Assembly: GCA_965222035.1 (NCBI GenBank)
Contig: OZ244940.1
Coordinates: forward strand, 1,529,537 to 1,593,536
Length of the DNA: 64,000 nucleotides
DNA from: Candidatus Amphirhobacter sp.
GTDB taxonomy: Bacteria > Pseudomonadota > Gammaproteobacteria > Tethybacterales > Tethybacteraceae
Direction: 5' to 3'
In this document: in pieces, positions 1 to 64,000 of the stretch
How positions within the stretch are numbered: position 1 is the first letter of the stretch
How the letters are laid out: each line of letters begins with the position of its first letter
Made by a program: the position numbers and the translations under genes
Notes under the pieces: model-generated
What the model saw: only the letters and a program-made list of their open reading frames with translations
Databases searched by the model: none
Told to the model about the DNA's origin: nothing

Positions 1-990
1 GGCCTGTACATCGACCAGGACCGCGGCATCATCCGGGTGGTCTCGCCCATCGACGACTCGCCCGCCGCCCGCAAGGGGCTGCGCGCGAACGACTTCATCG
101 TCGAGATCGACGGCGAGAGTACCGAGGGCATGGCGGTGAGCGCGGCGGCCGATCTCATGCGCGGCAAGCCCGGGACGCCGGTGACCCTGTCGATCGTGCG
201 GCTCAGCGACGACGAGCGCGATGACTTCGAGGTCGAGATCGTGCGCGAGGAGATCAACTCCCCTTCGGTGCGCTCGGCGCTGGGGCCCGACGGCATCGGC
301 TTCGTGCGCATCTCGCAGTTCCTGCGCAGCAACCGCACTTCCAAGGAATTGGCCGAGGCGCTCGACGAGCTGTATGCGGAGAACGGCGCGCCGCTGCGCG
401 GGCTCATCATCGACCTGCGCAACAACCCCGGCGGCGATTTGCAGGCGAGCATCTGCGTGGCCTCGGTCTTTCTCGAGCGCGGCATGACGGTGGTTAGCGA
501 CCGCGGGCGCACGAGCAACAGCGAGCACAAGTCCGACCTGTCCTCGTGCCAGGCTCCCTACAACGTCAGCGAGCTGCGACAGGTCAACATCGCGCTGCTG
601 GTGAACAACGGCTCGGCCTCGGCCTCGGAGATCGTCGCCGGCGCCTTGCAGGACAACAGCCGGGCCGAGATCGTCGGGACCGCTACCTTCGGCAAGGCCT
701 CGGTGCAGCGCATCTTCAACATCGAGGCGACCGACTACAAGTCGGCGATCAAGCTGACTTCGGCCCGCTACTACACGCCGGCGGGCAAGTCGATCCACAA
801 GGTCGGCATCCAGCCCGACCATGAGATCGAGTTCGAAGCGCCGGAGCGGGAGGAAGAGGAAACCGCGGACATCAAGGCCGACGAGCTCACCAATCTCAAG
901 GAAGTGACCGAGAAGAAGACCTCAGTGCTGCCGCTGGACGACAACCAGTACGACAAGGCGCTGGCGCTGCTGCAGGCGAAGTTCTCCTGA
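1..990 (+). CDS. ctpA: Carboxy-terminal processing (tail-specific) protease, S41 family; 5' end lies outside the window
   Basis: The reading frame is open from nt 1. It has a PDZ-like segment (GLRANDFIVEIDG) and an S41 peptidase core (GLIIDLRNNPGGDL ... ALLVNNGSASASEI), followed by a C-terminal acidic tail. Confidence 0.8.
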   Translation, partial: GLYIDQDRGIIRVVSPIDDSPAARKGLRANDFIVEIDGESTEGMAVSAAADLMRGKPGTPVTLSIVRLSDDERDDFEVEIVREEINSPSVRSALGPDGIGFVRISQFLRSNRTSKELAEALDELYAENGAPLRGLIIDLRNNPGGDLQASICVASVFLERGMTVVSDRGRTSNSEHKSDLSSCQAPYNVSELRQVNIALLVNNGSASASEIVAGALQDNSRAEIVGTATFGKASVQRIFNIEATDYKSAIKLTSARYYTPAGKSIHKVGIQPDHEIEFEAPEREEEETADIKADELTNLKEVTEKKTSVLPLDDNQYDKALALLQAKFS

Positions 991-1032
991 TTCTTTAGCC
1001 GCCGGAACTCTGGCTGGCAGAGTCAAACGCCA

Positions 1033-1055
1033 CATTGACAACAGCATCGTCAATG
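1033..1055 (+). promoter_or_regulatory. Perfect inverted repeat CATTGAC-N9-GTCAATG 32 nt upstream of the ATPase paralog A1 start; candidate operator
   Basis: Read directly from the sequence. It lies in the ctpA-ATPase intergenic region. Confidence 0.3.
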
Positions 1056-1086
1056 CCAGATACCGCAGCGGGCTTAAAATACAGCC

Positions 1087-2283
1087 ATGGCTGAAGAACA
1101 GCGCTCAAACAATCCATTTCGTCCAGGCACAGGCTTTGCGCCCAAATATCTGGCTGGCCGGGAGCCGGAGCAGGCCTTGCTGAAGGGGGCGCTGGATGCG
1201 ATCTGCGGCGAGCGGGATGGCAGGTATGGCCCTTTGATCGACGGGGCGCCCCGGCCTTTGAATATCATCGGCCCGCGCGGAGCGGGCAAGACAGCGCTGC
1301 TGACTTGGGCGGAGCGCGAGATCGAGCCCACGAAGGCTGACGTCGTGCGCCTGGCCGATCCGCCGGACGGCGATTCAGAGAAAGGACCCTCCATATTCCT
1401 GCGCAAGCTGGCGGACATCCCGGGCTTTGACTGGAAGCAGGCCGAAGCCCAGGTGTCCAAGTATTTCCATTTGGCGCGGAACTGGCAGCCGGGCCAGCCA
1501 CCGCTAGAGGACTTCGAGAAGGTCCTGCAGGAGCGCCTGCGGCTCCGTCCGCTGCTGATGTTGATGGACGAGGTCATGCATTTTGATCCGAAGATGCTGA
1601 AAACGATTCTGCAGCAGAGCCAGGTTTTGATGGACCGGGAATGGCCGCTGGCATTGGTGCTGGCGGGTACGCCGGCGCTGGAAGCGCACTTGGATGATGT
1701 GGATGCGACCTTCATTTTCCGCGCCGGGGACATCCACATCAACCGTCTGGAGCCTGAGGCGACGCGCGAGGCTTTGAGCAAGCCGTTCGCGGACCGCGGC
1801 GTCAAGGTGTCGGACGAAGCATTGAAGTTGATGCTGAGCTGGACCGACGATTATCCATTTTCCATCCAAGCTGTGGGCAGCGAAGTGTGGAAGGCCAAGG
1901 AGAAGCAAGGCCGGACGGAGGTGGATGTTGCCTTGGTGCAGAGCACCGCACAAGCTGTGCATAGTGAACGCGGCGGCCTGTATAAAAAGATCTACCGCAG
2001 AATCAAGAATGCCGACTTGCTGGAACAGGCACACAAGGCGGTGGCCTTCATCGAGGCTGATCCCGAGCCTCCGAAACCTGAGCAAGTGATTGACTACCTG
2101 GAGGAAGACACCAGCTTGGAATTCAAAGACGCTCTTGGAATCTACAACCAGCTGCTGGATGCCAGTCTGTTCTGGGAGTTCAATGATGACCGGGTGTACC
2201 CGGCGATTCCGTCATTTTTCAATTATTTCAAGAAAGAATACAAGCAAGGACGCAAAGCAGGACGCGCCAAGCCCAAACCGTGA
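1087..2283 (+). CDS. P-loop NTPase of the Arch_ATPase/AAA_16-like family (paralog A1)
   Basis: N-terminal NPFRPGTGFAPKYLAGREPEQ, Walker A GPRGAGKTALL, Walker B LLMLMDEV, C-terminal AIPSFFNYFKKEYK. It is similar to ORFs 53052..54215, 28207..29409 and 30546..31757. Confidence 0.7.
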   Translation: MAEEQRSNNPFRPGTGFAPKYLAGREPEQALLKGALDAICGERDGRYGPLIDGAPRPLNIIGPRGAGKTALLTWAEREIEPTKADVVRLADPPDGDSEKGPSIFLRKLADIPGFDWKQAEAQVSKYFHLARNWQPGQPPLEDFEKVLQERLRLRPLLMLMDEVMHFDPKMLKTILQQSQVLMDREWPLALVLAGTPALEAHLDDVDATFIFRAGDIHINRLEPEATREALSKPFADRGVKVSDEALKLMLSWTDDYPFSIQAVGSEVWKAKEKQGRTEVDVALVQSTAQAVHSERGGLYKKIYRRIKNADLLEQAHKAVAFIEADPEPPKPEQVIDYLEEDTSLEFKDALGIYNQLLDASLFWEFNDDRVYPAIPSFFNYFKKEYKQGRKAGRAKPKP

Positions 2284-2327
2284 AGTTAAAGGCATAGTTC
2301 CCCAAACTTAGAATCATCGCTGCACCG

Positions 2328-3245
2328 ATGGCCACCAAGTTGCAGCGCGCCCGCGAGCGGCTGGCGCCCGAGCTGGGCGCCTTCTTGGAAGTACTGCAGC
2401 TCGAGGACGGCCTGGCGCAGGCGACCATCGACAGCTACACCCTCGACCTCGACGGCTTCGCCACCTGGCTTAAGTCCGAGCGCAAGCGGGCGCCGGCGCA
2501 GGCGGGCGCCGACGACATCCTGCGGTATCTGGAAGCGCGCGCGGCGAACGGCGTCAAGGGCAGTACTCAGGCGCGGCTGCTCAGCTGCCTGCGGCGCTTG
2601 TACCGCTATTTGTTGCGCGAGGGCATCATCAGCGCCGATCCGACGGTGCGGGTGCGCAATCCGCTGCAGCTGCAGCGCCTGCCGAAGTCCTTGACCGCCG
2701 CGGAGATCGAGGCTCTGCTGCAACAGCCGAAGGTCAACACGTCGCTGGGCCTGCGCGACCGCGCCATGCTGGAGCTGATGTACGCCAGCGGCCTGCGGGT
2801 GTCGGAACTGACCGCATTGCGACTGGAGCAGCTCGGCCACGACGCCCGCTGCGCGCGATTGATGGGCAAGGGCAGCAAGGAGCGGCTGGTGCCCTACGGC
2901 GAGGAAGCGGCGCGATGGCTGGAAGCATACCTGCGCGACGCGCGCCCGCAATTGCTGCGGGCGCCGGTCGACGCGGTGTTCCTGTCGCGGCGCGGGACCG
3001 GCCTGACCCGGCAGATGTTCTGGGTGATCGTGCGCAAGCATGCCGCGGCCGCCGGCATCACCAAGGCCATCTCTCCGCATGCCCTGCGGCACTCCTTCGC
3101 CACCCATCTGGTCGACCACGGGGCTGACCTGCGCAGCGTCCAGCTGCTGCTGGGGCACAGCAACATCTCGACCACCCAGATCTACGTCCAGGTTGCCAAG
3201 GCGCGCCTGCGGCAACTGCATGCCGAGCACCACCCGCGCGGCTGA
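2328..3245 (+). CDS. xerD: Tyrosine site-specific recombinase XerD
   Basis: 305 aa. It has the XerD N-terminal core-binding region (RLYRYLLREGIISADPT), the catalytic RHSFATHL...LLGHSNISTTQIYV and the Tyr motif. Confidence 0.85.
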   Translation: MATKLQRARERLAPELGAFLEVLQLEDGLAQATIDSYTLDLDGFATWLKSERKRAPAQAGADDILRYLEARAANGVKGSTQARLLSCLRRLYRYLLREGIISADPTVRVRNPLQLQRLPKSLTAAEIEALLQQPKVNTSLGLRDRAMLELMYASGLRVSELTALRLEQLGHDARCARLMGKGSKERLVPYGEEAARWLEAYLRDARPQLLRAPVDAVFLSRRGTGLTRQMFWVIVRKHAAAAGITKAISPHALRHSFATHLVDHGADLRSVQLLLGHSNISTTQIYVQVAKARLRQLHAEHHPRG

Positions 3246-6200
3246 CCCGGCCGGCGCGGCCTGGCGCTTTTGGATCGACCGCGGCGGTACGTTCACCGAC
3301 GTCATCGGCATCGACGGCAAGGGCCGGCTGCATGTCGCCAAGATCCCGTCGCGCGAGCAGGCCGAGGACGCGGCCCTGCTCGGCATCCGCGAGCTGCTCG
3401 GCCTCGGCCCGCAGCAGCGCCTGGGGCGCAAGCGGGTCGCGGCGGTGCGCATGGGGACGACGGTCGCGACCAACGCCCTGCTCGAGCGCAAGGGCTGCAA
3501 ACTCGCCTTGCTGATCACCGAAGGTTTCGGCGATGTCCTGCGCATCCGCCGGCAGGACCGCCCGCGTCTGTTCGATTTGTTCCCGCAGCCGCCGCAGCCC
3601 CTATATAAGAAGGCGGTCGAAATCAAGGGCCGGCTGGCGGTAGATGGCACGGAGCTGGCGCCGTTGGACGAGCGCGCGGTCGTGCGCGCGGCCAAGCAGC
3701 TCGCGCGCGCCGGCTATGAGGCCGCCGCCATCGTCGGCATGCACGGCTACGCATATCCCGCCCACGAGCGCCGCATCGCGCGCTTATGCCGCGACCACGG
3801 CCTGGAGCGCGTCTTCATGTCGCATGCGGTCGAAGCGGCGCAGGGCCTGGTCCCGCGCGGTGAGACCACCGTCATCGACGCATACCTGACGCCGCTGCTG
3901 CAAGCACACGTCCAGCGCCTGGCGCAGCGGCTGCCCGGCGTTGACTTGCAGTTCATGCAGTCCAACGGCGGCCTGGTAGCGCCGCGCGGCTTCACCGGCA
4001 GCCGGGCGCTGCTGTCTGGCCCGGCGGGCGGCGTGGTGGGCGCGGCGGCGGTCGCTAAGCGCCACGGCATCAAGCGGCTGGTATCCTTCGATATGGGCGG
4101 TACCTCCACCGACGTCGCGCACTGCCAGGGCGATCTCGAGCGCACGGCCGACGCCTCCATCGACGGCCTGGCGATTGCCACGCCGATGCTGCGCGTGAAC
4201 ACCGTCGCGGCCGGCGGCGGGTCGATCTGCAGCTTTGCCGCCGGCCGCCTGCGCGTCGGGCCGCGCTCGGCCGCCGCCGATCCGGGTCCGGCGTGCTACG
4301 GCCGGGGCGGGCCCTTGACGGTCACTGATTGCAACCTGGTGTTGGGTCGCTTGGATGTTGCTAGTTTTCCTCGGGTGTTGGGCCGCGATGGCCGCAGCGG
4401 GATTGATGTGGATGCGAGCAAGAAGCGGCTGCGCGCCCTGGCGCAAGAGTGCGGCTATCCGGCCAAGCACGACGAGCGCCTGGCTTCCGAATGCATCGAC
4501 GTCGCCATCGAGAACATGGCCAAGGCGGTCAAGGCGGTGTCGCTGGAGCAGGGCCACGATGTGGGCCGCGGCTACGCCTTGGTTGCGTTCGGTGGCGCCG
4601 GCGGGCAGCACGCCTGCCAGTTGGCCGAGCGCCTCGGCATCGGCCGGGTGCTGCTGCATCCGCTCGCCGGGGTGCTGTCGGCCGCGGGCATCGGCCTCGC
4701 AGCGCTGCGGGAAGTGCGCCGGCAGGCGCAGTCGGTACCGCTGGCGGGCAACCTGCGCCTGCTGCGCATGCGCCTGGTCAAACTCGAGCGCGCCGCGGTG
4801 CGGCGCTTGCGCGTGCAGGGCGTGGCGGCCAAGGACATAATCGTCGCGCGCCGGGTACTGCTGCGCTATCCGGGAAGCTCCGCGAGCATCGCGGTGCCGT
4901 GGGGTACGCTCGCGGCGATGCGGCGATCGTTCGCGGCCGAGCACCAGCGCTTGTACGGCCTGGAGCGACCCGCCTTGCGGCTGCAAGTGGCGGCGGTGGA
5001 GATCGAAGCCAGCGGACCGGAGGGCAAATTGCCGCGGCTGCGCCGCGGGCGGATTGCTCCGGTTGCGGAACGGCAGGTATCGATGTTCATCAACGGCCGT
5101 CGTCGTCGCGCGCCGGTCTACCATGCTGAAGCGCTGCGTCCGGGTACGCGAGTAGACGGGCCGTGCCTGGTGCTCGAGAGCACTGCGACCACCTATGTCG
5201 CGCCCGCCTGGCGCGGCCGCGTCGAAGCTGACGGCAGTTTGCTGCTGCAGCATCGGCCAGCCCGCAACCGGCGCCAGCACAGCTCCGCGAGCAGTACCGC
5301 CAAGCCCAATCCCGCGCGGTTGGAGATGTTCCACAGCATCTTCATGAGCGTCGCCGAGCAGATGGGGCATGTCTTGCGCAACACCGCTTATTCAGTGAAC
5401 ATCAAAGAGCGCCTTGATTTTTCCTGTGCGGTCTTCGACGCCAAGGGCGACTTGATCGCAAACGCCCCGCACATCCCGGTGCATTTGGGTTCGATGGGCG
5501 CGACGGTCAAAGCGGCGATCGCGGCCAACCCGCGCATGCGTCCCGGCGACGCCTGGCTGACCAACGCGCCGTCAGCCGGCGGGACCCACTTGCCCGACCT
5601 GACCGTGGTGACGCCGATGTTCCTGCCGCGCGAGAGGAGGCCGCGTTTTTTCCTGTGCTCGCGCGGGCATCACACCGACATCGGCGGGCGCAGCCCGGGC
5701 TCGATGCCGGTTGACGCCACCAGCCTGGCCGAGGAGGGCGTGGTCTTCGCCAATTTTCCCATCGTCAGCGGCGGACGCTTCGCCGAGCGCATGTTCCGCG
5801 CGGCCTTGGCCGGACATGCCTGGCCGGCGCGCAATCCGGACCAGAACGTCGCCGACCTGCTCGCGCAGCTGGCGGCCAACGCCAAGGGCGTCGAGGAATT
5901 GAAGCGCGCTTGCGACGAGCAGGGTCTGCGGGAGGTACTGGCCTATATGGGGCACATCAAGGCCAACGCCCGCCAGGCGGTAGCTGACCTGCTGCCCAAG
6001 TTGCGCAACGGGCGCTTCGCGGTCGAAGCGGACAGCGGCGCGCGCATCCGCTTGAATCTGCAGGTACGGCGCCGGCGCCTGCTGCTGGACTTCAGCGGGA
6101 CCAGCCCGCAGGAGCCGAGCACCATGAATGCGCCGCCGGCGGTAACCCAAGCGGCGGTGTGCTATGTGCTGCGCTGCTTGGTGGATGAGGACATTCCGCT

Positions 6201-6822
6201 GAACGCCGGCTGCCTGGATGCGGTTGCGATCAAGACGCCGGCCGGCTGCATGCTCGCGCCCGGGCCGGAGGCCGCGGTCGCTGCGGGCAATGTCGAGCTG
6301 TCCCAGCTGCTAGCGAGTACCTTGTTGGGCGCTGCGCGGGCTGCGGCAGAATCTCAAGGTACCATGAACAACCTGATCTTCGGCAATGACGGCTTCCAGC
6401 ATTATGAGACCATCTGCGGCGGCGCCGGCGCCGGCCCGGGCCGGCCGGGCGCCGATGCGGTCCACACCCACATGACCAACACCTTGATCACCGATCCTGA
6501 AGTGCTCGAGGAGCGGTGCCCGGTGGTGCTCGAAGAGTTCGCGATCCGCCGCGGCTCCGGCGGCCGCGGCGCGGCGCGCGGCGGCTGCGGGGTGATTCGC
6601 CGCCTGCGCCTGCTCGAGCCGATGGAAGTGATGCTGATCGCGAACAAGCGCCGGGTGCCGCCCTACGGCATGGCGGGTGGCCAGTCTGGCAAGCTGGGCA
6701 GCCAGGCCCTCTATCGCCGGGGCCGGCCGGTAAAGCCGCTGAGTCCGGGACGCTGGCAGGCGCGGGCGGGCGATGTCTTCGAAGTGCGCACGCCGGGCGG
6801 CGGCGGCTGGGGCAAGCCATGA
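3220..6822 (+). CDS. Fused hydantoinase A/B, i.e. N-methylhydantoinase or 5-oxoprolinase (ATP-hydrolysing)
   Basis: N-terminal WRFWIDRGGTFTDVIG (hydantoinase A family) and a C-terminal hydantoinase B-like half, about 1200 aa in total. The start is placed at the in-frame ATG at 3220, which overlaps the xerD 3' end; the longer ORF from 3040 is antisense-noise extension. Confidence 0.8.
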   Translation: MPSTTRAADPAGAAWRFWIDRGGTFTDVIGIDGKGRLHVAKIPSREQAEDAALLGIRELLGLGPQQRLGRKRVAAVRMGTTVATNALLERKGCKLALLITEGFGDVLRIRRQDRPRLFDLFPQPPQPLYKKAVEIKGRLAVDGTELAPLDERAVVRAAKQLARAGYEAAAIVGMHGYAYPAHERRIARLCRDHGLERVFMSHAVEAAQGLVPRGETTVIDAYLTPLLQAHVQRLAQRLPGVDLQFMQSNGGLVAPRGFTGSRALLSGPAGGVVGAAAVAKRHGIKRLVSFDMGGTSTDVAHCQGDLERTADASIDGLAIATPMLRVNTVAAGGGSICSFAAGRLRVGPRSAAADPGPACYGRGGPLTVTDCNLVLGRLDVASFPRVLGRDGRSGIDVDASKKRLRALAQECGYPAKHDERLASECIDVAIENMAKAVKAVSLEQGHDVGRGYALVAFGGAGGQHACQLAERLGIGRVLLHPLAGVLSAAGIGLAALREVRRQAQSVPLAGNLRLLRMRLVKLERAAVRRLRVQGVAAKDIIVARRVLLRYPGSSASIAVPWGTLAAMRRSFAAEHQRLYGLERPALRLQVAAVEIEASGPEGKLPRLRRGRIAPVAERQVSMFINGRRRRAPVYHAEALRPGTRVDGPCLVLESTATTYVAPAWRGRVEADGSLLLQHRPARNRRQHSSASSTAKPNPARLEMFHSIFMSVAEQMGHVLRNTAYSVNIKERLDFSCAVFDAKGDLIANAPHIPVHLGSMGATVKAAIAANPRMRPGDAWLTNAPSAGGTHLPDLTVVTPMFLPRERRPRFFLCSRGHHTDIGGRSPGSMPVDATSLAEEGVVFANFPIVSGGRFAERMFRAALAGHAWPARNPDQNVADLLAQLAANAKGVEELKRACDEQGLREVLAYMGHIKANARQAVADLLPKLRNGRFAVEADSGARIRLNLQVRRRRLLLDFSGTSPQEPSTMNAPPAVTQAAVCYVLRCLVDEDIPLNAGCLDAVAIKTPAGCMLAPGPEAAVAAGNVELSQLLASTLLGAARAAAESQGTMNNLIFGNDGFQHYETICGGAGAGPGRPGADAVHTHMTNTLITDPEVLEERCPVVLEEFAIRRGSGGRGAARGGCGVIRRLRLLEPMEVMLIANKRRVPPYGMAGGQSGKLGSQALYRRGRPVKPLSPGRWQARAGDVFEVRTPGGGGWGKP

Positions 6823-7424
6823 TCGAGATCGTCATCTCCATCGTCGCGGGTTTTGTCTGCGGGATGCTGCCGAGCGCGGTCTTGATGGCGCGTGCGTTCG
6901 GTTTGCCTGATCCGCGCTCGTACGGATCTGGCAATCCCGGCGCGACCAACGTCTCGCGTCAGAACAAATGGGTGGGGAGATTGGTGTTCGTACTCGACTG
7001 CGCCAAGGGCTTGCTGCCCGCGCTAGCGTGCGGGGCACTGCTAGAGTATGAGGGTGCGGCGAGCTTGGCTGCGCTGGCGTCGGTCGCGGCCCACGTCTGG
7101 AATCCGTTGCTGAAGTTCAAGGGCGGACGCGGTGTCGCAACCGGTTTCGGCGGTTTGTTCTCGATCGACTGGCGGCTGGGCCTGCTGGCGGTGGGCATGT
7201 GGCTGACGGTCTACGGCATGGCGCGCATTTCCTCGCTGGCCTCGGTCGGCGCGGTGGTCGCAGCGATGCTGCTGGCGGTCTGGCTGCATCCATTCGGCAG
7301 CCACCCGGCAGTGGCGGCTTCGGGCATAGCGATGATCATTGTCCTGCGACACCGGGACAACTTCAAGAGGCTAAAGGAAGGTACCGAGTCTTCGTTCAAA
7401 GACAAGGGTAAAGACAAGAGCTAG
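6819..7424 (+). CDS. plsY: Glycerol-3-phosphate acyltransferase PlsY
   Basis: MIEIVISIVAGFVCGMLPSAVLMARAFGLPDPRSYGSGNPGATNVSR. Its ATGA overlaps the hydantoinase stop. Confidence 0.9.
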   Translation: MIEIVISIVAGFVCGMLPSAVLMARAFGLPDPRSYGSGNPGATNVSRQNKWVGRLVFVLDCAKGLLPALACGALLEYEGAASLAALASVAAHVWNPLLKFKGGRGVATGFGGLFSIDWRLGLLAVGMWLTVYGMARISSLASVGAVVAAMLLAVWLHPFGSHPAVAASGIAMIIVLRHRDNFKRLKEGTESSFKDKGKDKS

Positions 7425-7486
7425 GCTCTGCAGACTAGATGAAGAAGATTTCGAAAAATGGTAAGATAGGCATGGGAGAGAAAAAC

Positions 7487-7972
7487 ATGAAAATCACCAA
7501 GTTTCTGGGAATCTGTGTAGTCCTTCTTGCTGGAGGGCTACTGTTCCCGAGCGCTGAAGCTCAATGGACGAGCGCTGGGAAACTCTTATCAAAGCTAGGC
7601 GAGCGGGGAAGTAAAAGCGCCTGGAATCTTCGCAAGAAAGTCCCTCGCCAAACTGAATCTCCTGGTGGATCTGGCTACTGGTCAGAAGGTCTTTCTCCCG
7701 AAGAAATTCATGGTGCAGCGTCTGGATTGAGGATAGGGGGTAGTCTTCTCTATAGGCACAACCGGGGCTGCACGGATGAAAACTCTACATCTCCTGAATG
7801 TGATCCCAATCGTGTTGAAAGAACACCTATCGTGCGTACAAATCCTCCGTACTCCGGACGCAGGTTGTGGACGCCGCAAGAGCGTCTAAAGCGTAGGCTT
7901 GGGAATAGCCGTAGCGATATTCAATTAAGGCCGAATAGATTGTGGAGACCGCCCAAGGCGCCGCAAAAGTAG
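7487..7972 (+). CDS. Hypothetical small secreted basic protein in a low-GC islet
   Basis: Signal peptide MKITKFLGICVVLLAGGLLFPSAEAQ. A 160-aa ORF in AT-rich DNA (about 48% GC against about 67% background), so it is unlikely to be a chance ORF. It is R/P/S-rich. Confidence 0.45.
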   Translation: MKITKFLGICVVLLAGGLLFPSAEAQWTSAGKLLSKLGERGSKSAWNLRKKVPRQTESPGGSGYWSEGLSPEEIHGAASGLRIGGSLLYRHNRGCTDENSTSPECDPNRVERTPIVRTNPPYSGRRLWTPQERLKRRLGNSRSDIQLRPNRLWRPPKAPQK

Positions 7973-8009
7973 CGTCTCCGGATAGTTTTAGGAATCATCC
8001 CTTGCGACT

Positions 8010-8204
8010 TCAGGTTTTCCAGCAGGCGTAGAGAATCAACGCAAAGGGTAGCCCGACCAGCGTCCACCCCAGAATCGGCGTGATGAACCATCCGTTCGCT
8101 AAGGATACTAAGAACAGGGTGATCAAAACAGGGAAGCCCATGTAGAGCCAGAAAGCTCTCCAGGCGAAAAGACGCCCAGAACTCATGCGCTTACGCTTTG
8201 TCAT
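8010..8204 (-). CDS. Possible small 2-TM membrane protein
   Basis: The 64-aa ORF has two hydrophobic helices (FWLYMGFPVLITLFLVSL; ILGWTLVGLPFALILYACW) and sits in the same low-GC islet. Confidence 0.25.
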   Translation of the reverse strand: MTKRKRMSSGRLFAWRAFWLYMGFPVLITLFLVSLANGWFITPILGWTLVGLPFALILYACWKT

Positions 8205-8223
8205 CCTATAAAATAAATGAGAA

Positions 8224-9090
8224 TTAAAGCCGAGCGGCCTGCGGCCGCTCGAGGCGGCGCAGCAGCAGAGTCGCCGGGTAGCAGATTGCCAGGTACATAG
8301 CAGCGACCAGCAGCAGGGTCTCGAACAGTCGCCCGGTGGTGGTAGCTACCTCGATGCCGGAGAAGGTGAGCTCCTGGACCGAGATTACGGAGATGATCGA
8401 GGAGTCCTTGACCAGCGAGATTAGCTGGTTGGTGTACGGCGGGATGATTTTGCGGAAGGCCTGCGGCAGGATCACCAGCCGCATCGCCGGCCAGCGGCGC
8501 AGCCCGAGGGCCGCTGAAGCTTCCCACTGGCCCTTGCCGATCGACTGGATGCCGCCGCGGAAGATCTCAGCGACGTAGGCCGCTTCGTACAGCGCGATGG
8601 TGAGCAGTCCGGCGAGCAGGTTCTCGATGAGATCGGCCGGGCCGAACATCCAGGTCAGTGTCGTGCTGCCCTCGACGGCGTCGCCGATGGCTGAGACCAG
8701 CGACGGCGGCAGCACCTGGGTACTGACGAAGAAATAAATCACGAAGATAAACACTAGCGGCGGCATGTTGCGGATGCCCTCGACGTAAGAGTTGCCCAGC
8801 ATGCGCAGCGCCATGATGCGGCTTGAGCTCAGCAGCGCGACCGCCAGGCCGAACAGCGTGCAGGCGACGCCGCCCCACAGCGCCAGGCGTAAGGTCATGA
8901 GAAAGCCCTCGAGCAGCAGGCCCGGGGCCCAGCCGTCCTCGGTGAAGCGGATCATGTACGACAGCGGCTGCTTAAAACTCCAGTTGTATTCGAAGTCGCC
9001 CAGCGTCGCGGCTCCCAGCCACCACAGCCCGCCGACGAACAGCACCGCGAAGAAGATGTTGAGGGCGAGGTCGCGGTGCTTTCCGTTCAC
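8224..9090 (-). CDS. Polar amino-acid ABC transporter permease (His/Gln/Glu-type)
   Basis: Permease signature EAAxALG-like (EASAALGLRRWPAMRLVILPQA). The start is taken as a GTG with a GGAGGA SD, overlapping the upstream permease stop (GTGA). Confidence 0.75.
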   Translation of the reverse strand: MNGKHRDLALNIFFAVLFVGGLWWLGAATLGDFEYNWSFKQPLSYMIRFTEDGWAPGLLLEGFLMTLRLALWGGVACTLFGLAVALLSSSRIMALRMLGNSYVEGIRNMPPLVFIFVIYFFVSTQVLPPSLVSAIGDAVEGSTTLTWMFGPADLIENLLAGLLTIALYEAAYVAEIFRGGIQSIGKGQWEASAALGLRRWPAMRLVILPQAFRKIIPPYTNQLISLVKDSSIISVISVQELTFSGIEVATTTGRLFETLLLVAAMYLAICYPATLLLRRLERPQAARL

Positions 9091-9977
9091 AGCCGTCCTC
9101 CGTTCATGCGCTGCAGCAGCCGCGCTTCCCACAGGCGGATTGCTATTGACAGGCTGAAGCACAGTACTATATAGATAACCGCGACGGTGAGCCAGATCTC
9201 GAACGTCAGGTAAGTGTCGGCGATGAGGTTGCGCGCGATGTCGGTGAGCTCGGGCAGGGCGACGACCGAGACGATGGAGGAGTGCTTGATCAGGGCCACG
9301 AACAGATTCGCGAGCGCCGGCAGGATCAACGGCAGGCTTTGCGGCAGGTAGATCAGGCGGAAGGCCGCCAGCGGCCGCAGGCCCAAGCCGGCGGCGGCAT
9401 CACGCTGCCCGCGGGGGATGGCGTCGATGCCGGCGCGGAAGATCTCGGCCGCGAAGGCCCCTTCGAACAGCGCCAGCGCCAGGATCCCGGCGGTGGTGCG
9501 GTCGAGGTCAAGTAGGTTCGCGAGCATGAAATACAGCAGGTACAGCTGCACCAATAGCGGCGTGTTGCGCGCGAGCTCGATGTAGGAGCGGGAGAACACC
9601 CGCAATGCGACCAGCCGGCTTTTCTCCATCAGCGCGATGACCAGGCCGATGACGGCCGCCAGCGGCGCGCTGCACAGCGCGAGGATTACGGTCAGGCGCA
9701 GGCCGGCCGCCAGCGGCCCCCAGGTCCATTCGTCGCCGCGATAGCCGGGCAGCAGCAGCCGCGGGATGCGGTACCACTGCCAGTTGTAGCTGATGTTGGA
9801 GGCGCCGTACCAGATGCCGCCGATGACGGCGGCCAACGCCAGGAACGCGCCCAGCCGAGAGAGAAGACGTTTTTGTGGAGGAGAGTGCATGGGCGCCGCG
9901 TCGTTGTTCCTGCGGTTTAGAGGAAGCAGGAAGGGAAGGCGAGGACGGCCGCGGGAATCATTGTTTGCGAGGCGCAA
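9087..9977 (-). CDS. Polar amino-acid ABC transporter permease
   Basis: Multi-TM protein with the ABC permease loop (DAAAGLGLRPLAAFRLIYLPQS). Confidence 0.8.
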   Translation of the reverse strand: MRLANNDSRGRPRLPFLLPLNRRNNDAAPMHSPPQKRLLSRLGAFLALAAVIGGIWYGASNISYNWQWYRIPRLLLPGYRGDEWTWGPLAAGLRLTVILALCSAPLAAVIGLVIALMEKSRLVALRVFSRSYIELARNTPLLVQLYLLYFMLANLLDLDRTTAGILALALFEGAFAAEIFRAGIDAIPRGQRDAAAGLGLRPLAAFRLIYLPQSLPLILPALANLFVALIKHSSIVSVVALPELTDIARNLIADTYLTFEIWLTVAVIYIVLCFSLSIAIRLWEARLLQRMNGGRL

Positions 9978-10105
9978 TCGAGCGACGGAGAGCGCTCCGA
10001 ATTATCCCCATTAATTATATGTTGTTGCCAGTGTTGCAGGGTATCATGTTAGAATTTTTCGCCACGCAGGCCACCCAGCCTAATCCCCCGCAAGGTTACG
10101 CCTTT

Positions 10106-10945
10106 ATGATCAAGACTGCCAAGTCCCTTCTCTTATCTGCAGCCGCGCTCGTCGCGTCCAGCACCGCCATCGCCGACGGCCACTCGGACTCGGTGATCGA
10201 GAAAATCCTCCGCGAGGGCGAGATCCGCGTCGGCATGAGCACCTTCGTGCCCTGGGTCATGCGCAGCAAGGACGGCGAGTACATCGGCTTTGAGGTCGAT
10301 GTCGCCCGCGAGGTCGCCAAGGACATGGGCGTCGAGCTCGTCATCGTCCCCACCCAGTGGGATGGCATCATCCCGGCGCTGCTCGCCGGCAAGTTCGACG
10401 TCATCATCGGCGGCATGTCAATCACGCCCGAGCGCAACCTCAAGGTCAACTTCAGCACCCCCTACGCCCAGTCCGGCCTGCTGATCGTCGCCAACCGCAA
10501 AGAGATCGAGGACATCACCGGCAACGATGAGGACGAGCTGGAATTCGCGGACTTCGACGACGAGGATGTCGTCTTCGCGATGCGCCGCGGCGTGACCGCG
10601 ATCGACGCGGTCAAAGAGCAGTTTCCCGAGGCCGGTACCCGCCTGTTCGATGAGGAAGCGACCGCCATCCAGGAAGTCGTCAACGGCAACGCCACCGCCT
10701 GGGTGTCCGCCTCGCCGAGCGCGGCGGTCGCCGTCAGCGACCACGGCAGCAAGCTGTTCCTGCCCTTTATCGAGACCTTCGACAACAGCAACGAGGGCTT
10801 CGCGCTGCGCAAGGGCGATCCCGACGCGCTCAATTTCTTCAACAACTGGATCTTGACCAAGCACGAGAGCGGCTGGCTCGAAGAGCGCCACACCTATTGG
10901 TTCAAGACCCGCGACTGGGCCGGGATGGTGGCCCAAGACCAGTAA
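10106..10945 (+). CDS. Periplasmic amino-acid-binding protein (ABC substrate-binding protein, family 3)
   Basis: Signal peptide MIKTAKSLLLSAAALVASSTAIA and family-3 SBP core motifs. It is divergent from the permeases. The ORF-track start at 9875 is an upstream noise extension. Confidence 0.75.
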   Translation: MIKTAKSLLLSAAALVASSTAIADGHSDSVIEKILREGEIRVGMSTFVPWVMRSKDGEYIGFEVDVAREVAKDMGVELVIVPTQWDGIIPALLAGKFDVIIGGMSITPERNLKVNFSTPYAQSGLLIVANRKEIEDITGNDEDELEFADFDDEDVVFAMRRGVTAIDAVKEQFPEAGTRLFDEEATAIQEVVNGNATAWVSASPSAAVAVSDHGSKLFLPFIETFDNSNEGFALRKGDPDALNFFNNWILTKHESGWLEERHTYWFKTRDWAGMVAQDQ

Positions 10946-10951
10946 AGCAAA

Positions 10952-11386
10952 ATGCCGGTCCCCTACGGCGCCATGCGCTGGGCGGACCGCCTAGGTCGTC
11001 AGCATAAGAGGGCGGTTTCCCGCTGGCTGCGCGGCAGTGGCCGCAAGAGGCCGACCGGCAAGCCGCTCGATCCCGAGGAGAGCCGCAAGGTCTATCGGCA
11101 GGTTAACGGCGGGCTCCCTGGGCATTGGGAGGTGCGGTCGTTCTCAGGGGGCGACTACTGCTACAGCAAGGAAGAGGGCGGCTACGAGATTAATCTCTAC
11201 GTCAATGCCACGGGCCAGAAATACAATACCTGGGAGATCGGGGACATCGACTTCGTGCGGCTGGACACTGGCGAGGTCATCCATTCCTATGTACCCGAGG
11301 AGCGGCATGATGTCCAAGCCGCGCAGGCCGAGGCCTGGGGGCATCTGCGGGAATGCCTGGCCCTGCTCAAGGAACAGCAGCCCTAG
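10952..11386 (+). CDS. Hypothetical protein
   Basis: A 144-aa ORF with normal GC and no recognisable motif. The start is uncertain. Confidence 0.35.
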   Translation: MPVPYGAMRWADRLGRQHKRAVSRWLRGSGRKRPTGKPLDPEESRKVYRQVNGGLPGHWEVRSFSGGDYCYSKEEGGYEINLYVNATGQKYNTWEIGDIDFVRLDTGEVIHSYVPEERHDVQAAQAEAWGHLRECLALLKEQQP

Positions 11387-11428
11387 GCTGGCTGCGACAG
11401 CCTTCTTAAATCCAAGCAGCGTACTGGA

Positions 11429-12643
<1,215 letters not shown>

Positions 12644-12645
12644 GA

Positions 12646-13710
12646 TCAAGGAGCGAGCGCGAGGCGCCCGCCGCCGGGCAGGCGCCCGTCCACCTCGCCG
12701 GCGAGCTGTCCGCAGGCCGCGAGGATGTCGCCGCCGCGCTGCCGGCGGACGGTCGCGACCACGCCGCGGCTGTTGAGCTCGTCGCGGAACGCCATGACGC
12801 GGTTGCGCGACGGCGCCTGGTAAGGCGCGCCGGGAAAGGGATTGAACGGGATTAGGTTGACCTTGCCCGGTACTTGCTTGAGCAGCTTCGCCACGTCGCG
12901 CGCGAGGGACAGGGCGTCGTTGACGCGGTCGAGCAGGACGTATTCGAAGGTGATGAAGTCCCGCGGCGCAGCCTGCAGATAGCCCTGGCATGCCTTCATC
13001 AGCTCGCGCAGGGGATAGCGCCGGTTGAGCGGTACCAGTTCGCTGCGCAGCTCGTCATCGGGCGCATGCAGCGAAATCGCCAGCGCCACCGGCGCTTCCT
13101 GCGCCAGGCGCTCGATGCCGGGGACCACGCCGGCGGTACTCACGGTCACCCGCCGCCGCGACAGGCCGCAGGCGTTGTCGTCGATAAGCAGCCGCAGCAC
13201 CGGCGCCACCTGCTCGAGGTTGAGCAGCGGCTCGCCCATGCCCATGAAGACCACGTTGGTGACGGAGCCGGTCTCCCGCAGCGCGTGGTGGTACTGCCCC
13301 ATGATCTGAGCGCTGTCGAGGTTCTTGGCGAAGCCCTGCTTGCCGGTCAGGCAGAAGGTGCAGGCCAGGGCGCAGCCGGCCTGGGATGAAACGCACAGGG
13401 TCGCGCGCTTCTCCTCGGGGATCCACACCGTCTCGACGCGGGCGTCGCCGACATCAAATAGGTATTTGCGGGTCGCGTCGGTCGCGGTGCTGTCGCCGGC
13501 CAGCGCCGGGCCTGCGAGCTCGGCCTCTTCCGCGAGCGTCTGCCTGAGCTTCGCGCTCAGATCGTGCATGTTGGCGAAGTCGCGCTCGCCCTTGCGATGA
13601 ATCCAGCGCAGCAGCTGGACGGCCTTGTAGGCGGGCTGGCCGCGCTCGGCCAGCCAGGCGGTCAGCTGCTGGCGGTCGAGCCCGAGCAGGTTGCGGGGCG
13701 CGGAGTCCAT
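12646..13710 (-). CDS. rlmN: 23S rRNA m2A2503 / tRNA m2A37 methyltransferase RlmN (radical SAM)
   Basis: Radical SAM CxxxCxxC ([11 protein letters not shown]) in an RlmN-like architecture. The ndk-rlmN-ispG synteny is conserved. Confidence 0.9.
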
Positions 13711-13740
13711 GGCTTGCTGAGACGGCCCCGGGGCATGGGG

Positions 13741-14178
13741 CTAGAAGTCGAGGAAGCCCGCTTCCTTGGCCGCGTCGGGAAAGAAAATGCCGATCTCGCG
13801 CTTGGCGCTCTCGGTCGAGTCCGAGCCATGGATGACGTTCTCGGTGATGTCCTGGGCGAAGTCGGCGCGGATGGTCCCCGGCTCGGCGTCCTTGGGATTG
13901 GTCGCGCCCATCAGGCGGCGGTGCAGAGCAACGGCGTCTTCGCCGGCGACGACCGCGACGAACACTGGCGCGCTGGTGATGTAGCTGAGCAGCTCGCCGA
14001 AGAAGGGCTTGTCAGCGTGCTCGGCGTAGAACTCCTTGGCGATCGCCTCGTCGAGCGAGCGCATATCGGCGCGCACCAGCTGGAGGCCGTTCTGCTCGAA
14101 GCGGCCCACGATGTTGCCGATGACGCGCTTGGCCACGCCGTCGGGCTTGATGATGGACAGGGTTTTCTCTACTGACAT
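13741..14178 (-). CDS. ndk: Nucleoside diphosphate kinase
   Basis: [35 protein letters not shown] ... NVIHGSDS. Confidence 0.95.
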
Positions 14179-14248
14179 GGCTGTTGATCCTTAGAGTTAG
14201 AAAAGCCTTGGCTGGGCCCAATCAAGTCACCCGGCTGCGTCGGCAAAA

Positions 14249-14325
14249 TGGTTGCGGGGACAGGATTTGAACCTGCGACCTCCAGGTTATGAGCCTGGTG
14301 AGCTACCGGGCTGCTCCACCCCGCA
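14249..14325 (-). tRNA. tRNA-Met (anticodon CAU), initiator-like
   Basis: Hand-folded cloverleaf of 77 nt with encoded CCA. It has a 7-bp acceptor stem, D-stem GAGC/GCUC with A11:U24 (an initiator hallmark), anticodon loop CUCAUAA and T-loop UUCAAAU. Position 1:72 is U:A rather than the C x A mismatch. Confidence 0.85.
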
Positions 14326-14376
14326 GGATTATTATAAGCCAAAAAGGCGAATAACCCAAGCCGGGGGCGGGGCATC

Positions 14377-15195
14377 TCAGTCGAAATCAGGGGCCCAGGG
14401 GACCAGGTTCTTGTCGACGATGCGGTGATTCGCGGCCGTCAGGGCGGTAATCGCCTCCATCTCGGCGGCGCTCAGCTCGAAGTCGTCGATGGCGTAATTG
14501 GCCTCAATGTGCGCGGGCGTACCGGCCTTGGCGATGGCGAAGACCCCCTGCTGCATGATCCAGCGCAGGGCGGTTTGCGCCGCGCTCTTGCCGTGCCGTG
14601 CCCCGATCTCGGCGAGCACCGGCTGCTCGAGCACGGCGCCGCGCGCCACCGCGCAGTAGGCCGCCAGCGGGATGCCGAGCTCGCGGGCGCCGGCGAGCAG
14701 CCGGGTCTGGTCGAGCAGCGGATGGAACTCCACCTGGTTGACGTCGATGGGCGCGGCGGCCGAGGCGGCGGCGGTCTGCAGCATGGCGACGGTGTAGTTG
14801 GAGACGCCGACGTGCGCGGCGAGGCCCCGCGCCCGGGCCTCGGCGAGGAGCTCCAGCGACGGCCCGACCTCGCCGTCGCCCGGCGGCCAGTGCAGCAGAA
14901 GCAGGTCGACCTTGGCGGTGCGCAGCAAGCGCAGGCTCTCTTCGACCGAGGGCATGAAGTCGCGCTCGTTCATGCGGTCGGGCTTGACCTTAGTGGTGAC
15001 GCAGAACTCGGCGCGCGGGATCCCGCAGGACTCGAGCACCTTGCCGAGCTCGGCCTCGTTGCCGTACATCTGCGCGATGTCGAAGGAGCGGTAGCCGACC
15101 TCGATGGCCGCCGCGAACGCCCGCTCGGCGTCGGCGCCGTTGAGGCCGAAGGTCCCGAAGACCCGGCTGAACTCAGGGCGTGCGAGGATGCTCAT
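14377..15195 (-). CDS. Aldo/keto reductase (DkgA-like 2,5-diketo-D-gluconate reductase family)
   Basis: AKR motifs: IEVGYRSFDIAQMYGNE, catalytic Tyr/Lys context, and LLLHWPP. Its start overlaps the stop of the upstream HNH paralog (ATGA). Confidence 0.85.
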   Translation of the reverse strand: MSILARPEFSRVFGTFGLNGADAERAFAAAIEVGYRSFDIAQMYGNEAELGKVLESCGIPRAEFCVTTKVKPDRMNERDFMPSVEESLRLLRTAKVDLLLLHWPPGDGEVGPSLELLAEARARGLAAHVGVSNYTVAMLQTAAASAAAPIDVNQVEFHPLLDQTRLLAGARELGIPLAAYCAVARGAVLEQPVLAEIGARHGKSAAQTALRWIMQQGVFAIAKAGTPAHIEANYAIDDFELSAAEMEAITALTAANHRIVDKNLVPWAPDFD

Positions 15196-16352
15196 GGCTC
15201 GCGCCAGTAGTCGAAGCCCTGCTGCTTGGCGAGGGCCAGCTGCGCCTTGATGGTGTTCTCATATGCATTGGCCAAGCTGTCTTGCTTCTTCAAGTCATTC
15301 AGGTCGGCGTTGAGGCCGACGATGTAATCGTCGACCAGCTTATTCCAGCCGCTCTTTTGCTCCGGATTTTCCCGGAAAAACCGCAGCAGCTTGAAGTGCT
15401 GTTCTGCCAGTTCGCCGATCTGGCTGGCTGCCGGCAGCATGTTGCTCTTGGAGCTGTTGCATTTGGGACTGGCGGGAATCAGGTTCCACATCTGATCGTG
15501 CCCGACCCAGCTCCAAGGCAGGAAATGGTCAAGGTCGTATTGCTTGCTGTTGATCTGATCCGGGCAGTACAAACAGCGCAGCTTGCTTGCCCGCAGGTAG
15601 ATTTTCCAAAACTCCCGCTGCTGTGTCAGGCTGGTGCGCGCATCGACGGGCGGCACCCACAGTTTGTTCTGCAAGAAGGGCACGTTGGGATTGCGCCCGG
15701 CGAGAAAACGCAGCCACAGGTTGTCGAGCCAGCCGTTGATGATCTGTCCGTTGCTGATGAAGTATTCGCGCCAGCGCGGGTTGACGATGATCCTGCCGTC
15801 CTGCCGGGGCGGCTTGTCAATCATGTACAGGGGCGGATTGTCCTGGTCATGAAAGCACTTGGCGCTGAGCTTGGCAATGAGCTTGTAGCGCCTGCCTTCA
15901 TCCAACCCGGTCGGGATGAGGTCCTCGAACCATGGCTGTAGCATGACGGGGATGGGATGGCGCGTCAGCTTCCTGACCTTAGGCAATTTGGCAAGCTTCT
16001 CTTTGGCGGCCTCGAAGCCGCTGCGCGCCTTATCGATGCTGTCGAAGGCGGCGCTGTCGATGATGCCTTGCTTGTCTGCGAGGTTCAGGCTGTCCTCGAT
16101 CATGTCCTGGAGGCCGAAGTGCAGCCGGAAGTGCCGGACCGGAAAACATGAGAGGATGAGCATCTCCCGCCGGATTGTGTCGAAGTCGATTGCCAACTCT
16201 TCCTTGCCGGCGTGGAGCGCTACCTGCTGCAGGATGATCTTGAACAGCAGGAACTTGTAGGAAGAGGTCGCATGCTCGAGGGCATCGATGAGGCAGTCGA
16301 CCTTGACCTGCGCGCTCGGCGGCGGCGCGGTCTGCATGGGCGGGGCGCTCAT
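15192..16352 (-). CDS. HNH (DUF1524-like His-Me finger) nuclease-domain protein, paralog 1 of 3
   Basis: C-terminal [45 protein letters not shown] matches the DH..P.S / WNL / N..K.N HNH pattern. The N-terminal domain, with conserved SYKFLLFKIIL, is unknown. Confidence 0.6.
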   Translation of the reverse strand: MSAPPMQTAPPPSAQVKVDCLIDALEHATSSYKFLLFKIILQQVALHAGKEELAIDFDTIRREMLILSCFPVRHFRLHFGLQDMIEDSLNLADKQGIIDSAAFDSIDKARSGFEAAKEKLAKLPKVRKLTRHPIPVMLQPWFEDLIPTGLDEGRRYKLIAKLSAKCFHDQDNPPLYMIDKPPRQDGRIIVNPRWREYFISNGQIINGWLDNLWLRFLAGRNPNVPFLQNKLWVPPVDARTSLTQQREFWKIYLRASKLRCLYCPDQINSKQYDLDHFLPWSWVGHDQMWNLIPASPKCNSSKSNMLPAASQIGELAEQHFKLLRFFRENPEQKSGWNKLVDDYIVGLNADLNDLKKQDSLANAYENTIKAQLALAKQQGFDYWREP

Positions 16353-17503
16353 CGGCGCTGCTTCCAGTCCTCGAAGCCCTGCCGCCTGGCGAGGGCCAGC
16401 TGTGCCTTGATGGTGCTGTCGTACGCGTTGGCGAGATTGTCTTTCTTGAGCAGGTCGTTGAAATCAGTACTCAGACCCACCACGTAATCATCGACCCATC
16501 GTTGCCAGACGTTTTCCGACAGCTGCTCGTTGGTGAAAGTCAAGAACTTCAGGTGCATGTCTACCAGCGCGTTGATGCGCTCGGCGCTCGGCAGCAGGTT
16601 GTTCTTGCTGCTGTTGATGTTGGGGTTGGCGGGCACCAGGTTCCATAGTTGATCATGCCCGATCCAGGTCCAGGGCAGGAAATGATCGAGATGGTAGTGC
16701 CGATTGTCCAGAACCTGATTCGAATACAGGCAGCATAGCTTGTTGTCTTCCATGTAATAGCGCCAGTATTTGCGCTGCCGCGCCAGCGAGCGGCGGTCGG
16801 GCAGTTCCCACAGCTTGTTCGACAGCGAAGGGACATTGGGATTGCAGTTGGCCAGGTAACGCAGCCACTGGCTGTCCAGCCAGCCGTTGATGATCTGCTG
16901 GTTGTCCTCGAAGTAGGTACGCCAGCGATGGTGCACGACGATGCGTTGCTGTTCCGCGTCAATCCGGTACAAGGGCGGGTTCTTGGTGTCGGCGAAGCAC
17001 TCGTTGCTGAGCTCGGTGATGAGTCTGTAGGCTTTGTTGTGCACCATGCCTTTGGTGTGTTCCCTGTACCACGGATTGATCATGACATAGAGAGGATGAT
17101 GGGTCAGGTTTTTGACCTGGACCAGCTCGGCGACGCGGTCAGCGACCTTGGCGAAGCTGCGCCGCACCTGGTCGGTGTTGGTGAAAGCCTCGCTGGCGAT
17201 GAGTCCTAGTTTGCGCTTGTCGGTCAGGTCCTGCAGCACCGAGCCGATCATGTCCGAGGTGCCGAAGTGCAGCCGGAAATGCCTGATCGGGAACCAGGAG
17301 AGGATGAGCATCTCGCGCCGGATGGCGTCGAAGCTGATGGCGATCTCCTCGGCGCCGGCCTGTTTCTCCACCCGCTGCAGGATGATCTTGAGCAGCAGGA
17401 ATTTGTAGGAGGCGTTGGCGCGTTCGAGAGACTGGGCCAGGCAGTTGACATCGACCTGCCCGCTCAGAGGCAGGCCGGCGGCTGACGGCGGCGGATTCTT
17501 CAT
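16349..17503 (-). CDS. HNH nuclease-domain protein, paralog 2 of 3
   Basis: Same architecture (SYKFLLLKIIL ... HLDHFLPWTWIGHDQLWNLVPANPNINSSKNN). It has a 4-nt overlap with its neighbours. Confidence 0.6.
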   Translation of the reverse strand: MKNPPPSAAGLPLSGQVDVNCLAQSLERANASYKFLLLKIILQRVEKQAGAEEIAISFDAIRREMLILSWFPIRHFRLHFGTSDMIGSVLQDLTDKRKLGLIASEAFTNTDQVRRSFAKVADRVAELVQVKNLTHHPLYVMINPWYREHTKGMVHNKAYRLITELSNECFADTKNPPLYRIDAEQQRIVVHHRWRTYFEDNQQIINGWLDSQWLRYLANCNPNVPSLSNKLWELPDRRSLARQRKYWRYYMEDNKLCCLYSNQVLDNRHYHLDHFLPWTWIGHDQLWNLVPANPNINSSKNNLLPSAERINALVDMHLKFLTFTNEQLSENVWQRWVDDYVVGLSTDFNDLLKKDNLANAYDSTIKAQLALARRQGFEDWKQRR

Positions 17504-18624
17504 GCTTTGCGTTTCCAGTCGCTGAAACCCTGGCGCTGCGCTAGTTTCAACATCGGCTCAACGGTACCGGCGTAAGCAGCGCGCATGAGGCGTAGGTTTT
17601 GCAGCTCAGCGTCGGTGGCGCGCAGACCAAGGCGATAGTCGTCGAGGATCTTTTTCAATTCGCGTGGCTTGGTCTCTCGGACAATCGCCAGCGCCTGATA
17701 ATGGGCGTCGGCGAGTTTGCCAATCAGTTTCGCAGGCGGCAGACGATCGTTCTTGTCGCTGTTGAGACCCTTTGCGGTGGGAATAAGATTCCATGCTTGG
17801 TTGTGTCCCACCCAGGACCAAGGCAGGAAATGATCCAGCGCGTAGGGCGCGGCAATAGGGTCGCCGGAGTAGATGCAGGCCATCGGTCTGTGTTTGAGGT
17901 AGATGTCCCAGTACCGATGCTGAAGGTTGAGGTCTTTGCGTTGCCGTGGCCGGTCCCATAGCTTGGCTGACAAGGATGGGACGTTAGGGTTCCTGCTCTC
18001 GAGAAAACGCAGCCATTGGCTGTCGAGCCAGCCTTCGACGATGGTCATGTGCTTGTTGAGGTAAGCCAGCCAAGACGGATGGATGACGATGCGGTCCGCT
18101 GGCAGTTCCAGCTTGTACAACGGCCGGCGCTCGTTGAAATGCTCCGTACTGAGCTCGGCTACCTGCTGGCGAGGTTCTTTCATGTGCCCTAATTCCGGAA
18201 ACCATCTTCTGATCATGACGAAGAGGGGGAATTTCGCCAACTGATGAATCCGCGGCATGCGATCGAGCCGGTCAGCATGCCGGTCCAGAATGCTGCGCAT
18301 CTTGTCGGCGGTGACGCGCGTGGCGTCGTCCAGGAGCCCGACTTGCTCCAGATTGCGAAACATCTCAGCTGTCTTGTCCTCTTGGCCGAGCGCCAGCTTG
18401 AAATGCCGGCTCGGAAACCAAGCTTGCGCGAGCATCGCGCGGCTCAGCGCCTTGCTGTCAATTGCTAGCTCGCGAGCTCCGGGATGTTTCTTGATTTCCT
18501 GCAGAATGGTGCGCAGCAGCAGGAATTTGTAAGATGAGGTGAAGGACTTGAAAGCCTCAATCAGCGGCTCGACATCAATATCGGTGTCGGGCGGCAGATT
18601 GGCCGGCGGCAAGCCTTGCTTCAT
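17500..18624 (-). CDS. HNH nuclease-domain protein, paralog 3 of 3
   Basis: Same architecture ([11 protein letters not shown] ... [32 protein letters not shown]). Confidence 0.6.
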
Positions 18625-18704
18625 GCCGGCTGGGCCGGCGCCCGGGCGGTTTGCGGGCTGGAAAACATATAATTACCTTCGCTGATTCTACTAGGCATCC
18701 AGCC

Positions 18705-19730
18705 ATGCGTATCGACAACGAAGTCAAGCTTGATTACGACGACGTCCTGATCAGGCCCAAGAGGTCCACCCTCGACAGCCGCGCCACCGTCGACCTCGAG
18801 CGCGATTTCGGTTTCTTCAAGGGCGTGCCGATCATCGCCTCGAACATGGACACCACCGGGACCATCCCCATGGCCGAGGCGCTCGCGGCGCACCGCATGC
18901 TCACCTGCCTGCACAAGCACCACGAGGTCAAGGACCTGATTGAGTTCTTCGCGGAGGAGCGCGCCCACGCCGCCTACAGTACCGGCATCAGCAGCAAGGA
19001 CTGGGACCGCTGGCAGGAGGTCTCCAGCCAGGTCAAGGCCGGCAACATCCGCATCGTGTGCATCGACGTCGCCAACGGCTACTCGGAGCAGTTCATCCAC
19101 TTCGTCGAGCGCTTCCGCAAGGAGCACAAGGACCTGACCATCATCGCCGGCAACGTGGTGACCGGCGACATCACCGAGCAGCTGATCCTCGCCGGCGCCG
19201 ACATCGTCAAGGTCGGCATTGGCCCCGGCAGCGTGTGTACCACCCGGCTCAAGACCGGCGTTGGCTACCCGCAGCTGAGCGCCGTGATCGAATGCGGCGA
19301 CGCCGCCCACGGCCTCGGCGGGCGCATCATCGCCGACGGCGGCTGCGCGCGGACCGGCGACGTGGTCAAGGCCTTCGGCGCCAACGCCGACTTCGTCATG
19401 CTCGGCGGCATGCTCGCCGGCCACGCCGAGAGCGGCGGCGACCTGACCGAGGAGGACGGCAAGCAGTACAAGGAGTTCTACGGCATGTCGTCGGAGCATG
19501 CCAACGAGATCTACAGCGGCGGCCTCAAGGACTACAAGGCGGCCGAGGGCCGCAAGGTGCGCATTCCCTACCGGGGCAAGGTCGAGGTTACCGTCCAGGA
19601 CATCCTCGGCGGGCTGCGCTCCGCATGCACTTATGTCGGCGCCCGCGAGCTGCGTGAGTTGCCCAAATGCACGACCTTCGTGCGCGTCAACAGCACGCAC
19701 AACCGCGTGTTCGAAGATCTCGAAATCTGA
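18705..19730 (+). CDS. guaC: GMP reductase
   Basis: [23 protein letters not shown], an IMPDH/GMPR barrel ([11 protein letters not shown]) and about 341 aa. The ORF-track start at 18651 is an upstream extension. Confidence 0.9.
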
Positions 19731-20283
19731 GGCCCTGACGGACGCCACCGGCCGCGACGGCCGCCTGCTGGCGGTCTGCGTCGGCATGCCCGCGGAGCTG
19801 CCCGGCTTCGGCGAGTGCTCGGGCATCGTCAAGAGCCCGACGGAAGAACGCGTCGTCCTGGGCCCGCGCGGCCTGGCCGGCGACGGCGTCGCCGACTCGG
19901 AAAACCACGGCCGGCCCGAGCAGGCGGTCTACGCGCTCGGCGACCGCGACCGCGACTACTGGCAGGAGCAGCTGCAGCGCGATTTGCCGCCAGGGACCTT
20001 CGGCGAGAACCTCGTCATCTCCAACATGGACACCCATGACGTGCAGATCGGCGAGCGCCTGGTGCTGCCGGACGCGGTGCTCGAGGCGGTGTGGCCGCGC
20101 ATCCCGTGCTCGAAGCTCACCCACGTCATCGGCGACCCGCGCTTCGGCAAGCGCTTCCTGCGCTCGGGCCATGTCGGCGTGTATTTCCGCGTCATCACCG
20201 CCGGCTCACTCGCCGTCGGCGACGCGACCCGCTGGGACAGAGCCCATGCGGACGGCCGCGCGATCCTCGAGCTCGCGACCTGA
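19717..20283 (+). CDS. MOSC-domain protein (YiiM-like)
   Basis: [15 protein letters not shown] ... [11 protein letters not shown] ... [18 protein letters not shown] is a MOSC beta-barrel pattern. The start codon is uncertain: there is no clean ATG between the guaC stop and the domain. Confidence 0.55.
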
Positions 20284-20284
20284 C

Positions 20285-20740
20285 CTAAGCGCCGCGCAGC
20301 TCGCGGCTGTCGAGCTGCATGGTAACCGGCCCCTGGTTGTGCAGATGCACGTCCATGTCGGCTCCGAACACCCCCTGCTTGACCGTCAGGCCCTCTTGCT
20401 CCAGGTTGGCCGCGAAGCGCGAGAGCAGCTGCTGCGCCTGCTCTGGCGGGGCCGCGCGCGCGAAAGACGGACGGTTGCCGCGGCGTGCGTCGGCCGCCAG
20501 GGTGAACTGGCTCACCAGCAGGATCGCGCCGCCGGCCTCGCCCACCGCGCGGTTCATCTTGCCGGCGTCGTCAGCGAAGATGCGAAGCCGCGCCACCTTG
20601 GCCGCCAGCAGGTCCGCGTCTTTCTCATCGTCGCCCTCCACGACACACAGCAGTACTAGAAGGCCCGCCTCGATGCCGGCGACTTCCTTGCCGGCCACCG
20701 CCACCCGGGCGCTCGCCACCCGCTGCAGCAGGGCCAGCAC
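20285..20740 (-). CDS. dtd: D-aminoacyl-tRNA deacylase
   Basis: LVSQFTLAADARRGNRPSF ... NQGPVTMQLD, 151 aa. Confidence 0.9.
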   Translation of the reverse strand: MLALLQRVASARVAVAGKEVAGIEAGLLVLLCVVEGDDEKDADLLAAKVARLRIFADDAGKMNRAVGEAGGAILLVSQFTLAADARRGNRPSFARAAPPEQAQQLLSRFAANLEQEGLTVKQGVFGADMDVHLHNQGPVTMQLDSRELRGA

Positions 20741-20741
20741 C

Positions 20742-21206
20742 TCAGCTGTCGCAGTCCTGCCGTTGCAGCAGGCGCTCCTCTTCGAGCTCGAGGCGCTCGC
20801 CGGCGAAGCGCAGGCGCCACTGCGTGTACTGGCAGCGGTCGCGGCCGTCCCAGGCCTCGATGATGACGCCGTTGTGGATGATGTCGCCGCCGAGGCGATA
20901 GCCCAGCGCCGCCGCGATCAAACGATTGCGCAGCCGCACCACGATCGAAGCCGGCGAGGCGATCACCAGGCCCTGCTCGTCCGCGCTCGGGGCCGCCGTG
21001 GCCGAGCGCACTTCCAGCACCAGCGGCCCGAAGCGCTCCTTGCTCACCACCGGGCCCGCGGGCTCGTAGCCGCGCAGCTGCTCGTGGTCGATCAGCAGGG
21101 CGATGTCGGTCCCGGCCGTGCCGTCCGGCACCGCGGACCAGGCGGTATCCTGCGCGCTAGCCGCCCCGCTTAGCAGCGCCAGGGCCAGCAGGCCTAGGGA
21201 TCGCAC
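20742..21206 (-). CDS. Small secreted hypothetical protein (Cys-pair), distant paralog of the 21194..21717 gene
   Basis: The start is taken as a GTG giving signal peptide VRSLGLLALALLSGAASAQ. It shares the pattern GY...N..I...W.G...C....W with its upstream neighbour. Confidence 0.45.
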   Translation of the reverse strand: MRSLGLLALALLSGAASAQDTAWSAVPDGTAGTDIALLIDHEQLRGYEPAGPVVSKERFGPLVLEVRSATAAPSADEQGLVIASPASIVVRLRNRLIAAALGYRLGGDIIHNGVIIEAWDGRDRCQYTQWRLRFAGERLELEEERLLQRQDCDS

Positions 21207-21717
21207 TTGGCCTCGGTGGGATAGTCGCGGTACTCCGAGCCCAGGTAGTCGACGCTGTCGGCGTCGAACTCGAACCACCAGGCCGAGATCGAGCAGCCCG
21301 GCTCGCCGTTCCAGTGCTTGACGATCAGGTTTTCGCTGTCTTGCTCGAGCTCGAACTGGTACCCCTTGGCGCCGACGACATACTCGCCGTCGACGGCGAT
21401 TACCAGCGAGGCCGGCACCAGCGGCTCATCGTCGCCGGGGAGCGCGCGGTAGTTGGTGATGTCGACGCGCGGGCCGATCTGCATGCGCTGGTGTGGCGCG
21501 CCGACCGGCACGAACGAGCGCAGATCGTCGCGGTCGACGGTCAGCATGCCGTCGCGCAGCGAACTGTCCCACAGCGCCATGTCCAGCCATGCGGCCGAGA
21601 CCTGCAGCAGCGTGGGCGGGACGAGGTGCTTGAGCGGCGGGGTCTGCTGGGCCAGCGCCGCCGTCGCCAGCAGTAGGCCGGCCGCCAGCGCCGCCAGCGG
21701 GCGTTTGCTAGAATCTT
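21194..21717 (-). CDS. Small secreted hypothetical protein (Cys-pair)
   Basis: GTG start with a GGAGGG SD and signal peptide ISKDSSKRPLAALAAGLLLATAALAQ. Only the 3' 174 codons of the 561-aa ORF are taken as coding. Confidence 0.5.
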
Positions 21718-21739
21718 TGCTTATCACGGTTTCCCTCCA

Positions 21740-22208
21740 TCTACGGACTATGATTCTAGGCAAAAGCTGGCGCGGGCGGGCCCTGGACCGCATGCTGGGC
21801 GACGCCAGCCGCGCGTCCCTGCGCCCCCATGCCGGCAAGGTGGTCCTGCTGCGCGCCGGCCCGGCGCGCCTCGCGCTGCGGGTCGGTACCGACGGCGGCC
21901 TGGAGCCCGCCAGCGCCGCGCTCACCCCTGACGCCAGCATCGCCTTCGCCGCCGGGACCGCGCCGCAGGCCGCCGGCGACGCCGAGCTGCTGCGGGCGCT
22001 GGGCGAGGCCCGCGCCGCCCTCATGCCGGCCGGCCGGCCGGCGGACTGGTGCCGCGACGCTGGCGAGCGCCTGGGCGCGAACGTCGGCAACTGGCTGACG
22101 AACGAGTACCCGCTGCTGGCGAGCCAGGACGAGCTGCGCGATTTGGGCCGCGCCGCCCGCGCGCTGGATCGCCGCCTCGACGCGCTGCTGGCGCGCGCCG
22201 GAGCCTGA
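21740..22208 (+). CDS. Hypothetical protein, possibly an SCP2/UbiJ-like lipid-binding accessory protein
   Basis: A 156-aa ORF divergent from the secreted-protein gene. There is a weak resemblance of the N-terminal segment (HAGKVVLLRAGPARLALRV) and the coiled C-terminus to UbiJ/SCP2. Confidence 0.3.
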
Positions 22209-22213
22209 GCGCC

Positions 22214-22783
22214 ATGGCCAACGACCGCCAGCACATCATCAAGAAGTACGCCAACCGCCGGCTGTACGACACCAAGGCGAGCAGCTACATCACCCAGGAC
22301 CAGATCAAGGAATACGTCTTCAGCGGCGTGTCCTTCCGCATCGTCGAGGACAAGACCGGCAAGGACGTCACCCGCGCGGTGCTGCTGCACATCATCCTCG
22401 ACGAGGAGATCATGGGCGTGCCGCTGTTCACCGAAGAGGCGCTGCGCAGCGTGATCCTGTTCTCGGGCTCGGGCATGCGCAGCTCGTTCTCGGGCTTTCT
22501 CGAGCAGATGCTGCCGGCGCTGCTCAAGCAGCAGCTGCGCGAGCCGCCGTTCGCGCCCGGCGGCGCCATGCCCGGCCAGGACCGCATCCGCGACCAGTTC
22601 GCGACCTTGCAGGGCATGCTGCTCGGGAACTCCTTCCAGGAGTATGTCAACAGCAGCATGAAGATGATGGAGGACGTCAACCGCGAGATCCTCGCGAACA
22701 CCTCGCGCATGATGCAGCCGACGGGTACGGCGGCGGAGCCCGAGCGGCCGGCGGCGCGGCGGCGGAAAAAACGCGATGGCTGA
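22214..22783 (+). CDS. phaR: Polyhydroxyalkanoate synthesis repressor PhaR
   Basis: [31 protein letters not shown] (PhaR N-terminal DNA-binding signature). Confidence 0.85.
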
Positions 22784-23363
22784 GCCCAAGCCCGCGGTCG
22801 TCAAGCGCAGCACCGGCGAGACCGCGATCGAGGTGCGGCTGCGGCTGCGGCCGGGCCAGCGGAAGATCGCGACCGGCATCGCCTTCTTCGATCACATGCT
22901 CGCCCAGATCGCGCAGCACGGCCTGCTCGAGCTCGCGATCAAGGCCAAGGGGGACCTCGACGTCGACTTCCACCACACCGTCGAGGACACCGGCATCGCG
23001 CTGGGCTTGGCGCTGGAGCAGGCGCTGGGTGACAAGCGCGGCATCGCGCGCTTCGCCGATGCCTGCGCGCCGCTGGACGAGGCCCTCGCCCGGGTGGTGC
23101 TCGACCTGTCCGGCCGGCCGGGGCTGTACTACCGCGCGACGTTTACCCGCGGGAGCGTCGGCGACTTCGACCTGCAGCTGGTGCGCGAGTTCTTCCAGGG
23201 CTTCGCCAACGCCGCCAAGGCCACGCTGCACATCGACCTGCTCGAGGGCGTCAACGCCCACCACCAGGCCGAGGCGATCTTCAAGGCCTTCGCGCTCGCC
23301 CTGCGCCAGGCCATCGCGCCAGTGGCCGCCGGCGAGGTGCCGTCGACCAAAGGCAGCCTTTGA
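22776..23363 (+). CDS. hisB: Imidazoleglycerol-phosphate dehydratase
   Basis: [14 protein letters not shown] ... [13 protein letters not shown] ... [12 protein letters not shown]. Confidence 0.9.
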
Positions 23364-24031
23364 GCGCCGCCCGCCTGGCCGTCGTCGATCTCGGCCTGGG
23401 CAACATCCATTCGCTGCTCGGCTGCCTGCGCCGCCTGGCCGGCGATGAGTCCGTAGTGCTCGTCGATGACGCGGCGGCGGTGCGGGAGGCGGATGCCGTG
23501 GTGCTGCCGGGCGACGGCTCCTTCAGCGCCTGCGTGGCCGAGGTCGATGCCCGGCCCGGCATGCGCGCGGCGCTGGAGACAGCCGCGCAAGAACGGCCGT
23601 TCCTGGCGATCTGCGTGGGCATGCAGCTGCTGTATGAAGGCAGCGAGGAGGGCGCGGGCGAAGGCTTGGGATTGCTGCCCGGTACGGTGCGGCGCTTTCC
23701 GTCCCAGCCTGGCGCCAAGGTCCCGCTGATGGGCTGGCTCGACGCGCGGCTCGACGCCGCCTCGCCGTATTGCGCTGGCTTGCGGGCGGACGAGCGGTTT
23801 TACTTTTTGCACAGCTATTACGCCGCAGCCGGCGGCGAGGAGGTGCTGATGCGGGCCGAGCACACCGCGCCGTTCGCCGCCGCCGCTGCCCGCGACGGAC
23901 TGCTCGCGACCCAGTTCCATCCGGAGAAGAGCGCCGCCGCGGGCTGCCGGCTGCTCGCCAATTTCCTGCGGCGCGCCGGCTTGCCTGTGGATAAGGCTGT
24001 GGACGGGCCCGTGCATAAGCCTGTGGCCTGA
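23360..24031 (+). CDS. hisH: Imidazole glycerol phosphate synthase, glutamine amidotransferase subunit
   Basis: Class-I GATase: [13 protein letters not shown] ... [11 protein letters not shown] ... HSYY. TTG start overlapping the hisB stop. Confidence 0.9.
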
Positions 24032-24041
24032 TTGTGGATAA
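23986..24041 (+). promoter_or_regulatory. Two perfect DnaA boxes (TGTGGATAA, i.e. TTATCCACA) in the same orientation, 47 bp apart
   Basis: Exact 9-mers at 23986..23994 (inside the hisH 3' end) and 24033..24041 (hisH-Sel1 intergenic region). Confidence 0.4.
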
Positions 24042-24090
24042 ACTGTTGATAGCGGCCGCTTGCAAAATCTAGTAAAATTAACCCGACTTA

Positions 24091-24915
24091 ATGGCTACTG
24101 ATTCGACTGGCGAGAAACCTACCGCAGGTTTGCGCCACCCGCCGCTCGAACGTCTCATCGACGCTTATCACGACGGCCGCTTCGCCGACGCCATCAAGGG
24201 CTTCCGCCGCCTCGCGCGCCAGGGCAACGCCCGCGCCTCTTACTATCTCGGCGAGATGTACAAGGAAGGGCTCGGCGTCAAAGTCAACCTCACCAAGGCC
24301 TTCGAGCTGTTCCGCGATTCAGCCCGGCGCGATGACAGCGACGGCATGGTCGCGCTCGCCGACGCCTATTTGCGCGGCGAAGGCGTCGAGCGCGACGCGC
24401 ACCTCGCCGGCGTCTATTACCAGCGCGCCGCCGAGCAGGGCAACTCCGAAGGCTGGCGCAGCCTGGGTGACATGTACTTCCGCGGCGAAGGCGTCGATCG
24501 CGACTACGTCCGGGCCTACGGCCTGTACCGCCAGGCCGACCGCCACGAGCACCCCTGGGCGCAGTACCGCCTCGGCCTGTGCCACCTCGAGGGCCTGGGC
24601 GTGCGCACCAACCTGGGCAAGGCGCTCAAGTACCTCATGCTGGCCGCCGCCCGCGGCGTCATCGCCGCCAAGTACCAGCTGGGCCTGATGCATCTCGACG
24701 GCCGCGGCGTCGATCGCGACCCGGCCTTCGGCTATCGCTACATCCTCGAAGCGGCGCTCGCGGACACCGCCAACCCGGCCGGCGAGCTGCTGAGCCAGAC
24801 CCTCGGCTGCGACATCCGGGACATGGATCCCGCCGAGATCGTGCGGCGGGCCTATCGCCTGATCCACGTCGCGCCGACGCGCCGGCACCGCGCGCCCGCC
24901 GGCACCGTCAACTAA
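24091..24915 (+). CDS. Sel1-repeat (TPR-like) protein
   Basis: Multiple Sel1 repeats (A..YLGEMYKEGLGV..N...A, A.AYLRGEGVERD, LGDMYFRGEGVDRD, LGLCHLEGLGV, LGLMHLDGRGV). Confidence 0.8.
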   Translation: MATDSTGEKPTAGLRHPPLERLIDAYHDGRFADAIKGFRRLARQGNARASYYLGEMYKEGLGVKVNLTKAFELFRDSARRDDSDGMVALADAYLRGEGVERDAHLAGVYYQRAAEQGNSEGWRSLGDMYFRGEGVDRDYVRAYGLYRQADRHEHPWAQYRLGLCHLEGLGVRTNLGKALKYLMLAAARGVIAAKYQLGLMHLDGRGVDRDPAFGYRYILEAALADTANPAGELLSQTLGCDIRDMDPAEIVRRAYRLIHVAPTRRHRAPAGTVN

Positions 24916-24945
24916 GTTACGTCGCGGCCGCGAGCCGCGGGGGAA

Positions 24946-25215
24946 TCAATCCAACAGGTCTTCGACCTGGTATAGTTCAATCAGCCGGCTGATCTTCTCC
25001 GGCAGGTTGACGAAGCTGAGCTTCACGCCGTTGACCTGTGCTTTGCGCCGCAGCGCCAGCAGCAGGGCCACGCCGGCCGAATCGGCTTCTTCGACGCCGC
25101 TGAAATCCAACTGGACCTCCTTGGTGTCGCCGAGCAGCGCCAGGGTCTTGGCATAGGCCGCGTGGTTGCCGATGGTCAGGGGCTCGGCGATGGCGATGGG
25201 AGCGGGCGCGCTCAT
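24946..25215 (-). CDS. mlaB: STAS-domain protein MlaB-like
   Basis: An 89-aa STAS fold (LDFSGVEEADSAGVALLLAL), the last gene of the mla operon. Its ATGA overlaps mlaC. Confidence 0.7.
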   Translation of the reverse strand: MSAPAPIAIAEPLTIGNHAAYAKTLALLGDTKEVQLDFSGVEEADSAGVALLLALRRKAQVNGVKLSFVNLPEKISRLIELYQVEDLLD

Positions 25216-25838
25216 GCGTCCTTGGCCACGTCCCGGCGCAGCCGGGCGATGAAGCCCTCGATGCCTTCCTTGCGGATCAGGACCGAGAACTGGCTGCGGA
25301 AGTTCTGGGTCAGGCTGACGTTCTCGACCAGGAAGTCGTTGATGACCCATTCGCCGCGCACGAACGTCAGGATGTAGTGCAGGTAGATGGTGTTGCCGCG
25401 GTGCTCGATGTCGATGCCGATCTTGACGTCGCCGTTGCCCTGGGCCACCGCCGGCGGGAAGCTGATCTGCTGGTTGTCGAACTTCGACAGCGAGCGGGCG
25501 TAGGTCTTCTCGATCTTGGCGCGGAACAGCCGGATGATCTCGGCGCGCTGCTCGTCGTTGACGCGCGCCCAGTACTTGCCCATGGTGCGGCGGGTCAGAT
25601 GGGCGAAATCGAACTGCGGCGACAGCGTGAACTGAATCAGCTCCAGCGCGCTGGCGTCATCGAGCTTGCCTTCCTTTTTGAGCTGCGCCAACTTGGACAC
25701 CGACTTGATCGAGGCCTGCTGGATATCGCTCTCCTTGGCGTTCAGCGTCTCTTGCAGATCGATGTGCGAATCCGCGCCTGCGCCTGCGGCCAGCGCCAGC
25801 GCCAGGACTGGGGCCGCCAGGCGCGCCGCCAGCCTCAT
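25212..25838 (-). CDS. mlaC: Phospholipid-binding periplasmic protein MlaC (Ttg2D family)
   Basis: Signal peptide plus the Tgt2/MlaC family pattern (IQFTLSPQFDFAHLTRRTMGKYW). Confidence 0.85.
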   Translation of the reverse strand: MRLAARLAAPVLALALAAGAGADSHIDLQETLNAKESDIQQASIKSVSKLAQLKKEGKLDDASALELIQFTLSPQFDFAHLTRRTMGKYWARVNDEQRAEIIRLFRAKIEKTYARSLSKFDNQQISFPPAVAQGNGDVKIGIDIEHRGNTIYLHYILTFVRGEWVINDFLVENVSLTQNFRSQFSVLIRKEGIEGFIARLRRDVAKDA

Positions 25839-26287
25839 TCAGCGGCCTTGTCGAAGAGGAACTTGCCGATCAGCTCCTCGAGGATGATCGCCGAATCGCC
25901 GAGGGCGCGGTCGCCCTCTTGCAGCGCGGTCTCGGAGCCGCCGGCGACGATGTTGATGTACTGCTCGCCGAGCAGGTTGGTCGAGACGATCGCGAAGCTC
26001 GAATCGTCGGGAAACTGGTAGCGCTGGTCGAGGTCGATGCGAGCGACCGCCTCATAGCTCTCCTGGTCGAGGCTCAGCGCGGCGATGCGGCCGACGACGA
26101 TGCCGGAGCTCTTGATCGGCGACTGCTCCTTGAGGTTGCCGATGTTCTCGAAGTAGACGTCGACCGAGTAGGTCGCGCTGGTCCCGATGGCGTCGAGGTT
26201 GGCCGCGCGCATGGCGATGAAGGCCAGGCTGATGATGGCGACGAGCAGCAGCAGGCCCGCGCCCAGATCGATATGCTGGCGGTTCAT
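25835..26287 (-). CDS. mlaD: MCE-domain protein MlaD
   Basis: An N-terminal TM helix and an MCE domain (SPIKSSGIVVGRI). The start is set at MNRQHIDLGAG; the longer ORF is noise. Confidence 0.85.
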   Translation of the reverse strand: MNRQHIDLGAGLLLLVAIISLAFIAMRAANLDAIGTSATYSVDVYFENIGNLKEQSPIKSSGIVVGRIAALSLDQESYEAVARIDLDQRYQFPDDSSFAIVSTNLLGEQYINIVAGGSETALQEGDRALGDSAIILEELIGKFLFDKAAE

Positions 26288-26316
26288 CTGCGGTGATTCT
26301 ATCCTTTCCGCTCCGC

Positions 26317-27156
26317 TCAGCGGGCCAGCAGCGAGGTGAGGATGAAATCCAGCCCCAGCAGGGTCAGCGAGGCGTACACCACGGTGCTGGTGGTCGCATG
26401 CGCGACGCCCTCGGCGGTCGGCCGGGCGTTGTAGCCATGGTACAGCGCGATGATGCTGGAAGTCAGGCCGAAGACCGCGCTCTTGAGCATCCCTTCGGTG
26501 AAGTCGCCGAAGAACTTGGTGAAGCTCTGCATGTTGCCCCAGAAGTAGCCCTCGTCCATGCCGATGCGCAGCACGACGATGGCGTAGGTCCCGACGATCG
26601 CGACCGCGAGCAGGATGATCGTCAGCAGCGGCAGGCACAATGAGCCGGCGATGAAGCGCGGCGCGATCTCGCGCTCGAGCGGGTCGACCGCCATGACCTC
26701 CATGGCCGCGAGCTGCTCGGAGGAGCGCTTGAGGCCGATCGCCGCGGTGACCGCGGTGCATGAGCAGCCGATGAACAGTAGGCCGGCGAGTACCGGGCCG
26801 AGCTCCCGGAACAGCGCGATGGCGGCCGCGGCGCCGACGACCTGGGTCTGGCCGTAGCGGTCAAGGATGGTGTGGAACTGCAGCCCGAGCACCAGCCCGA
26901 TGAACAGCCCGGAGACCACGATGATGGGCATCGAGCGCGTCCCGAGGTGGTACATCTGGATCCAAATCAGGTGCGGCCGCGCCAGGCTGGCGGGTACCCG
27001 CTTGGCGACCATCCAGCAAAAGCGCGCGAAGCCCCCGAGGTAGAAGACGTTCTCGACCAGCGGCCAGCCGAGGCGCTGGATGAAGGCGGACAGGCCTTTG
27101 CGCCGGCGGTTGCGGCCCAGGCTGCGGGGCTGGTCGGGTTGCGAGGGCTCGGTCAC
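26317..27156 (-). CDS. mlaE: ABC transporter permease MlaE
   Basis: MlaE family multi-TM protein (MPIIVVSGLFIGLVLGLQ ...). Confidence 0.9.
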   Translation of the reverse strand: MTEPSQPDQPRSLGRNRRRKGLSAFIQRLGWPLVENVFYLGGFARFCWMVAKRVPASLARPHLIWIQMYHLGTRSMPIIVVSGLFIGLVLGLQFHTILDRYGQTQVVGAAAAIALFRELGPVLAGLLFIGCSCTAVTAAIGLKRSSEQLAAMEVMAVDPLEREIAPRFIAGSLCLPLLTIILLAVAIVGTYAIVVLRIGMDEGYFWGNMQSFTKFFGDFTEGMLKSAVFGLTSSIIALYHGYNARPTAEGVAHATTSTVVYASLTLLGLDFILTSLLAR

Positions 27157-27174
27157 CGGCGGGATTGGAGTGGC

Positions 27175-27987
27175 TCAGTCGCGGCCGAGGCGCAGGTCGC
27201 CGCGGTAGTCGCTGCCCGGCAGGTGGAAGGGCAGCGGCCCGTCGGCGCGGCCGTGGATGAACTGATTGACGATGGGATCGTCCGCGGCGTTCATCTCAGC
27301 GGGGGTGCCCGTGGCGATGACCCGGCCGTGCCACATCAGGCAGACGTGGTCGGCGATGGCGAAAGTCTGCTCGACGTCGTGGGTGATGATGATCGAGGTC
27401 GAGCCGAGATGGTCGTTGAGCTCCTTGATCAGGTTGGCGATGATGGTCTGCGAGACCGGATCGAGGCCGGCGAAGGGCTCGTCGTAGAGCAGGATATGCG
27501 GGTCGAGGGCGATGGCGCGCGCCAGCGCCACCCGCCGCTGCTGTCCGCCGGAGAGCTCGGAGGGATAGCGCTCGGCGGCCGACCGCAGCCCGACCGCGTG
27601 CAGCTTCAGCAGCACCAGGTCGTGGATGGCGGCCTCCGGCAGGCGGCTGTGCTCGCGCAGCGGGAAGGCGACGTTCTCGCCGACCGACAGGTCGGTGAAC
27701 AGCGCCGGGTTCTGGAACAGCATGCCCAGCCGCAGCCGCAGCCGGTAGAGCCCGGCGAGGTTGAGCTTCTCGACGTCCTCGCCATCGACGTTGACCGATG
27801 CTCCTGCCGGAATCGGGTACTGTCCGGTCATCAGGCGGACCATGGTGGTCTTGCCGCTGCCGGAGCCGCCCATCAGCGCCACGATCGAGCCGCGCGGTAC
27901 GCTCAGATCGACGCCGTGCAGGATCTGGGTGTCGCGGCCCGGATAGGTGAAGCTGAGGTTCTTGATCTCGACAGCGGGCGTGCTCAT
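27175..27987 (-). CDS. mlaF: ABC transporter ATP-binding protein MlaF
   Basis: Walker A GGSGSGKTT, signature LSGGQQRRVALARA and Walker B ILLYDEP. Confidence 0.9.
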   Translation of the reverse strand: MSTPAVEIKNLSFTYPGRDTQILHGVDLSVPRGSIVALMGGSGSGKTTMVRLMTGQYPIPAGASVNVDGEDVEKLNLAGLYRLRLRLGMLFQNPALFTDLSVGENVAFPLREHSRLPEAAIHDLVLLKLHAVGLRSAAERYPSELSGGQQRRVALARAIALDPHILLYDEPFAGLDPVSQTIIANLIKELNDHLGSTSIIITHDVEQTFAIADHVCLMWHGRVIATGTPAEMNAADDPIVNQFIHGRADGPLPFHLPGSDYRGDLRLGRD

Positions 27988-28059
27988 GAGGCGACCGGAG
28001 GGCAGATGGGAGAGGGGGCGGCGGCAGCGCCGCCGAGTGCTATTTTACTAATGCCTAGG

Positions 28060-28206
28060 CTAAGGAGATATGTGCTTGCTTGACAAGCCTGCGTCTAGTC
28101 CGCTTCAAGCGAGGCTTGGCGTACCCGAAGGCTGGATGTGGCGCGCAACCTGCGAAATCAAAATCTTGTTGGGATTGTGTCAAGCAAAGTATGTGGCTTG
28201 CTATTT
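28060..28206 (-). repeat. Conserved intergenic module of about 140 bp (copy 1 of 4) flanking the ATPase paralogs
   Basis: It shares blocks ...gcNcctagttcgctt ... aggcttggcg ... ggctgNatgtggcgcgcNaNcctgcgaaatcaaaatcttgttggga... with copies at 29410..29568, 30390..30545 and, partially, 31758..31936. Confidence 0.6.
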
Positions 28207-29409
28207 TCAGCCTTGCTGCGCGGCCCGCTGTTTCTTGGCTTGCACGTACGTGAAGAACGAAGGGATGCCGGCCTCCATCTGGTCTTCATCCCCCTCCCAG
28301 ATGAAGCCTAGCCACTGCAAGCTATCAACGATTTCCCGAGCCTTTTCCGCGTCGATATCGCTGTTCTTCTGCCGCAAATCGTACTCAATGGTCTCTCGCT
28401 CTGCCTTGGCCTCTTCTTGCCGGTGGATGGTCTCGGCTACCTGCAAGGCATATGGCGTGAGTTCTTTATCGTTCATCTCCTTATAGATTTTGCGGTAGAA
28501 ATACTTGCGCTCCGTCCTTATCGCTCCTTGGGCTTTCTCCACCAGCGCGACGTCGACGCGCCGCTTCCCCTTGGAAGGCAGGGTCTCCCAGACCTCCGCC
28601 CCCACCAGCTGGACGAAATAAGGGTAGTTGTCAGTCATGCCCCACATCATCTCCAAGGCCTCCGGCTCGACCTCGATGCCGCGGACGGTGAACGGCTTGC
28701 TGAGCGCGTCCTTGCTCTCCTCGGTCGCCAGCAGGTTGATGTAGATGTCCTTGCTCCTTGTGATGAAGGTAGCGCCGATCTTCATCAGATAACTGTTCAA
28801 ATCCGGAGTACCCGCAAGCAGCATCACCAAAGGGTACTTCGCATTGATCAGCCGCTGCCCAATATGCAGCATGAAACCCATGATGTCTTCTTCATAATGA
28901 TGGGCCTCGTCCATTAGCAGGACCATGGGCCCCTTGCGCAGCCTGGCATGCAGAACCTCCTCGTAAGTTTCAGCGGCCTTTCCCAGGTCCAGGCGGACGC
29001 CGAGATCGGCATAGGAAACCTGGAAGCCCGTCACCCTCTTCAGCCACTTCAGCAAGAAATGATCCTTGCCGGCTATCTCCTTGAGCAGGCGCCCCATCGC
29101 ATCGCCTGCCGTCAGGTTCTTGACATGCGCCAGCCGCGCCACGTGGATGCCCTCCTCCTGGGCCCGCTCCTCCATCCAGCCAAGCAGCAGCGTCTTGCCC
29201 ACCCCGCGGGGACCGGTTAGCACCACCGGCGTCATCGACGTATCTTCCAGCAAGCCATTTTTCTGGATCTCGCTCGGGGCGATGCCTTGCAGGGCTCTGT
29301 TCAGCAGCTTGAATTCTCTCTTCCGGCCGACGACATGCTGCGGACGGGTCCCGGCACCGGGAGCAAACGGGTTTTTGTTCTGTTTGGCGGGCGAGGCAGA
29401 CATAACCAT
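28207..29409 (-). CDS. P-loop NTPase of the Arch_ATPase/AAA_16-like family (paralog B1)
   Basis: NPFAPGAGTRPQHVVGRKREF, Walker A TGPRGVGKTLL, Walker B VLLMDEAHH and C-terminal GIPSFFTYVQAKKQRAA. Confidence 0.7.
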   Translation of the reverse strand: MVMSASPAKQNKNPFAPGAGTRPQHVVGRKREFKLLNRALQGIAPSEIQKNGLLEDTSMTPVVLTGPRGVGKTLLLGWMEERAQEEGIHVARLAHVKNLTAGDAMGRLLKEIAGKDHFLLKWLKRVTGFQVSYADLGVRLDLGKAAETYEEVLHARLRKGPMVLLMDEAHHYEEDIMGFMLHIGQRLINAKYPLVMLLAGTPDLNSYLMKIGATFITRSKDIYINLLATEESKDALSKPFTVRGIEVEPEALEMMWGMTDNYPYFVQLVGAEVWETLPSKGKRRVDVALVEKAQGAIRTERKYFYRKIYKEMNDKELTPYALQVAETIHRQEEAKAERETIEYDLRQKNSDIDAEKAREIVDSLQWLGFIWEGDEDQMEAGIPSFFTYVQAKKQRAAQQG

Positions 29410-29568
29410 ATTTTAGGGGATTATATGGAATTTATATGCTTATCTTGACAAGTTTGTGCCTAGTTCGCTTTTAATAAAAGGCTTGGCGGCCCAAGGGACT
29501 AGATGTGGCGCGCCATCCTGCGGCAGCGATATCTTATTGGGATTGCGACACGCAAAGCATGTGGCTTG
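29410..29568 (-). repeat. Conserved intergenic module (copy 2); contains the near-palindrome CTTGACAAG and an SD-less leader
   Basis: See the module alignment. In gene orientation it ends ...TATAATCCCCTAAAATATGGTTATG. Confidence 0.6.
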
Positions 29569-30389
29569 CTAGTTTCTACCCTGCTTCGCGGCCCGCTGTT
29601 TCTTGGCTTGTATATAGGTGAAGAACGAAGGGATGCCAATCTCCAGCCGGTCTTCCTCTCCGCGCCAGATGAAACCCAGCCACCGCAGGCGCTCGACAAT
29701 GCTCCTGGCATCTGCCGCGCCTAGATCGCTGTTCTCTTGCTGCAGAACGATCTCGATGTCCTTCACCCCCACTGCGGCGCATTGTTGCCGGGTGATGGCT
29801 TCGGCTGCCTGCAAGGCATATGATGTGAGACCTTTAGTACTCATCTCATCATAGAGCAGGCTGAAGAAATCCCTGAGGTCGTCGCTTAGCTCCCCTTGCA
29901 CTTGATCGAACAGCGCGACATCTACTTGCCGCCTCCCTTCTTTGGGCAAGGATTTCCAGATCTCCGCTCCCACCAGCTGGACGAAATACGGATAGTTGTC
30001 AGTCATGCCCCACATCATCTCCAGAGCCTCCGGCTCGACCTCAATTCCCCGGTCGGCGAACGGCTTCCTGAGCCCGTCCTTGCTCTCCTCGGTCGCCAGC
30101 GAATTGATGTGAATCACCTCGCTGCGTTCCAGGAACCCCGCGTCGATCTTATTCAGATAGCTGAGCAGGTCCGGCGTGCCCCCCCCCGCGGGCCCGTCAG
30201 CACCAACGGTGCCATTGACGGACGCTCTAGCAGGCCATCTTCCTGGATCTTGCACCTGTCAATGCCTTGCAAGGCCCCTTCTAGCAGGGCAAACTCTCTC
30301 TTGCGGCCAGCGACATGCTCCGGGCGGTGCCCGGTCCCGGGAGTAAATGGTTTTTTCCTCCGCTTGGCAGGCTGGGCGATCATAACCAT
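29569..30389 (-). pseudogene. ATPase paralog B2 disrupted by an internal deletion of about 380 nt plus a frameshift
   Basis: An N-terminal fragment (30153..30389, ending just after Walker A: LTGPRGGARR) and a C-terminal fragment (29569..30255, starting at the post-Walker-B region ...TPDLLSYL...) lie in different frames. The Walker B region is missing. Confidence 0.65.
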
Positions 30390-30545
30390 ATTTTAGGGGA
30401 TTGCAGGGGGTTCGTATGCTTTATTTGAGAAAACTGCGCCTAATTCGCTTTATTGAAAGGCTTGGCGCATCAAGTGCTGGCTGTAGTATGCCAACCTGCG
30501 AAATCAAAATCTTGTTGGGAATCGGCTGGCAAGGGGTGTGGCTGC
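30390..30545 (-). repeat. Conserved intergenic module (copy 3)
   Basis: See the module alignment. Confidence 0.6.
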
Positions 30546-31757
30546 CTAGCCTCCATTCTCCGTTGCGGCCTGCTTTTTTTTGGCTTGCAGGTAGGTGAAG
30601 AAAGAGGGAATGCCAGCTTCCATGCGGTCTTCCTCTCCCTGCCAGATGAAACCTATCCTCTGCAGGCTATCGACAATGTCCATGGCTTCGTCTTCGCTGA
30701 GCTTCTTATTGCTCTTCCTCAAATCGTTCTCAATGGTCTCGCGCTCCGCCCTGGCGTCCTGTTGTCGGTTGATGGTCTCAGCTGCCCGCAAGGCATGTGA
30801 TGTGAGCTTGCCCTTATACAGCTCGGCATAGATGTCTCGGTAGAAATACTTGTGCTTGCGGCTTATGGCCATCTTGGCCTGCTCCACTAGCGCGACATCG
30901 ACGCGCCGTTTTTCGTCGTCTTTGGGCAATAACTTCCAGACCTCCGCCCCCACCAGCTGGACGAAATAAGGGTAATTGTCGGTCATGCCCCACATTATCT
31001 CCAGGGCCTGTGGCTCGACCTCGATGCCGCGGTTGGCGAACGGCTCGCTGAGCGCTTCCTTGCTTTCCTCGGTCGCCAGCAAGTTGATGTAGATTTTCTC
31101 ACTCCTTGACATGAACGTCGCTTCGATGTTCGTCAGATAGCTAGGCAGATCCGGAGTGCCCGCCAACAATATCACCAAAGGGTACTTCTCGTTAATCAGT
31201 CGCTGCCCGCTCTGCAGCATGAATCCCATGATGTTTTCTTGGTAATGATGGGCCTCGTCCATCAGCAAGGCCAAGGGACCCTGGCTCAGCCGGGCCCGCA
31301 AAACTTGCTCGAAACCGTCAGCGGGGTCATCGCGAAGGTCCACGCCTAAGCCGAAGCCGGGAATGGATGCATTGAAGCCCTTCACCGCCTTCAGTGCCTT
31401 CTTGTCCGCGCCGCGGGCCAGCTCTTTGAGCAGGCGCCCCATCGCATCGCCTGCCATCAGGTCCTTGGCATGCGCCAGCCGCGCCACATTGATCTCCATC
31501 TCCTGGGCCCGTTCCTGCATCCAGGTGAGCAACAGCGTCTTGCCCACCCCGCGCGGGCCGGTGAGCACTATCGGCGGTGTCAAATCATGCTCCAGCAGGC
31601 CATCTTCTTCCCGGACCTCGCTCGGAGCGATGCTTTGCAGGGCATCCTCCAGCACGTCGAACACATCCTCCCGGCCGGCGACATACTCCGGGGTGTGCCC
31701 GGTACCGGGAGTGAATGGTTTTTTTCTCCGCTTGGCAGGCTGGGAAGTCATAACCAT
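30546..31757 (-). CDS. P-loop NTPase of the Arch_ATPase/AAA_16-like family (paralog B3)
   Basis: KPFTPGTGHTPEYVAGREDVF, Walker A TGPRGVGKTLL, Walker B ALLMDEAHH and C-terminal GIPSFFTYLQAKKKQAA. Confidence 0.7.
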   Translation of the reverse strand: MVMTSQPAKRRKKPFTPGTGHTPEYVAGREDVFDVLEDALQSIAPSEVREEDGLLEHDLTPPIVLTGPRGVGKTLLLTWMQERAQEMEINVARLAHAKDLMAGDAMGRLLKELARGADKKALKAVKGFNASIPGFGLGVDLRDDPADGFEQVLRARLSQGPLALLMDEAHHYQENIMGFMLQSGQRLINEKYPLVILLAGTPDLPSYLTNIEATFMSRSEKIYINLLATEESKEALSEPFANRGIEVEPQALEIMWGMTDNYPYFVQLVGAEVWKLLPKDDEKRRVDVALVEQAKMAISRKHKYFYRDIYAELYKGKLTSHALRAAETINRQQDARAERETIENDLRKSNKKLSEDEAMDIVDSLQRIGFIWQGEEDRMEAGIPSFFTYLQAKKKQAATENGG

Positions 31758-31936
31758 ATTTTAGGGGATTGCAGAGGGTTTATATGCTTGATTTGAGAAA
31801 ACTGCGCCTAGTTCGCTTGAAAAAAGATTGGGCGTACCAAACGGCTGAATGTAGCGCGCCAGCCTGTCGCAGCAATGTCCGATAAAGAATGGCATCAAGA
31901 AAAGTAGATTATTCCCTATAATAAAAGGCGCTGCTG
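31758..31936 (-). repeat. Partial copy of the conserved intergenic module, upstream of the first ATPase gene of the array
   Basis: The 5' blocks (atgcttgatttgagaaaactgcgcctagttcgctt ... atgtagcgcgcc) are conserved. The remainder diverges towards the trpD start. Confidence 0.5.
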
Positions 31937-32968
31937 ATGAACGAAGACTGCTACCTGCGCGCGCTCGGTACCCTGGGAGCGGGGAAGGAGCTTGAGCCCG
32001 GCCTGCTCGAAGAGGCCCTGGCCGCGATCCTGGCGGGCGAGTGGAACGAGGTCGAGGTCGCGGCCTTCTTGACCGCGCTGCGCATGCGGGGCGTAACCAG
32101 CGCCGAGGTGGCGGTCGCCGCCCGCTACCTGCTGGGCATTATGAGGCCGGTGGAGCTGCCGGACGCCGCCGCGGTGCTCGATACCGCCGGGACCGGCGGC
32201 GACCGCAAGGGGACCTTCAACATCTCGACCGCCGCCGCCTTCGTCGCGGCCGCCTGCGGCGTGCGGGTCGCCAAGCATGGCAACCGCGCCATGTCCGGCA
32301 CCTGCGGGAGCTCGGACATCCTCACGCGCCTCGGCGCGCGCCTCGACCTCGCGCCGGAAGCGCTCGCCGCCTGCCACCAGCGGGCCGGCATCTGCTTCCT
32401 CGCCGCGCCCGCCCACCATCCGGCGCTCAAGGCGGTCGGGCCGGTGCGCGCCAAGCTGCGGGTGCGCACGATGTTCAACCTGCTCGGGCCGCTGCTCAAT
32501 CCCGCCCGCGCCGGCTGCCGCCTGGCGGGCATCTACGACGGCGCCTGGGTGCGGCCCTATGCCGAGGTCCTGCGGGACCTGGGCGTGCGACGGGCGGTGG
32601 TGGTGCATGCCGCTGACGGCACCGATGAGTTCGTGCTCGCCGGCCCGTCGCATTACGCGGTGCTCGATGAGCAGGGCGAGGTCAGCGAGCGCGAGTTCGA
32701 TCCGGCGACGCTCAAGCTGGGCGAGCATGATCCTGCGGCGCTGCTGGCGGCGGACCCAGCGGAGGCCGAGCGTCTGTTCAACGCCGCCATCGACGGCAAG
32801 GAGCCCGCGCCCGCCGCCGCGGTGGTACTCAACGCCGCCGCCGCCTTGTTCGCCGCCGGCAAGGTAGCGGAACTGGCGGACGGCATCGCCCCAGCGCAAG
32901 AGGCGATCGCCAGCGGCCAGGCGCGCGCCAAGCTGGACGAGTTCATCGCAGTCACTCAAGAGCTGTGA
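31937..32968 (+). CDS. trpD: Anthranilate phosphoribosyltransferase
   Basis: LDTAGTGGDRKGTFNISTAAAFVAAACGVRVAKHGNRAMSGTCGSSD. Confidence 0.9.
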   Translation: MNEDCYLRALGTLGAGKELEPGLLEEALAAILAGEWNEVEVAAFLTALRMRGVTSAEVAVAARYLLGIMRPVELPDAAAVLDTAGTGGDRKGTFNISTAAAFVAAACGVRVAKHGNRAMSGTCGSSDILTRLGARLDLAPEALAACHQRAGICFLAAPAHHPALKAVGPVRAKLRVRTMFNLLGPLLNPARAGCRLAGIYDGAWVRPYAEVLRDLGVRRAVVVHAADGTDEFVLAGPSHYAVLDEQGEVSEREFDPATLKLGEHDPAALLAADPAEAERLFNAAIDGKEPAPAAAVVLNAAAALFAAGKVAELADGIAPAQEAIASGQARAKLDEFIAVTQEL

Positions 32969-33753
32969 GCGCCGGCTTGCCGGCGATCCTCGCGCACAAG
33001 CGCGAGGAGGTGGAAGCGGCCAAGCGGGAACTGGACCTGCCTGCGCTGCAAGACCGGGCTGCGGCGCAGGAACCGCTGCGCGGTTTTGCGCAGGCGCTGC
33101 GGCAGTCAAGCGAGGGGCTGGCGATCATCGCCGAGATCAAGCGCCGCAGTCCCAGCGCTGGCGACTTGCGCATCGACGACGATGTCGCGGCACGGGCGCG
33201 GCAGTATCGCGAAGGCGGCGCAGCTTGTCTCTCAGTACTCACCGACGCCGCTTTCTTCGCCGGATCGGCCGATGACCTGGCGGCGGCGCGCGTGAGCGTG
33301 GCGCTGCCGGTACTGCGCAAGGACTTCATCGTCGATGCCTGGCAGGTGCATGAGACCCGGGCGCTGGGAGCCGACTGCATGCTGCTGATCGCCGCTGCCA
33401 TGGAACCAGGTGAACTGGTTGATCTCGCCGGTCTCGGCCGCGAGCTGGGCCTGGATGTGTTGGTCGAAATCCATGCCGAGGGCGAGCTAGAGGCGGCGCT
33501 GGCAGCCGGGACCGGCTTGCTCGGCATCAACAACCGCGACCTGCGTACGATGACGATTGACTTAGGGGTGACCGAGGCCCTGGCGCCGCAGGCGGCTGCG
33601 GCTGGTTGTTTGGTGGTGGCTGAGAGCGGCATCAGCACCGTCGCCGACGCGCGCCGCGCCCGGCAGGCCGGAGCTGGATCGTTGCTGGTGGGCGAGGCGC
33701 TGATGCGCAGCGAGGATCCCGCGGTGCTGCTGGCTGAGTTGGCGGCCGCTTGA
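32965..33753 (+). CDS. trpC: Indole-3-glycerol phosphate synthase
   Basis: ILAHKREEV ... IIAEIKRRSPSAG ... LTDAAFFAGS ... LRKDFIVD. Its GTGA overlaps trpD. Confidence 0.9.
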   Translation: MSAGLPAILAHKREEVEAAKRELDLPALQDRAAAQEPLRGFAQALRQSSEGLAIIAEIKRRSPSAGDLRIDDDVAARARQYREGGAACLSVLTDAAFFAGSADDLAAARVSVALPVLRKDFIVDAWQVHETRALGADCMLLIAAAMEPGELVDLAGLGRELGLDVLVEIHAEGELEAALAAGTGLLGINNRDLRTMTIDLGVTEALAPQAAAAGCLVVAESGISTVADARRARQAGAGSLLVGEALMRSEDPAVLLAELAAA

Positions 33754-33768
33754 GCTAGCTGCCGGCGC

Positions 33769-35349
33769 TCAGCGATTGATGGGTGGCGGCAGGACCTTGG
33801 CGGAGTGCCGCCAGAGGGGCTCGTCATAATAGGTTGGGACGTAGTCGTCGCTGTAGACTAGCAAGTCCCTCAAGTCCTTGTAAATCCTGAGCATCCCGAT
33901 TCGCCTGACGGGGGCATAATTAGTGTCAAGGACAACAACGCCATAGGTGAGGAGGTGTGAGAACAATTTCCGGTCCGGGTGCTTGGATTGGATGTCTTGG
34001 AACTTCTCTTTATCATAGATGGGGACATTGCGATGCAGGTAGTAGTAGCTGAAATGCTGCATATCAAAATACACACCTTCTAAATCCTCTTGTTCATGCA
34101 GCCAGGTGAGGCCGGCAAAGAAGCCAGGGGTGTTGTGCAGGTAGCCGAGCTGGTAGGGGTCTTTGTCAAAGCTCCCGACCTTGTAGATCCAATTGTCCTT
34201 GACGTAGCCGAGCGCGACCAGCAAGCCGAAGACCAGCTGCAAGGCGATCAGGCCGCGGGTCAGGTCATGGCGCAGCTCGCGCAGCTGGGCGTGGCGGAAC
34301 CAGGTGCTCAACAGCCAAGCCGCGGTCGGCATCCACAGGAAGAACATCGGCGCCACATAGCGGAATTCCTTGTGGGGAGATAGCATGTGCGGCAGCATGA
34401 TCGCCAGTGCCATCAGCAGGGTCAGCAGATGCAGGCGCGGCCGCCACAGCCAGGCGAGGACGGCGAGCAGGATGTAGCCAGCCGAGATGAACAGCAGCCG
34501 CTGAGGGTAGAAGATCTCGCCGCCGCCTCTGTGGAAGTCCTCCGGTGGATTGAGATTCCACAGCATGTGCATGTAGATCGAGTTGAACGGGCGTCCCCAG
34601 GTGAGGAAATCCAGCAAGCCGTAGGCGAGTATGGCCAGCAGTCCACCTGCGATAGAACGCAAGGCCCAGCGTGCGGGCATGGCTGCGGCCACCGCCAGCC
34701 ACAGGATGCCGAGCGCCGGCAGGTAGAGGTAGCGCAGGAAGGCGGCGACGCCGAGCATGATGCCGAATACCCAGGCGCCGGCGTCGCCGCGGATGAAGGG
34801 CCGGCCAGCCAGGCCCATGGCCGATGCTAGCATCACGCCGGCCAGCATGCCGGTCAGGGTCTTGGCCGCGAAGGCCAGCAGATAGAAGTTAAAGACGCCG
34901 AGCAGCAGCGCGATCCGCCCGGCGACCTCGCCGTGCTGGTGCCGGGTGAAATGGTATAGGCCCCAGGGGATTAGCAATGAGAAAACACAGAAGAATGCCT
35001 CGACGAAGGGGACGTAGTAAGCGGGGTGGTCGATGCCCAGCCACTTGAACGGCAGCAGCAGCGCCGCGACGACGCCCGGCAGCAGATAGCTGCGCCCCCC
35101 CCAGTGTGATTCCCAGGTGATGATGCCATAGCCAAACGCCAGCCGATGTCCCTGCTCCAGGTATTGCTGGATTTCGTCGAGGTAGGCGATGAAGTCAGAG
35201 AACATATGCAGGCCGAGCCGCAGCAGCAGCGCCGCCGCCAGGCAATGCGGCAGGTAACGCCAGGACGGCTGGACCGTCGCGCCTGGCGCCTGGTACAGAT
35301 TGAGGTGGCGCAGCTGGAGCAGCATGTTGGAGATGACGTTCGTGCTCAT
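33769..35349 (-). CDS. GT-C membrane glycosyltransferase, GT22/PIG-B/Alg9-like, array copy 1 (distal); hallmark motif partly degenerate
   Basis: Multi-TM N-terminus with first-loop motif YLDEIQQYLEQGHRLAFGYGIITWESHWGGRSYLLPG (LDE/TWES instead of PDE/TWEW) and a C-terminal soluble domain of about 150 aa. Confidence 0.65.
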   Translation of the reverse strand: MSTNVISNMLLQLRHLNLYQAPGATVQPSWRYLPHCLAAALLLRLGLHMFSDFIAYLDEIQQYLEQGHRLAFGYGIITWESHWGGRSYLLPGVVAALLLPFKWLGIDHPAYYVPFVEAFFCVFSLLIPWGLYHFTRHQHGEVAGRIALLLGVFNFYLLAFAAKTLTGMLAGVMLASAMGLAGRPFIRGDAGAWVFGIMLGVAAFLRYLYLPALGILWLAVAAAMPARWALRSIAGGLLAILAYGLLDFLTWGRPFNSIYMHMLWNLNPPEDFHRGGGEIFYPQRLLFISAGYILLAVLAWLWRPRLHLLTLLMALAIMLPHMLSPHKEFRYVAPMFFLWMPTAAWLLSTWFRHAQLRELRHDLTRGLIALQLVFGLLVALGYVKDNWIYKVGSFDKDPYQLGYLHNTPGFFAGLTWLHEQEDLEGVYFDMQHFSYYYLHRNVPIYDKEKFQDIQSKHPDRKLFSHLLTYGVVVLDTNYAPVRRIGMLRIYKDLRDLLVYSDDYVPTYYDEPLWRHSAKVLPPPINR

Positions 35350-36926
35350 GGTTTGATGGGCGGCGGTAGGATTTTAGCGGAATGCTGCCAGAGAGGCTCG
35401 TCATAATAGGTTGGGACGTAGTCGTCGCTGTAGACTGGCAAGTCCCTCAAGTCCTTGTAAATCCTGAGCATCCCGATTCGGCTGACGGGGGCATAATTAG
35501 TGTCAAGGACAACAACGCCATAGGTGAGGAGGTGTGAGAACAATTTCCGGTCCGGGTGCTTGGATTGGATGTCTTGGAGCTTCTCTTTATCATAGATGGG
35601 GACATTGCGATGCAGGTAGTAGTAGCTGAAATGCTGCATATCAAAATACACACCTTCTAAATCCTCTTGTTCTTGCAGCCAGGTGAGGCCGGCAAAGAAG
35701 CCAGGGGTGTTGTGCAGGTAGCCGAGCTGGTAGGGGTCTTTGTCAAAGCTCCCGACCTTGTAGATCCAATTGTCCTTGACGGCGCCAAGCGCTACCAGCA
35801 TCCCGAAAATCAGCTGGATGCCAATCAGGCCGCGGGTCAGGTCATGGCGCAGCTCGCGCAGCTGGGCGTGGCGGAACCAGGTGCTCAACAGCCAGGCCGC
35901 GGTCGGCATCCACAGGAAGAACATCGGCGCCACATAGCGGAATTCCTTGTGGGGAGATAGCATGTGCGGCAGCATGATCGCCAGTGTCATCAGCAGGGTC
36001 AGCAGATGCAGGCGCGGCCGCCACAGCCAGGCGAGGACGGCGAGCAAGATGTAGCCAGCCGAGATGAACAGCAGCCGCTGAGGGTAGAAGATCTCGCCGC
36101 CGCCTCTGTGGAAGTCCTCCGGCGGGCTGAGGTTCCACAGCATGTGCATGTAGATCGAGTTGAACGGGCGTCCCCAGGTGAGGTAATCGAGCAAGCCATA
36201 GGCGAATATGGCCAGCAGTCCACCTGCGATAGAACGCAAGGCCCAGCGTGCGGGCATGGCTGCGGCCACCGCCAGCCACAGGATGCCGAGCGCCGGCAGG
36301 TAGAGGTAGCGCAGGAAGGCGGCGACGCCGAGCATGATGCCGAATACCCAGGCGCCGGCGTCGCCGCGGATGAAGGGCCGGCCAGTCAGGCCCATGGCCG
36401 CCGCCAGCACCACGCCGGACAGCATGCCGGTCAGGGTCTTGGCCGCGAAGGCCAGCAGGTGGAAGTTGACGACGCCGAGCAGCAGCGCAATCCGCCCGGC
36501 GGTCTCGCCGTGCTGCTGCCGGGTGAAATGGTACAGCCCCCATGGAATCAGCAGCGAGACGATGCAGAAGAAGGCTTCGACGAAGGGGACGTAGTAAGCG
36601 GGGTGGTCGATGCCCAGCCACTTGAACGGCAGCAGCAGCGCCGCGACGACGCCCGGCAGCAGATAGCTGCGCGCCCCCCAGTGCCATTCCCAGGTTGTCA
36701 GGCCGTAGCCGAAGGCCAATCGATGCCCCTGCTCCAGATACTGATACAACTCGTCCGGATAAGTGATGAAGTCTGAGAACATATGCAGCCCGAGCCGCAG
36801 CAGCAGCGCCGCGGCCAGGCAATGTGGCAGGTAGCGCCAGGACGGCTGGGTCGTTGGTCCGGGAGCTTGGTAAAGTCCAAGGCGGCGCAGCTGGAGAAGC
36901 ATGCTAGGGATGGTGCTTGCGCTCAA
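35346..36926 (-). CDS. GT-C membrane glycosyltransferase, GT22/PIG-B/Alg9-like, array copy 2
   Basis: YPDELYQYLEQGHRLAFGYGLTTWEWHWGARSYLLPG. It is nearly identical to copy 1 over long stretches and has a 4-nt overlap with its neighbours. Confidence 0.7.
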   Translation of the reverse strand: MSASTIPSMLLQLRRLGLYQAPGPTTQPSWRYLPHCLAAALLLRLGLHMFSDFITYPDELYQYLEQGHRLAFGYGLTTWEWHWGARSYLLPGVVAALLLPFKWLGIDHPAYYVPFVEAFFCIVSLLIPWGLYHFTRQQHGETAGRIALLLGVVNFHLLAFAAKTLTGMLSGVVLAAAMGLTGRPFIRGDAGAWVFGIMLGVAAFLRYLYLPALGILWLAVAAAMPARWALRSIAGGLLAIFAYGLLDYLTWGRPFNSIYMHMLWNLSPPEDFHRGGGEIFYPQRLLFISAGYILLAVLAWLWRPRLHLLTLLMTLAIMLPHMLSPHKEFRYVAPMFFLWMPTAAWLLSTWFRHAQLRELRHDLTRGLIGIQLIFGMLVALGAVKDNWIYKVGSFDKDPYQLGYLHNTPGFFAGLTWLQEQEDLEGVYFDMQHFSYYYLHRNVPIYDKEKLQDIQSKHPDRKLFSHLLTYGVVVLDTNYAPVSRIGMLRIYKDLRDLPVYSDDYVPTYYDEPLWQHSAKILPPPIKP

Positions 36927-38476
36927 CGCCTGATGGGCGGCGGCAGGATCTTGGCAGAGTGCTTCCAGTTATCGTCCGAGGCAAAATCGGAACTGTAATC
37001 TTCGGTGTAAAGCGGACCAGTCCTAACATCTTCGTAGATTTTCGCACTGCCGATTTGCTTGACCAGGCGCAAGGAGGGCGAGGAAATCAGATTATAGGTG
37101 AGGATGTGCGAGACCAGTTTCTTGTCGGGGTTCTGCTTGGTGGCATGATCGAACATCGACAGATTGTAAATAGGAATATTGCGATGCAGGTAGTAGTAAT
37201 TAAAATTATGCACGGCAAACAATATGCCTTTCACATCATCTTGTTCTCGTATCCAGGCGATGGCAGGAAAGAAGTCGGGAGTGTTGTGGAAATAGCCGAG
37301 CTCGTTGTTGTCTTTGACATAGTCGCCGACGCTGTAAATCCAGTTATCATTGACGGTGTCGGACGCGACCAGCATGCTGAAAATCAGTTGAATGCCAATC
37401 AGGACGCGCGTTAGGTCATGGCGGTAAGGACGCACCCGGGCGCGCCGGCTCCAGATGCTGAGCAGCCAGGCCGCGGCCGGCATCCACAGGAAGAACAGCG
37501 GTGCCACATAGCGGAACTCCTTGTGGACGGTCAGCATGTGCGGCAACAGGATAGCCAGGTACAGCAGCATGGTCAGCAGATGCCGGCGCGGTTGCCGCAG
37601 CCAGGCGAGGATGGTAAGCGCGAGGCAGCCGGCCGAGATGAACAGCAGCCGCTGTGGATAGAAGATCTCGCCGCCGCCGGTGTGAAAGCCCTCCGGCGGG
37701 CTGAGGTTCCATAGCATGTGCATGTAGATTGAGTTGAACGGCCGCCCCCAGGTGAGATAGTCGAGCAATCCATATGCGATCACCACCAGCATCCCGCCAG
37801 CGATGGAGCGCAAGACCCAGCGCGCGGGCATGGCTATGGCGACCGCCAGCCACAGGATGCCGATGGCGGGCAGGTAGAGGTAGCGCAGGAAGAAGGCGAA
37901 GCCGAGCAGGATGCCGAACAGCCAGGCGCCCGCGTCGCCGCGGATGAATGGCCGTCCCGCCAAACCCATCGCGGCCGCCAGCATCACGCCTGACAGTGTC
38001 TCGGTCAAGGTTTTGGCCGCGAAGGTTATCAGGTAGAAGCTGACGACGCCGAGCAGCAATGCGATCCGCCCGGCGGCCTCGCCGTACTGATGCCGGGTGA
38101 AGTGGTACAGACCCCAGGGGATCAACAGCGAGACAACGCAGAAGAAGGCTTCGACGAAGGGGACGTAATAGGCGGGATGGTCGATGCCTAGCCACTTGAA
38201 TGGCAGCAACAGGGCGGCGACGACCCCGGGCAGCAGATAGCTGCGTGCCCCCCAGTGCCATTCCCAGATCGTAATGCTGTAACCGAAGGCCAGCCGATGG
38301 CCTTGCTCTTGGTAATGCCAGATTTCATCCGGAAAGGCGATGAAGTCCGAGAAGATATGCAGCCCAAGCCGCAGCAGCAGTGCGACAATCAGGCAATGAG
38401 GCAGGTAGCGCCATGACGGCTGGGGAGTCGTACCTGGCGCTTGGTACAGATTGAGGCTGTGCAGTTGGGCAAGCAT
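36923..38476 (-). CDS. GT-C membrane glycosyltransferase, GT22-like, array copy 3
   Basis: FPDEIWHYQEQGHRLAFGYSITIWEWHWGARSYLLPG. Confidence 0.7.
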   Translation of the reverse strand: MLAQLHSLNLYQAPGTTPQPSWRYLPHCLIVALLLRLGLHIFSDFIAFPDEIWHYQEQGHRLAFGYSITIWEWHWGARSYLLPGVVAALLLPFKWLGIDHPAYYVPFVEAFFCVVSLLIPWGLYHFTRHQYGEAAGRIALLLGVVSFYLITFAAKTLTETLSGVMLAAAMGLAGRPFIRGDAGAWLFGILLGFAFFLRYLYLPAIGILWLAVAIAMPARWVLRSIAGGMLVVIAYGLLDYLTWGRPFNSIYMHMLWNLSPPEGFHTGGGEIFYPQRLLFISAGCLALTILAWLRQPRRHLLTMLLYLAILLPHMLTVHKEFRYVAPLFFLWMPAAAWLLSIWSRRARVRPYRHDLTRVLIGIQLIFSMLVASDTVNDNWIYSVGDYVKDNNELGYFHNTPDFFPAIAWIREQDDVKGILFAVHNFNYYYLHRNIPIYNLSMFDHATKQNPDKKLVSHILTYNLISSPSLRLVKQIGSAKIYEDVRTGPLYTEDYSSDFASDDNWKHSAKILPPPIRR

Positions 38477-38496
38477 GCTGGAAACGGACCCTTCGC

Positions 38497-40050
38497 TCAG
38501 CGCTTGCTGGGCGCGGGCAGGACCTTGGCGGAGTTCTGCCAGTTGGGATCTGTTGAGTAATCGGAACTGTAATCTTCAGTGTAGATTGGGCCAGCCCTCA
38601 CATCCTCGTAGATCTTCGCACTGCCGATTTGCTTGACCAGGCGCAAATAAGGCGAGGAAAACAGATGATAGGTGAGGATGTGCGAGACCAGTTTCTTGCC
38701 GGGGTTCTGCTTGGTGGCATGATCGAACATCGACAGATTGTAAATAGGAATATTGCGATGCAGGTAGTAGTAATTAAAATTATGCACGGCAAACAATATG
38801 CCTTTCACATCATCTTGTTCTCGCAGCCAGGCGATGGCGGCGAAGAAATCGGGAGTGTTGTGCAAATAGCCGAGCTCGTCATTGTCCTTGTTGCTACCAC
38901 TGACATCGTAAACCCAGTAATCATTGACGGAGCCGGACGCGATCAGCATGCCGAAGGCCAGCTGAATGCCGACCAGGACGCGTACCAGGTCATGACGATA
39001 CCGGCGCAGCCGGGCGCGGCGGACCCAGTCGCTGAGCAGCCATCCTGCAGCTGGCATCCACAGGAAGAACAGCGGCGCCACAAAGCGGAACTCCTTGTGG
39101 GTGGCGAGCATGTGCGGCAGCAGGATGGACAGCGCCATTAGCAAGGTCAGCAGATGCAGGCGCGGACGTCGCAGCCAGGCGAAGATGGCGAGCAGGAAGC
39201 CGCCGGCCGAGATGAACAGCAGCCGCTGCGGATACACGAGCACGTCCCGTCCCGAATGGTAACCTTCAGTAGGATTGAAATTCCACAGCATATGTATGTA
39301 GATGGAGTTGAACGGCCGTCCCCAAGTGAGGAAATCAAGCAAGCCGTAGGCGATAATCGCCAGCAACCCTCCCGCTATTGAGCGGAGGGCCCAGCGTGCG
39401 GGCATGGTGATGGCGACCGCCAGCCACAGGATGCCGATGGCGGGCAGGTAGAGGTAGCGCAGGAAGAAGGCGAAGCCGAGCAGGATGCCGAACAGCCAGG
39501 CGCCCGCGTCGCCGCGGATGAATGGCCGTCCCGCCAAACCCATCGCGGCCGCCAGCATCACGCCTGACAGTGTCTCGGTCAAGGTTTTGGCCGCGAAGGT
39601 TATCAGGTAGAAGCTGACGACGCCGAGCAGCAATGCGATCCGCCCGGCGGCCTCGCCGTACTGATGCCGGGTGAAGTGGTACAGACCCCAGGGGATCAAC
39701 AGCGAGACAACGCAGAAGAAGGCTTCGACGAAGGGGACGTAATAGGTGGGATGGTCGATGCCTAGCCATTTGAACGGCAGCAGCAAAGCGGCGACGATTC
39801 CGGGCAGCAGATAGCTGCGCGCCCCCCAGTGCCATTCCCAGATCGTAATGCTGTAGCCGAAGGCCAGCCGATGGCCTTGCTCTTGGTAATGCCAGAGTTC
39901 ATCCGCAAAGGTGATGAAGTCGGAGAACATATGGAGGCCGAGCCGCAGCAGCAGTGCGGCTACCAGGCAATGCGGCAGGTACCGCCAGGACGGCTGGAAC
40001 GTCGTACCCGGCGCCTGGTGCATTCCCAGGCGACGCAGCTGTAGGATCAT
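38497..40050 (-). CDS. GT-C membrane glycosyltransferase, GT22-like, array copy 4
   Basis: FADELWHYQEQGHRLAFGYSITIWEWHWGARSYLLPG. The start is set at the conserved MILQLRRL; the ORF track extends to 40155. Confidence 0.65.
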   Translation of the reverse strand: MILQLRRLGMHQAPGTTFQPSWRYLPHCLVAALLLRLGLHMFSDFITFADELWHYQEQGHRLAFGYSITIWEWHWGARSYLLPGIVAALLLPFKWLGIDHPTYYVPFVEAFFCVVSLLIPWGLYHFTRHQYGEAAGRIALLLGVVSFYLITFAAKTLTETLSGVMLAAAMGLAGRPFIRGDAGAWLFGILLGFAFFLRYLYLPAIGILWLAVAITMPARWALRSIAGGLLAIIAYGLLDFLTWGRPFNSIYIHMLWNFNPTEGYHSGRDVLVYPQRLLFISAGGFLLAIFAWLRRPRLHLLTLLMALSILLPHMLATHKEFRFVAPLFFLWMPAAGWLLSDWVRRARLRRYRHDLVRVLVGIQLAFGMLIASGSVNDYWVYDVSGSNKDNDELGYLHNTPDFFAAIAWLREQDDVKGILFAVHNFNYYYLHRNIPIYNLSMFDHATKQNPGKKLVSHILTYHLFSSPYLRLVKQIGSAKIYEDVRAGPIYTEDYSSDYSTDPNWQNSAKVLPAPSKR

Positions 40051-40069
40051 GCTGGAACGGCGCTCGCGC

Positions 40070-41623
40070 TCAGCGTTTAATGGGCGCAGGCAGCACCTTG
40101 GCGGAGTGCCGCCATAGAGGTTCTTCATAATATATCGGATTGTAGTCATCGGCAACCGCCTGGTCCATTGCCATGTTCTTATAGATGCGAGCCAGCCCGA
40201 TGCGTTTGATCAAGGAGAAGCCAGGAGTGTCTAGTTGGTTATAGGTGAGCACATGCGAGACGAGTTTCTTGCCCGGGTGCTTGCTTGAGGCGTATTTTAG
40301 TCGTTCCAAGTTGTAAACAGGAACATTGCGGTGCAGATAATAGTAGTTGAAATTGTTGCCGCCGTAAAAAACTCCTTGCAGGTCTTCTTGCTCGTGCAGC
40401 CACGCAATGCCGGCGAAAAAGTCAGGGGTGTTGTGCAGGTAGCCGAGTTGGTCGGCGTCCTTGTCATAGTCGCCGACCTTGTAAATCCAGTAATCATTGA
40501 CGGCGCCAGTCGCAACCAGCAAGCCAAAAATCAGTTGGCTGGCGATTAGGATGCGAGCCAGATCATGGCGATAAGGGCGCAGCCGGGCGCGCCGGCTCCA
40601 GACGCTGAGCAGCCAGGCCGCGGCCGGCATCCAGAGGAAGAACAGCGGTGCCACAAAGCGGAACTCCTTGTTAGGGGCAAGCATGTGCGGCAAAAGGATG
40701 GCCAGGGATATCAGGATGGTCAGCAGATGCAGACGCGGGAGCCGTATCCAGGCGAAAATAGTGAGTAAGATGCCGCCGGCCGAAACGAATAACAGCCGCT
40801 GTGGATGAAAGATTTCACCGCCGCCAGAGTGAAAATCTTCCGGCGGGCTGAGGTTCCATAGCATGTGCATGTAGATTGAGTTGAACAGCCGCCCCCAGGT
40901 GAGATAGTCGAGCAATCCATATGCGATCACCACCAGCATCCCGCCAGCGATGGAGCGCAAGATCCAGCGCGCGGGCATGGCTATGGCGACCGCCAGCCAC
41001 AGGATGCCGATGGCGGGCAGGTAGAGGTAGCGCAGGAAGAAGGCGAAGCCGAGCAGGATGCCGAACAGCCAGGCGCCCGCGTCGCCGCGGATGAACGGCC
41101 GCCCCGCCAAACCCATCGCCGCCGCCAGCATCACGCCTGACAGTGTCTCGGTCAAGGTTTTGGCCGCGAAGGCTATCAGGTAGAAGCTGACGACGCCGAG
41201 CAGCAATGCGATCCGAGCAGCGGTCTCGCCGTGCTGGTGTCGGGTGAAATGGTACAGGCCCCACGGAATCAGCAGCGATAAAACGCAGAAGAATGCCTCG
41301 ACGCAGGGTACGTAATAGGCGGGATGGTCGATGCCTAGCCATTTGAACGGCAGCAGCAAAGCGGCGATGATCCCTGGCAGCAGATAGCTGCGTGCGCCCC
41401 AGTGCCACTCCCATAGAACGACGCCGTAACCAAAGGCCAGTTTATGGCCTTGCTCCAGGTAATGATGTAGTTCGTCTGGATAGGCGATGAAGTCGGAGAA
41501 CATATGAAGGCCGAGTCGCAGCAGCAGCGCAGCGGCTAGGCAATGCGGCAGATAGCACCAGGATGGCCTGCTCTTTGGCCCCGGTGCTTGGTACAGGTTT
41601 AGGCTCCGCAGGTAGGTTGCCAT
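40070..41623 (-). CDS. GT-C membrane glycosyltransferase, GT22-like, array copy 5
   Basis: YPDELHHYLEQGHKLAFGYGVVLWEWHWGARSYLLPG. The start is set at MATYLRSLNLYQAPG. Confidence 0.65.
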   Translation of the reverse strand: MATYLRSLNLYQAPGPKSRPSWCYLPHCLAAALLLRLGLHMFSDFIAYPDELHHYLEQGHKLAFGYGVVLWEWHWGARSYLLPGIIAALLLPFKWLGIDHPAYYVPCVEAFFCVLSLLIPWGLYHFTRHQHGETAARIALLLGVVSFYLIAFAAKTLTETLSGVMLAAAMGLAGRPFIRGDAGAWLFGILLGFAFFLRYLYLPAIGILWLAVAIAMPARWILRSIAGGMLVVIAYGLLDYLTWGRLFNSIYMHMLWNLSPPEDFHSGGGEIFHPQRLLFVSAGGILLTIFAWIRLPRLHLLTILISLAILLPHMLAPNKEFRFVAPLFFLWMPAAAWLLSVWSRRARLRPYRHDLARILIASQLIFGLLVATGAVNDYWIYKVGDYDKDADQLGYLHNTPDFFAGIAWLHEQEDLQGVFYGGNNFNYYYLHRNVPVYNLERLKYASSKHPGKKLVSHVLTYNQLDTPGFSLIKRIGLARIYKNMAMDQAVADDYNPIYYEEPLWRHSAKVLPAPIKR

Positions 41624-41627
41624 GCTG

Positions 41628-43184
41628 TCAACGTTTGATTGGCGAGGGCAGGAACTTGGCGGAGTGCTGCCATAGGATTTCATCCTCATATGTCGGGATG
41701 TAGTCATCGACGAACACCTGCCCTTCTCTGGAATCTTTATAGAGATAGACTTCGCCTATTTTATGCACTAGCTGAAAGCCAGGCTTATTGATTGGATTGT
41801 AGGCGATGACATGGGAAATTAGTTTCTTGCCTGGATGCTTTCGGGAAGCGAGGCCGAGCTTGACCAAATCATAGATGGGAACATCACGATGCAGATGGTA
41901 GTAGTTGAAATTGTCCTCACTGAAAAACACACCTTCTAAATCCTCTTGTTCATGCAGCCAGGCGAGGCCGGCGAAGAAGTCCGGGGTATTGTGCAGGTAT
42001 CCGAGCTGGTTGTTGCCTTTGTCAATATGCCCGACTTTGTAGATCCAATTATCCTTGACGGCGCCAAGCGCGACCAGCATGCCAAAGGCCAGCTGGGTGC
42101 CGATCAGGACGCGGGTAAGGTCATGGCGGTACCGGCGCAGCCTGGCGCGGCGGCCCCAGTCGCTGAGCAGCCAGCCGGCAGCCGGCATCCACAGGAAGAA
42201 CAGCGGCGCCACATAGCGGAACTCCTTGTGGTAAGTAAGCATGTGCGGCAGCAGGACGGCTAGGGACAGCAGTATGGCCAGCAAATGCGGGCGCGGCTGA
42301 CGCAGCCAGGCAAACAAGGCAAGCAGGATGCCTCCAGCTGAGACGAATAGCAGCCGCTGCGGGTAGAAAATCCCGTCGCCGGTATGGAAGCCTTCCTTGT
42401 CCACTGGATTGAGGTGCCAAACCAAGTGAGCGTAAATCGAGTTGAAAGGCCGTCCCCAGGTGAGGTAATCGAGCAAGCCGGCGGCGAGTACGGCCATCAT
42501 TCCCCCTGCGATGGAGCGCAAGGCCCAGCGCGAAGGCATGGCGACCGCGACCGCCAGCCACAGGATGCCAAGGACGGGCAGGTAGAGATAGCGCAGGAAG
42601 GCGGCGATGCCGAGCACGATTCCGAACAACCAAGCGCCGGCGTCGCCGCGGATGAACGGCCGGCCGGCCAGGCCCATCGCCGCCGCCAGCATTGTTGCGG
42701 TTAGTATGTCGGTCAGGGTCTTGGCCGCGAAGGCCAGCAGGTAGAAGTTGACGACGCCGAGCAGCAGGGCAATCCGAGCAGCGGCCTCGCTGTGATGGTG
42801 CCGGGTGAAGTGGTACAGCCCCCAGGGGAGCAGCAGCGAGAAAACGCAGAAGAAGGCCTCGACGACAGGCACGTAGTAGACAGGATGATCGAAGCCTAGC
42901 CACTTGAACGGCAGCAGCAGCCCAGCGATGATCCCTGGCAGCAGGTAGCTGTGCGTGCCCCAGTTCCACTCCCAGGTGATAAGGCCGTAGCCGAAGGCCA
43001 GTCGATGTCCCTGCTCCAGGTACTGATACAGTTCATCCGGATAGGAGATGAAGTCGGAGAACATATGCAGCCCGAGCCGCAGCAGCAGCGCCACAATCAG
43101 GCAATGCGGCAAGTAGCGCCAGGACGGTTGGGCCGTCGTACCAGGCGCTTGGTATATTCCCATGCGGCGCAGTTGAAGAATCAT
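41628..43184 (-). CDS. GT-C membrane glycosyltransferase, GT22-like, array copy 6
   Basis: YPDELYQYLEQGHRLAFGYGLITWEWNWGTHSYLLPG. The start is set at MILQLRRMGIYQAPG. Confidence 0.65.
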   Translation of the reverse strand: MILQLRRMGIYQAPGTTAQPSWRYLPHCLIVALLLRLGLHMFSDFISYPDELYQYLEQGHRLAFGYGLITWEWNWGTHSYLLPGIIAGLLLPFKWLGFDHPVYYVPVVEAFFCVFSLLLPWGLYHFTRHHHSEAAARIALLLGVVNFYLLAFAAKTLTDILTATMLAAAMGLAGRPFIRGDAGAWLFGIVLGIAAFLRYLYLPVLGILWLAVAVAMPSRWALRSIAGGMMAVLAAGLLDYLTWGRPFNSIYAHLVWHLNPVDKEGFHTGDGIFYPQRLLFVSAGGILLALFAWLRQPRPHLLAILLSLAVLLPHMLTYHKEFRYVAPLFFLWMPAAGWLLSDWGRRARLRRYRHDLTRVLIGTQLAFGMLVALGAVKDNWIYKVGHIDKGNNQLGYLHNTPDFFAGLAWLHEQEDLEGVFFSEDNFNYYHLHRDVPIYDLVKLGLASRKHPGKKLISHVIAYNPINKPGFQLVHKIGEVYLYKDSREGQVFVDDYIPTYEDEILWQHSAKFLPSPIKR

Positions 43185-43203
43185 GCTGGAGGTTGTGCCA
43201 CGC

Positions 43204-44757
43204 TCAACGCTTGACAGGCGGAGGCAGGATCTTGGCGGAGTGCTGCCAGAAGCGTTCATCAGGATAAGTCGGGACGTAGTCTGCGCTGTAAATTGGCAAA
43301 TCCCTTATGTCTTTGTAAATCCTGACGTTGCCGATTCTTTTGACGAGAACGTAATCGGGCTTAATCAAAGCGGCATAGGTGATGACGTGCGAAAACAGTT
43401 TCCGGCCGGGGTGCTTGAGCTGGGCGTTTTCCAATTTCCACTCATCATAGATGGGAACATCGCGATGTAGATAATAGTAGCTGAAATTATTTACATTGAA
43501 ATAAACACTCTCCACATCCTCTTGCTCATGCAGCCAGGCGATGCCGGCGAAAAAATCCGGCGTGTTGTGCAGATAGCCGAGCTCGACGTTGCCTTTGCCA
43601 ATATCCCCGACTTCGTAGATCCAATTGTCATTGATGGCGCCAAGCGCTACTAGTACGCCGAAGGCCAGCTGGATGCCAATCAGGCCGCGCATCAGGTCAT
43701 AGCGACACCAGCGCAGCCGGGCGCGGCGGCCCCAGCCGCTGACCAGCCAGCCAGCGGCCGGCATCCACAGGAAGAACAGCGGCGCTACATAGCGGAACTC
43801 CTTGTGGACGGTCAGCATGTGCGGCAGGAGGATAGCCAGGTACAGCAGCATGAGCAGCAGATGCAGGCGCGGTTGCCGCAGCCAGGCGATGATGGTAAGA
43901 ACGATGCAGCCGGCCGAGATGAACAGCAGCCGCTGTGGATAGAAGGATTCGCCGCCGCCGCTGTGGAAGCCCTCCGGTGGATTGAGATTCCACAGCATGT
44001 GCATGTAGATCGAGTTGAACGGGCGTCCCCAGGTGAGGTAATCGAGCAAGCCATAGGCGAATATGGCCAGCAGCCCGCCCGCGATCGAGCGCAGAGTCCA
44101 TCGCGCGGGCATGGTGATAGCGACCGCCAGCCACAGGATGCCGAGCGCTGGCAGATAGAGATAACGCAGGAAAGCGGCGACGCCGAGCAGGATGCCGAAC
44201 AGCCAGGCGCCGGCGTCGCCGCGGATGAACGGCCGGGAGGCCAGGCCCATGGCCGCCGCCAGCATGGTACCGGCCATGATCTCGGTCAACGTCTTGGCCG
44301 CGAAGGCCAGCAGGTAGAAGTTGACGACGCCGAGCAGCAGCGCGATCCGCCCGGCGGTCTCGCCGTACTGCTGCCGGGTGAAATGGTACAGCCCCCATGG
44401 AATCAGCAGCGAGACGATGCAGAAGAAGGCTTCGACGAAGGGGGCGTAATATGACGGATGGTCGATCCCCAGCCACTTGAACGGCAGCAGCAACGCCGCG
44501 ACGATGCCGGGCAGCAGATAATTGCGCGCGCCCCAGTGCCATTCCCAAAAGACGAGGCCGTAGCCGAACGCCAGCCTATGTCCCTGCTCCAGGTATTGGT
44601 GCAGTTCATCCGGGTAGACGACGAAGTCGGAGAACATATGCAGCCCGAGCCGCAGCAGCAGCGCCGCAAGCAGGCAATGCGGCAGGTAGCGCCAGGACGG
44701 CTGGACCGTCGCACCAGGCGCTTGGTACAGGTTGAGGCGGCGTAGCTGAAGAATCAT
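43204..44757 (-). CDS. GT-C membrane glycosyltransferase, GT22-like, array copy 7
   Basis: YPDELHQYLEQGHRLAFGYGLVFWEWHWGARNYLLPG. Confidence 0.7.
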   Translation of the reverse strand: MILQLRRLNLYQAPGATVQPSWRYLPHCLLAALLLRLGLHMFSDFVVYPDELHQYLEQGHRLAFGYGLVFWEWHWGARNYLLPGIVAALLLPFKWLGIDHPSYYAPFVEAFFCIVSLLIPWGLYHFTRQQYGETAGRIALLLGVVNFYLLAFAAKTLTEIMAGTMLAAAMGLASRPFIRGDAGAWLFGILLGVAAFLRYLYLPALGILWLAVAITMPARWTLRSIAGGLLAIFAYGLLDYLTWGRPFNSIYMHMLWNLNPPEGFHSGGGESFYPQRLLFISAGCIVLTIIAWLRQPRLHLLLMLLYLAILLPHMLTVHKEFRYVAPLFFLWMPAAGWLVSGWGRRARLRWCRYDLMRGLIGIQLAFGVLVALGAINDNWIYEVGDIGKGNVELGYLHNTPDFFAGIAWLHEQEDVESVYFNVNNFSYYYLHRDVPIYDEWKLENAQLKHPGRKLFSHVITYAALIKPDYVLVKRIGNVRIYKDIRDLPIYSADYVPTYPDERFWQHSAKILPPPVKR

Positions 44758-44775
44758 GCTGGAGGTTGTGCCACG

Positions 44776-46326
44776 TCAACGCTTGATAGGCGGCGGCAGG
44801 ATCTTGGCGGAGTGCTGCCAGTTGGGTCCCTCATAATACCTTGAATTGTAGCCGTCGATGTAGGTCGGCGTATCTCTGATGTCTTTGTAAATCCTGACGT
44901 TGCCGATTCTTTTGGCGAGAACGTAATCGGGATTAATCAAAGCGCTATAGGTGATGATGTGCGAAAACAGTTTCTGGCCGGGGTGCTTGAGCTGGGCGTC
45001 TTTCAATGTCCAGCTATTATAGATGGGGACATCGCGATGCAGATAATAGTAGTTGAAATTATTCACATTGAAATAAACGCTCTCCACATCCTCTTGCTCA
45101 TGCAGCCAGGCGATGCCGGCGAAAAAATCCGGCGTGTTGTGCAGATAGCCGAGCTGGTCGTTGACTTTGTCAATATGCCCGACCTTGTAGACCCAATTGT
45201 CATTGATGGCGCCAAGCGCTACTAGCACGCCGAAGGCCAGCTGGATGCCAATCAGGCCGCGCGCTAGGTCATGGCGATACCAGCGCAGCCGGGCGCGGCG
45301 GCTCCCGCTGACCAGCCAGCTAGCAGCCGGCATCCACAGGAAGAACAGCGGTGCCACATAGCGGAACTCCTTGTGGACGGTCAGCATGTGCGGCAACAGG
45401 ATAGCCAGGTACAGCAGCATGGTCAGCAGATGCCGGCGCGGTTGCCGCAGCCAGGCGAGGATGGTAAGCGCGAGGCAGCCGGCCGAGATGAACAGCAGCC
45501 GCTGTGGATAGAAGATCTCGCCGCCGCCGGTGTGAAAGCCCTCCGGTGGATTGAGGTTCCACAGCATGTGCATGTAGATCGAGTTGAACGGACGTCCCCA
45601 GGTGAGGAAATCGAGCAAGCCGTAGGCGATTATCGCCAGCAACCCGCCCGCGATCGAGCGCAAGGCCCAGCGTGCGGGCATGGTTGCGGCGACTGCCAGC
45701 CACAAAATGCCGAGCGCCGGCAGGTAGAGATAACGCAGGAAAGCGGCGACGCCGAGCAGGATGCCGAACAGCCAGGCGCCAGCGTCGCCGCGGATGAACG
45801 GCCGGCCCGTCAGGCCCATCGCCGCCGCCAGCATCACGCCGGCCAGCATGCCGGTCAGCGTCTTGGCTGCGAAGGCCAGCAGGTGGAAGCTGACGACGCC
45901 GAGCAGCAGCGCGATCCGCCCGGCGGCCTCGCCGTACTGCTGCCGGGTGAAATGGTACAGCCCCCACGGAATCAGCAGCGAGACGATGCAGAAGAAGGCT
46001 TCGACGAAGGGAACGTAATAGGAGGGATGGTCGATGCCCAGCCACTTGAACGGCAGCAGCAGTGCCGCGACGATGCCGGGCAGCAGATAATTGCGCGCGC
46101 CCCAGTGCCACTCCCCAAAGACGAGGCCGTAGCCGAACGCCAGCTTGTGTCCTTGCTCCAGGTACTGCTGCAGCTCGTCCGGATAGGCGACGAAGTCCGA
46201 GAACATATGCAGCCCGAGCCGCAGCAGCAGCGCCGCGATCAGGCAATGCGGCAGGTAGCGCCAGGATGGCTGGACCGTCGTACCAGGCGCTTGGTACAGG
46301 TTGAGGCGGCGCAGCTGGAGAAGCAT
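44776..46326 (-). CDS. GT-C membrane glycosyltransferase, GT22-like, array copy 8
   Basis: YPDELQQYLEQGHKLAFGYGLVFGEWHWGARNYLLPG (TWEW is replaced by FGEW). Confidence 0.7.
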   Translation of the reverse strand: MLLQLRRLNLYQAPGTTVQPSWRYLPHCLIAALLLRLGLHMFSDFVAYPDELQQYLEQGHKLAFGYGLVFGEWHWGARNYLLPGIVAALLLPFKWLGIDHPSYYVPFVEAFFCIVSLLIPWGLYHFTRQQYGEAAGRIALLLGVVSFHLLAFAAKTLTGMLAGVMLAAAMGLTGRPFIRGDAGAWLFGILLGVAAFLRYLYLPALGILWLAVAATMPARWALRSIAGGLLAIIAYGLLDFLTWGRPFNSIYMHMLWNLNPPEGFHTGGGEIFYPQRLLFISAGCLALTILAWLRQPRRHLLTMLLYLAILLPHMLTVHKEFRYVAPLFFLWMPAASWLVSGSRRARLRWYRHDLARGLIGIQLAFGVLVALGAINDNWVYKVGHIDKVNDQLGYLHNTPDFFAGIAWLHEQEDVESVYFNVNNFNYYYLHRDVPIYNSWTLKDAQLKHPGQKLFSHIITYSALINPDYVLAKRIGNVRIYKDIRDTPTYIDGYNSRYYEGPNWQHSAKILPPPIKR

Positions 46327-46346
46327 GCTGGGGACGGCGCCCGCGC

Positions 46347-47924
46347 TCAGCGCCTGATGGGCGGCGGCAGGACCTTGGCGGAGTTCTGCCAGTTGGGTTC
46401 TTCAAAGTACATCGGGGTGTATTCCTTGTCATAGATCGGCGCATCCCGAATGTCTTTGTAAATCTTGAGATGGCCGATTTGCTTGACGAGAACGTACTGG
46501 GGCGGGCTGAATTCGCCATAGGTGATGATGTGCGAGACGAATTTCCGATCCGGGTGCTTTCGCTGGGCATATAGATATTTCAAATCATCATAGATAGGGA
46601 CATCGCGATGCAGGTGGTAGTAGTTGAAATTATTCACATTGACATAAAGACCCTCCAAGTCATCTTGCTCATGCAGCCAGGTGAGGCCAGCGAAGTAGGC
46701 TGGGGTGTTATGCAGGTAGCCCATCTGGTCGATGCCCTTGTCATGACTGCCGACATTGTAGATCCAATTGTCCTTGACGGCGCCGATCGCGACCAGCAAG
46801 CCGAAGACCAGCTGCAAGGCGATCAGGCCGCGGGTCAGGTCATGGCGAATGTGGCGCAGCTGGGCGTGGCGGAACCAGGCGCTCAGCAGCCAGGCCGCGG
46901 CCGGTATCCACAGGAAGAACATCGGCGCTATATAGCGGAACTCCTTGTGGACGGTCAGCATGTGCGGCAGCATGATGGCTAGCGCCATCAGCAGGGTCAG
47001 CAGATGCAGGCGGGGCCGCCACAGCCAGGCGAGGACAGCGAACAGGATGTAGCCGGCCGAGATGAACAGCAGCCGCTGCGGATAGAAGATCTCGCCTTCG
47101 CCGGTGTGAAAGCCCTCCGTCGGGTTGAGGTTCCACAGCATGTGCATGTACATGGAGTTGAACATCCGGCCCCAGGTGAGGAAATCCAGCAAGCCGTAAG
47201 CGAGGATGGCCAGCAGTCCGCCCGCGAGTGAGCGCAGGATCCAGCGCGCGGGCATGGTGATAGCGACCGCCAGCCACAGGATGCCGAGCGCTGGCAGGTA
47301 GAGATAACGCAGGAAAGCGGCGACGCCGAGCAGGATCCCGAACAGCCAGGCGCCGGCGTCGCCGCGGATGAACGGCCGGCCACTCAGTCCCATGGCCGCC
47401 GCCAGCATCACGCCGGACAGCATGCCGGTCAGGGTCTTGGCCGCGAAGGCCAGCAGATAGAAGTTGACGACGCCGAGCAGCAGCGCGATCCGCCCGGCGG
47501 TCTCGCCGTACTGCTGCCGAGTGAAATGGTACAGGCCCCACGGGATCAGCAGCGAGACAAAGCAGAAAACAGATTCGACGAAAGGGACGTAATAGGAGGG
47601 ATGGTCGATGCCCAGCCACTTGAACGGCAGCAGCAGTCCAGCGACGATTCCCGGCAGCAGATAATTGCGCGCGCCCCAGTGCCACTCCCAAAAGACGAGG
47701 CCGTAGCCGAACACCAGCTTGTGCCCTTGCTCCAGGTACTGCTGCAGCTCGTCCGGATAGGCGACGAAGTCGGAGAACATATGGAGGCCGAGCCGCAGCA
47801 GCAACGCGGCGATCAGGCAATGCGGCAGGTAGCGCCAGGATGGCTGGACCGTCGGGCCCGGCGCTTGGTATATTCCCAGGCGGCGCAGCTGGAGCAGCAT
47901 GCTAGAGACGACGGTTGCGTTCAA
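46347..47924 (-). CDS. GT-C membrane glycosyltransferase, GT22-like, array copy 9
   Basis: YPDELQQYLEQGHKLVFGYGLVFWEWHWGARNYLLPG. Confidence 0.7.
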   Translation of the reverse strand: MNATVVSSMLLQLRRLGIYQAPGPTVQPSWRYLPHCLIAALLLRLGLHMFSDFVAYPDELQQYLEQGHKLVFGYGLVFWEWHWGARNYLLPGIVAGLLLPFKWLGIDHPSYYVPFVESVFCFVSLLIPWGLYHFTRQQYGETAGRIALLLGVVNFYLLAFAAKTLTGMLSGVMLAAAMGLSGRPFIRGDAGAWLFGILLGVAAFLRYLYLPALGILWLAVAITMPARWILRSLAGGLLAILAYGLLDFLTWGRMFNSMYMHMLWNLNPTEGFHTGEGEIFYPQRLLFISAGYILFAVLAWLWRPRLHLLTLLMALAIMLPHMLTVHKEFRYIAPMFFLWIPAAAWLLSAWFRHAQLRHIRHDLTRGLIALQLVFGLLVAIGAVKDNWIYNVGSHDKGIDQMGYLHNTPAYFAGLTWLHEQDDLEGLYVNVNNFNYYHLHRDVPIYDDLKYLYAQRKHPDRKFVSHIITYGEFSPPQYVLVKQIGHLKIYKDIRDAPIYDKEYTPMYFEEPNWQNSAKVLPPPIRR

Positions 47925-49504
47925 AGATGCACGGGCTGCGGAAGGACCTTGGCGGAGTTCTGCCAGTTGGGTTCCTCATAATACATTGAAGTGTAGTCGT
48001 CGATGTAGATCGGCGCGTCCCTGATGTCTTTGTAAATCCTGACATGCCCTATTTCCTTGGAGAGAATGTAATTTTCATGACGTATCTCGCCATAGGTGAT
48101 GATGTGTGAGAACAGTTTCTGGTCCGGGTGCTTGAGTTGGGCGTAGTAAAGCTTAAACTGATCATAGATGGGAACATTGCGATGCATATAGTAGTAGTTG
48201 AAATTATTATCAGTGAAGTATACGCCCTCCAAATCATCTTGCTCATGCAGCCAGGCGATGCCGGCGAAGAAGTCGGGAGTGTTGTGCAGGTAGCCGAGCT
48301 GATCGATGCCTTTGTCGAAAGCACCGACCTTGTAGATCCAATTATCTTTGATGACGCCGATTGCGACCAGCATGCCGAAGGCCAGCTGGATGCCAATCAG
48401 GCCGTGGGCCAGGCCAAGGCGATACCGGCGCAGCTTGGCATGGCGAAAGATCAACAGCCAGGCGGCGGCCGGCATCCACAAAAACAGCAAGGGCGCCACA
48501 TAGCGGAACTCCTTGTGGACGGTCAGCATGTGCGGCAGCAGGATGGACAGGGCCATCAGCATGGTCAGCAGATGCAGGCGCGGACGCCACAGCCAGGCGA
48601 GGACAGCGAGCAGGATGTAGCCAGCTGTGATGAACAGCAGCCGCTGCGGATAGAAGATCTCGCCGCCGCCGGTGTGGAAACCCTCCGGCGGGTTGAGGTT
48701 CCACAGAATGTGCATGTAGATTGAATTGAATATGCGGCCCCAGGTGAGGAAATCCAGCAAGCCGTAGGCGAGTATGGCCAGCAGTCCGCCCGCGAGTGAG
48801 CGCAGGGCCCAGCGCGCGGGCATGACGACGGCGACCGCCAGCCACAGGATGCCGAGCGCCGGCAGGTAGAGGTAGCGCAGGAAGGCAGCGACGCCGAGCA
48901 TGATGCCGAACAGCCAGGCGCCGGCGTCGCCGCGGATGAACGGGCGGGCGGCCAGGCCCATGGCCGCCGCCAGCACCACGCTGGACAGCATGCCGGTCAG
49001 GGTCTTGGCCGCGAAGGCCAGCAGATAGAAGTTGACGACGCCGAGCAGCAGCGCGATCCTCCCGGCGGCCTCGCCGTGCTGGTGCCGGGTGAAATGGTAC
49101 AGCCCCCAGGGGATCAGCAGTGAGAAAACACAGAAGAATGCCTCGACGAAGGGGACGTAGTAAGCGGGGTGGTCGATGCCCAGCCACTTGAACGGCAGCA
49201 GCAGCGCCGCGACGATGCCCGGCAGCAGATAGCTGCGCGCGCCCCAGTGCCACTCCCAGGTCACCAAGCTGTAGCCGAACGCCAACCTGTGGCCCTGTTC
49301 CAAATACTGCTGCAGCTCGTCCGGATAGGAGACGAAGTCCGAGAACATATGCAGCCCGAGCCGCAGCAGCAGCGCTGCGGCCAGGCAATGCGGCAGGTAG
49401 CGCCAGGACGGCTGGACCGTCGCGCCTGGCGCTTGGTACAGGTTGAGGCTGCGCAGGCGATCTATCAGTACTAGCATCGTGGGTAGCAGCCGCTTGTCCG
49501 CCAA
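47921..49504 (-). CDS. GT-C membrane glycosyltransferase, GT22-like, array copy 10 (promoter-proximal)
   Basis: YPDELQQYLEQGHRLAFGYSLVTWEWHWGARSYLLPG. The TTG start at 49504 is preceded by TATAAAAT. An alternative ATG at 49477 aligns with the paralog N-termini (MLVLIDRLRSLNLYQAPG). Confidence 0.65.
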   Translation of the reverse strand: MADKRLLPTMLVLIDRLRSLNLYQAPGATVQPSWRYLPHCLAAALLLRLGLHMFSDFVSYPDELQQYLEQGHRLAFGYSLVTWEWHWGARSYLLPGIVAALLLPFKWLGIDHPAYYVPFVEAFFCVFSLLIPWGLYHFTRHQHGEAAGRIALLLGVVNFYLLAFAAKTLTGMLSSVVLAAAMGLAARPFIRGDAGAWLFGIMLGVAAFLRYLYLPALGILWLAVAVVMPARWALRSLAGGLLAILAYGLLDFLTWGRIFNSIYMHILWNLNPPEGFHTGGGEIFYPQRLLFITAGYILLAVLAWLWRPRLHLLTMLMALSILLPHMLTVHKEFRYVAPLLFLWMPAAAWLLIFRHAKLRRYRLGLAHGLIGIQLAFGMLVAIGVIKDNWIYKVGAFDKGIDQLGYLHNTPDFFAGIAWLHEQDDLEGVYFTDNNFNYYYMHRNVPIYDQFKLYYAQLKHPDQKLFSHIITYGEIRHENYILSKEIGHVRIYKDIRDAPIYIDDYTSMYYEEPNWQNSAKVLPQPVHL

Positions 49505-49529
49505 TGCTGAATTTTATAAAATGTTAGTT

Positions 49530-49543
49530 GCCTGCTTGCAGGC
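49530..49543 (+). promoter_or_regulatory. Inverted repeat GCCTGC-TT-GCAGGC in the divergent promoter region between the GT array and the transporter gene
   Basis: Read directly from the sequence. It lies 10 nt upstream of the transporter ATG, and no SD is visible. Confidence 0.25.
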
Positions 49544-49552
49544 GCATTTGCT

Positions 49553-50710
49553 ATGAACACCGTCGTCATCCGCCAGGGCCTGAGCCAGATTTCGCAGAAT
49601 TTCAGCGCGGGCAAGAGCATGGCCGGCATCGGCCTGGTCGGGCTGTTCTTCCTCGGCGAGACCGCCCATGAGGCCGTCAAGACCTCGCTGGTGGACGCTT
49701 ACCTGCAGGTCAGCGTCTTCGTCGCCGCGACCCTCGCCTTCCTGTTCCTGCTCGAGCGCATCGGACGGACCAACCTCGAGCACATCATGCGCCGCTTCCG
49801 GCATCTGCAGATTCCGCTCGCCGCGGTGCTCGGCGCCATCCCCGGCTGCGGCGGCGCGATCATGGTGACCACCCAGTACATCCGCGGCTCCATGAGCTTC
49901 GGCGGCGTGGTGACCGTGCTGGTCGCGACCATGGGCGACGCGGCCTTCCTGCTGCTGGCCAAGGAGCCGGGAACCGCGCTGCTGGTCTTCGCCACCTGCT
50001 TCACCGTCGGCATCGTCTCGGGCCTGGTGGTCGACGCCATCCACGGCCGCGACTTCCTGCGCATCAAGGACGACGGCTACGCTGACGAGGAGGAGCTGAT
50101 CGTCGAGAACGAACTGCTGACGCCGATGTACTACGTCTGGATGGCCTGCTTCATCCCTGGCGCGGCCGCCGGCCTGCTGCTGGCGTTCCAAATCGATCCC
50201 GCCGCGCTCAGCTCCGCTTGGCTCGGCGTCGACCTGGTCACCGCCCTGGCGCTGACCGCCGCGCTGCTGTCGGTGTTCATGTGGGCGGTCAATCCCATCT
50301 CCGACTTCAGGCTGTTCACTTCGAGCACGCGCTCGTTCAACCGCCGCGTCTGCGACACCACCAACTTCGTGACCTTCTGGGTCATTGTCGGCTACGTCGC
50401 CTACGAGCTCGCGGTCGGCATCCTCGGCCTGGACCTGCGCACGCTGTTCGGCAGCTGGCTGCCGCTGCTGCCGCTGATTGCGACGCTGGTCGGCTTCGTC
50501 CCCGGCTGCGGTCCGCAGATCGTGGTGACCACGCTGTACCTCAACGGCATCATCCCGCTGTCGGCGCTGATGGCGAACGCCATCTCCAACGACGGCGACG
50601 CTTTGTTCCCCACCATCGTCGCCGCGCCCCGGGTCGCGATCCTCGCGACGCTGTATTCGGGCGTGCCGGCTCTGATCATCGGCTACGGCTTCTACTTCCT
50701 GTTCGAATAA
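49553..50710 (+). CDS. Polytopic membrane protein with an internal duplication (possible heavy-metal/arsenical permease-like transporter)
   Basis: Two homologous halves each carry a PGCG-x3-VTTxY motif (IPGCGGAIMVTTQY / VPGCGPQIVVTTLY). There are 10-12 predicted TM helices. Confidence 0.45.
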   Translation: MNTVVIRQGLSQISQNFSAGKSMAGIGLVGLFFLGETAHEAVKTSLVDAYLQVSVFVAATLAFLFLLERIGRTNLEHIMRRFRHLQIPLAAVLGAIPGCGGAIMVTTQYIRGSMSFGGVVTVLVATMGDAAFLLLAKEPGTALLVFATCFTVGIVSGLVVDAIHGRDFLRIKDDGYADEEELIVENELLTPMYYVWMACFIPGAAAGLLLAFQIDPAALSSAWLGVDLVTALALTAALLSVFMWAVNPISDFRLFTSSTRSFNRRVCDTTNFVTFWVIVGYVAYELAVGILGLDLRTLFGSWLPLLPLIATLVGFVPGCGPQIVVTTLYLNGIIPLSALMANAISNDGDALFPTIVAAPRVAILATLYSGVPALIIGYGFYFLFE

Positions 50711-50732
50711 GCGCGCCCGGCCCGGGCGCGAG

Positions 50733-52166
50733 CTAGACTTCGGTGCCCCCGACGAGCATCTCGTCGACCTTGCAGTGAGGCTGGCCGACGCCGACCGGCA
50801 CCCACTGGCCATCCTTGCCGCACATGCCCTGGCCGGGGTCGAGCTCGAGATCGTTGCCGACCATTGACATCTTCATCATGGACTCGGGCCCGTTGCCGAT
50901 GATGGTGACGTCCTTGAGACTGGGGCCCGGCTTGCCCTTCTCGATCAGATAGGCCTCGCTGACGTTGAAGTTGAAGTTGCCGTTGGTGATGTCGACCGAG
51001 CCGCCGCCGAAGCTCTTGCAGTAGATGCCGCGCTCGACCGAGGCGATGATCTCCTCCGGCGCGAGCTCGCCCGCGAGCATGAAGGTGTTGGTCATGCGCG
51101 GCATGGGCTCGTGGCGATAGGACTCCCGCCGGCCGTTGCCGGTCGGCGCGACGCCGGTCAAGGCCGCGTTGACCGCGTCTTGCATGTAGCCCTTGAGGAT
51201 GCCGTCCTCGATCAAAACGTTGCGGGCCGAAGGCGTGCCCTCGTCGTCGCAGCTGAGCGAGCCGCGCCGGTCCGGCAGGGTGCCGTCGTCGACGACGGTC
51301 ACGCCGGCGGGCGCCACGCGCTCGCCGATGCGACCGCTGAAGGCCGATTGCCCCTTGCGGTTGAAATCGCCCTCCAGGCCGTGGCCGACCGCTTCGTGCA
51401 GCAGGACGCCGGCCCAGGCGTTGCCGAGCACCACCGGCAGCATGCCGCCGGGCGCCGGCTGCGCCCGCAGGTTGACGTCGGCCAGGCGCAGGGCCTCGTC
51501 CACCAGGGCGTCGAGCGTGGCTTCAGCGCAGCAGTCCTCGAGCGAGCCGCGCCGGCCCTTGGCCGCGCCGCCGATCTCGACCCGCTCCCCCTCCTTGACG
51601 AAGACCGCGACGTTGACGCCCACGAGCGGGCGCAAATCGCTGCGGACCTCGCCGTCGCCGCGGCAGACCATCACGGCCGCATGCTCCATGCTGAGCGAGG
51701 CCCGGACGTTGAAGACCCGCTTATCGCGCCGGGCCCGTTCATCGAGATGCTGCAAGATGGCGATACGGCGCTCTTCGGGCAGCACGAGCGGATCGTCGCC
51801 GGCGTAGCGCGGAGTCGCCTTGCCCGGCGCGGGCAGCTCGACGCGCTCGCTGCCGCCGGTGACGAAGGGCAGGCCCTCGGCCACCGTCCGGCCCAGCTGC
51901 GCGAGGGTGTCGGCTTGAATCAAGTCGGCGCAGGTGAGTACCTTGGCCTCGCCACTGACGGCGCGCAGCGCCATGCCCTGCTCCACGCCGAAGCCGCCGG
52001 CGTCGATGCGTCCTTCGTTCAGGCTCCAGGATTCCTCGCGCGTCCGCTCGAGATACAGGTCGGCGAAGTCCGCGTCCTTGCCCTGGACGGCCGCGACCGC
52101 GTCGATGAGACGCTCGGCGTCGAGGTCGGCATGGGCGAGCAGCAGTTCGCTGGCGGTGATGGTCAT
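50733..52166 (-). CDS. tldD: Metalloprotease TldD
   Basis: HExxxH-type motif HEAVGHGLEGDFNRKG and the C-terminal TldD/PmbA domain. The start is set at MTITASELL. Adjacency to a yhdP-like gene resembles the E. coli rng-yhdP-tldD arrangement, although here a C-N hydrolase and ATPase paralog A2 lie between them. Confidence 0.85.
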   Translation of the reverse strand: MTITASELLLAHADLDAERLIDAVAAVQGKDADFADLYLERTREESWSLNEGRIDAGGFGVEQGMALRAVSGEAKVLTCADLIQADTLAQLGRTVAEGLPFVTGGSERVELPAPGKATPRYAGDDPLVLPEERRIAILQHLDERARRDKRVFNVRASLSMEHAAVMVCRGDGEVRSDLRPLVGVNVAVFVKEGERVEIGGAAKGRRGSLEDCCAEATLDALVDEALRLADVNLRAQPAPGGMLPVVLGNAWAGVLLHEAVGHGLEGDFNRKGQSAFSGRIGERVAPAGVTVVDDGTLPDRRGSLSCDDEGTPSARNVLIEDGILKGYMQDAVNAALTGVAPTGNGRRESYRHEPMPRMTNTFMLAGELAPEEIIASVERGIYCKSFGGGSVDITNGNFNFNVSEAYLIEKGKPGPSLKDVTIIGNGPESMMKMSMVGNDLELDPGQGMCGKDGQWVPVGVGQPHCKVDEMLVGGTEV

Positions 52167-52200
52167 GGGCGCGGCAGGGATTTTACGCTTGCGCCCGCAT

Positions 52201-53007
52201 TCACAGCACTCGGCTGGCTTCGACCGGCAGCTTGTCCCGCACCGCCGCCAGCGCCGCGAGGTCCAGCCGTACGCGCAATACGCCGGGATCGCCCTCGAGC
52301 TCGGCGATGACTTTGCCCCACGGGTCGATCGCCTGCGACCGGCCCCAGGTGCGCAGGCCGCCGGCATGCTCCCCGCATTGGGCCGCGGCGAGCACGAAGC
52401 ACTGGTTTTCGATGGCGCGCGCCCGCAGCAGCACCTGCCAATGGTCCCGGCCGGTCGTCCGGGTGAAGGCCGCGGGGACCAGGGTCACGTCACAGGAGCC
52501 CAGCTGGCGGTACAGCTCGGGAAAGCGCAGGTCGTAGCAGACCGACAGGCCAATCCGTCCCAGCGGCGTCGCCAGGGCCACAACCTGCTTGCCCGCCTCG
52601 TACTCCTTGGTCTCGTCGTACTCGCGCGTCGGCGCGCTGAAGCGGAACAGGTGGATCTTGTCGTAATGACCTAGGACTGATCCATCGGGCCCATATAGGA
52701 TGGAGCGGTTCAGCGGCAGCTTGCGCCCCTTGATCAGCAATGATCCGGCAGCGAGATAGACGCCCCGGCGCGCAGACTGCTCCGCGAGGAAATCCTGCAC
52801 CGGCCCGCTCCCCGGCTCCTCGGCCGCTGCTAGCTTGGCGGCCGGGTCCGCGCCCATGCATGCGAACATCTCCGGCAGGCAGACCAGTTCGGCGCCGCTG
52901 TCGGCGGCCGCGCTGATGAGGCTCTCGGCCTCGGACAGGTTCGCCGCGATCTCGGCGCCCGAGCTCATCTGGCACAGCGCGGCCTCGATCGTAGCCCGCT
53001 TGCTCAT
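52201..53007 (-). CDS. Carbon-nitrogen hydrolase family protein (omega-amidase/nitrilase-like)
   Basis: Catalytic triad context: E (LVCLPEMF), K (YDKIHLF) and C (GLSVCYDLRFPE). Confidence 0.85.
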   Translation of the reverse strand: MSKRATIEAALCQMSSGAEIAANLSEAESLISAAADSGAELVCLPEMFACMGADPAAKLAAAEEPGSGPVQDFLAEQSARRGVYLAAGSLLIKGRKLPLNRSILYGPDGSVLGHYDKIHLFRFSAPTREYDETKEYEAGKQVVALATPLGRIGLSVCYDLRFPELYRQLGSCDVTLVPAAFTRTTGRDHWQVLLRARAIENQCFVLAAAQCGEHAGGLRTWGRSQAIDPWGKVIAELEGDPGVLRVRLDLAALAAVRDKLPVEASRVL

Positions 53008-53051
53008 TGGGATCTATTCCTTTGGCTTAACGAGGTTTGGCTTGGCGCGCA

Positions 53052-54215
53052 TCAGGCGTGATCCCGCTTGTATTCTTCCTTGAAATAATTGAAGAATGAC
53101 GGAATCGCCGGGCCTACCCTGCGGGAGCTAGGTTGCCAAAACAAGCCAGCATCCAGCAGCTGGTTGTAGATTTCAAAAATGCGTTGCTCGCCCAAGTCGG
53201 TGCCTTCCGCCAGGGAGGTACGCACTTGCGCAGGCGTTAGGGGCTCAGGCGCGGCCTCAATGGCCGCCACCGCCTTCATCCCATGTTCCACCAAGTGGGC
53301 GGTTTCGATGATCTCGTAGATCGATTCGTAAAAATCATCGCGTTGTTTGTGCACGGCTTGCTCTACGCTCCGCACCAAGTCCACATCCACCTTCGCGGCG
53401 CCCTTCTTGGCCTTCCAGACTTCACTGCCCACGATCTGGGTGAAATAGGGATAATTGTCGGTCCAGCTCACCATCAGCTCCAGCGCCTCGCCCGCCACCA
53501 TCACGCCGCGGTCCTGGAATGGCCTGCCTAAGGCCTCGCGCGTCGCAGCGGGCTCCAGAGCATTGATGTTGATGTCCCTAGAGCGGTGAATGAAGCCCGC
53601 CTTCACCTGAATTAAGCGTGAGTTCAATGCCGGTGTCCCCACCAGTACCAATGCCAGCGGCCATCCTGATCTGGCTAGGAGCTGATACTGATTAAGCATC
53701 AGGTCCAGCATGTCCAAATCGTAATGTATGACATCGTCCAGCACCAGCATCAGCGGACGGAAACGCAGGCGTATCGCCAGGATCCTCTCGAACTCCAGCG
53801 CCGGCTTCCCAGGCTGCCAGTCCAGTGCCCACTGAAGATAATCGCTCTCCCAAGCTGGGATCTGCTTCCGGTCCAAGCCTGGGATGTCGGCCAGTTTGCT
53901 CAGGAGCGCGGAGAGCGCATCATCTGAATCGGCATTCGGCTCATGGGACAGGCGCACGAAATCGGCATCCAGGGACTCAGCTTCGCGCCGCGCCCAGTCC
54001 AACAGCGCCATCTTGCCCATCCCGCGCGGGCCGACGATTTTCAAATGCTGCGGTGGCCGGCCGCGCAAAGGGCCGTAGTCTTTTTCCCGCTCGCCGCAGA
54101 TATCGGCCAGCGACCGCTTGATCAAGGACTGCTCTGGCTCCCGCCCCGCCAGATGATCGGGTACTGAGCCTGAGCCTGTGTAAAACGGATTGCCCGCAGT
54201 CTGTTCTTCCGTCAT
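53052..54215 (-). CDS. P-loop NTPase of the Arch_ATPase/AAA_16-like family (paralog A2)
   Basis: NPFYTGSGSVPDHLAGREPEQ, Walker A GPRGMGKMALL, Walker B LMLVLDDV and C-terminal AIPSFFNYFKEEYK. It is the closest relative of paralog A1 (1087..2283). Confidence 0.7.
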   Translation of the reverse strand: MTEEQTAGNPFYTGSGSVPDHLAGREPEQSLIKRSLADICGEREKDYGPLRGRPPQHLKIVGPRGMGKMALLDWARREAESLDADFVRLSHEPNADSDDALSALLSKLADIPGLDRKQIPAWESDYLQWALDWQPGKPALEFERILAIRLRFRPLMLVLDDVIHYDLDMLDLMLNQYQLLARSGWPLALVLVGTPALNSRLIQVKAGFIHRSRDININALEPAATREALGRPFQDRGVMVAGEALELMVSWTDNYPYFTQIVGSEVWKAKKGAAKVDVDLVRSVEQAVHKQRDDFYESIYEIIETAHLVEHGMKAVAAIEAAPEPLTPAQVRTSLAEGTDLGEQRIFEIYNQLLDAGLFWQPSSRRVGPAIPSFFNYFKEEYKRDHA

Positions 54216-54375
54216 GTCTGTATTTTAATCCCGCAGCGTATTGATTGCCAAGAAAAGGGAACTAATGCATGCGACTTCACGGCTTTGATCCGGAGCATGG
54301 ACGGCCAAGCATCCGTTTCCCAAACAGCTAGCTCGTCTTAGCGGAATCCGTGAAGTTAAAGGAACAATCCCCCGC

Positions 54376-57300
54376 TCATTCGCCCGGCGTCTGGGTGATG
54401 ATCTCCGGCTCGTCCCAGGTGCCGGTCACCTTGTAGTTGAAGTTCGGGCGCCCGAGCAGCGGCGCGTCGAGCACGTTGCCGAACACCAGCAGGATCGCGC
54501 CCGCCAGGGGATTGACGAAGGAGACCGCGCCGGCGGTCAAGGTGTCGGTCGCCGCCAGCTCCACGCTGTAGTCGATGTCGTTGGTTTCGGCGATTATGTC
54601 GGTCGATCCCGATGCGCTGATGTCGACCTCGTCGCCTTCCATCTCCAGCTGGTTGATCAGCAGCAGCCCGTCGGCGAAGGCGAACTGCCCGTTCGCGCTG
54701 TCGAAGCGGGTGCCCTCGAGGTCGAGGTCGGACAGGGTGTTGAGCAAGGTGAACGGCGACAGCAGGTTGAGCAGCCGCACGCCGCCGGAGCCGCGGGTGA
54801 TGATGATGTCTTCCGCCGTGAAGTTCAGCGTCCCACGCAGCGATGGATAGTGCGGGCTGAACAGGTCGTCCCTCCAGCTCAGCAGCCCGGTGACCTGGCC
54901 CGCGCCCTCGGTGACGCTGTCGCTGTCGAGCTGCCGGGAGACGAACTCCTGCAGCTGCGGGACCACGATGTCCACCGTCAGCGCCGTGTACGGATGAGCG
55001 GTGTCGGTACCGCCAGCGACGCTGAAGGATGTGGAAGCCAGGCGCCAGGCCGCGCTCGCCTCCATCCAGCTCCCGTCCCGGGGCTCGAGCAGCAGGCGGA
55101 TGTCGCGGTAGGTCTTGTCCTTGTACTCGAACACATCGATGCGCGCGTCCAGCGCCGGCAGCGCCGGCGTGGGCGCGCCGGCCGCTATCTCCTCGCCTGG
55201 CTCTTCAGCAGGCGCGGGCACGCTCAGGCGCGCCATGCTGATCAACACGGTCCCGCCGGGGCCGATGCGCGCAGCCCCGTCGAGGATCTCCGATGTCAGG
55301 TACGCCGTCGTCAGGGTAGCAGCTATGGTCGCGCGCACGTCGAGATTGGCATGCTCGAACTTGAGCAGCCGCGCCCGGGGCAGGGAGACCGCGATGTCCA
55401 GCGGATAGTGCGGCGCCAAGGCGTCCTCGTCCCCGCCAGCGCTGAGCAGGGCGTCGATGTCGATGCCGGCGACCTCGCCGCGGATGCGAGTGCCCGCCGC
55501 CGGCGCCGGGGGTACCTCGCCGTCCGGGCCGAAGGCAAGCGCCGCGCCGCCGGCCTGTGGCAAGCGCGCGCGCAGCAGGCCGTCGTCGTAATCGAGCATG
55601 GTGGCGTCAGGGCCCACGCTGATGCGCAGCGGACGCTCGCTGGCCGCGTCCTTGCCGAACGGCGCCGGCAGGCGCAGGGAGGTGCCCTGCATCCCGGAAG
55701 CCAGGCTGAAGTCGCCGTCGACGTAACTGGCGGTCACTGCGCTGGTCCCCTGCAGCTCCAGCGCCGTCGGCTGTCCGAGGTCCGCCAGCGCCTGCCGCAG
55801 GTCGTAAAAACCCCGCAGCCGCAGCCGCTCGCGGTCGTCGGCCAAGGCCAAGGAGAGCACGACGTTGCTCCCCAGCACCTTGCCGCCGAGGAGGCCGCTC
55901 ACGCCGCCGTCGCGGATCGTCAGGCGTCCGCCGAGCCCGCTGGCCGTCAAGGTAGCTGGCATGTAGACCGCGGCGCTGCCATCACCCATCTCGAGCGCGC
56001 CGACCACGCTGGGCTCGCCCTCGGTCACGGGTACCGCGACGGTCAGCAGCAGGCGCTGCGTGCCAAACGGCTGGATGACGCCCAGCAGCTCCTGCGCCTT
56101 GGCGCGGGTCGGCGGCAGCTGCAGCAGCACCGCGCCCAGGCCGTCGTTCGGCAGCATGGCGTCCAACGCGACATGGATGGTGATCAGATCCGCTTTGAGA
56201 TCGTCAATGCCGACGCGCGCGACGCGCAGGTCCGCGTCCGCCGTCGCGCCCTCGACGATCGTCAGGGCGAAGCGCGTGCCCTCGATGCCGAACTTGGCCG
56301 CAGCGTCGGTCAACACCGGATAGCCGTCGGCGTAGTCGAGCTCGGCGTCATAGACGTTGACCCCGATCGCGAAGCGCCCCCCGCCGTCCGGCCAGGGAAA
56401 GCCGCGGGCGTCGGAGCCGGCGACGATGATGGTCTGCATGTTCGCGCGCCCGGCGCGCAGGCGCTCGCGCAGGTAGGCCACCCCGTCCTCGCTCAGCGAG
56501 CGCGGCATCAGGTTTACGATGGTCTCGAAATCGCCCTCGGGCGCGCCGCCGACCAGGTTGACTGCGAGCAGCCCTTCCGTACCCTGCGCCAGGTCGAGCT
56601 CAAAACGGCCCACGCCGACCGGGCCGGTCAGCCGCGTGTCGTCCGCCCGCAGGTTCCAGCTATCCGCATTCCAGCGAAAGCCGCCGCTGCTCTCGACCCG
56701 CGCCAGGTCGAGCTGCCCGTCGAGGAAGATCGTCGGCAACAGCAGCTGCATCGCATTGGTGTCCAGCCGCCACTGGCCGGCGACCTGCCGCGTCGGCTCG
56801 AAGGCATCTGCGACCCGCGCGCTCATTTCCATGCTGGATAAGCCGACCGACACCGTCATCGCTAGCGGCGCGGCGTCGCTGGCGTAGGACCCGGCCGGCG
56901 CCTGGGCGCGGGCGTAGATGTTGATGTGGGCACTGCGCTCGACATCGCCCCAGATCCTGATGCTCAGCCCCTCGGCCTCCTGCGGCAGGTCCAGGCGCCG
57001 CAGCAGCGGACCCGCTTTGCTGATGTCCGCGTAGAAGTCCAGTTGATCGCCAGCCTCATCGTCGCGCTCGAGGTCGAACCGGCCTTCATAGGCCCAGGGC
57101 GCGCCGCCCAGGGACTTGAATGACAGCTGCAGCGCGCCGTCGTCAGTCGTGCGCAGGGCGAAATTGGTGCCCGGCAACAGCACCGGCTCGCTCTCGGCGT
57201 CCAGCGCATAGCTCACATTCGCATCGGTCGCGATGAACAGCTCCGGGACCGGCAGCTGCGGCTGCCCGCCGCCGGCCGGCAGCCGGCGCAGCAGCTGCGG

Positions 57301-57726
57301 GACCAGCTCGCGCAGCGCGCGCCGCAGCTGGCCGGCAGTGATGCCGCCGACGGAATGGGTGCCGTCGGCGTTGCGGACCACCGCCAGCTTGGCGTTGTCC
57401 ACCGCCAGCACCGGCTGCTGCTGATAGCCGAAGACCAGCCGCGCGCGCCGCGCGCGAATCGTCTGCTCGCCGATGCTCATGTACGGATCGGTGACGACCA
57501 CGAAGGCCTGCCGCGTCCCGAGGCTGACCTCGAGGCTGCCAAAGCCGATGTCGACCTCGCGGCCGAGCTGCTCGGTCAGGCCCGCGCTGATTCCCGCCAG
57601 CAGCTGGCGGGTGCCCGGCTCGAGCAAGTAGGGCAGGATGACGGCCTTGATGGCGATCACGAGCACGAACAGCGTGACCACAACCCAGACATGGCTGCGC
57701 CAAATCCATACCAGTATCGTGCGCAT
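54376..57726 (-). CDS. yhdP: AsmA-family large inner-membrane protein, YhdP-like
   Basis: 1116 aa with an N-terminal TM anchor and a C-terminal AsmA2 motif (YKVTGTWDEPEI). It is near tldD. Confidence 0.75.
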   Translation of the reverse strand: MRTILVWIWRSHVWVVVTLFVLVIAIKAVILPYLLEPGTRQLLAGISAGLTEQLGREVDIGFGSLEVSLGTRQAFVVVTDPYMSIGEQTIRARRARLVFGYQQQPVLAVDNAKLAVVRNADGTHSVGGITAGQLRRALRELVPQLLRRLPAGGGQPQLPVPELFIATDANVSYALDAESEPVLLPGTNFALRTTDDGALQLSFKSLGGAPWAYEGRFDLERDDEAGDQLDFYADISKAGPLLRRLDLPQEAEGLSIRIWGDVERSAHINIYARAQAPAGSYASDAAPLAMTVSVGLSSMEMSARVADAFEPTRQVAGQWRLDTNAMQLLLPTIFLDGQLDLARVESSGGFRWNADSWNLRADDTRLTGPVGVGRFELDLAQGTEGLLAVNLVGGAPEGDFETIVNLMPRSLSEDGVAYLRERLRAGRANMQTIIVAGSDARGFPWPDGGGRFAIGVNVYDAELDYADGYPVLTDAAAKFGIEGTRFALTIVEGATADADLRVARVGIDDLKADLITIHVALDAMLPNDGLGAVLLQLPPTRAKAQELLGVIQPFGTQRLLLTVAVPVTEGEPSVVGALEMGDGSAAVYMPATLTASGLGGRLTIRDGGVSGLLGGKVLGSNVVLSLALADDRERLRLRGFYDLRQALADLGQPTALELQGTSAVTASYVDGDFSLASGMQGTSLRLPAPFGKDAASERPLRISVGPDATMLDYDDGLLRARLPQAGGAALAFGPDGEVPPAPAAGTRIRGEVAGIDIDALLSAGGDEDALAPHYPLDIAVSLPRARLLKFEHANLDVRATIAATLTTAYLTSEILDGAARIGPGGTVLISMARLSVPAPAEEPGEEIAAGAPTPALPALDARIDVFEYKDKTYRDIRLLLEPRDGSWMEASAAWRLASTSFSVAGGTDTAHPYTALTVDIVVPQLQEFVSRQLDSDSVTEGAGQVTGLLSWRDDLFSPHYPSLRGTLNFTAEDIIITRGSGGVRLLNLLSPFTLLNTLSDLDLEGTRFDSANGQFAFADGLLLINQLEMEGDEVDISASGSTDIIAETNDIDYSVELAATDTLTAGAVSFVNPLAGAILLVFGNVLDAPLLGRPNFNYKVTGTWDEPEIITQTPGE

Positions 57727-57795
57727 GCCCGCTCGTTTCGCCCCTTGGTTCCGACTCTTATCTTACAAGTAAAATAGTAGTGGGAGATAACTTGG

Positions 57796-58320
57796 ATGCT
57801 GGACTTGCTGCGTGTGCTGCTGCTGCGCACGGCGATCATCGCCGTGTCCAGCGCCTGCTTTTACCTCGTGCTGGCCAACATCCACGACTACCCGCAGACC
57901 AAGCAGGCCCTGGCCGGCTATCGCAACGGCGACCGGGTGTTCTTCCTCATCGCCTTCAACTTCGTCAATGAGGCCGGCAACGGCATCCGCTACGCTCTCA
58001 CCGGCAATTCGAGCCACCTGGGCTACTTTCCCAAGAGCGACCCGCGCCAGGATGACAGCGATCGTGAACTCACCCATAGCTCGTTTGAAGTCGCCCTCGT
58101 CGGCGCCCAGGCCGGTGAATGGCGCGAGCAGCTGCGGCTGAGCCACATGTACGCCATCGGCTGGGGCACTGACGTGCGCGGCGCGGACGCGCTCGAATGG
58201 TACCGCAAGTCCGAGACGGCTGCCAACGAGCAGGACGAGCATGACCTGTGGCTGATCAGCAGCCGGCGCCAGCTGGTCGCCGCCATCATCAACACCGAGT
58301 TCGATTACGAGAAGCTGTAG
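57796..58320 (+). CDS. Hypothetical protein (possible degenerate Sel1-like repeat)
   Basis: 174-aa ORF. MYAIGWGTDVRGADALEWYRKS resembles a Sel1 repeat. The promoter region carries CTTATCTTACAAG, resembling the CTTATCTTGACAAG motif of the ATPase intergenic module. Confidence 0.4.
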   Translation: MLDLLRVLLLRTAIIAVSSACFYLVLANIHDYPQTKQALAGYRNGDRVFFLIAFNFVNEAGNGIRYALTGNSSHLGYFPKSDPRQDDSDRELTHSSFEVALVGAQAGEWREQLRLSHMYAIGWGTDVRGADALEWYRKSETAANEQDEHDLWLISSRRQLVAAIINTEFDYEKL

Positions 58321-58337
58321 CGGGGCCGAAACCCTGC

Positions 58338-59723
58338 TCAGAAAGGCATTGCGACCGAGGCGTCGACCGCGGCGATCAAGCCCGCGAACGCGTCGCGGAT
58401 GCGGTCGCGCGCCGCGGGGTCCTTGCCCTCGAAGCGCATGATGATGCTCGGCGTGGTGTTCGAAGCGCGCACCAGGCCGAAGCCGTCCTCCCAGTCGGCG
58501 CGCAGGCCGTCGATGGTGACGATCTGCGGCGCGCCGTCGAATGCCTGCGCCGCGACCAGCCGCTCGACCAGCGCATGGGGATTGGCCGCCGCTCCCAGCG
58601 GGACGGTGTACTCCGGCGTCGCATATGAATCGGGTACGGTCGTACTCAGCTGCGTCGCCGATTCCGCCTCGGCCACCATGCGCAGCAGCCGCACCGCGGT
58701 CAGCAAGGGATCGTCGAAGCTCCAGCCCTCCTCGTTGAAATAGAAATGGCCGGAGAGCTCGCCGCCGAGCGGAGCGCCGCGCTTCGCCAGCTCCTTCTTC
58801 ATGAATGAATGGCCCGTGCGCCAGACATGCGGCTTGCCGCCCGCAGCGACGATGAACGGGCCGAGATTGGCCGTGGACTTGACGTCATAGACCACTTCGC
58901 TGCCGGGCTTGCGCGCCAGCAGCTCGCGGGTCAGCAGCATCAGGATGCGGTCCGGATACAAAATGCCCTCGGGCAGCCACACGCCCAGGCGGTCGCCGTC
59001 GCCGTCGAAGGCCAGCACCATCTCGGCGCCCTCGGCCTCCATCTTCGCGACCGCGTCCTTGAAGTTCTCGGGCACCGCCGGATCGGGATGGTGGTTGGGG
59101 AACTCTCCGTCGATGTCGCAGTACAGCTCGCTGACCTCGCAACCCAGCCGCCGCAGCACTTCCGGATAGGAAGGACCCGCGACGCCGTTGCCGCAGTCGA
59201 CCACCACCTTGACCGGCCGCTGCAGCTGCGGACCTGCCAGGACCGCGTCGGCGTAGGCCGCGACGATGCCGTCGAGCGGCTCGGTCGCCGCCGGCTGGTC
59301 AGCCGGCTGCAGGCCGCTCTCGATCATGGCGCGCAGCTCGGTGACCTCCTCGCCCGCCAGCGGGACCCCGCCGAGCGTCATCTTGATGCCGTTGTAGCTC
59401 TTCGGATTGTGGCTGCCGGTGATGACGACGCTGTTGCCGCCGGTGTGCTGCTTCGCGCCCCAGTAGGCGGTCGGCGTCGGCATCATGCCGGCGTCGCGCA
59501 CCGGCATGCCCATGGCGTTGAGGCCCTCCGCCAGGGCTTGGGCCAGGCCGGGACTGCTCAGGCGGCCGTCGCGCGCGACCAGCACCGCCGGACTGCCGGC
59601 CGCCTTGGCCTTCGCGCCCAGCGCCTGGCCGACCAGGCGGGCCGCGGACTCGTTGAGCATCTCCGGGACCAGGCCGCGGATGTCGTAGGCGCGGAAGATC
59701 TCCGCGGCGGGCAAGTCGCTCAT
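58338..59723 (-). CDS. Phosphomannomutase/phosphoglucomutase (AlgC/ManB family)
   Basis: 461 aa with the active-site loop TGSHNPKSYNGIK, the metal-binding DGDGDR and GELSGH. Confidence 0.9.
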   Translation of the reverse strand: MSDLPAAEIFRAYDIRGLVPEMLNESAARLVGQALGAKAKAAGSPAVLVARDGRLSSPGLAQALAEGLNAMGMPVRDAGMMPTPTAYWGAKQHTGGNSVVITGSHNPKSYNGIKMTLGGVPLAGEEVTELRAMIESGLQPADQPAATEPLDGIVAAYADAVLAGPQLQRPVKVVVDCGNGVAGPSYPEVLRRLGCEVSELYCDIDGEFPNHHPDPAVPENFKDAVAKMEAEGAEMVLAFDGDGDRLGVWLPEGILYPDRILMLLTRELLARKPGSEVVYDVKSTANLGPFIVAAGGKPHVWRTGHSFMKKELAKRGAPLGGELSGHFYFNEEGWSFDDPLLTAVRLLRMVAEAESATQLSTTVPDSYATPEYTVPLGAAANPHALVERLVAAQAFDGAPQIVTIDGLRADWEDGFGLVRASNTTPSIIMRFEGKDPAARDRIRDAFAGLIAAVDASVAMPF

Positions 59724-60664
59724 GCCGAGTGGCGGCTGAAGAAGGAGTGCGCCGCCCGCGCCAGCCAGTCGTGGCGCCCCGGGAAGGGCGGCGTGACGAA
59801 GCCGGCGTGGCCGCCGGCCTTGACGCGCAGGGTCTCGATGGCCGGATTGTCCGGCAGATTGGCCGGCGGGACCAAAGCGTCGTTGCCGCTCTCGACTAGC
59901 AGCAGGGGTGTCGCCACCTGCCCGAGCAGCGGCTGCGCCGAGGCCTTGGCATAGTAGTCGTCGACGCCGTCGAAGCCGTGCAGCGGCGCGGTGAAGCGTT
60001 CGTCGAAGTCGCGGATGCGCCGCAGGCGCCGGATCTCCCGCGCCTTGGCGAGGAACGGATACAGCTTGATCTTCGCCAGCATCTTGGCCCGCAGGCGCCG
60101 CATGAAATAGCTGCCGTACAGCCAGCGGTTGAAGATCATGTCGATGCGGCGCGCGCAGTCGGCCAGGTCGACGGGCGCGCAGACCGTACATGCGGCGCGC
60201 ACCAGCTGCTGCTCGGGCTGCTCGCCCAAAAACTTCGCGAGCACGTTGCCGCCGAGCGAGATGCCCAGGGCGTAGCTGGGCTCGTCCTCCCGCCGGGCGT
60301 AGCCGAGCATCCAGCGGCAGTCGGCGGTGTCGCCGGCGTGGTAGGCGCGCGGCAGGCGGTTCATGACCCCGCAGCTGCGGAAGTGCGGGACGACGATGCT
60401 CCAGCCCTGCTCGTTGAACCACGCGGCGCATTGGCGCACGGTGTGGCTGCGCGAGCAGCCCTCGAGGCCGTGGAAGATCACCAGCCGGGGCTTGCCCGCC
60501 TCGCCGTCGAGGAAATCAAAGGCGACCACGTCGTTGTCCGGCGTCGTCGCCAGCTCGCGGCGCCAGGTGGGATGGGGCCCGAGCCGCCGCGCCCAGATGG
60601 TCTCCAGATGGGTGCTGCATAGCCACCAGGGGCGGATGAATTCCGGCATGGCCGCTGCATTCAT
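59720..60664 (-). CDS. Alpha/beta hydrolase, YheT-like
   Basis: LVIFHGLEG ... nucleophile elbow GISLGGN ... a C-terminal H. The start is set at MNAAAMPEF. Its ATGA overlaps the phosphomannomutase start. Confidence 0.65.
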   Translation of the reverse strand: MNAAAMPEFIRPWWLCSTHLETIWARRLGPHPTWRRELATTPDNDVVAFDFLDGEAGKPRLVIFHGLEGCSRSHTVRQCAAWFNEQGWSIVVPHFRSCGVMNRLPRAYHAGDTADCRWMLGYARREDEPSYALGISLGGNVLAKFLGEQPEQQLVRAACTVCAPVDLADCARRIDMIFNRWLYGSYFMRRLRAKMLAKIKLYPFLAKAREIRRLRRIRDFDERFTAPLHGFDGVDDYYAKASAQPLLGQVATPLLLVESGNDALVPPANLPDNPAIETLRVKAGGHAGFVTPPFPGRHDWLARAAHSFFSRHSA

Positions 60665-60710
60665 GCGAATCCATTCTATTACAGCGCGGCGGGTAATATA
60701 ATAAGCCTGC

Positions 60711-62300
60711 GTGGCGAAATACATCTTCTTCACTGGCGGGGTGGCCTCCTCGATCGGCAAGGGAGTGGCCGCCGCCGCTCTCGGCGCCGTGCTCGAGGCG
60801 CGCCAGCTCAAGACCACCATCATCAAGCTGGACCCGTACATCAACATCGATCCGGGCACCATGAACCCGCATCAGCACGGCGAGGTCTTCGTCACCCACG
60901 ACGGCGCCGAGACCGATCTCGACCTCGGGCACTACGAGCGCTTCCTCAACCGCCGCATGTCGCGGCAGAACAACTGCACCGCCGGGCAGATTTACGAGCG
61001 GGTGATCCGCCGCGAGCGCTCCGGCGAGTTCCTCGGCGAGACCGTCCAGGTGATCCCGCACATCACCAACGAGATCATCGCCTTCATCGAGCAGCAGGAC
61101 GAGGCCCACGACGTCGTCATCATCGAGGTCGGCGGCACCGTCGGCGACATCGAATCGCTGCCCTTTCTCGAGGCCATCCGGCAGATGCGCCTGCGGCGCG
61201 GGCCCGAGGACAGCCTGTTCGCGCACATGACCCTGGTGCCGCAGGTCGCGTCCGCCGGCGAGCTCAAGACCAAGCCAACGCAGCACTCGGTCCGCGAGCT
61301 GCGCGAGATTGGCATCCAGCCCGACCTGCTGCTGTGCCGCGTCACCGGCACGCTGCCCGACGAGCACCGCCGCAAGATCGCCCTGTTCTCCAACCTGCAT
61401 GAGGATAAGGTCTTCGGCATCCCCGACGTCGGCATCATCTACGAGATGCCGCTGGAGATTGCCGCCCGCGGCCTGGACGCCGCCGTCTGCGCGCAGCTGG
61501 GCATCGGCGGCGCCGAGCCCGACCTGTCCGCCTGGCAGCGGTTCAAGGAGGACGCCAACAAGCGCAGCAAGAAGGCCGTCATCGGCTTCGTCGGCAAGTA
61601 CGCCAATCCGAACCAGTCGTACCGCTCGCTGGTCGAGGCGCTCGAGCATGCCGGCATCCACACCGGCCGGCAGGTCGTCATCGAGCACATCGACACCGAG
61701 GAGACCAACGGCATCGCCGCGCGCATCGAGGCCTGCGACGCCATCGTGGTCCCCGGCGCCTTCGGCGACCGCGGCGTCGCCGGCAAGATCGAGGCCATCC
61801 GCATCGCGCGCGAGCAGGGCAAGCCCTTCCTCGGCATCTGCCTGGGCATGCAATTGGCGCTCGTCGAATACGCCACCAACCAGCTCAACCTCGCCGGCGC
61901 CAACTCGGTGGAGTTCGACGAGGACACCCCGCATCCGGTCGTGTGCCTCGAGAAGGCGCAGTCGGCTGACGAAGGCCTGGGCGGGACCATGCGCCTGGGC
62001 GGCTCCAAGTGCCGGATTGATCCCAACAGCATGCTGCATGAGATCTACAGCCAGGACGTCATCGACGAGCGCCACCGGCACCGCTATGAGTTCAACAACG
62101 CCTTCCGCGATTCGTTCGCGCAGTCGAACATGCAGCTGAGCGCATGGTCCGATGACGAGCGGCGCTACTGCGAGGCCATCGAGCTGCACGGCCATCCGTG
62201 GTTCATCGCCACGCAGTTCCATCCCGAGTACGAATCCAATCCGCACAACAGCCATCCGCTGTTCAAGAGCTTCATCCAAGCGGCTTCCCGCCGCCGCTAG
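60711..62300 (+). CDS. pyrG: CTP synthase
   Basis: [15 protein letters not shown] ... [17 protein letters not shown] ... GATase domain GICLGMQ. GTG start. Confidence 0.95.
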
Positions 62301-62302
62301 CG

Positions 62303-63127
62303 ATGCCTGCTGCGGTCGCGGTCGACGGCGTCAAGATCGGCGCCGGCCAGCCGCTAGCGGTCATCGCCGGGCCCTGCGCGGCCGAATCCCTGGAGCTGTG
62401 CCTCGAGGCCGGTACGGCGCTGCAACAGGCATGCGCGGACGCGGGCGTCGGCTATGTGTTCAAGGCTTCCTTCGACAAGGCCAACCGCACGTCGGGTACC
62501 ACCGGCCGCGGGCCGGGCATGGAGGAGGGCCTCGGCATCCTGAAGCAGGTCAAGGCCGAGCTGCAGGTTCCAATCATCACTGACATCCACTTGCCCGAGC
62601 AGGCCGCTCCGGTCGCCGAGGTCTGCGACGCCCTGCAGATTCCGGCCTTTTTGTGCCGGCAGACCGATTTGCTGGCCGCCGCCGCCGCGACCGGCAAGCC
62701 GGTCATGGTCAAGAAAGGGCAGTTCCTCGCGCCGGAGGACATGCAGGCGGTCGTGGACAAGCTGCAGGCGGCCAAGGCGAGCGGCATCATGCTGTGCGAG
62801 CGCGGGACGATGTTCGGCTATCACAACCTGGTGGTCGATATGCGCGCGCTGGTGATCATGCGCGCGACCGGCTGTCCCGTGGTCTTCGACGCGACCCACA
62901 GCACCCAGTTGCCGGGCTCGGCGGGCACGTCTACGGGCGGGCAGCGCGAACTGGCGCCGGTACTGGCGCGGGCCGCGGCTGCGGTCGGCATCGATGCGTT
63001 GTTCATCGAAGCGCATCCGCGGCCGGAGCGGGCGGTCTCCGACGCGGCGGTGCAGCTGCCGCTCGCTGAGGCGGCCGCGACCATCAAGACGGTCGCGCAG
63101 CTAGCTGCTCTATCCCAGCAGGACTAA
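62303..63127 (+). CDS. kdsA: 2-dehydro-3-deoxyphosphooctonate aldolase (KDO-8-P synthase)
   Basis: [12 protein letters not shown] ... [13 protein letters not shown] ... ITDIH ... FDATHS. pyrG-kdsA synteny. Confidence 0.9.
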
Positions 63128-64000
63128 GAGTTTTCCCGGTCGCGCCGGGCGTCCTGGCAGTCGAGGCCGTGCTCCTCGATCATCGCGTCATAATGCTGCA
63201 GCAGCCGATAGCAGGCGATGGCAGTGGGCTCGTCGCCGTAATCGGAAGCTTGCTGGCCAAATGAAATCGTTTTCCGGCGATGCACGAAGATCTCCTCGGC
63301 CGTGATGTTGCACAATTCTCCGCTTGCGAAAGCTTGCTTGTACGTCGCATGATCTTTTTGGATCTTGGCGATGTTCTTTTCGAGTTTCGGATTGGGTTCA
63401 TGGGCGCTGGCTAGTCTCTTGAAGAATTCCGCCTGCAGCAGCAGGGGCGCGAGATAGGCCTGCTTGAATCCTTCTGACAGGGGATAGCGTTTCTCTTGCG
63501 GGCTGTCGGGGTCGGGCGCATGCGGCGGCGGGTCCTCGGGCGGTTTCTCGTCCGGCTGCGGAGACGCGGGCTCTGCTTCCGGACCAAACGTCCTAGCGAT
63601 GTAGGTATAAGGCTGCTGATGGTATTTCTTCTCTACGATTTGAGCCGTTCTGCCGCTACCTAAATCGACCGTTTCCGGAATCTTGACGCCCTCATGGTAG
63701 ACGCTGAAAGCCTGGTGGTTGTCGTGATCGCGCCATAAGCAGATGTAGCCTGGCCCGCGCTCCTGGTCCAGCTTCGCTGCTTCCTTGAGCTTGGCCGCAG
63801 GATCTTCCAAGCTATCGAACCTCCTGCTTTGCTCCTTGGTCTGCAGCCTCTTGCAGATGTCTTCGGCGACGAAGGTGTGAGGATGCTGATGGTGCGTGGT
63901 GCTGATGAGCTGTCCGAGGAAGTTCGCGCCTAGCTTCAGCTCCTTCGGAGCCTTGTCGGGGTCGTAATAGACCGTGAACACCTCCTCGCCGCTGGCATCT
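63124..64000 (-). CDS. Hypothetical protein with a Pro/Glu/Asp-rich low-complexity segment; its 5' end is outside the window
   Basis: The ORF is open to the window edge. It has the low-complexity segment [33 protein letters not shown] is about 55%, below the window mean. Confidence 0.4.

Follow-up and report, generated by a model that had tools for sequence, protein, structure and literature searches.

Between guaC and a tRNA-Met gene, three overlapping genes encode diverged HNH proteins, which raises the question of what such a trio does and whether it arrived by recent insertion. We analysed the locus within a 64-kb window (the whole stretch of DNA under study), together with relatives and homologs. 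With a probability of about one-half, we consider the genes a co-expressed paralog array of stand-alone modification-sensing, probably phosphorothioate-sensing, restriction nucleases from an unnamed family of ~370-aa proteins (~900 clusters at 50% identity).

Gene layout and age of the array

The features of the locus were as follows (window positions).

14249..14325, minus strand: tRNA-Met(CAT), initiator-like (ARAGORN; Rfam, 67 bits)
14377..15195, minus strand: DkgB-like aldo/keto reductase (AKR; Pfam Aldo_ket_red, E 7e-48)
15192..16352, minus strand: paralog H1, 386 aa, AKR-proximal, the modelled copy (HNH_4, E 3.4e-12)
15429..15626, minus strand: H1 HNH_4 nuclease core (aa 243-308; Pfam)
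15957..16319, minus strand: H1 predicted winged-helix reader domain, N-terminal (aa 12-132)
16349..17503, minus strand: paralog H2, 384 aa, middle gene (HNH_4, E 1.8e-8)
17500..18624, minus strand: paralog H3, 374 aa, the operon's first gene and most diverged copy (HNH_4, E 9e-9)
18625..18704, no strand: divergent intergenic region between guaC and the HNH operon, with an AT-rich core inside

The three open reading frames of the first-pass annotation, with their coordinates, were reproduced by ORF calls, as were the 4-nt overlaps (H3/H2, H2/H1, and the ATGA of H1/AKR), by which all four genes look like the single transcription unit that it had proposed. Inside this unit, no promoter or terminator signal rose above chance. 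In the intergenic region, a sigma-70 consensus scan was not significant; the AT-rich core GGTAATTATATGTTT (18663-18677, minus strand) is kept in the window, in L095 and in the distant L002, with differing bases around it, and is the likely promoter element. Apart from the paralog copies (period, ~1150 nt; 64-77% nucleotide identity), the region has no direct repeats.

The AKR is probably co-transcribed with the array but not a functional component of it. It matches NCBIfam DkgB (E 4e-62, under the equivalog cutoff), is 75% identical to its L002 ortholog, as for housekeeping genes, and is host-like in composition (GC, 0.70; GC3, 0.94). An AKR next to family genes elsewhere was seen once, equal to chance expectation, so the earlier inclusion of this gene in the system is not supported.

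A low-GC islet (55% against 67%) abutting the tRNA, a possible integration site lacking an integrase, had also been described. The GC is indeed lower, at ~58% against ~68%, in the three HNH genes only (GC, 0.575-0.589; GC3, 0.71-0.83; host-like flanks, GC 0.65-0.71), which leaves the AKR outside the islet, separating the low-GC genes from the tRNA. The initiator-like tRNA-Met is real and no integrase is present at the locus. Nonetheless, AqS2-like relatives with only 75-85% identity in housekeeping proteins share the order guaC - HNH array - AKR - tRNA-Met - ndk, and the tRNA-Met lies between AKR and ndk in L001 and L002 too; a second copy of its 3' end is absent from the window. On these grounds, both the tRNA-Met as an island boundary and, with the AKR host-like and no att repeat, a recent tRNA-targeted insertion were rejected. 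The array is old and its genomic position fixed.

All three copies are under purifying selection. Against a 96%-identical relative, dN/dS was 0.104 (H3), 0.077 (H2) and 0.098 (H1), similar to neighbouring genes, and because these values are ~0.1, H1, H2 and H3 are all taken to be functional. Their full-length identity is 42-54%, with pairwise values of 53-54% for H1 vs H2 and 40-42% for H3 vs H1 and H2, the reader and C-terminal parts being the most diverged regions; the motifs SYKFLL, NPNVP, LDHFLPW..GH..WNL and N-S-x-K, recognised as shared in the first pass, are invariant across the trio. The equivalent locus in relatives holds 2-3 copies, the paralog types being alpha, gamma and gamma' in the window, alpha, beta and gamma in L002, and beta and gamma in L001. 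The ortholog of H3 is L2_Ha, the guaC-proximal copy of L002 (51% identical). Between relatives, HNH orthologs are 50-54% identical and neighbouring genes 72-85%, and at larger distances both dN and dS of the HNH genes are ~3-fold above those of their neighbours.

Nuclease core and reader domain

HNH_4 (PF13395, Cas9-type) scored above the Pfam gathering threshold in H1, H2 and H3 and in 83/83 family members, so profile searches bear out the HNH motif that had been called from the letters, beside an unknown N-terminal domain. The DUF1524/GmrSD assignment made at the same time was not upheld: DUF1524/GmrSD_C matched 0/3 window proteins and, weakly, only 2/83 family members. The H1 catalytic residues are D275-H276...N290...N299-K302, all five named residues being invariant or near-invariant in columns over 83 sequences, and the catalytic sites of all three window copies are complete. 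The H1 core has no CxxC zinc site and matches the Gme HNH and Cas9 HNH. H1, H2 and H3 presumably cleave DNA.

H1 was modelled with AlphaFold2 (pLDDT, 94.5; pTM, 0.91). Each of the three proteins has five predicted parts, namely a winged-helix reader, a helical winged-helix-like domain, an N-P-N-V-P linker, HNH_4 and a C-terminal three-helix domain; in another protein (P0092), three reader modules are fused to one HNH. Near-invariant residues of the H1 reader are S31-Y32-K33, where helix 2 begins, and F70-P71 (W-Y-P in the family consensus). Among solved structures, the reader is matched best by the sulfur-binding domain (SBD) found in type IV restriction enzymes that depend on phosphorothioate, and the structural alignments with SBDs are also the longest (112-122 residues; ORC/Cdc6, 89-106). 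Foldseek, suggested as a check in the first pass, recovered the HNH and nothing significant outside it. Profile-profile comparison detected no sequence relationship of the reader to canonical SBDs (hhalign probability, 0.3%) or to SspB, and the N-terminal profile matched no PDB sequence. Outside HNH families, Pfam matched no family member anywhere, so that none was placed in PF26340, the family of canonical SBDs; in the library searched, a confirmed canonical SBD protein also lacked a PF26340 match.

Genomic contexts and competing explanations

Homologs are mostly single-copy per genome, yet they are genes of defence islands or plasmids (21 plasmids; phage records, 1/50,697) and not housekeeping genes. 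Multi-copy arrays elsewhere comprise three copies plus an internally deleted remnant (L016/L017) and two copies (L006). Neighbours of homologs include Mrr-nSTAND, GmrSD, Eco47II R-M, AspBHI, BREX, type I R-M with SIR2, and toxin-antitoxin pairs; the R-M, GmrSD, BREX, Mrr-STAND and Ssp contexts agree with the restriction or defence role that the first-pass annotation had raised. XRE-type HTH regulators are recurrently fused or adjacent to family genes.

The dominant conserved neighbour, abutting the family gene at 24/87 loci, is a small SAM MTase, a HIT protein or an MTase-HIT fusion. Its MTase part matches TIGR04096, 'DNA phosphorothioation-associated putative methyltransferase' (E 1e-15 to 1e-18), and is homologous to the full-length dnd-associated MTases of pSYSM and NIES-970; the abutting MTases are 156-215 aa and TehB-like or Methyltransf_25-like, or HIT fusions, and none matched a DNA-MTase family. 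HIT enzymes turn (d)NMP-phosphorothioates into (d)NMP + H2S (PMC8775712). SspA/DndA, SspB or SspC was found within ~3 kb of a family gene at 8 unrelated loci (raw count; PADLOC E down to 1e-215). The pSYSM cluster reads SspB - SspC' - HNH - SspA, that of L092 reads SspB - HNH - HIT - FtsK/HerA, and in Leptolyngbya SspA lies 108 nt downstream of the HNH gene. Several neighbouring ssp genes are shortened (half an SspC on pSYSM, SspC remnants at L077, SspB stubs at L088 and L093), so that partnership and antagonism are both compatible with these clusters. At ~70% of loci, the window's included, there is no MTase, HIT or Ssp neighbour.

With homologs in anti-virus islands and near DNA-sulfur genes, the trio most likely represents restriction-type defence nucleases and not a recent insertion. 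Because partners of the Ssp, Dnd, methyltransferase or HIT kind are absent from the 64-kb window, a type IV (modification-dependent) mode of action is proposed, with modified rather than unmodified DNA presumably the one cut. The reader would dock on DNA in which the backbone or a base is marked, the likeliest mark being a phosphorothioate within a given sequence context, as the family's structural matches and neighbours suggest; the HNH domain, probably dimeric, would then nick or cut close by, and incoming phage or plasmid DNA would be restricted. The three diverged copies may read different targets or form mixed oligomers.

Less probably, family members are Ssp-coupled effectors, analogues of SspE, SspFGH or DndI, for which phosphorothioate on the host chromosome is either a self tag, with invading DNA that lacks it being attacked, or an activating signal; if so, another part of the symbiont's genome encodes sspBCD or dndBCDE. 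The 8 loci with a family gene within or abutting ssp genes fit this, as do the ~85% of sspBCD modules without a known restriction partner or effector (PMC8092258) and the Tyr-containing hydrophobic patches by which known effectors, too, sense phosphorothioate (PMC11662687). However, the window lacks Ssp and Dnd homologs, the majority of members are solitary, as type IV enzymes typically are, no member was seen beside a complete sspBCD operon, and the truncated or fragmented adjacent ssp genes fit antagonism at least equally well. A comparably low likelihood attaches to reader-HNH restriction nucleases without a phosphorothioate link, in which the reader would detect a modified base (6mA or 5mC derivatives, for example) or plain sequence, the MTase/HIT pair would be an R-M-like protection or regulatory module, and Ssp neighbours would reflect defence-island clustering. 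The abutting MTases are specifically closest to the dnd-associated family, SspA/B/C, TIGR04096-like MTase and canonical SBD-HNH neighbours recur independently across phyla, and SBDs align longest to the reader, all of which argue against this explanation; it draws on the missing SBD sequence homology (hhalign), documented 6mA-reading winged-helix-HNH fusions (PMC11037411), one context with a Dcm-type DNA MTase, HATPase and response regulator, and the mixing of unrelated systems in defence islands.

Since most genomes hold a single copy, homo-oligomers must be functional; copy number (2 or 3) and paralog types vary among related genomes, and every window copy has a complete catalytic site. It is thus rather doubtful that a single hetero-oligomeric nuclease requires each paralog as an obligate subunit, and that they are not separate enzymes with their own specificities, even though the 4-nt overlaps suggest that the genes are translationally coupled and co-expressed in stoichiometric amounts, EcoWI (PMC7461809) and McrA (PMC6182155) are dimeric HNH restriction enzymes, purifying selection retains all three copies, and array types alpha, beta and gamma are found throughout the lineage. 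HNH endonucleases of the homing type that are selfish or mobile, or a decaying islet gained by horizontal transfer and without host benefit, would accord with the lower GC and GC3, the raised dN and dS, the L016/L017 remnant and a LAGLIDADG gene adjoining the pSYSM member. Such an origin is highly improbable given the fixed position across relatives, dN/dS of ~0.1 with active sites intact in every copy, the near absence of the family from phages, and the absence of any intron, intein, integrase, transposase or att repeat at the locus.

Comparison with known systems

The first pass recognised no matching system, and no catalogued one matches, PADLOC yielding weak HNH-core matches only. The SBD-HNH type IV enzymes (ScoMcrA, SprMcrA, EcoWI and their relatives) resemble the preferred reading of the family in joining an N-terminal mark reader to a C-terminal HNH (~300-560 aa) and in being usually solitary within defence islands; in L018, the family member is followed, 67 nt downstream, by a canonical SBD-HNH gene. 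The two motifs most conserved in the family's reader, [S]-Y-K at the helix start and then [Y/F]-P, may also parallel the HK...YP sulfur-pocket signature of SBDs (PMC7461809), although the two motifs are 38 residues apart in the family and 48-50 in SBDs. No sequence homology between the two groups was found by Pfam, phmmer or hhalign. The SBD-HNH nuclease is a zinc-finger HNH or HNH_2, whereas that of the family is a cysteine-poor HNH_4 (Cas9-type); the family has an additional middle domain, NPNVP linker and C-terminal helical domain, and its frequent coupling to a small MTase and/or HIT is unreported for SBD-HNH enzymes.

SspE, DndI (DUF262-DUF1524), SspFGH and DndFGH lie beside ssp or dnd modification genes, as some family members do, and have a hydrophobic patch by which phosphorothioate is sensed (PMC11662687); SspE and DndI share the His-Me finger nuclease superfamily. 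In contrast, the family has neither a DUF262/ParB-like NTPase domain nor DUF1524, none of the PADLOC models for Ssp or Dnd effectors matches it, and ssp and dnd genes are absent from the vicinity of most members, the window's included. Cas9/IscB HNH, Septu PtuB and the PADLOC candidate PDC-M01B are, like the family, HNH_4 by sequence with a D-H...N...N catalytic pattern, but the similarity covers only the ~60-aa core (10-26 bits against cutoffs of 100-375), and the RuvC domain, ATPase partner (PtuA) and guide RNA of Cas9/IscB and Septu have no counterpart. HhiV4I and HtuIII, winged-helix fusion type IV enzymes, likewise combine a winged-helix reader with HNH in a defence role (PMC11037411), with no sequence relationship to the family detected; they read Dam-type 6mA and rarely have MTase neighbours, whereas the contexts of the family point to phosphorothioate systems.

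Locus, composition and age of the nuclease array

Three tandem HNH nuclease paralogs (H1, H2, and H3), an aldo/keto reductase gene (AKR), and a tRNA gene lie together on the minus strand of the window.

Genes of the array and its tRNA side (window positions)
14249-14325, minus strand, tRNA-Met(CAT) gene
14377-15195, minus strand, DkgB-like aldo/keto reductase (AKR), overlapping H1 through ATGA
15192-16352, minus strand, H1, ORF of 386 aa
16349-17503, minus strand, H2, ORF of 384 aa
17500-18624, minus strand, H3, ORF of 374 aa

The three tandem ORFs described in the first-pass annotation were borne out, with consecutive overlaps of 4 nt each and the ATGA overlap between H1 and AKR, and the motifs listed there are invariant across the three proteins (full-length identity, 42 to 54%). 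Direct repeats of the region are the HNH gene copies and no others. A scan of the region gave no promoter or terminator signal above chance inside the operon, and an Rfam scan matched the tRNA and nothing else. The intergenic segment between guaC and the HNH operon has an AT-rich core, GGTAATTATATGTTT (18663-18677, minus strand), which is kept in the window, in metagenome contig L095, and in the distant contig L002, with different flanking bases; it is likely a shared promoter or operator element.

The annotation had also described a low-GC islet beside the tRNA, which was upheld for the three nuclease genes (GC, 0.575 to 0.589; GC3, 0.71 to 0.83) and failed for AKR, which is host-like (GC, 0.70; GC3, 0.94; neighboring genes, GC 0.65 to 0.71) and separates the block from the tRNA. 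Because the drop in GC is confined to the nuclease genes, the low-GC block excludes AKR and does not touch the tRNA. AKR was considered as a functional partner and rejected; its adjacency to a family gene elsewhere (n = 1, L007) was estimated to be within chance expectation.

The locus order (guaC, HNH array, AKR, tRNA-Met, ndk, rlmN, ispG) is kept in the sponge-symbiont metagenome-assembled genome (MAG) “Betaproteobacteria bacterium AqS2,” with two HNH copies, and in three metagenome contigs with three copies each (L002, L095, and L097). Relative to the window, the HNH copies are 96% identical in L095 and about 80% identical in L097. In comparisons with loci L001 and L002, identity was 72 to 85% for housekeeping proteins, 75% for AKR, and just 50 to 54% for HNH orthologs. 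The lineage holds at least three paralog types, and the subsets retained differ between genomes.

Paralog types of the lineage
alpha, guaC-proximal, members H3 and L2_Ha
beta, about 400 aa, missing from the window
gamma, AKR-proximal, members H1, H2, L1_Hb, and L2_Hc

Against its closest relative, each paralog had a dN/dS of 0.08 to 0.10, similar to neighboring genes; in more distant comparisons, HNH dN and dS were both about three times those of the neighbors, with dN/dS near 0.2. Pervasive positive selection was rejected at the gene-wide level, where dN/dS (0.08 to 0.21) gave no sign of it. Given the conserved locus, the low dN/dS, and the raised dN and dS, H1, H2, and H3 are old, positionally fixed, functional, and fast-diverging genes. 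The tRNA-targeted island that the first-pass annotation had proposed was set aside: the window has no integrase ORF, the tRNA 3′ end is present in it once with no second copy found as an att repeat, the locus is conserved in relatives, and the host-like AKR stands between the tRNA and the low-GC genes. What looked like a tRNA-linked island is better described as a long-maintained defense array, inherited vertically in a sponge-symbiont-related lineage.

Multi-copy arrays, whose recurrence the annotation had posed as a check, have also arisen by local expansion in other lineages (L016/L017 and L006). One 12.1-kb contig of an uncultured gammaproteobacterium (L016/L017) carries, within 12 kb, three full-length copies and one internally deleted remnant that keeps its N-terminal and C-terminal ends only; the contig has no synteny to the window locus, and its copies make up an independent cluster that shows signs of turnover. 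Locus L006 has two family copies.

Elsewhere in the window (33769-49504, minus strand) are ten tandem co-oriented paralogs of 516 to 552 aa (69 to 92% mutual identity; GC, 0.57 to 0.61, also below the genome background). The two scanned of the ten match Glyco_transf_22 (PF03901; Alg9-like GT-C mannosyltransferase), and downstream are an ORF of 432 aa, unrelated to them, and a PmbA/TldD gene. This Glyco_transf_22-type expansion is far larger than that of the HNH genes and also more recent. In L095, about 2 kb beyond ispG (16623-21161), an N6/N4 DNA methyltransferase (833 aa) and a ResIII/DEAD helicase (more than 1,085 aa) form a type III-like restriction-modification (R-M) pair; the corresponding part of the window (about 1-11400) holds ABC-transporter permeases, PlsY, and oxoprolinase. 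The pair is a strain-variable defense insertion.

Nuclease, reader domain and family

All three proteins match PF13395 (HNH_4, Cas9-type; 46.6, 34.6, and 35.6 bits; cutoff, 22), as do 83 of the 83 aligned members of the family of reader-plus-HNH proteins to which they belong. The catalytic D-H...N...N pattern sits on a beta-beta-alpha fold, as HNH_4 membership demands; D275-H276, N290, N299, and K302 are invariant or near-invariant across the 83 members and are retained in H1, H2, and H3. The DUF1524/GmrSD_C (PF07510) assignment proposed earlier was not sustained: the window proteins had no match at an E value of ≤1, and 2 of the 83 members matched weakly (best E value, 9.5e-4). The accompanying statement that the genes fit no recognized system held, PADLOC matches being weak and confined to the HNH core of PDC-M01B, PtuB, and Cas9. 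NCBIfam gave sub-threshold matches to the Cas9/IscB HNH and nothing else; among sequences of solved structure, the Gme HNH nickase and the HNH domains of Cas9 came closest.

The family comprised 91 clusters at 90% identity in a word-indexed search and 918 clusters at 50% identity in an exhaustive profile search (E value, ≤1e-30). Nearly all proteins are 355 to 395 aa long, and those with a name in databases bear that of “HNH endonuclease domain-containing protein.” Beyond the HNH families, no Pfam model matched any of the 83 members. Members occur in many phyla, with many matches from sponge-associated MAGs, on 21 plasmids (including pSYSM of Synechocystis PCC 6803), and in 1 of 50,697 phage records. 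Judged by record titles, host-associated MAGs account for much of the set of genomic matches L019 to L094; many of these MAGs are apparently sponge-associated, and they include many Candidatus Latescibacterota, plus Aestuariivita, Gemmatimonadota, and AqS2. Among variant architectures, the 795-aa metagenomic protein P0092 has three tandem reader modules (about 210 aa each, all with S-Y/H-K) ahead of a single HNH and C-terminal domain, and is a fused counterpart of a multi-reader array. Five proteins (P0109, P0122, P0165, P0072, and P0079) carry a C-terminal Peptidase S24 (LexA/UmuD-like) domain, which suggests that in some lineages the nuclease is controlled by autoproteolysis or through a RecA link; another variant has an N-terminal XRE-type HTH.

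Confident AlphaFold2 models of H1 (pLDDT, 94.5; pTM, 0.91) and of the distant member P0046 (93.1 and 0.90) share an N-terminal winged helix (about aa 12 to 132), a helical second domain that includes a beta-hairpin, the NPNVP linker, the beta-beta-alpha HNH, and a C-terminal three-helix domain. The best-conserved reader residues are S31-Y32-K33, which open helix 2, and [Y/F]70-P71, 38 residues on. In the sulfur-binding domain (SBD) of phosphorothioate-dependent type IV enzymes, HK/HR (HK on helix A2) and YP contact the sulfur; the published signature is H-K/R-P-z-z-L-L and then Y-P-F-x-L, with an HK...YP spacing of 48 to 50 residues (PMC7461809 for HK...YP). The resemblance of Y32-K33 plus [Y/F]70-P71 to this pocket, judged from the residues themselves, is suggestive but unproven.

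Profile comparisons gave no link. With hhalign, the family reader scored a probability of 0.3% against a three-sequence canonical SBD profile (ScoMcrA, the L018 neighbor, and the protein P0234) and 0.3% against SspB; an N-terminal reader profile found nothing among PDB sequences at an E value of ≤10, and Foldseek found nothing significant in the PDB beyond HNH. P0234 bears the precomputed label PF26340, which we take to be the ScoMcrA-type SBD family; none of the 83 members drew a PF26340 match from the Pfam copy searched, which may not include that model: a confirmed canonical SBD drew no such match there either. Divergence between the window paralogs is greatest in their reader and C-terminal parts (34 to 55% identity), and the NPNVP linker (57 to 65%) and HNH (45 to 53%) are better conserved, a distribution that fits diversified target reading.

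Defense and phosphorothioation genes beside homologs

Outside the lineage, homologs sit in defense islands with Mrr-nSTAND, GmrSD, Eco47II R-M, AspBHI, BREX, type I R-M with SIR2, toxin-antitoxin pairs, and HEC-01 (a PADLOC candidate of AAA ATPase plus DUF4276). On a Nostoc plasmid (L100, 6169-7904), the HEC-01 pair immediately follows the family gene, and on pSYSM (L101, 17995-19736) it lies 2.8 kb away. Downstream of the family gene in L011 (6001-11633) come a Dcm-type DNA methylase, a HATPase_c_3 protein, and a response regulator, a set similar in gene content to the recently described “Ambrosia” defense system (MTase, HATPase, REC, and type IV HNH).

The dominant conserved neighbor is a methyltransferase (MTase) and/or a HIT protein (24 of 87 non-redundant loci), nearly always in the same orientation and abutting or overlapping the family gene.

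Forms of the dominant neighbor
small class-I SAM methyltransferase, 156 to 215 aa
standalone HIT protein, 124 to 138 aa
MTase-HIT fusion, about 290 aa

The MTase part of the fusions matched TIGR04096 ([quoted passage not shown]) with E values of 1e-15 to 1e-18, partially and under the family cutoff, and the abutting MTases are homologous to the 690-aa full-length dnd-associated MTases of pSYSM and the NIES-970 plasmid. The (d)NMP-phosphorothioates are substrates of HIT enzymes, which turn them into (d)NMP and H2S (PMC8775712).

Genes of the Ssp phosphorothioate modification system (SspA, SspB, or SspC) lie within about 3 kb of a family gene in 8 of about 94 loci. The pSYSM cluster (L101, 17.8 to 30.2 kb) reads SspB (E value, 2e-119), SspC N-terminal half (5e-215), LAGLIDADG gene, family gene, two toxin-antitoxin pairs, SspA/DndA (1e-139), HEC-01, and dnd-associated MTase. 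SspB is within about 1 kb of the family gene in L077 and L092, the latter ordered SspB, family gene, HIT, and FtsK/HerA ATPase; SspA is 0.1 to 1.2 kb away in Leptolyngbya, NIES-970, and L045. From the rarity of ssp genes, we infer that this Ssp, MTase, and HIT adjacency is above chance. Neighboring ssp genes are often incomplete: L077 has three small SspC-like remnants (3936-4852), and SspB stubs of 83 to 106 aa adjoin the family gene in L088 (2410-2730) and L093 (181-432). These could reflect conflict between nuclease and phosphorothioate modification or an assembly or annotation artifact.

Locus L018 also holds a true SBD-HNH gene, which starts 67 nt downstream of its family gene. The neighbors in L006, L018, and L074 were considered as three canonical SBD-HNH genes, and alignment placed an SBD in L018 alone; those of L006 and L074 have HNH_2 in common with it and different readers.

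Proposed function and relation to known systems

Modification-dependent restriction enzymes come mainly from reader-nuclease fusions, and H1, H2, and H3 are most likely stand-alone modification-sensing restriction nucleases. In the AlphaFold2 architecture, each joins a reader to a nuclease, as in type IV enzymes, with no cognate MTase; within the window, neither the operon nor its flanks contain one. Phosphorothioate DNA is the best-supported target, on three independent lines: a ranking of folds that is suggestive of an SBD, the MTase (dnd-type) and HIT partners, and the Ssp genes nearby. The enzymes might cut phosphorothioate DNA, as ScoMcrA does, or might treat phosphorothioate as a self mark, as in SspE/DndI. 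The family shows no homology to the Ssp/Dnd effectors SspE, SspFGH, DndFGH, and DndI, whose PADLOC models gave no match. No SspA, SspB, SspC, or dnd-MTase homolog lies within the 64-kb window, which favors the type IV reading here; at other loci, the truncated ssp neighbors fit antagonism as well as partnership.

In a bolder reading, given a probability of roughly one in four, the family would be an unrecognized class of restriction nuclease that reads phosphorothioate through a sulfur-binding winged helix of highly diverged sequence, and with its MTase-HIT accessory it would form a new module. In such a phosphorothioate-linked defense module, the nuclease would act with an accessory related to dnd-associated MTases, whose HIT part could desulfurate phosphorothioate nucleotides. 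Known effectors accompany only some 15% of sspBCD modules (PMC8092258); the module might supply the missing effector for some of the roughly 85% without a partner or be a weapon dedicated to countering invaders with phosphorothioate-modified DNA. In the sponge-symbiont lineage, the paralogs would have diversified in target reading, the three or more long-lived types each serving its own phosphorothioate sequence context; mixed oligomers of paralogs are possible.

The main interest is this family-level phosphorothioate link, rather than the triplication itself: the family has an unclassified reader and is repeatedly coupled to Ssp genes and to a small methyltransferase and/or HIT hydrolase. Should the reader bind phosphorothioate, it would be a second sulfur-reading scaffold, sequence-unrelated to the SBD, the nuclease would be a candidate effector or antagonist for many orphan Ssp modules, and HIT desulfuration chemistry would be tied to DNA phosphorothioate biology. 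Phosphorothioate-specific readers already serve to map and capture phosphorothioate DNA and RNA, and the pSYSM member makes the question testable in a model organism, Synechocystis PCC 6803.

Literature searches on the reader-HNH architecture, an HNH plus HIT plus MTase system, and TIGR04096 found no description of the family, within incomplete coverage that makes an earlier description possible. By sequence, the family fails the tests for SBD, DUF1524, Ssp/Dnd effectors, and all PADLOC systems and is a member of HNH_4 only; by its proposed function, it would be similar to the SBD-HNH type IV enzymes.

Follow-up and report, generated by a model that had tools for sequence, protein, structure and literature searches.

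Candidate non-autonomous cassettes carrying a minimal STAND/ORC-like ATPase in a small bacterial genome

Why do three similar ATPase genes, one of them broken, lie between trpD and the mla genes of this genome? We addressed this question in a window of 64,000 nucleotides, the whole stretch of DNA that was analysed. An initial annotation had placed two open reading frames and a disrupted middle copy here, and all three were found exactly as placed (Table 1); Pfam identifies MlaF/MlaE on one flank and TrpD/TrpC on the other. The block had also been read as an insertion. In the sister species (L086/L087) trpD and mlaF are 71 bp apart, with no ATPase genes between them; thus the block of 3,861 bp is indeed inserted, although it does not span the 28020-31936 first assigned to it. 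The sequence TAGG is present at both junctions. No terminal inverted repeat was found for the tandem block (1546 of 2000 shuffles reach its score).

Table 1. Positions in the window of the array, its flanking genes and the two distant paralogs
Feature	Position	Strand	Basis
Whole insert	28054..31914	-	3,861 bp relative to the empty trpD-mlaF site of the sister species
Copy 1, intact ATPase gene, 400 aa	28207..29409	-	ORF, motifs and profile
Copy 2, pseudogene	29569..30389	-	ORF fragments, deletion junction and relatives
Copy 3, intact ATPase gene, 403 aa from first ATG	30546..31757	-	ORF, profile and structure model
Flanking element copy 1, downstream array end	28054..28206	-	Element comparison and junction
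Flanking element copy 2	29410..29568	-	Element comparison
Flanking element copy 3	30390..30545	-	Element comparison
Flanking element copy 4, upstream array end	31758..31914	-	Element comparison and junction
mlaF, host gene flanking the insert	27175..27987	-	Pfam
trpD, host gene on the opposite flank	31937..32968	+	Pfam
p4 (gene 1087-2283) with right terminal repeat	1087..2303	+	Motifs and repeat comparison
p5 single-gene element, 1,365 bp (gene 53052-54215)	53009..54373	-	Empty site in L086, TIR statistics and motifs

The order within the insert is element, gene 3, element, gene 2 (dead), element, gene 1, element, and the genes run head-to-tail. The array repeats every 1368 nt, with homologous spacers, in agreement with the unit of about 1.37 kb and the spacer of about 150 bp estimated earlier. 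Read from its third codon, copy 3 encodes 401 aa identical to P0001, and this NCBI call is probably the true start. The middle copy had been described as frameshifted, without Walker B and shorter by about 380 nt. The first two points hold, and the loss is a single frameshifting deletion of 388 nt compared with copy 1, which is no multiple of three. Walker B, the sensor-1 strand and the part of Walker A that begins with GVGKT are lost; GCGGG microhomologies bound the deletion, whose junction is at 30173-30192. What remains of copy 2 is an N-terminal fragment of 78 aa (30153-30389) and a C-terminal fragment of 228 aa (29569-30255), both otherwise open.

Purifying selection acts on the copies (dN/dS 0.38-0.48), and their dS of 0.5-0.65 indicates that they are old. 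The nearest relative of each tandem copy lies elsewhere in the genome and not in the array; for copy 2 these relatives are P0093 and P0095, at 82-85% identity. The GC content of the array is 0.56-0.58, compared with about 0.68 for its flanking genes, and the difference is seen at every codon position; this bears out the earlier estimate of about 57%, below background.

A non-coding element of about 150 nt is conserved beside each array copy, and four elements bracket the three genes. Both outer elements end at the insertion junctions: element copy 4 begins exactly at its junction, and element copy 1 stops about 20 nt short of where the ATG of a next gene would be expected. On the gene strand, element copy 3 comprises a post-stop segment of about 65 nt, a GC-rich inverted repeat, a T-run and an A/T-rich stretch ending TAAAAT-ATGGTT-ATG. 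Covariation gives the inverted repeat little support, and the repeat is disrupted in two copies. The element lacks the structured attC of an integron gene cassette, and the array has no integrase; the window's single tyrosine recombinase is of the XerC/D type and adjoins p4. Another genome has the same element beside family genes at other chromosomal sites (nhmmer E 1e-22 to 1e-29), and in L082 it is found only 3' of the genes. In the most likely account, the block reached this site as a segment taken from a longer tandem array.

The two distant paralogs reported with the array, p4 and p5, are real; their identity is 34-36% with the tandem copies, and 57% between the two of them. The p5 site is empty in the sister species L086, where yhdP overlaps a CN-hydrolase gene and there is no ATPase gene. 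The p5 unit is bounded by terminal inverted repeats (TIRs) of about 24-29 bp (54345-54373 and 53009-32), whose alignment begins 0-2 nt from the junction and whose score is reached in 2 of 2000 shuffles. A direct 7-bp target duplication, AATGAGC (54374-54380 and 53002-53008), is seen at this one empty site. In the p5 orthologue L094 no shuffle out of 2000 reaches the TIR score, but the alignment begins 8-9 nt in. The left end of p5 matches the right end of p4 at 24 of 29 positions (0/2000 shuffles) and that of L093 at 19 of 23 (1/2000 shuffles). The right terminal repeat of p4 (2278-2303) overlaps the stop codon, and a degenerate left end possibly lies at 988-1008.

With TIRs at its exact boundaries, a target duplication and an empty site, p5 has the anatomy of an IS-derived non-autonomous element, that is, a mobile insertion cassette or a MITE with cargo. 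No transposase lies inside or adjoining the cassettes of the window. Thus this subfamily appears to be non-autonomous, and the selfish-element option raised at the outset gains support. A transposase with matching ends was not found in the sequences that could be searched, and scanning metagenomes for the terminal 15-mer yielded nothing but chance matches. Like known mobile insertion cassettes, which have IS ends and a passenger gene but no transposase, the p5 unit carries a single non-transposase gene; in contrast, the tandem-copy subfamily has the 150-nt element in direct orientation and no recognisable inverted repeats. Discrete units also occur in a Paracoccaceae genome, where five dispersed copies are 84-90% identical in DNA across about 1.5 kb, with a variable right edge. 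The L081 and L082 arrays arose independently by segmental duplication in situ, which co-amplified host DNA including a duplicate tRNA-Ser.

The array proteins share the motifs first noted in them, TGPRGVGKTLL (Walker A), LLMDEAHH (Walker B) and a C-terminal GIPSFFTY-x-QAKK. The N-terminal motif is also present, but in the form PF-x-PG-x-G-x-x-P-x-(H/Y)V-x-GR, with KPF instead of NPF in copy 3. Conservation extends over Walker A and B, the sensor-1 strand, F-x-x-R and TDNYPYFVQ, and residues 100-150 and 291-360 are variable. TDNYPYFVQ is a lid motif at the GxP position, in which P263 and Q267 are invariant and the glycine is replaced. In p5 both Walker A (GKM) and Walker B (DD) are degenerate; together with P0416 it forms a conserved sub-branch that is predicted from sequence to be non-hydrolysing.

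AAA_22 (PF13401) is the sole Pfam family above its cut-off (27 bits): copies 1 and 3 score 45.0 and 46.0 bits and p4 scores 35.2, whereas p5, at 24.9, falls below. The proteins had been called Arch_ATPase/AAA_16-like. At the level of profiles this was not borne out, as the tandem copies (32.4 and 31.3 bits) and p4/p5 (about 22) miss the AAA_16 (PF13191) cut-off of 32.6, and scores of 22.0 and 23.9 miss the 33.2 bits of ATPase_2/Arch_ATPase (PF01637); the distant relatives P0111, P0120 and P0108 do exceed the AAA_16 cut-off (42-46 bits). Scores for ORC/CDC6 were far below the cut-offs (TIGR02928, 13.7 against 181.3 bits; PF24389, 14-15 against 27); IstB_IS21 was also below its cut-off (12.8 against 24.1), and nSTAND1 and nSTAND6 matched weakly. 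Searches with PADLOC-DB v2 and NCBIfam antiphage models gave no significant match, only noise from Cas3, mREase and DS41 (E >=0.01) over P-loops or short stretches. No effector, sensor-repeat or further Pfam domain was found in the family proteins, and the profiles assign them to no well-characterised housekeeping ATPase.

At the level of fold the initial comparison held. The confident AlphaFold model of copy 3 (pLDDT 85, pTM 0.83) predicts an ATPase core with a helical lid and, C-terminally, a winged helix; this is the tripartite STAND layout of nucleotide-binding, helical and winged-helix domains, as expected for the STAND-like, otherwise uncharacterised family first suggested. The best Foldseek folds are Orc1/Cdc6 (2qby, with the top E-value, 2.4e-11) and the Arch_ATPases 2fna and 2qen, which give the best global structural match (E 7e-11 and 7e-10; TMq 0.60-0.61, TMt 0.67-0.68); the plant NLR ZAR1 (6j5t) is also among the 50 matches listed. 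The PF01637 proteins with these two Arch_ATPase structures are SSO1545 (2fna) and PAB2304 (2qen). Archaeal Arch_ATPase proteins form the 'MNS' clade of STAND NTPases and are multi-copy within a genome. Like them, the window proteins have about 350-400 aa, a P-loop core, a lid, a C-terminal winged helix, no fused effector and an obscure function. They differ in scoring 22-24 bits against the PF01637 cut-off, in being bacterial and centred on sponge-associated lineages, in their own PF-x-PG and GIPSFFTY motifs, and in lying in cassettes with conserved ends. Orc1/Cdc6 proteins (2qby, 2v1u, 1fnn) share the AAA+ core, lid and winged helix, but with a TM of only 0.43-0.51 and an rmsd of 9-13 A, and the window lid has the GxP-like NYPYF and no obvious sensor-2 arginine motif. 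Antiphage STAND proteins (Avs/AVAST, bacterial NLR-like proteins, nSTAND) are alike in their nucleotide-binding/helical/winged-helix module, lineage-specific expansion and diversification of paralogs, whereas the window proteins are much smaller, have no effector, repeat sensor or PADLOC match, and lie outside defence islands.

The five copies first counted in 64 kb are part of a far larger family. At least 32 intact paralogs occupy about 2% of the 1.855-Mb source contig, so the family is not single-copy. Among 125 neighbours there are 106 Pfam families, each found in at most four cases, and only four transposases; the neighbours are mostly housekeeping genes, with no defence islands and no operon partner attached to the family. 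Distant relatives occur on plasmids, within mobilome neighbourhoods.

We believe, with somewhat better than even confidence, that these genes sit on mobile or duplicative cassettes that are non-autonomous and carry a minimal STAND/ORC-like ATP switch, whose role probably lies in genetic conflict. The proteins might instead be transposition helpers, propagation factors like TniB/TnsC, IstB or MuB that act with a transposase in trans, in which case the cassettes would be purely selfish. AAA_22, which includes TniB-type proteins, is the only family above cut-off; the gene takes up a TIR-bounded unit much as an IS is occupied by its transposase; there are very many copies, pseudogenes among them; and the family is linked to mobile DNA, one plasmid relative adjoining tnsA-tnsB-tniB. 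We nevertheless judge this unlikely, because the IstB_IS21 score is below cut-off, no transposition ATPase is among the 50 listed fold matches, which are led by Orc1/Cdc6 and Arch_ATPases, and transposases are so few among the neighbours; further, unlike TniB/TnsC and IstB, the window proteins carry a C-terminal winged helix and have no adjacent transposase. To our knowledge, no transposon encodes such an ATPase alone. Orc1/Cdc6-type initiators with a cognate cis element, left by integrated plasmids or viruses, would account for the top Foldseek match being an Orc1/Cdc6 protein bound to origin DNA, for the A/T-rich conserved element always beside the gene, and for Clavibacter plasmid relatives that come after a parA-like gene. 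Given ORC-CDC6-like and TIGR02928 scores far under their cut-offs, no other plasmid or viral genes with any copy, a distant relative on only one viral contig and inconsistent plasmid contexts, we regard this as the least probable of the readings.

Two further explanations dispense with mobility. A simple local triplication, in which unequal crossing-over multiplied a resident gene in tandem and one copy then decayed, would produce the regular period, head-to-tail order and homologous spacers, and the L081 and L082 arrays clearly formed in situ. However, neighbouring copies are not mutual closest relatives, four spacer elements surround three genes with the outer ones ending at the junctions, the site is empty in the sister species and the copies are old; thus this explanation was already disfavoured and is very unlikely. 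Domestication by the host, in which lineage-specific ATP-dependent transcription or nucleoid regulators (MalT/IniR-like in logic, core module only) control host-adaptation genes and were duplicated under host selection, fares little better and is improbable in our view. The predicted winged helix and ATP switch would suit such regulators, and the ATPase domain of the STAND regulator IniR has been modelled on SSO1545 (PMC5760070). The conserved non-coding element upstream and downstream of each copy, the purifying selection and the putatively non-hydrolysing sub-branch, which suggests regulatory roles, point the same way. Yet there is no sensor domain; presence or absence differs between sister species; TIRs with a target duplication, low GC and cross-phylum spread argue against it; and it would be extraordinary for a reduced genome of 1.86 Mb to keep about 30 regulators of a single type.

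Our model for the cassettes begins with a lineage-specific expansion of a compact ATPase of about 390 aa, with a P-loop AAA+/STAND-type core, helical lid and C-terminal winged helix. One gene with conserved non-coding ends would form a cassette of about 1.35-1.5 kb that reaches new intergenic sites by insertion, followed by tandem or segmental duplication, divergence and sometimes decay. The protein may be an ATP-gated oligomerising switch whose winged helix binds DNA, and the paralogs may have diverged in specificity. Genetic conflict would be the most likely setting for its role: the protein would serve as immunity-type cargo and in this way repay the carriage of the cassette in a sponge microbiome rich in phages and mobile elements. 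A bolder proposal, which we hold only tentatively, is that the cassettes are a new class of single-gene mobile elements, with a minimal STAND/ORC-like ATPase as sole product, that move horizontally between phylogenetically unrelated symbionts of sponges; the ATPase would either suffice by itself as an immune sensor and effector, assembling ATP-dependently on foreign DNA, or itself promote cassette mobility or retention through the conserved flanking element. The empty sites, terminal repeats and target duplication provide a concrete, testable model of gene movement without an own transposase, and the family offers a tractable bacterial entry to the long uncharacterised minimal STAND proteins of the archaeal Arch_ATPase type.

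Redundant genes are expected to be lost from reduced symbiont genomes, yet this one keeps its many copies of one ATPase. Worldwide the family comprises about 900 clusters, nearly all of 370-420 aa and mostly from MAGs of sponge-associated bacteria in at least five phyla, including the sponge-symbiont lineages AqS2, Ca. Spongiihabitans and Ca. Poriferihabitaceae. Its recurrence there, often in many copies, suggests a habitat-linked, horizontally shared function, of which the sponge-microbiome literature that we searched makes no mention. The source genome itself is probably that of a sponge symbiont, judging from where the relatives of the family occur and from two ABC permeases that are 80-83% identical to those of AqS2.

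The two intact tandem ATPase genes (copies 1 and 3) were found where the initial annotation had placed them, and the disrupted middle gene (copy 2) survives as an N-terminal and a C-terminal fragment (see table). The DNA repeat period was measured as 1368 nt, in line with the duplication unit of about 1.37 kb that had been described, and the reported loss of about 380 nt with a frameshift proved to be a single frame-shifting deletion of 388 nt relative to copy 1. This deletion starts inside the Walker A codons, ends just before AGTPDL and has GCGGG microhomologies on either side. Alignments span the whole length of the three copies; identity is 65-66% between copies 1 and 3 and about 60% between the broken copy and each of them. 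Pairwise dN/dS values of 0.38-0.48 with dS of 0.49-0.65 show that the tandem copies are old and under purifying selection. Over codons 1-70 alone, copy 1 compared with copy 3 gives a dN/dS of 0.96, a value that comes from few sites. The protein motifs listed by the initial annotation are present, except that the N-terminal NPF is not universal (copy 3 has KPF). The two distant paralogs, p4 and p5, are real genes as well; they are 34-36% identical to the tandem copies and 57% identical to each other. GC content is indeed below background (0.56-0.58 vs about 0.68 in flanking genes) and is lower at all three codon positions, with GC3 of 0.71-0.77 vs 0.77-0.94 in neighbouring housekeeping genes.

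Coordinates of the features discussed (in the window, unless a locus of a related genome is named)
Feature	Coordinates	Strand	Size or property
ATPase copy 1	28207-29409	minus	400 aa
ATPase copy 2, N-fragment	30153-30389	minus	78 aa
ATPase copy 2, C-fragment	29569-30255	minus	228 aa
ATPase copy 3	30546-31757	minus	403 aa
Start regions of tandem copies	29401-29419, 30381-30399, 31749-31767
Inserted array block	28054-31914		3,861 bp
Host stretch, array element 1 to mlaF	28019-28041	plus
Distant paralog p4	1087-2283	plus
XerC/XerD-type tyrosine recombinase	2328-3245	plus
Distant paralog p5	53052-54215	minus
p5 insert	53009-54373		1,365 bp; empty site in sister species
HNH_4 paralogs (three)	15192-18624	minus	386, 384, 374 aa; GC 0.58
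ORF following HNH_4 paralogs	18621-19832		403 aa
ORF of lowest GC	7439-7972	plus	177 aa; GC 0.50, GC3 0.47
GT22 paralogs (ten)	33769-49504	minus	516-552 aa; GC 0.57-0.61
GT22 gene, sister species (L086)	5552-7102
Spacers of three-copy array (L081)	3886-4349, 5545-6001
Duplicated host DNA (L082)	7760-7851, 9525-9617

All five paralogs carry TAAAAT, 6 nt and then ATG, without a Shine-Dalgarno sequence; the start regions read CCCCTAAAAT-ATGGTT-ATG in the tandem copies and GCGGGnTTAAAAT-ACAGnC-ATG in p4 and p5. TAAAAT resembles a -10 box positioned for leaderless mRNAs, an arrangement under which the tandem copies would truly begin at their third codon. Only AqS2-related genomes have the motif. 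An AqS2 scaffold carries ORFs 80-83% identical to two ABC-permease ORFs of the window, and thus the host is most likely a sponge symbiont of the AqS2 family (Tethybacterales).

The family is much larger than the five copies first counted. Copy 3 is identical to one protein from our homolog searches (P0001) and the C-fragment of copy 2 to another (P0104), and both are encoded on an NCBI contig of 1,855,096 bp, from which the window must therefore come. In two homolog searches this contig yielded at least 32 intact paralogs and a pseudogene, with at least 13 intact genes in the subfamily of the tandem copies and at least 19 in that of p4 and p5; together they occupy roughly 2% of it. Two of the family's sites in the window are clean insertions relative to the sister species.

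One of these is the array itself, which the initial annotation had described as inserted between trpD and the mla operon. MlaF and MlaE lie on one side and TrpD and TrpC on the other, and the JGI naming of MlaF orthologues agrees. In the sister species, whose MlaF is 84% identical, trpD and mlaF are divergent and only 71 bp apart. Junction alignment gave the empty site as ...TTATTATAGG directly followed by CATTAGTAAAAT..., and the same two halves are split in the window by the array block. TAGG stands at both junctions, either as a 4-bp duplication or as microhomology. As the insert runs from the first base of a spacer element of about 150 nt to about 20 nt before the expected ATG of a next gene, four elements bracket three genes. 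In the simplest history, part of a longer array would have been copied to the trpD/mlaF site. The host stretch between the first element and mlaF retains AGTAAAAT and a GC hairpin (CGGCGGCAGCGCCGCCG), both of which the sister species also has at its empty site. Presumably this stretch holds the native promoter and leader of mlaF, which now lie downstream of the last element in the array. The block was also considered as an IS200/IS605-like element, on account of TAGG at the target and right end and of subterminal hairpins in direct orientation; this was dropped because the 5' element is missing in L082, a locus of a related genome, the hairpin is unconserved and no Y1 transposase was seen.

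Within the window, the spacer element occurs only at the four array positions. In another genome it was found again beside family genes at different chromosomal sites (nhmmer E 1e-22 to 1e-29); at L082 it lies downstream of genes only. Its GC-rich inverted repeat is disrupted in two copies, and covariation lends it little support. A structured-RNA or attC-like spacer was rejected: RNAalifold on 4 and 9 copies gave weak energy and two compensatory pairs, with pairs broken in L081, a second related locus. The conservation is at the sequence level (AAGCGRAC-AG, TCAAG..AAGCATATAA). An Rfam scan of 27000-33000 returned no family, and sigma-70 and terminator scans were at or below shuffle expectation. 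We read the element as probably acting at the DNA level, for example as a terminator, a promoter, or a protein-binding or recombination site.

The second insertion is p5, which sits between yhdP and a CN-hydrolase gene that overlap (ATGA) in the sister species. AATGAGC flanks the insert on either side. Imperfect inverted repeats form the ends of the insert; they begin 0-2 nt from the junctions, and their score is reached by only 2/2000 shuffles. For the orthologous insertion in another species the figure was 0/2000, the aligned stretch starting 8-9 nt inside the boundary. The left end of p5 matches the right end of p4 at 24/29 positions (0/2000 shuffles) and, at 19/23 (1/2000), the right end of a copy with 85% identity that occupies a third site. 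These ends are of the GGGGRAYTRTKCCTTTAACTTCACGG type; the window has two exact copies of the terminal 15-mer, one at the 5' edge of p5 and one at the 3' edge of p4, in opposite orientation relative to the genes. A gapless repeat finder alone did not rank the p5 pair above chance pairs. The ends of the tandem block form no inverted repeat (1546/2000 shuffles reach the score). One subfamily has terminal repeats and a target duplication; the other has conserved flanks that move together with its genes. The terminal motif was absent from the 92 loci searched, and a metagenome scan with the 15-mer gave 120 chance matches, of which none was accompanied by the extended motif or by a family gene. In its behaviour the p5-type unit resembles a mobile insertion cassette. 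A tyrosine recombinase gene of XerC/XerD type begins 45 nt after p4, just past the right terminal repeat of that unit; it may be a coincidental housekeeping xerC/D.

Amplification has also occurred in other genomes. At L081 and L082, tandem copies arose by ordinary segmental duplication that took host DNA along. The duplication at L082 included the mutS 3' end and a complete tRNA-Ser(GCU), now present in two copies. At L081, the spacers of a three-copy array hold a GC-rich insert of about 300 nt that duplicates the 3' end of the upstream 1433-aa gene together with the sequence downstream of it, and this array must therefore have formed by segmental duplication in situ. Amplification has thus taken place at least three times independently. 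A Paracoccaceae genome carries five dispersed copies, 84-90% identical at the DNA level over a discrete unit of about 1.5 kb with a sharp left edge and a right edge of two classes.

An exhaustive profile search of 1.84 billion representatives gave 902 clusters at E <= 1e-30, almost all of them 370-420 aa long and matching end to end; the family is thus a single module without fused domains. One representative elsewhere, P0260 (749 aa), is a head-to-tail fusion of two modules, which fits the frequent tandem gene arrangement; the C-terminal extensions of P0099 and P0100 contained no domain. Relatives are encoded at 505 loci (one genome per species). The best 80 include the sponge-named AqS2, Ca. 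Spongiihabitans and Ca. Poriferihabitaceae; the remainder are mostly MAGs of Paracoccaceae, Gammaproteobacteria, Spirochaetia, Vicinamibacterales/Bryobacterales, Nitrospirales and Longimicrobiales. Many genomes hold several copies, with tandem sets at 16 loci; in the host's relatives, two- and three-copy sets lie between mutS and tig-clpPX-lon, between an opp transporter and ogt, and upstream of acpP-fabF-smc. Viral contigs gave a single distant match. Plasmid relatives, considered as a pointer to replication or partition, were dropped because their contexts were inconsistent. We found no description of the family in the searchable sponge-symbiont literature.

In the Pfam scan only AAA_22 passes its curated cut-off (45-46 bits vs 27). 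AAA_16 misses by a narrow margin (32.4 and 31.3 vs 32.6) and ATPase_2 falls short as well (22-24 vs 33.2); by Pfam the family belongs to AAA_22 only. NCBIfam and PADLOC scans gave P-loop noise only, and PHROGs were uninformative (phrog_6841, without known function). For copy 3, a family alignment of 28 sequences gave a confident AlphaFold2 model (pLDDT 85, pTM 0.83). Its ATPase core is of Rossmann type (about residues 55-225; the insert at 126-143 is of low confidence). A helical lid (229-275) comes next, then a helical region (288-381) in which a helix-plus-beta-hairpin unit resembles a winged helix, and finally a terminal helix. The model thus presents a compact AAA+/STAND-type ATPase with a winged-helix-like C-terminus. 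Conserved across 95 close relatives are Walker A, Walker B (MDEAHHY), the sensor-1 strand, the lid motif T-D-N-Y-P-Y-F-V-Q and the C-terminal G-I-P-S-F-F-T-Y; a near-invariant F-x-x-R is a candidate arginine finger. Residues 100-150, 291-360 and both termini are variable. In p5 and P0416, encoded on the same contig and 74% identical, Walker A reads GPRGMGKM (Ser/Thr to Met) and Walker B LDD (DE to DD). The two represent a sub-branch of the family that is maintained all the same; given these degenerate motifs, they probably bind ATP and are deficient in its hydrolysis.

We propose that the ATPase would act as an ATP-gated, oligomerising, DNA-binding switch, that the cassettes would be non-autonomous mobile or duplicative units, and that the role of the protein is probably in genetic conflict, as immunity-type cargo. 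The conflict role is favoured because of the lineage-specific expansion and diversification, the low GC, the cross-phylum spread in one habitat and the STAND-like fold. Our confidence is only moderate, as there is no effector and no match to known defence systems. The family stands out by how far it has expanded in a reduced genome, by a spread that appears to be habitat-wide, and by cassettes that carry only the ATPase and have transposon-type ends. No transposase was found within or adjoining any cassette. An ATPase that helps transposition, as such ends might suggest, appears unlikely.

The family shows repeated tandem amplification, purifying selection and one decayed copy. A set of domesticated regulators also appears unlikely. 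All-against-all ORF clustering of 80 loci revealed no conserved neighbour gene, and a conserved operon partner was dismissed. The 125 immediate neighbours represent 106 Pfam families, each in at most 4 loci, and are mostly housekeeping genes with a few transposases, AbiEii-like ATPases, AAA_14-DUF4143 proteins and one Cas1. Plain local triplication, suggested by the regular array, is improbable; the nearest relatives of the tandem copies lie outside it. For copy 1 the nearest is P0069 (68%) and for copy 3 P0012 (74%); dead copy 2 shares 82-85% identity with P0093 and P0095, which lie at other places in the genome. The structural comparison called for by the initial annotation bears on a remnant of an initiator with its origin. 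In a Foldseek search of the PDB, archaeal Orc1/Cdc6 had the top E-value. Over the whole fold, two uncharacterised structures of archaeal Arch_ATPases, 2qen and 2fna, superposed best (TMq 0.60-0.61, TMt 0.67-0.68); RuvB, clamp loaders and the plant NLR ZAR1 came after them. We hold an initiator remnant to be highly improbable. The ATPase resembles Orc1/Cdc6 and the archaeal Arch_ATPase/MNS-type minimal STAND proteins in fold and apparent working, but falls below their profile cut-offs.

Other low-GC genes lie in the window. Three head-to-tail paralogs with stop/start overlaps each carry a C-terminal HNH_4 endonuclease domain (35-47 bits) and are followed by an ORF with no Pfam match; they are the third low-GC tandem paralog set within 64 kb. 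The ORF with the window's lowest GC, also without a Pfam match, may be foreign DNA or no gene at all. Directly after trpC stand ten head-to-tail paralogs of an Alg9-like GT22 membrane glycosyltransferase; two were scanned (PF03901, 73-86 bits), and for the other eight the assignment follows their size and arrangement. At the corresponding place the sister species carries only one GT22 gene, and the set in the window is therefore a lineage-specific tenfold tandem amplification, possibly one that diversifies surface glycans.

Follow-up and report, generated by a model that had tools for sequence, protein, structure and literature searches.

The structures nearest to the proteins considered here are those of the ER enzymes ALG12 and ALG9 (CAZy GT22; 9s6t, 9s6s, 9s6u), which act on Dol-PP-GlcNAc2Man(n) in N-glycan biosynthesis. 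An acidic residue in the first helix of the first luminal loop, D82 in HsALG9 and E35 in GgALG12, is the catalytic base, and in ALG12 the luminal C-terminal domain forms, together with the first luminal loop (LL1), the cavity that accommodates the B branch of the acceptor (PMC13503287). The GPI mannosyltransferases PIG-B and PIG-Z/SMP3, also of GT22, fall into the same Pfam family as the proteins described below.

Tandem GT-C paralogs are found in mycobacteria, where EmbC-EmbA-EmbB are same-strand arabinosyltransferases of family GT53, kept as three stable orthologous copies; their donor is a polyprenyl-phosphate sugar, used on the periplasmic side, and they carry C-terminal periplasmic domains and serve distinct acceptors. 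The STT3 proteins of trypanosomatids are likewise tandem GT-C paralogs with different acceptor preferences. The Gtr module comprises the flippase GtrA, the Und-P-Glc synthase GtrB and a serotype-specific GtrC; a polyprenyl-phosphate sugar made in the cytoplasm is flipped, and a variable transferase in the membrane then adds the sugar to a surface glycan, whose decoration thereby becomes strain-specific.

In the 64-kb window (the whole stretch of DNA analysed, 64,000 nucleotides), the minus strand from 33769 to 49504 carries exactly ten consecutive ORFs, 516-552 aa as longest ORFs, in agreement with the ten paralogs listed in the first-pass annotation. With a probability of roughly 0.6, we regard them as a repertoire of functional inner-membrane, periplasmic transferases dependent on polyprenyl-phosphate sugars, amplified from one gene, variable between strains and diversifying an envelope glycan. 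The proteins are 74-87% identical in amino acids to copy G3, with a mean column identity of 79%, and contain the loop motif Y-PDE-LQQY-LEQGH-RLAFGYG-..WEW-HWGARSYLLPG that had been quoted for them. A conserved Met (M[LI]LQLRRL) is common to all ten copies and to those of related genomes; trimmed to it, the genes are 516-518 aa long, with spacers of 18-20 nt (4 nt before G6) and a period of about 1574 bp. The ATGA overlaps described earlier are seen with the longest ORFs but give way to these spacers from the conserved Met, since both the overlaps and the lengths of 525-552 aa arise from taking the longest ORF; in G2, G9 and G10, the conserved Met is one candidate start beside that of the longest ORF. 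The features of the locus are the following.

ArsP_2 permease gene: 49553..50710, plus strand; PF11449 E=2.4e-115; conserved upstream boundary of the locus.
Presumed promoter region: 49478..49552; 75-bp AT-rich divergent gap that separates the ArsP_2 gene from G1 and is kept in two related genomes.
G1: 47921..49477, minus strand; GT22-like gene nearest the presumed promoter, 518 aa when begun at the conserved Met; longest ORF 47921-49504; PF03901 E=1.1e-21.
G2: 46347..47900, minus strand; 517 aa; longest ORF 46347-47924.
G3: 44776..46326, minus strand; 516 aa; longest ORF 44776-46326; the copy modelled; PF03901 E=2.6e-21; W71G in loop EL1.
G4: 43204..44757, minus strand; 517 aa; longest ORF 43204-44757; recent duplicate of G3 (91% nt).
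G5: 41628..43184, minus strand; 518 aa; longest ORF 41628-43259.
G6: 40070..41623, minus strand; 517 aa; longest ORF 40070-41707; 4-nt upstream spacer; MATYLRSL-type N-terminus; most divergent copy.
G7: 38497..40050, minus strand; 517 aa; longest ORF 38497-40155.
G8: 36923..38476, minus strand; 517 aa; longest ORF 36923-38476; clearest mosaic; PF03901 E=2.3e-26.
G9: 35346..36902, minus strand; 518 aa; longest ORF 35346-36926; 93% nt identical to G10.
G10: 33769..35325, minus strand; last copy, 518 aa; longest ORF 33769-35349; PF03901 E=4.3e-20.
trpC (IGPS): 32965..33753, plus strand; PF00218 E=4.8e-82; conserved downstream boundary of the locus.

G10 and trpC are convergent, with 15 nt between them, while the ArsP_2 boundary is kept in all related loci in which that end was recovered, the single-copy relative included. 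The gap at 49478..49552 is the presumed promoter region because it is the sole non-coding gap of more than 20 nt adjoining the array; a consensus scan of it gave a match on the plus strand only and no minus-strand promoter upstream of G1. Co-transcription of the ten genes from one promoter is plausible, given spacers no longer than 4-20 nt and an array in which the search for terminators gave no convincing one. The GC content of the array, 0.56-0.62, lies below that of its flanks, 0.67-0.70. Ten paralogs of one periplasmic-type glycosyltransferase occupy about 0.85% of a reduced 1.86-Mb genome, that of a bacterium with relatives among the sponge symbionts.

The earlier assignment to GT-C/GT22, rather than to a transporter, is borne out by profile and structure searches. 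PF03901 (GT22) matches in five of the five copies tested, with scores of 72.7-93.4 bits where the cutoff is 23.8 (E 4e-20 to 2e-26), the alignments spanning profile positions 3-376 of 414, while the PMT_2 profile reaches E=0.24 only and no NCBIfam model matches the array proteins. A PDB profile search retrieved ALG12 (9s6t, E=2.4e-16) and ALG9 (E=3.1e-8). The AF2 model of G3 (pLDDT 82.3, pTM 0.86) has as its top three Foldseek matches ALG12 9s6t (E 7.9e-8, TM 0.59-0.63), ALG9 9s6u and ALG9 9s6s, and the further significant matches are mostly GT-C enzymes (OST, ArnT, AftD, PimE, PMT; Emb/Aft structures). When the profile is aligned to ALG9, D50 of the PDE motif falls at the position of D82A in the solved ALG9 mutant; D50 and E51 are invariant in the ten copies and in 38 of the 38 copies examined. 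Sixteen residues invariant in the wider family, including D50-E51, E57, H60, E72, R198, H313, R322 and H430-R431, are kept in every copy, as is the motif HKEFR[YF], which aligns to PHKE[LE]RF of ALG12 and ALG9 and in which K319, E320 and R322 are invariant or nearly so across the wider family. All ten copies thus look catalytically intact.

Such proteins are less exceptional among bacteria than first supposed: the statement that GT22 is rare there was overstated, as the family profile detects, with clustering at 50% identity, 1625 clusters when the threshold is E<=1e-30 and upwards of 150 full-length ones when it is E<=1e-100, and relatives are encoded at no fewer than 425 loci in JGI metagenomes. 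The rare parts are the close clade (at least 45% identity; a handful of assemblies) and the array itself, of which a literature search found no description, in line with the original claim that it is undescribed. The array proteins belong to an uncharacterised bacterial branch of GT22, a family previously characterised only through its ER and GPI enzymes. Some distant homologs carry the automatic JGI labels 'phosphatidylinositol glycan class B' and 'GPI mannosyltransferase 3'; proteobacteria are not known to have a GPI pathway, and a GPI-like acceptor is not suggested by anything in the window.

Mannose as the donor sugar is suggested by family membership. Pfam scans of candidate ORFs and tblastn revealed no polyprenyl-phosphate-sugar synthase (GT2), GtrA flippase or other glycan-pathway partner in the 64-kb window, and the Gtr-like arrangement of a transferase beside a GT2 synthase and a GtrA-type flippase is accordingly absent from it, though present at some distant homolog loci. 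A DPM1/GtrB-like GT2 gene adjoins or lies near distant family members at L029, L037, L040, L041, L045, L052 and L074, the copy at L029 bearing a GtrA-type TM domain, and in several of these loci PMT_2-TPR GT-C genes are neighbours as well. As for the phosphomannomutase noted previously, the gene at 58338-59726 is a genuine member of the PGM/PMM family, but its specificity for mannose is not upheld, the best NCBIfam model, PgmG, falling below cutoff.

Syntenic arrays in the order ArsP_2, array, trpC occur in three other assemblies with 10, 11 and at least 11 copies, and in a fourth the contig ends inside the array, leaving at least eight copies beside trpC. The Amphimedon sponge symbiont AqS2 has at least two copies at the locus, while a more distant relative (ctg146130) has one at the same place. 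That the repeat count has been inflated or mis-joined in assembly is therefore scarcely credible. Short-read assemblies of relatives do break inside the array (AqS2 contigs L005 and L026; contigs of 2-15 kb), but the copies differ by 7-25% in nucleotides and are therefore individually resolvable, the window sits on a 1.86-Mb contig, and the three assemblies with complete or near-complete arrays come from different samples and are partly collinear.

Against this persistence in number, the content of the locus changes quickly. Flanking genes are 95-97% identical in nucleotides between genomes, whereas clear positional orthologs exist for G1-G3 only (96, 94 and 91%), the remaining copies being at most 88% identical to any copy elsewhere; G1 is orthologous to copy 1 of PANK22-1 scaffold_7 (dS 0.10), and the G2 ortholog is P2. 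Relative to the single-copy genome, amino acid identity is 50% for the GT22 protein, 57% for YhdP and 73-84% for six other neighbouring genes, which makes the array locus the fastest-evolving in its neighbourhood.

The divergence is concentrated in one domain. In amino acids, the N-modules are on average 79% identical and the C-domains 59%; of the regions first named as most variable, the C-terminal domain stands, while the two loops do so only in part, residues 244-271 and about 341-349 being moderately variable. Pairwise dN/dS is 0.20-0.36 (about 0.3), with a sliding-window maximum of 0.47; for orthologous or recent pairs the N-module gives 0.19 and the C-domain 0.31, and the highest value among the pairs tested is 0.77, for the C-domains of G3 and G4. 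As judged from these ratios, all ten copies are under purifying selection; dN/dS exceeds 1 in no region, either in full-length sliding windows or in domain pairs, so that the ratios do not indicate positive diversifying selection. These values bear on the possibility that the array arose as a side effect of unequal crossing-over in a symbiont with a small population, its copies redundant, slowly decaying and at most providing a higher dose of enzyme. Such an origin would fit the frameshifted or truncated copies found in some relatives, from which it follows that individual copies are dispensable, the lower GC and GC3 of the array compared with housekeeping genes, and a dN/dS about twice that of flanking genes. 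Other expanded paralog families are present in the window as well, namely four AAA_22 genes and three tandem HNH_4 genes, so that the amplification could be due in part to a tendency general to this genome. However, the constraint extends along every copy, the family-invariant residues are all kept in the ten, at least ten copies persist in at least four diverged genomes, and the divergence is structured by domain rather than uniform. Moreover, amino acid identities of 74-87% with synonymous divergence of 0.2-0.9 between copies, and above 1 in the C-domain, indicate that the copies have been maintained for a long time, and we therefore consider a non-adaptive origin improbable.

Along each gene, the nearest paralog by identity switches in sliding windows, with tracts that are 97-100% identical, and the PHI statistic is 0.520 against 0.576 +/- 0.004 after permutation, none of 1000 permutations giving so low a value. 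Exact shared tracts of 337, 221, 179 and 132 bp were found, where 25-64 bp are expected by chance; G7 and G8, 86.6% identical overall, share the 337-bp tract (39410-39746 = 37836-38172), G8 and G3 that of 221 bp (37476-37696 = 45326-45546), and G6 and G8 that of 132 bp. By nearest neighbour, G8 is successively G7-like, G6-like, G3-like and again G7-like, while the 5' end of G10 is 95-99% identical to copy 10 of ctg497527 and is followed by G1-like and then G9-like segments. The N-module of G5 is 94% identical in amino acids to S10 and clusters with C5 at 90% or more, while its C-domain is at most 74% identical to that of any copy, a combination that indicates domain shuffling. On these identity patterns, the ten copies are mosaics made by gene conversion, and G9 and G10, at 93% nucleotide identity, represent a recent duplication.

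Abundant segmental conversion, the single obvious upstream non-coding region and the very short spacers might suggest that only the promoter-proximal G1 is expressed and that the downstream copies form a reservoir of sequence for it, as in pilE/pilS or vlsE. The conversion between copies is a feature shared with those systems; their silent, truncated, promoterless, start-less cassettes are not, as each of the ten copies is full length with its own conserved ATG and is constrained throughout. Furthermore, conservation between genomes is highest, rather than lowest, for G1 and G2, and the protein is an inner-membrane enzyme instead of a surface antigen, all of which renders such cassette variation very improbable.

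At least 19 types of C-domain occur across four genomes, some shared but most not, and N-modules and C-domains are re-assorted among them. This variability is difficult to reconcile with a pathway operon in which the ten enzymes act sequentially, each adding one defined sugar or linkage to a single conserved complex glycan, as ALG3, ALG9, ALG12 and again ALG9 do in the ER, and PIG-M, PIG-V, PIG-B and PIG-Z in GPI synthesis. The structurally closest GT22 enzymes of eukaryotes do add one mannose each, at a defined step (PMC13503287), and the apparent integrity and constraint of the ten copies, the similar copy numbers (10-11 or more) in the four genomes whose arrays are most complete and the C-domain types common to several genomes would all accord with a fixed sequence of reactions. 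Nonetheless, the repertoires differ strongly between genomes whose flanks are nearly identical, relatives carry damaged copies, G9/G10 and G3/G4 are recent duplicates, and one relative manages with a single gene; re-assortment of modules by conversion would, in addition, scramble a fixed pathway. A conserved assembly line is thus unlikely, although less so than the alternatives above.

We favour instead the strain-variable repertoire, for which the following mechanism is proposed. One ancestral gene, lying between the ArsP_2 gene and trpC, was amplified in tandem in a single lineage related to AqS2, a Tethybacterales sponge symbiont, and reached 10-11 copies. The array now evolves through duplication, loss and segmental gene conversion, the last of which homogenises the catalytic module and re-assorts it with a stock of C-terminal domains that are old and divergent. 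By homology, the conserved N-terminal TM catalytic module is predicted to use a polyprenyl-phosphate-linked sugar as donor, with the invariant Asp50-Glu51 as catalytic base in the first periplasmic loop, the topology being predicted from the positive-inside rule and homology. The C-terminal domain, predicted to be periplasmic and homologous in its modelled fold to the luminal domain of ALG12/ALG9, would help to hold the acceptor glycan; given its resemblance to the acceptor-contacting domain of ALG12, this variable domain is the probable selector of the acceptor sugar. A set of transferases that differ in acceptor or linkage specificity, varying by strain, would then build or decorate an envelope glycoconjugate on the periplasmic side, for which LPS, a glycolipid, a periplasmic glycan or a glycoprotein are candidates. 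As it is chiefly in this probable acceptor-selecting domain that the copies vary, the locus probably diversifies an envelope glycan.

Bacterial surface glycans such as LPS are among the cues by which filter-feeding sponges are suspected to discriminate their resident symbionts from bacteria taken as food (PMC8546597). In a more tentative extension, which we consider possible but doubtful, recombination in the array would generate glycan diversity, yielding strain-specific envelope patterns that are read by the sponge host or that evade phages. If so, glycan patterns would be what the host reads in telling symbionts from food bacteria, and modular, cassette-shuffled biosynthetic enzymes, rather than surface antigens, would serve host-symbiont recognition. 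The array is a concrete, testable candidate locus for strain-specific variation of envelope glycans in a widespread clade of sponge symbionts, and it offers a natural domain-swap series, with one catalytic module and its many C-domain types, for questions of acceptor specificity in GT-C enzymes.

Compared with the described systems, the array proteins are only about 15% identical in sequence to ALG12 and ALG9, and they are bacterial and predicted to be periplasmic instead of residing in the ER; the lipid-linked N-glycan precursor on which ALG12 and ALG9 act cannot be their acceptor; ALG12 and ALG9 are, moreover, single, highly conserved eukaryotic genes, in contrast to 10-11 tandem recombining copies. 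The trypanosomatid STT3 paralogs differ in being eukaryotic oligosaccharyltransferases (GT66) present in 3-4 copies. Gtr modules share the logic proposed for the array, and distant GT22-like relatives adjoin a GtrB/DPM1-like GT2 gene; however, each Gtr module has one transferase of another family, whereas the array has ten and no adjoining GtrA or GtrB gene. Among bacteria, the closest precedent for a division of acceptors between paralogs is EmbC-EmbA-EmbB, with its three stable GT53 copies, from which the array is set apart by ten GT22-like mosaic copies with quick turnover.

Ten consecutive minus-strand open reading frames occupy positions 33769-49504, precisely where the first-pass annotation had placed them, and the loop motif it described is present in their aligned translations. 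The copies are designated G1 (promoter-proximal) to G10 (beside trpC), and the locus is bounded as follows.

32965-33753 (+): trpC, downstream boundary
33769-49504 (-): G10 to G1, the tandem GT22-like genes
49553-50710 (+): ArsP_2 permease gene, upstream boundary

Over their full length, the ten translations show 74-87% identity to G3 and a mean column identity of 79%. A conserved Met (M[LI]LQLRRL) is common to every copy in the window and in related genomes; counted from this residue, the genes encode 516-518 aa, recur with a period of ~1574 bp, and are separated by spacers of 18-20 nt, or 4 nt before G6. The junctions had been described as ATGA overlaps or gaps of 4-20 nt; the short gaps stand, while the overlaps are the product of upstream in-frame start codons, which lie behind the longer reading frames and may be used or unused. 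A Shine-Dalgarno motif is absent before all ten copies and likewise before many housekeeping genes in the window. The repeated terminator-like matches of a consensus scan are one coding motif (LRLGLHMFS) inside each copy, and an Rfam search of 28-54 kb of the window returned no match. The GC content of the array is 0.56-0.62 versus 0.67-0.70 in the flanks, and its GC3 is 0.72-0.83 versus 0.85-0.94 in the neighboring housekeeping genes (GC 0.67-0.70); membrane-protein composition, weaker selection or foreign origin are possible causes.

The proposed membership of GT22 was borne out by Pfam, in which all five copies tested match PF03901 (Glyco_transf_22) with 73-93 bits against a cutoff of 23.8; the PMT_2 match of these five copies is not significant, and NCBIfam holds no model for the array proteins. 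When a family profile was run against the PDB, the only relevant matches were chicken ALG12 (9s6t, E=2.4e-16) and human ALG9 (E=3.1e-8). Both are also the nearest folds to an AlphaFold2 model of G3 (pLDDT 82, pTM 0.86), followed mostly by other GT-C enzymes, i.e., OST/STT3, AglB, ArnT, AftD, PimE and PMT. Transporters score non-significantly in the same fold search, which rules out a transporter and upholds the earlier reading as a GT-C enzyme. The catalytic base resides in the first helix of the first luminal loop, as D82 in ALG9 and E35 in ALG12 (PMC13503287), and D50 of the PDE motif aligns with the D82A position of ALG9 in the profile alignment. D50, E51 and all 16 residues that are invariant across the wider family are retained in every copy, as is the HKEFR motif; the near-invariant positions of the first periplasmic loop (assigned by homology) that differ among copies are Q54H, L56Q, G67S, W71G and R78H. 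Taken together, the PF03901 scores, the fold matches to ALG12 and ALG9, and the conserved residues make the assignment to a GT22-like family well supported.

The array is embedded in a Gram-negative envelope gene set, with trpC and trpD on one side and mla genes beyond trpD; the other side carries the ArsP_2 gene, tldD, a CN-hydrolase gene, an AAA_22 gene, yhdP, a PGM/PMM gene, pyrG and kdsA. The nearest named genome is 'Betaproteobacteria bacterium AqS2' (ArsP_2 85%, trpD 77%, MlaF 82% aa identity), which is Amphirhobacter heronislandensis, a symbiont of Amphimedon queenslandica in the order Tethybacterales with a reduced genome (PMC8546597). The gene order ArsP_2, GT22 array, trpC-trpD recurs in independent assemblies.

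Copies of the GT22-like gene at the equivalent locus of related genomes
PANK22-1 SAMN12290255 scaffold_7: 10 copies, one frameshifted
ctg497527 (951 kb): 11 copies, one frameshifted and one N-terminally damaged
PANK22-1 SAMN12290345 scaffold_1 (473 kb): at least 11 copies
SAMN12290123 scaffold_628: at least 8 copies; the contig ends within the array, with the trpC side alone visible
ctg146130 (152 kb, more distant relative): exactly 1 copy; gene order from pyrG to mla unchanged
AqS2: at least 2 copies beside trpC at a contig end; a separate ArsP_2 contig ends in a GT22 N-terminus

The copy number is thus real and varies among relatives (1, at least 2, at least 8, 10, 11 and at least 11). That the repeats were created by assembly is barely credible, since assemblies made independently agree with one another and the copies can be told apart one by one; contig names of the form 'ctg..x_l' look like the output of a long-read assembler. 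The array is amplified from one ancestral gene. Among the best 80 loci of the distant family in JGI metagenomes, none holds an array and only two, apparently from one organism, hold two tandem copies. Separately, a 3971-bp contig binned to the gammaproteobacterial co-symbiont 'Ectothiorhodospiraceae bacterium AqS1' carries two adjacent GT22 copies (P0035 and P0038), with 78% identity to the one GT22 gene of ctg146130, an AqS2-like genome, and 73% to an AqS2 copy; this pair is explained either by wrong binning of a fragment of the AqS2 array or by gene transfer between symbionts sharing one host.

The array has diverged faster than the genes around it. Genes on its flanks share 95-97% nucleotide identity with the PANK and ctg497527 genomes (dS 0.07-0.27, dN/dS 0.03-0.16); clear positional orthologs within the array are limited to G1, G2 and G3 (96, 94 and 91%, respectively), and the remaining copies reach at most 88% nucleotide identity to any copy elsewhere. 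Relative to ctg146130, the GT22 proteins share 50% aa identity, YhdP 57%, and six further neighboring genes 73-84%. It is unlikely that the copies form a fixed sequential pathway, since the repertoire turns over between near-identical genomes and includes pseudogenes in relatives.

Sliding-window comparison revealed that the nearest neighbor changes from paralog to paralog along the genes, with tracts of 97-100% identity; G8, for instance, is successively G7-like, G6-like, G3-like and again G7-like. The PHI statistic is 0.520 versus 0.576 ± 0.004 in permuted alignments (0 of 1000 permutations as low), and exact tracts of 337 bp (G7/G8), 221 bp (G3/G8), 179 bp (G9/G10) and 132 bp (G6/G8) are shared, compared with 25-64 bp by chance. 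A cassette system in which silent copies feed a single expression site is very improbable, given that none of the copies is truncated, that each has a start codon of its own and that G1 is the most conserved.

Domains were compared over 38 intact copies from four genomes. The N-module, i.e., the N-terminal transmembrane catalytic part, has a mean pairwise identity of 79% and a per-segment entropy of 0.15-0.8; the C-terminal 145 residues share 59% identity, with an entropy of 1.37 over residues 431-516, in agreement with the earlier remark that the copies differ most in the C-terminal domain. Grouping the C-domains with a threshold of 80% gives at least 19 types. Synonymous divergence also peaks there (dS above 1 versus 0.35-0.6 in much of the core), which suggests that conversion keeps the core uniform whereas ancient lineages of the C-domain survive. 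N-modules and C-domains have been reshuffled relative to each other: the N-module of G5 is 94% identical to that of S10, a copy from another genome, and clusters with that of C5, another such copy; its C-domain is at most 74% identical to any other. In ALG12, the B branch of the acceptor sits in a cavity that the corresponding luminal domain shapes jointly with LL1, the first loop on the luminal side (PMC13503287).

The copies are under purifying selection, with pairwise dN/dS of 0.20-0.36 (mean 0.29) and no 30-codon window above 0.47. By domain, orthologous or recent pairs give 0.19 for the N-module and 0.31 for the C-domain, in which the highest value (0.77) belongs to the recent duplicates G3 and G4. 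Amplification that is non-adaptive or serves dosage is a doubtful explanation, as it sits poorly with long-term purifying selection and with divergence structured by domain. We favor, with a probability of about 0.6 for the whole chain, a co-oriented and probably co-transcribed repertoire of functional, periplasmic GT-C transferases that is shuffled for a strain-specific envelope glycoconjugate. One ancestral gene would have been amplified into the array, gene conversion would shuffle a conserved catalytic module against divergent, putatively acceptor-binding C-domains, and the shuffled transferases may build or decorate the glycoconjugate in a strain-specific manner.

Neither a polyprenyl-phosphate-sugar synthase nor a GtrA-type flippase was found in the 64-kb window by Pfam scans and tblastn, and the PGM/PMM gene is not assignable to mannose metabolism. 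A gene cluster recurs around distant family members (24-40% identity). A DPM1/GtrB-like GT2 gene directly adjoins the GT22-like gene in loci L029, L037, L045, L052 and L074 and lies nearby in L040 and L041; in L029, it is fused to a GtrA-type transmembrane domain. As a rough estimate, ~0.1 such GT2 genes would be expected by chance beside 80 loci. This excess supports a polyprenyl-phosphate-sugar donor for the family, the sugar itself not being identified by the association. PMT_2-TPR GT-C genes adjoin the GT22-like gene in L029, L040, L041 (three copies), L050, L051 and L052; in these six loci, which represent the nearest of the distant homologs (30-33% identity), the combination of GT2, one to three PMT_2-TPR GT-C genes and the GT22-like gene looks like an uncharacterized periplasmic glycosylation module using a polyprenyl-phosphate sugar.

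Two further paralogous gene sets were observed in the window.

15192-16352, 16349-17503 and 17500-18624 (-): second tandem array (15192-18624), three genes (374-386 aa) whose products all carry an HNH_4 endonuclease domain at the C-terminus
1087-2283 (+), 28207-29409 (-), 30546-31757 (-) and 53052-54215 (-): four AAA_22 P-loop ATPase paralogs at dispersed sites, ~400 aa, 34-65% identical

The HNH_4 paralogs share 39-53% identity within a lower-GC stretch, and one has weak PADLOC matches (PDC-M01B, PtuB and Cas9 HNH regions). The AAA_22 paralogs have no PADLOC or NCBIfam assignment, are absent at the equivalent positions of ctg146130 and AqS2, and differ between close relatives, where blastn finds none in PANK22-1 and matches at 85% in ctg497527. 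The first directly adjoins a XerC/D-type tyrosine recombinase gene at 2328-3245 (+); two others lie in the 28-32 kb stretch (GC 0.565 versus ~0.67), together with a 228-aa reading frame (29569-30255) lacking a Pfam match. A Sel1-repeat protein (24091-24915, +; five repeats, E=1.7e-36) represents a class of eukaryote-like repeats that is frequently reported from sponge symbionts. Reading frames of 561 aa (21194-22879, -) and 284 aa (20319-21173, +) have high GC3 and no match in Pfam, NCBIfam or PADLOC.

When a profile of the family was run against 1.84 billion representative proteins, 10,868 matched at E<=1e-3 and 1625 at E<=1e-30; at E<=1e-100, there were still more than 150 full-length matches. 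JGI metagenomes contain at least 425 loci with genes for relatives, and the sampled neighborhoods are bacterial; GT22-like enzymes are therefore not rare in bacteria, contrary to the first-pass annotation. These bacterial relatives are uncharacterized and labeled 'hypothetical protein' at source. Close homologs (at least 45% identity) are confined to ~40 protein clusters; the few assemblies they come from include AqS2 and the AqS1-binned contig. The array had been considered undescribed, and literature searches on Tethybacterales, AqS2 and bacterial GT22 indeed turned up nothing on it or on the function of the bacterial family. The enzyme class is already known; the novelty lies in its tandem amplification to 10-11 copies, combined with modular recombination, in a reduced genome related to those of sponge symbionts. 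The array, with its function inferential, is relevant to the study of symbiosis and of GT-C enzymes. The array proteins share only ~15% identity with ALG9 and ALG12, and the sampled members of their large family come from bacterial neighborhoods; a recent horizontal transfer from the eukaryotic host was rejected on these grounds.
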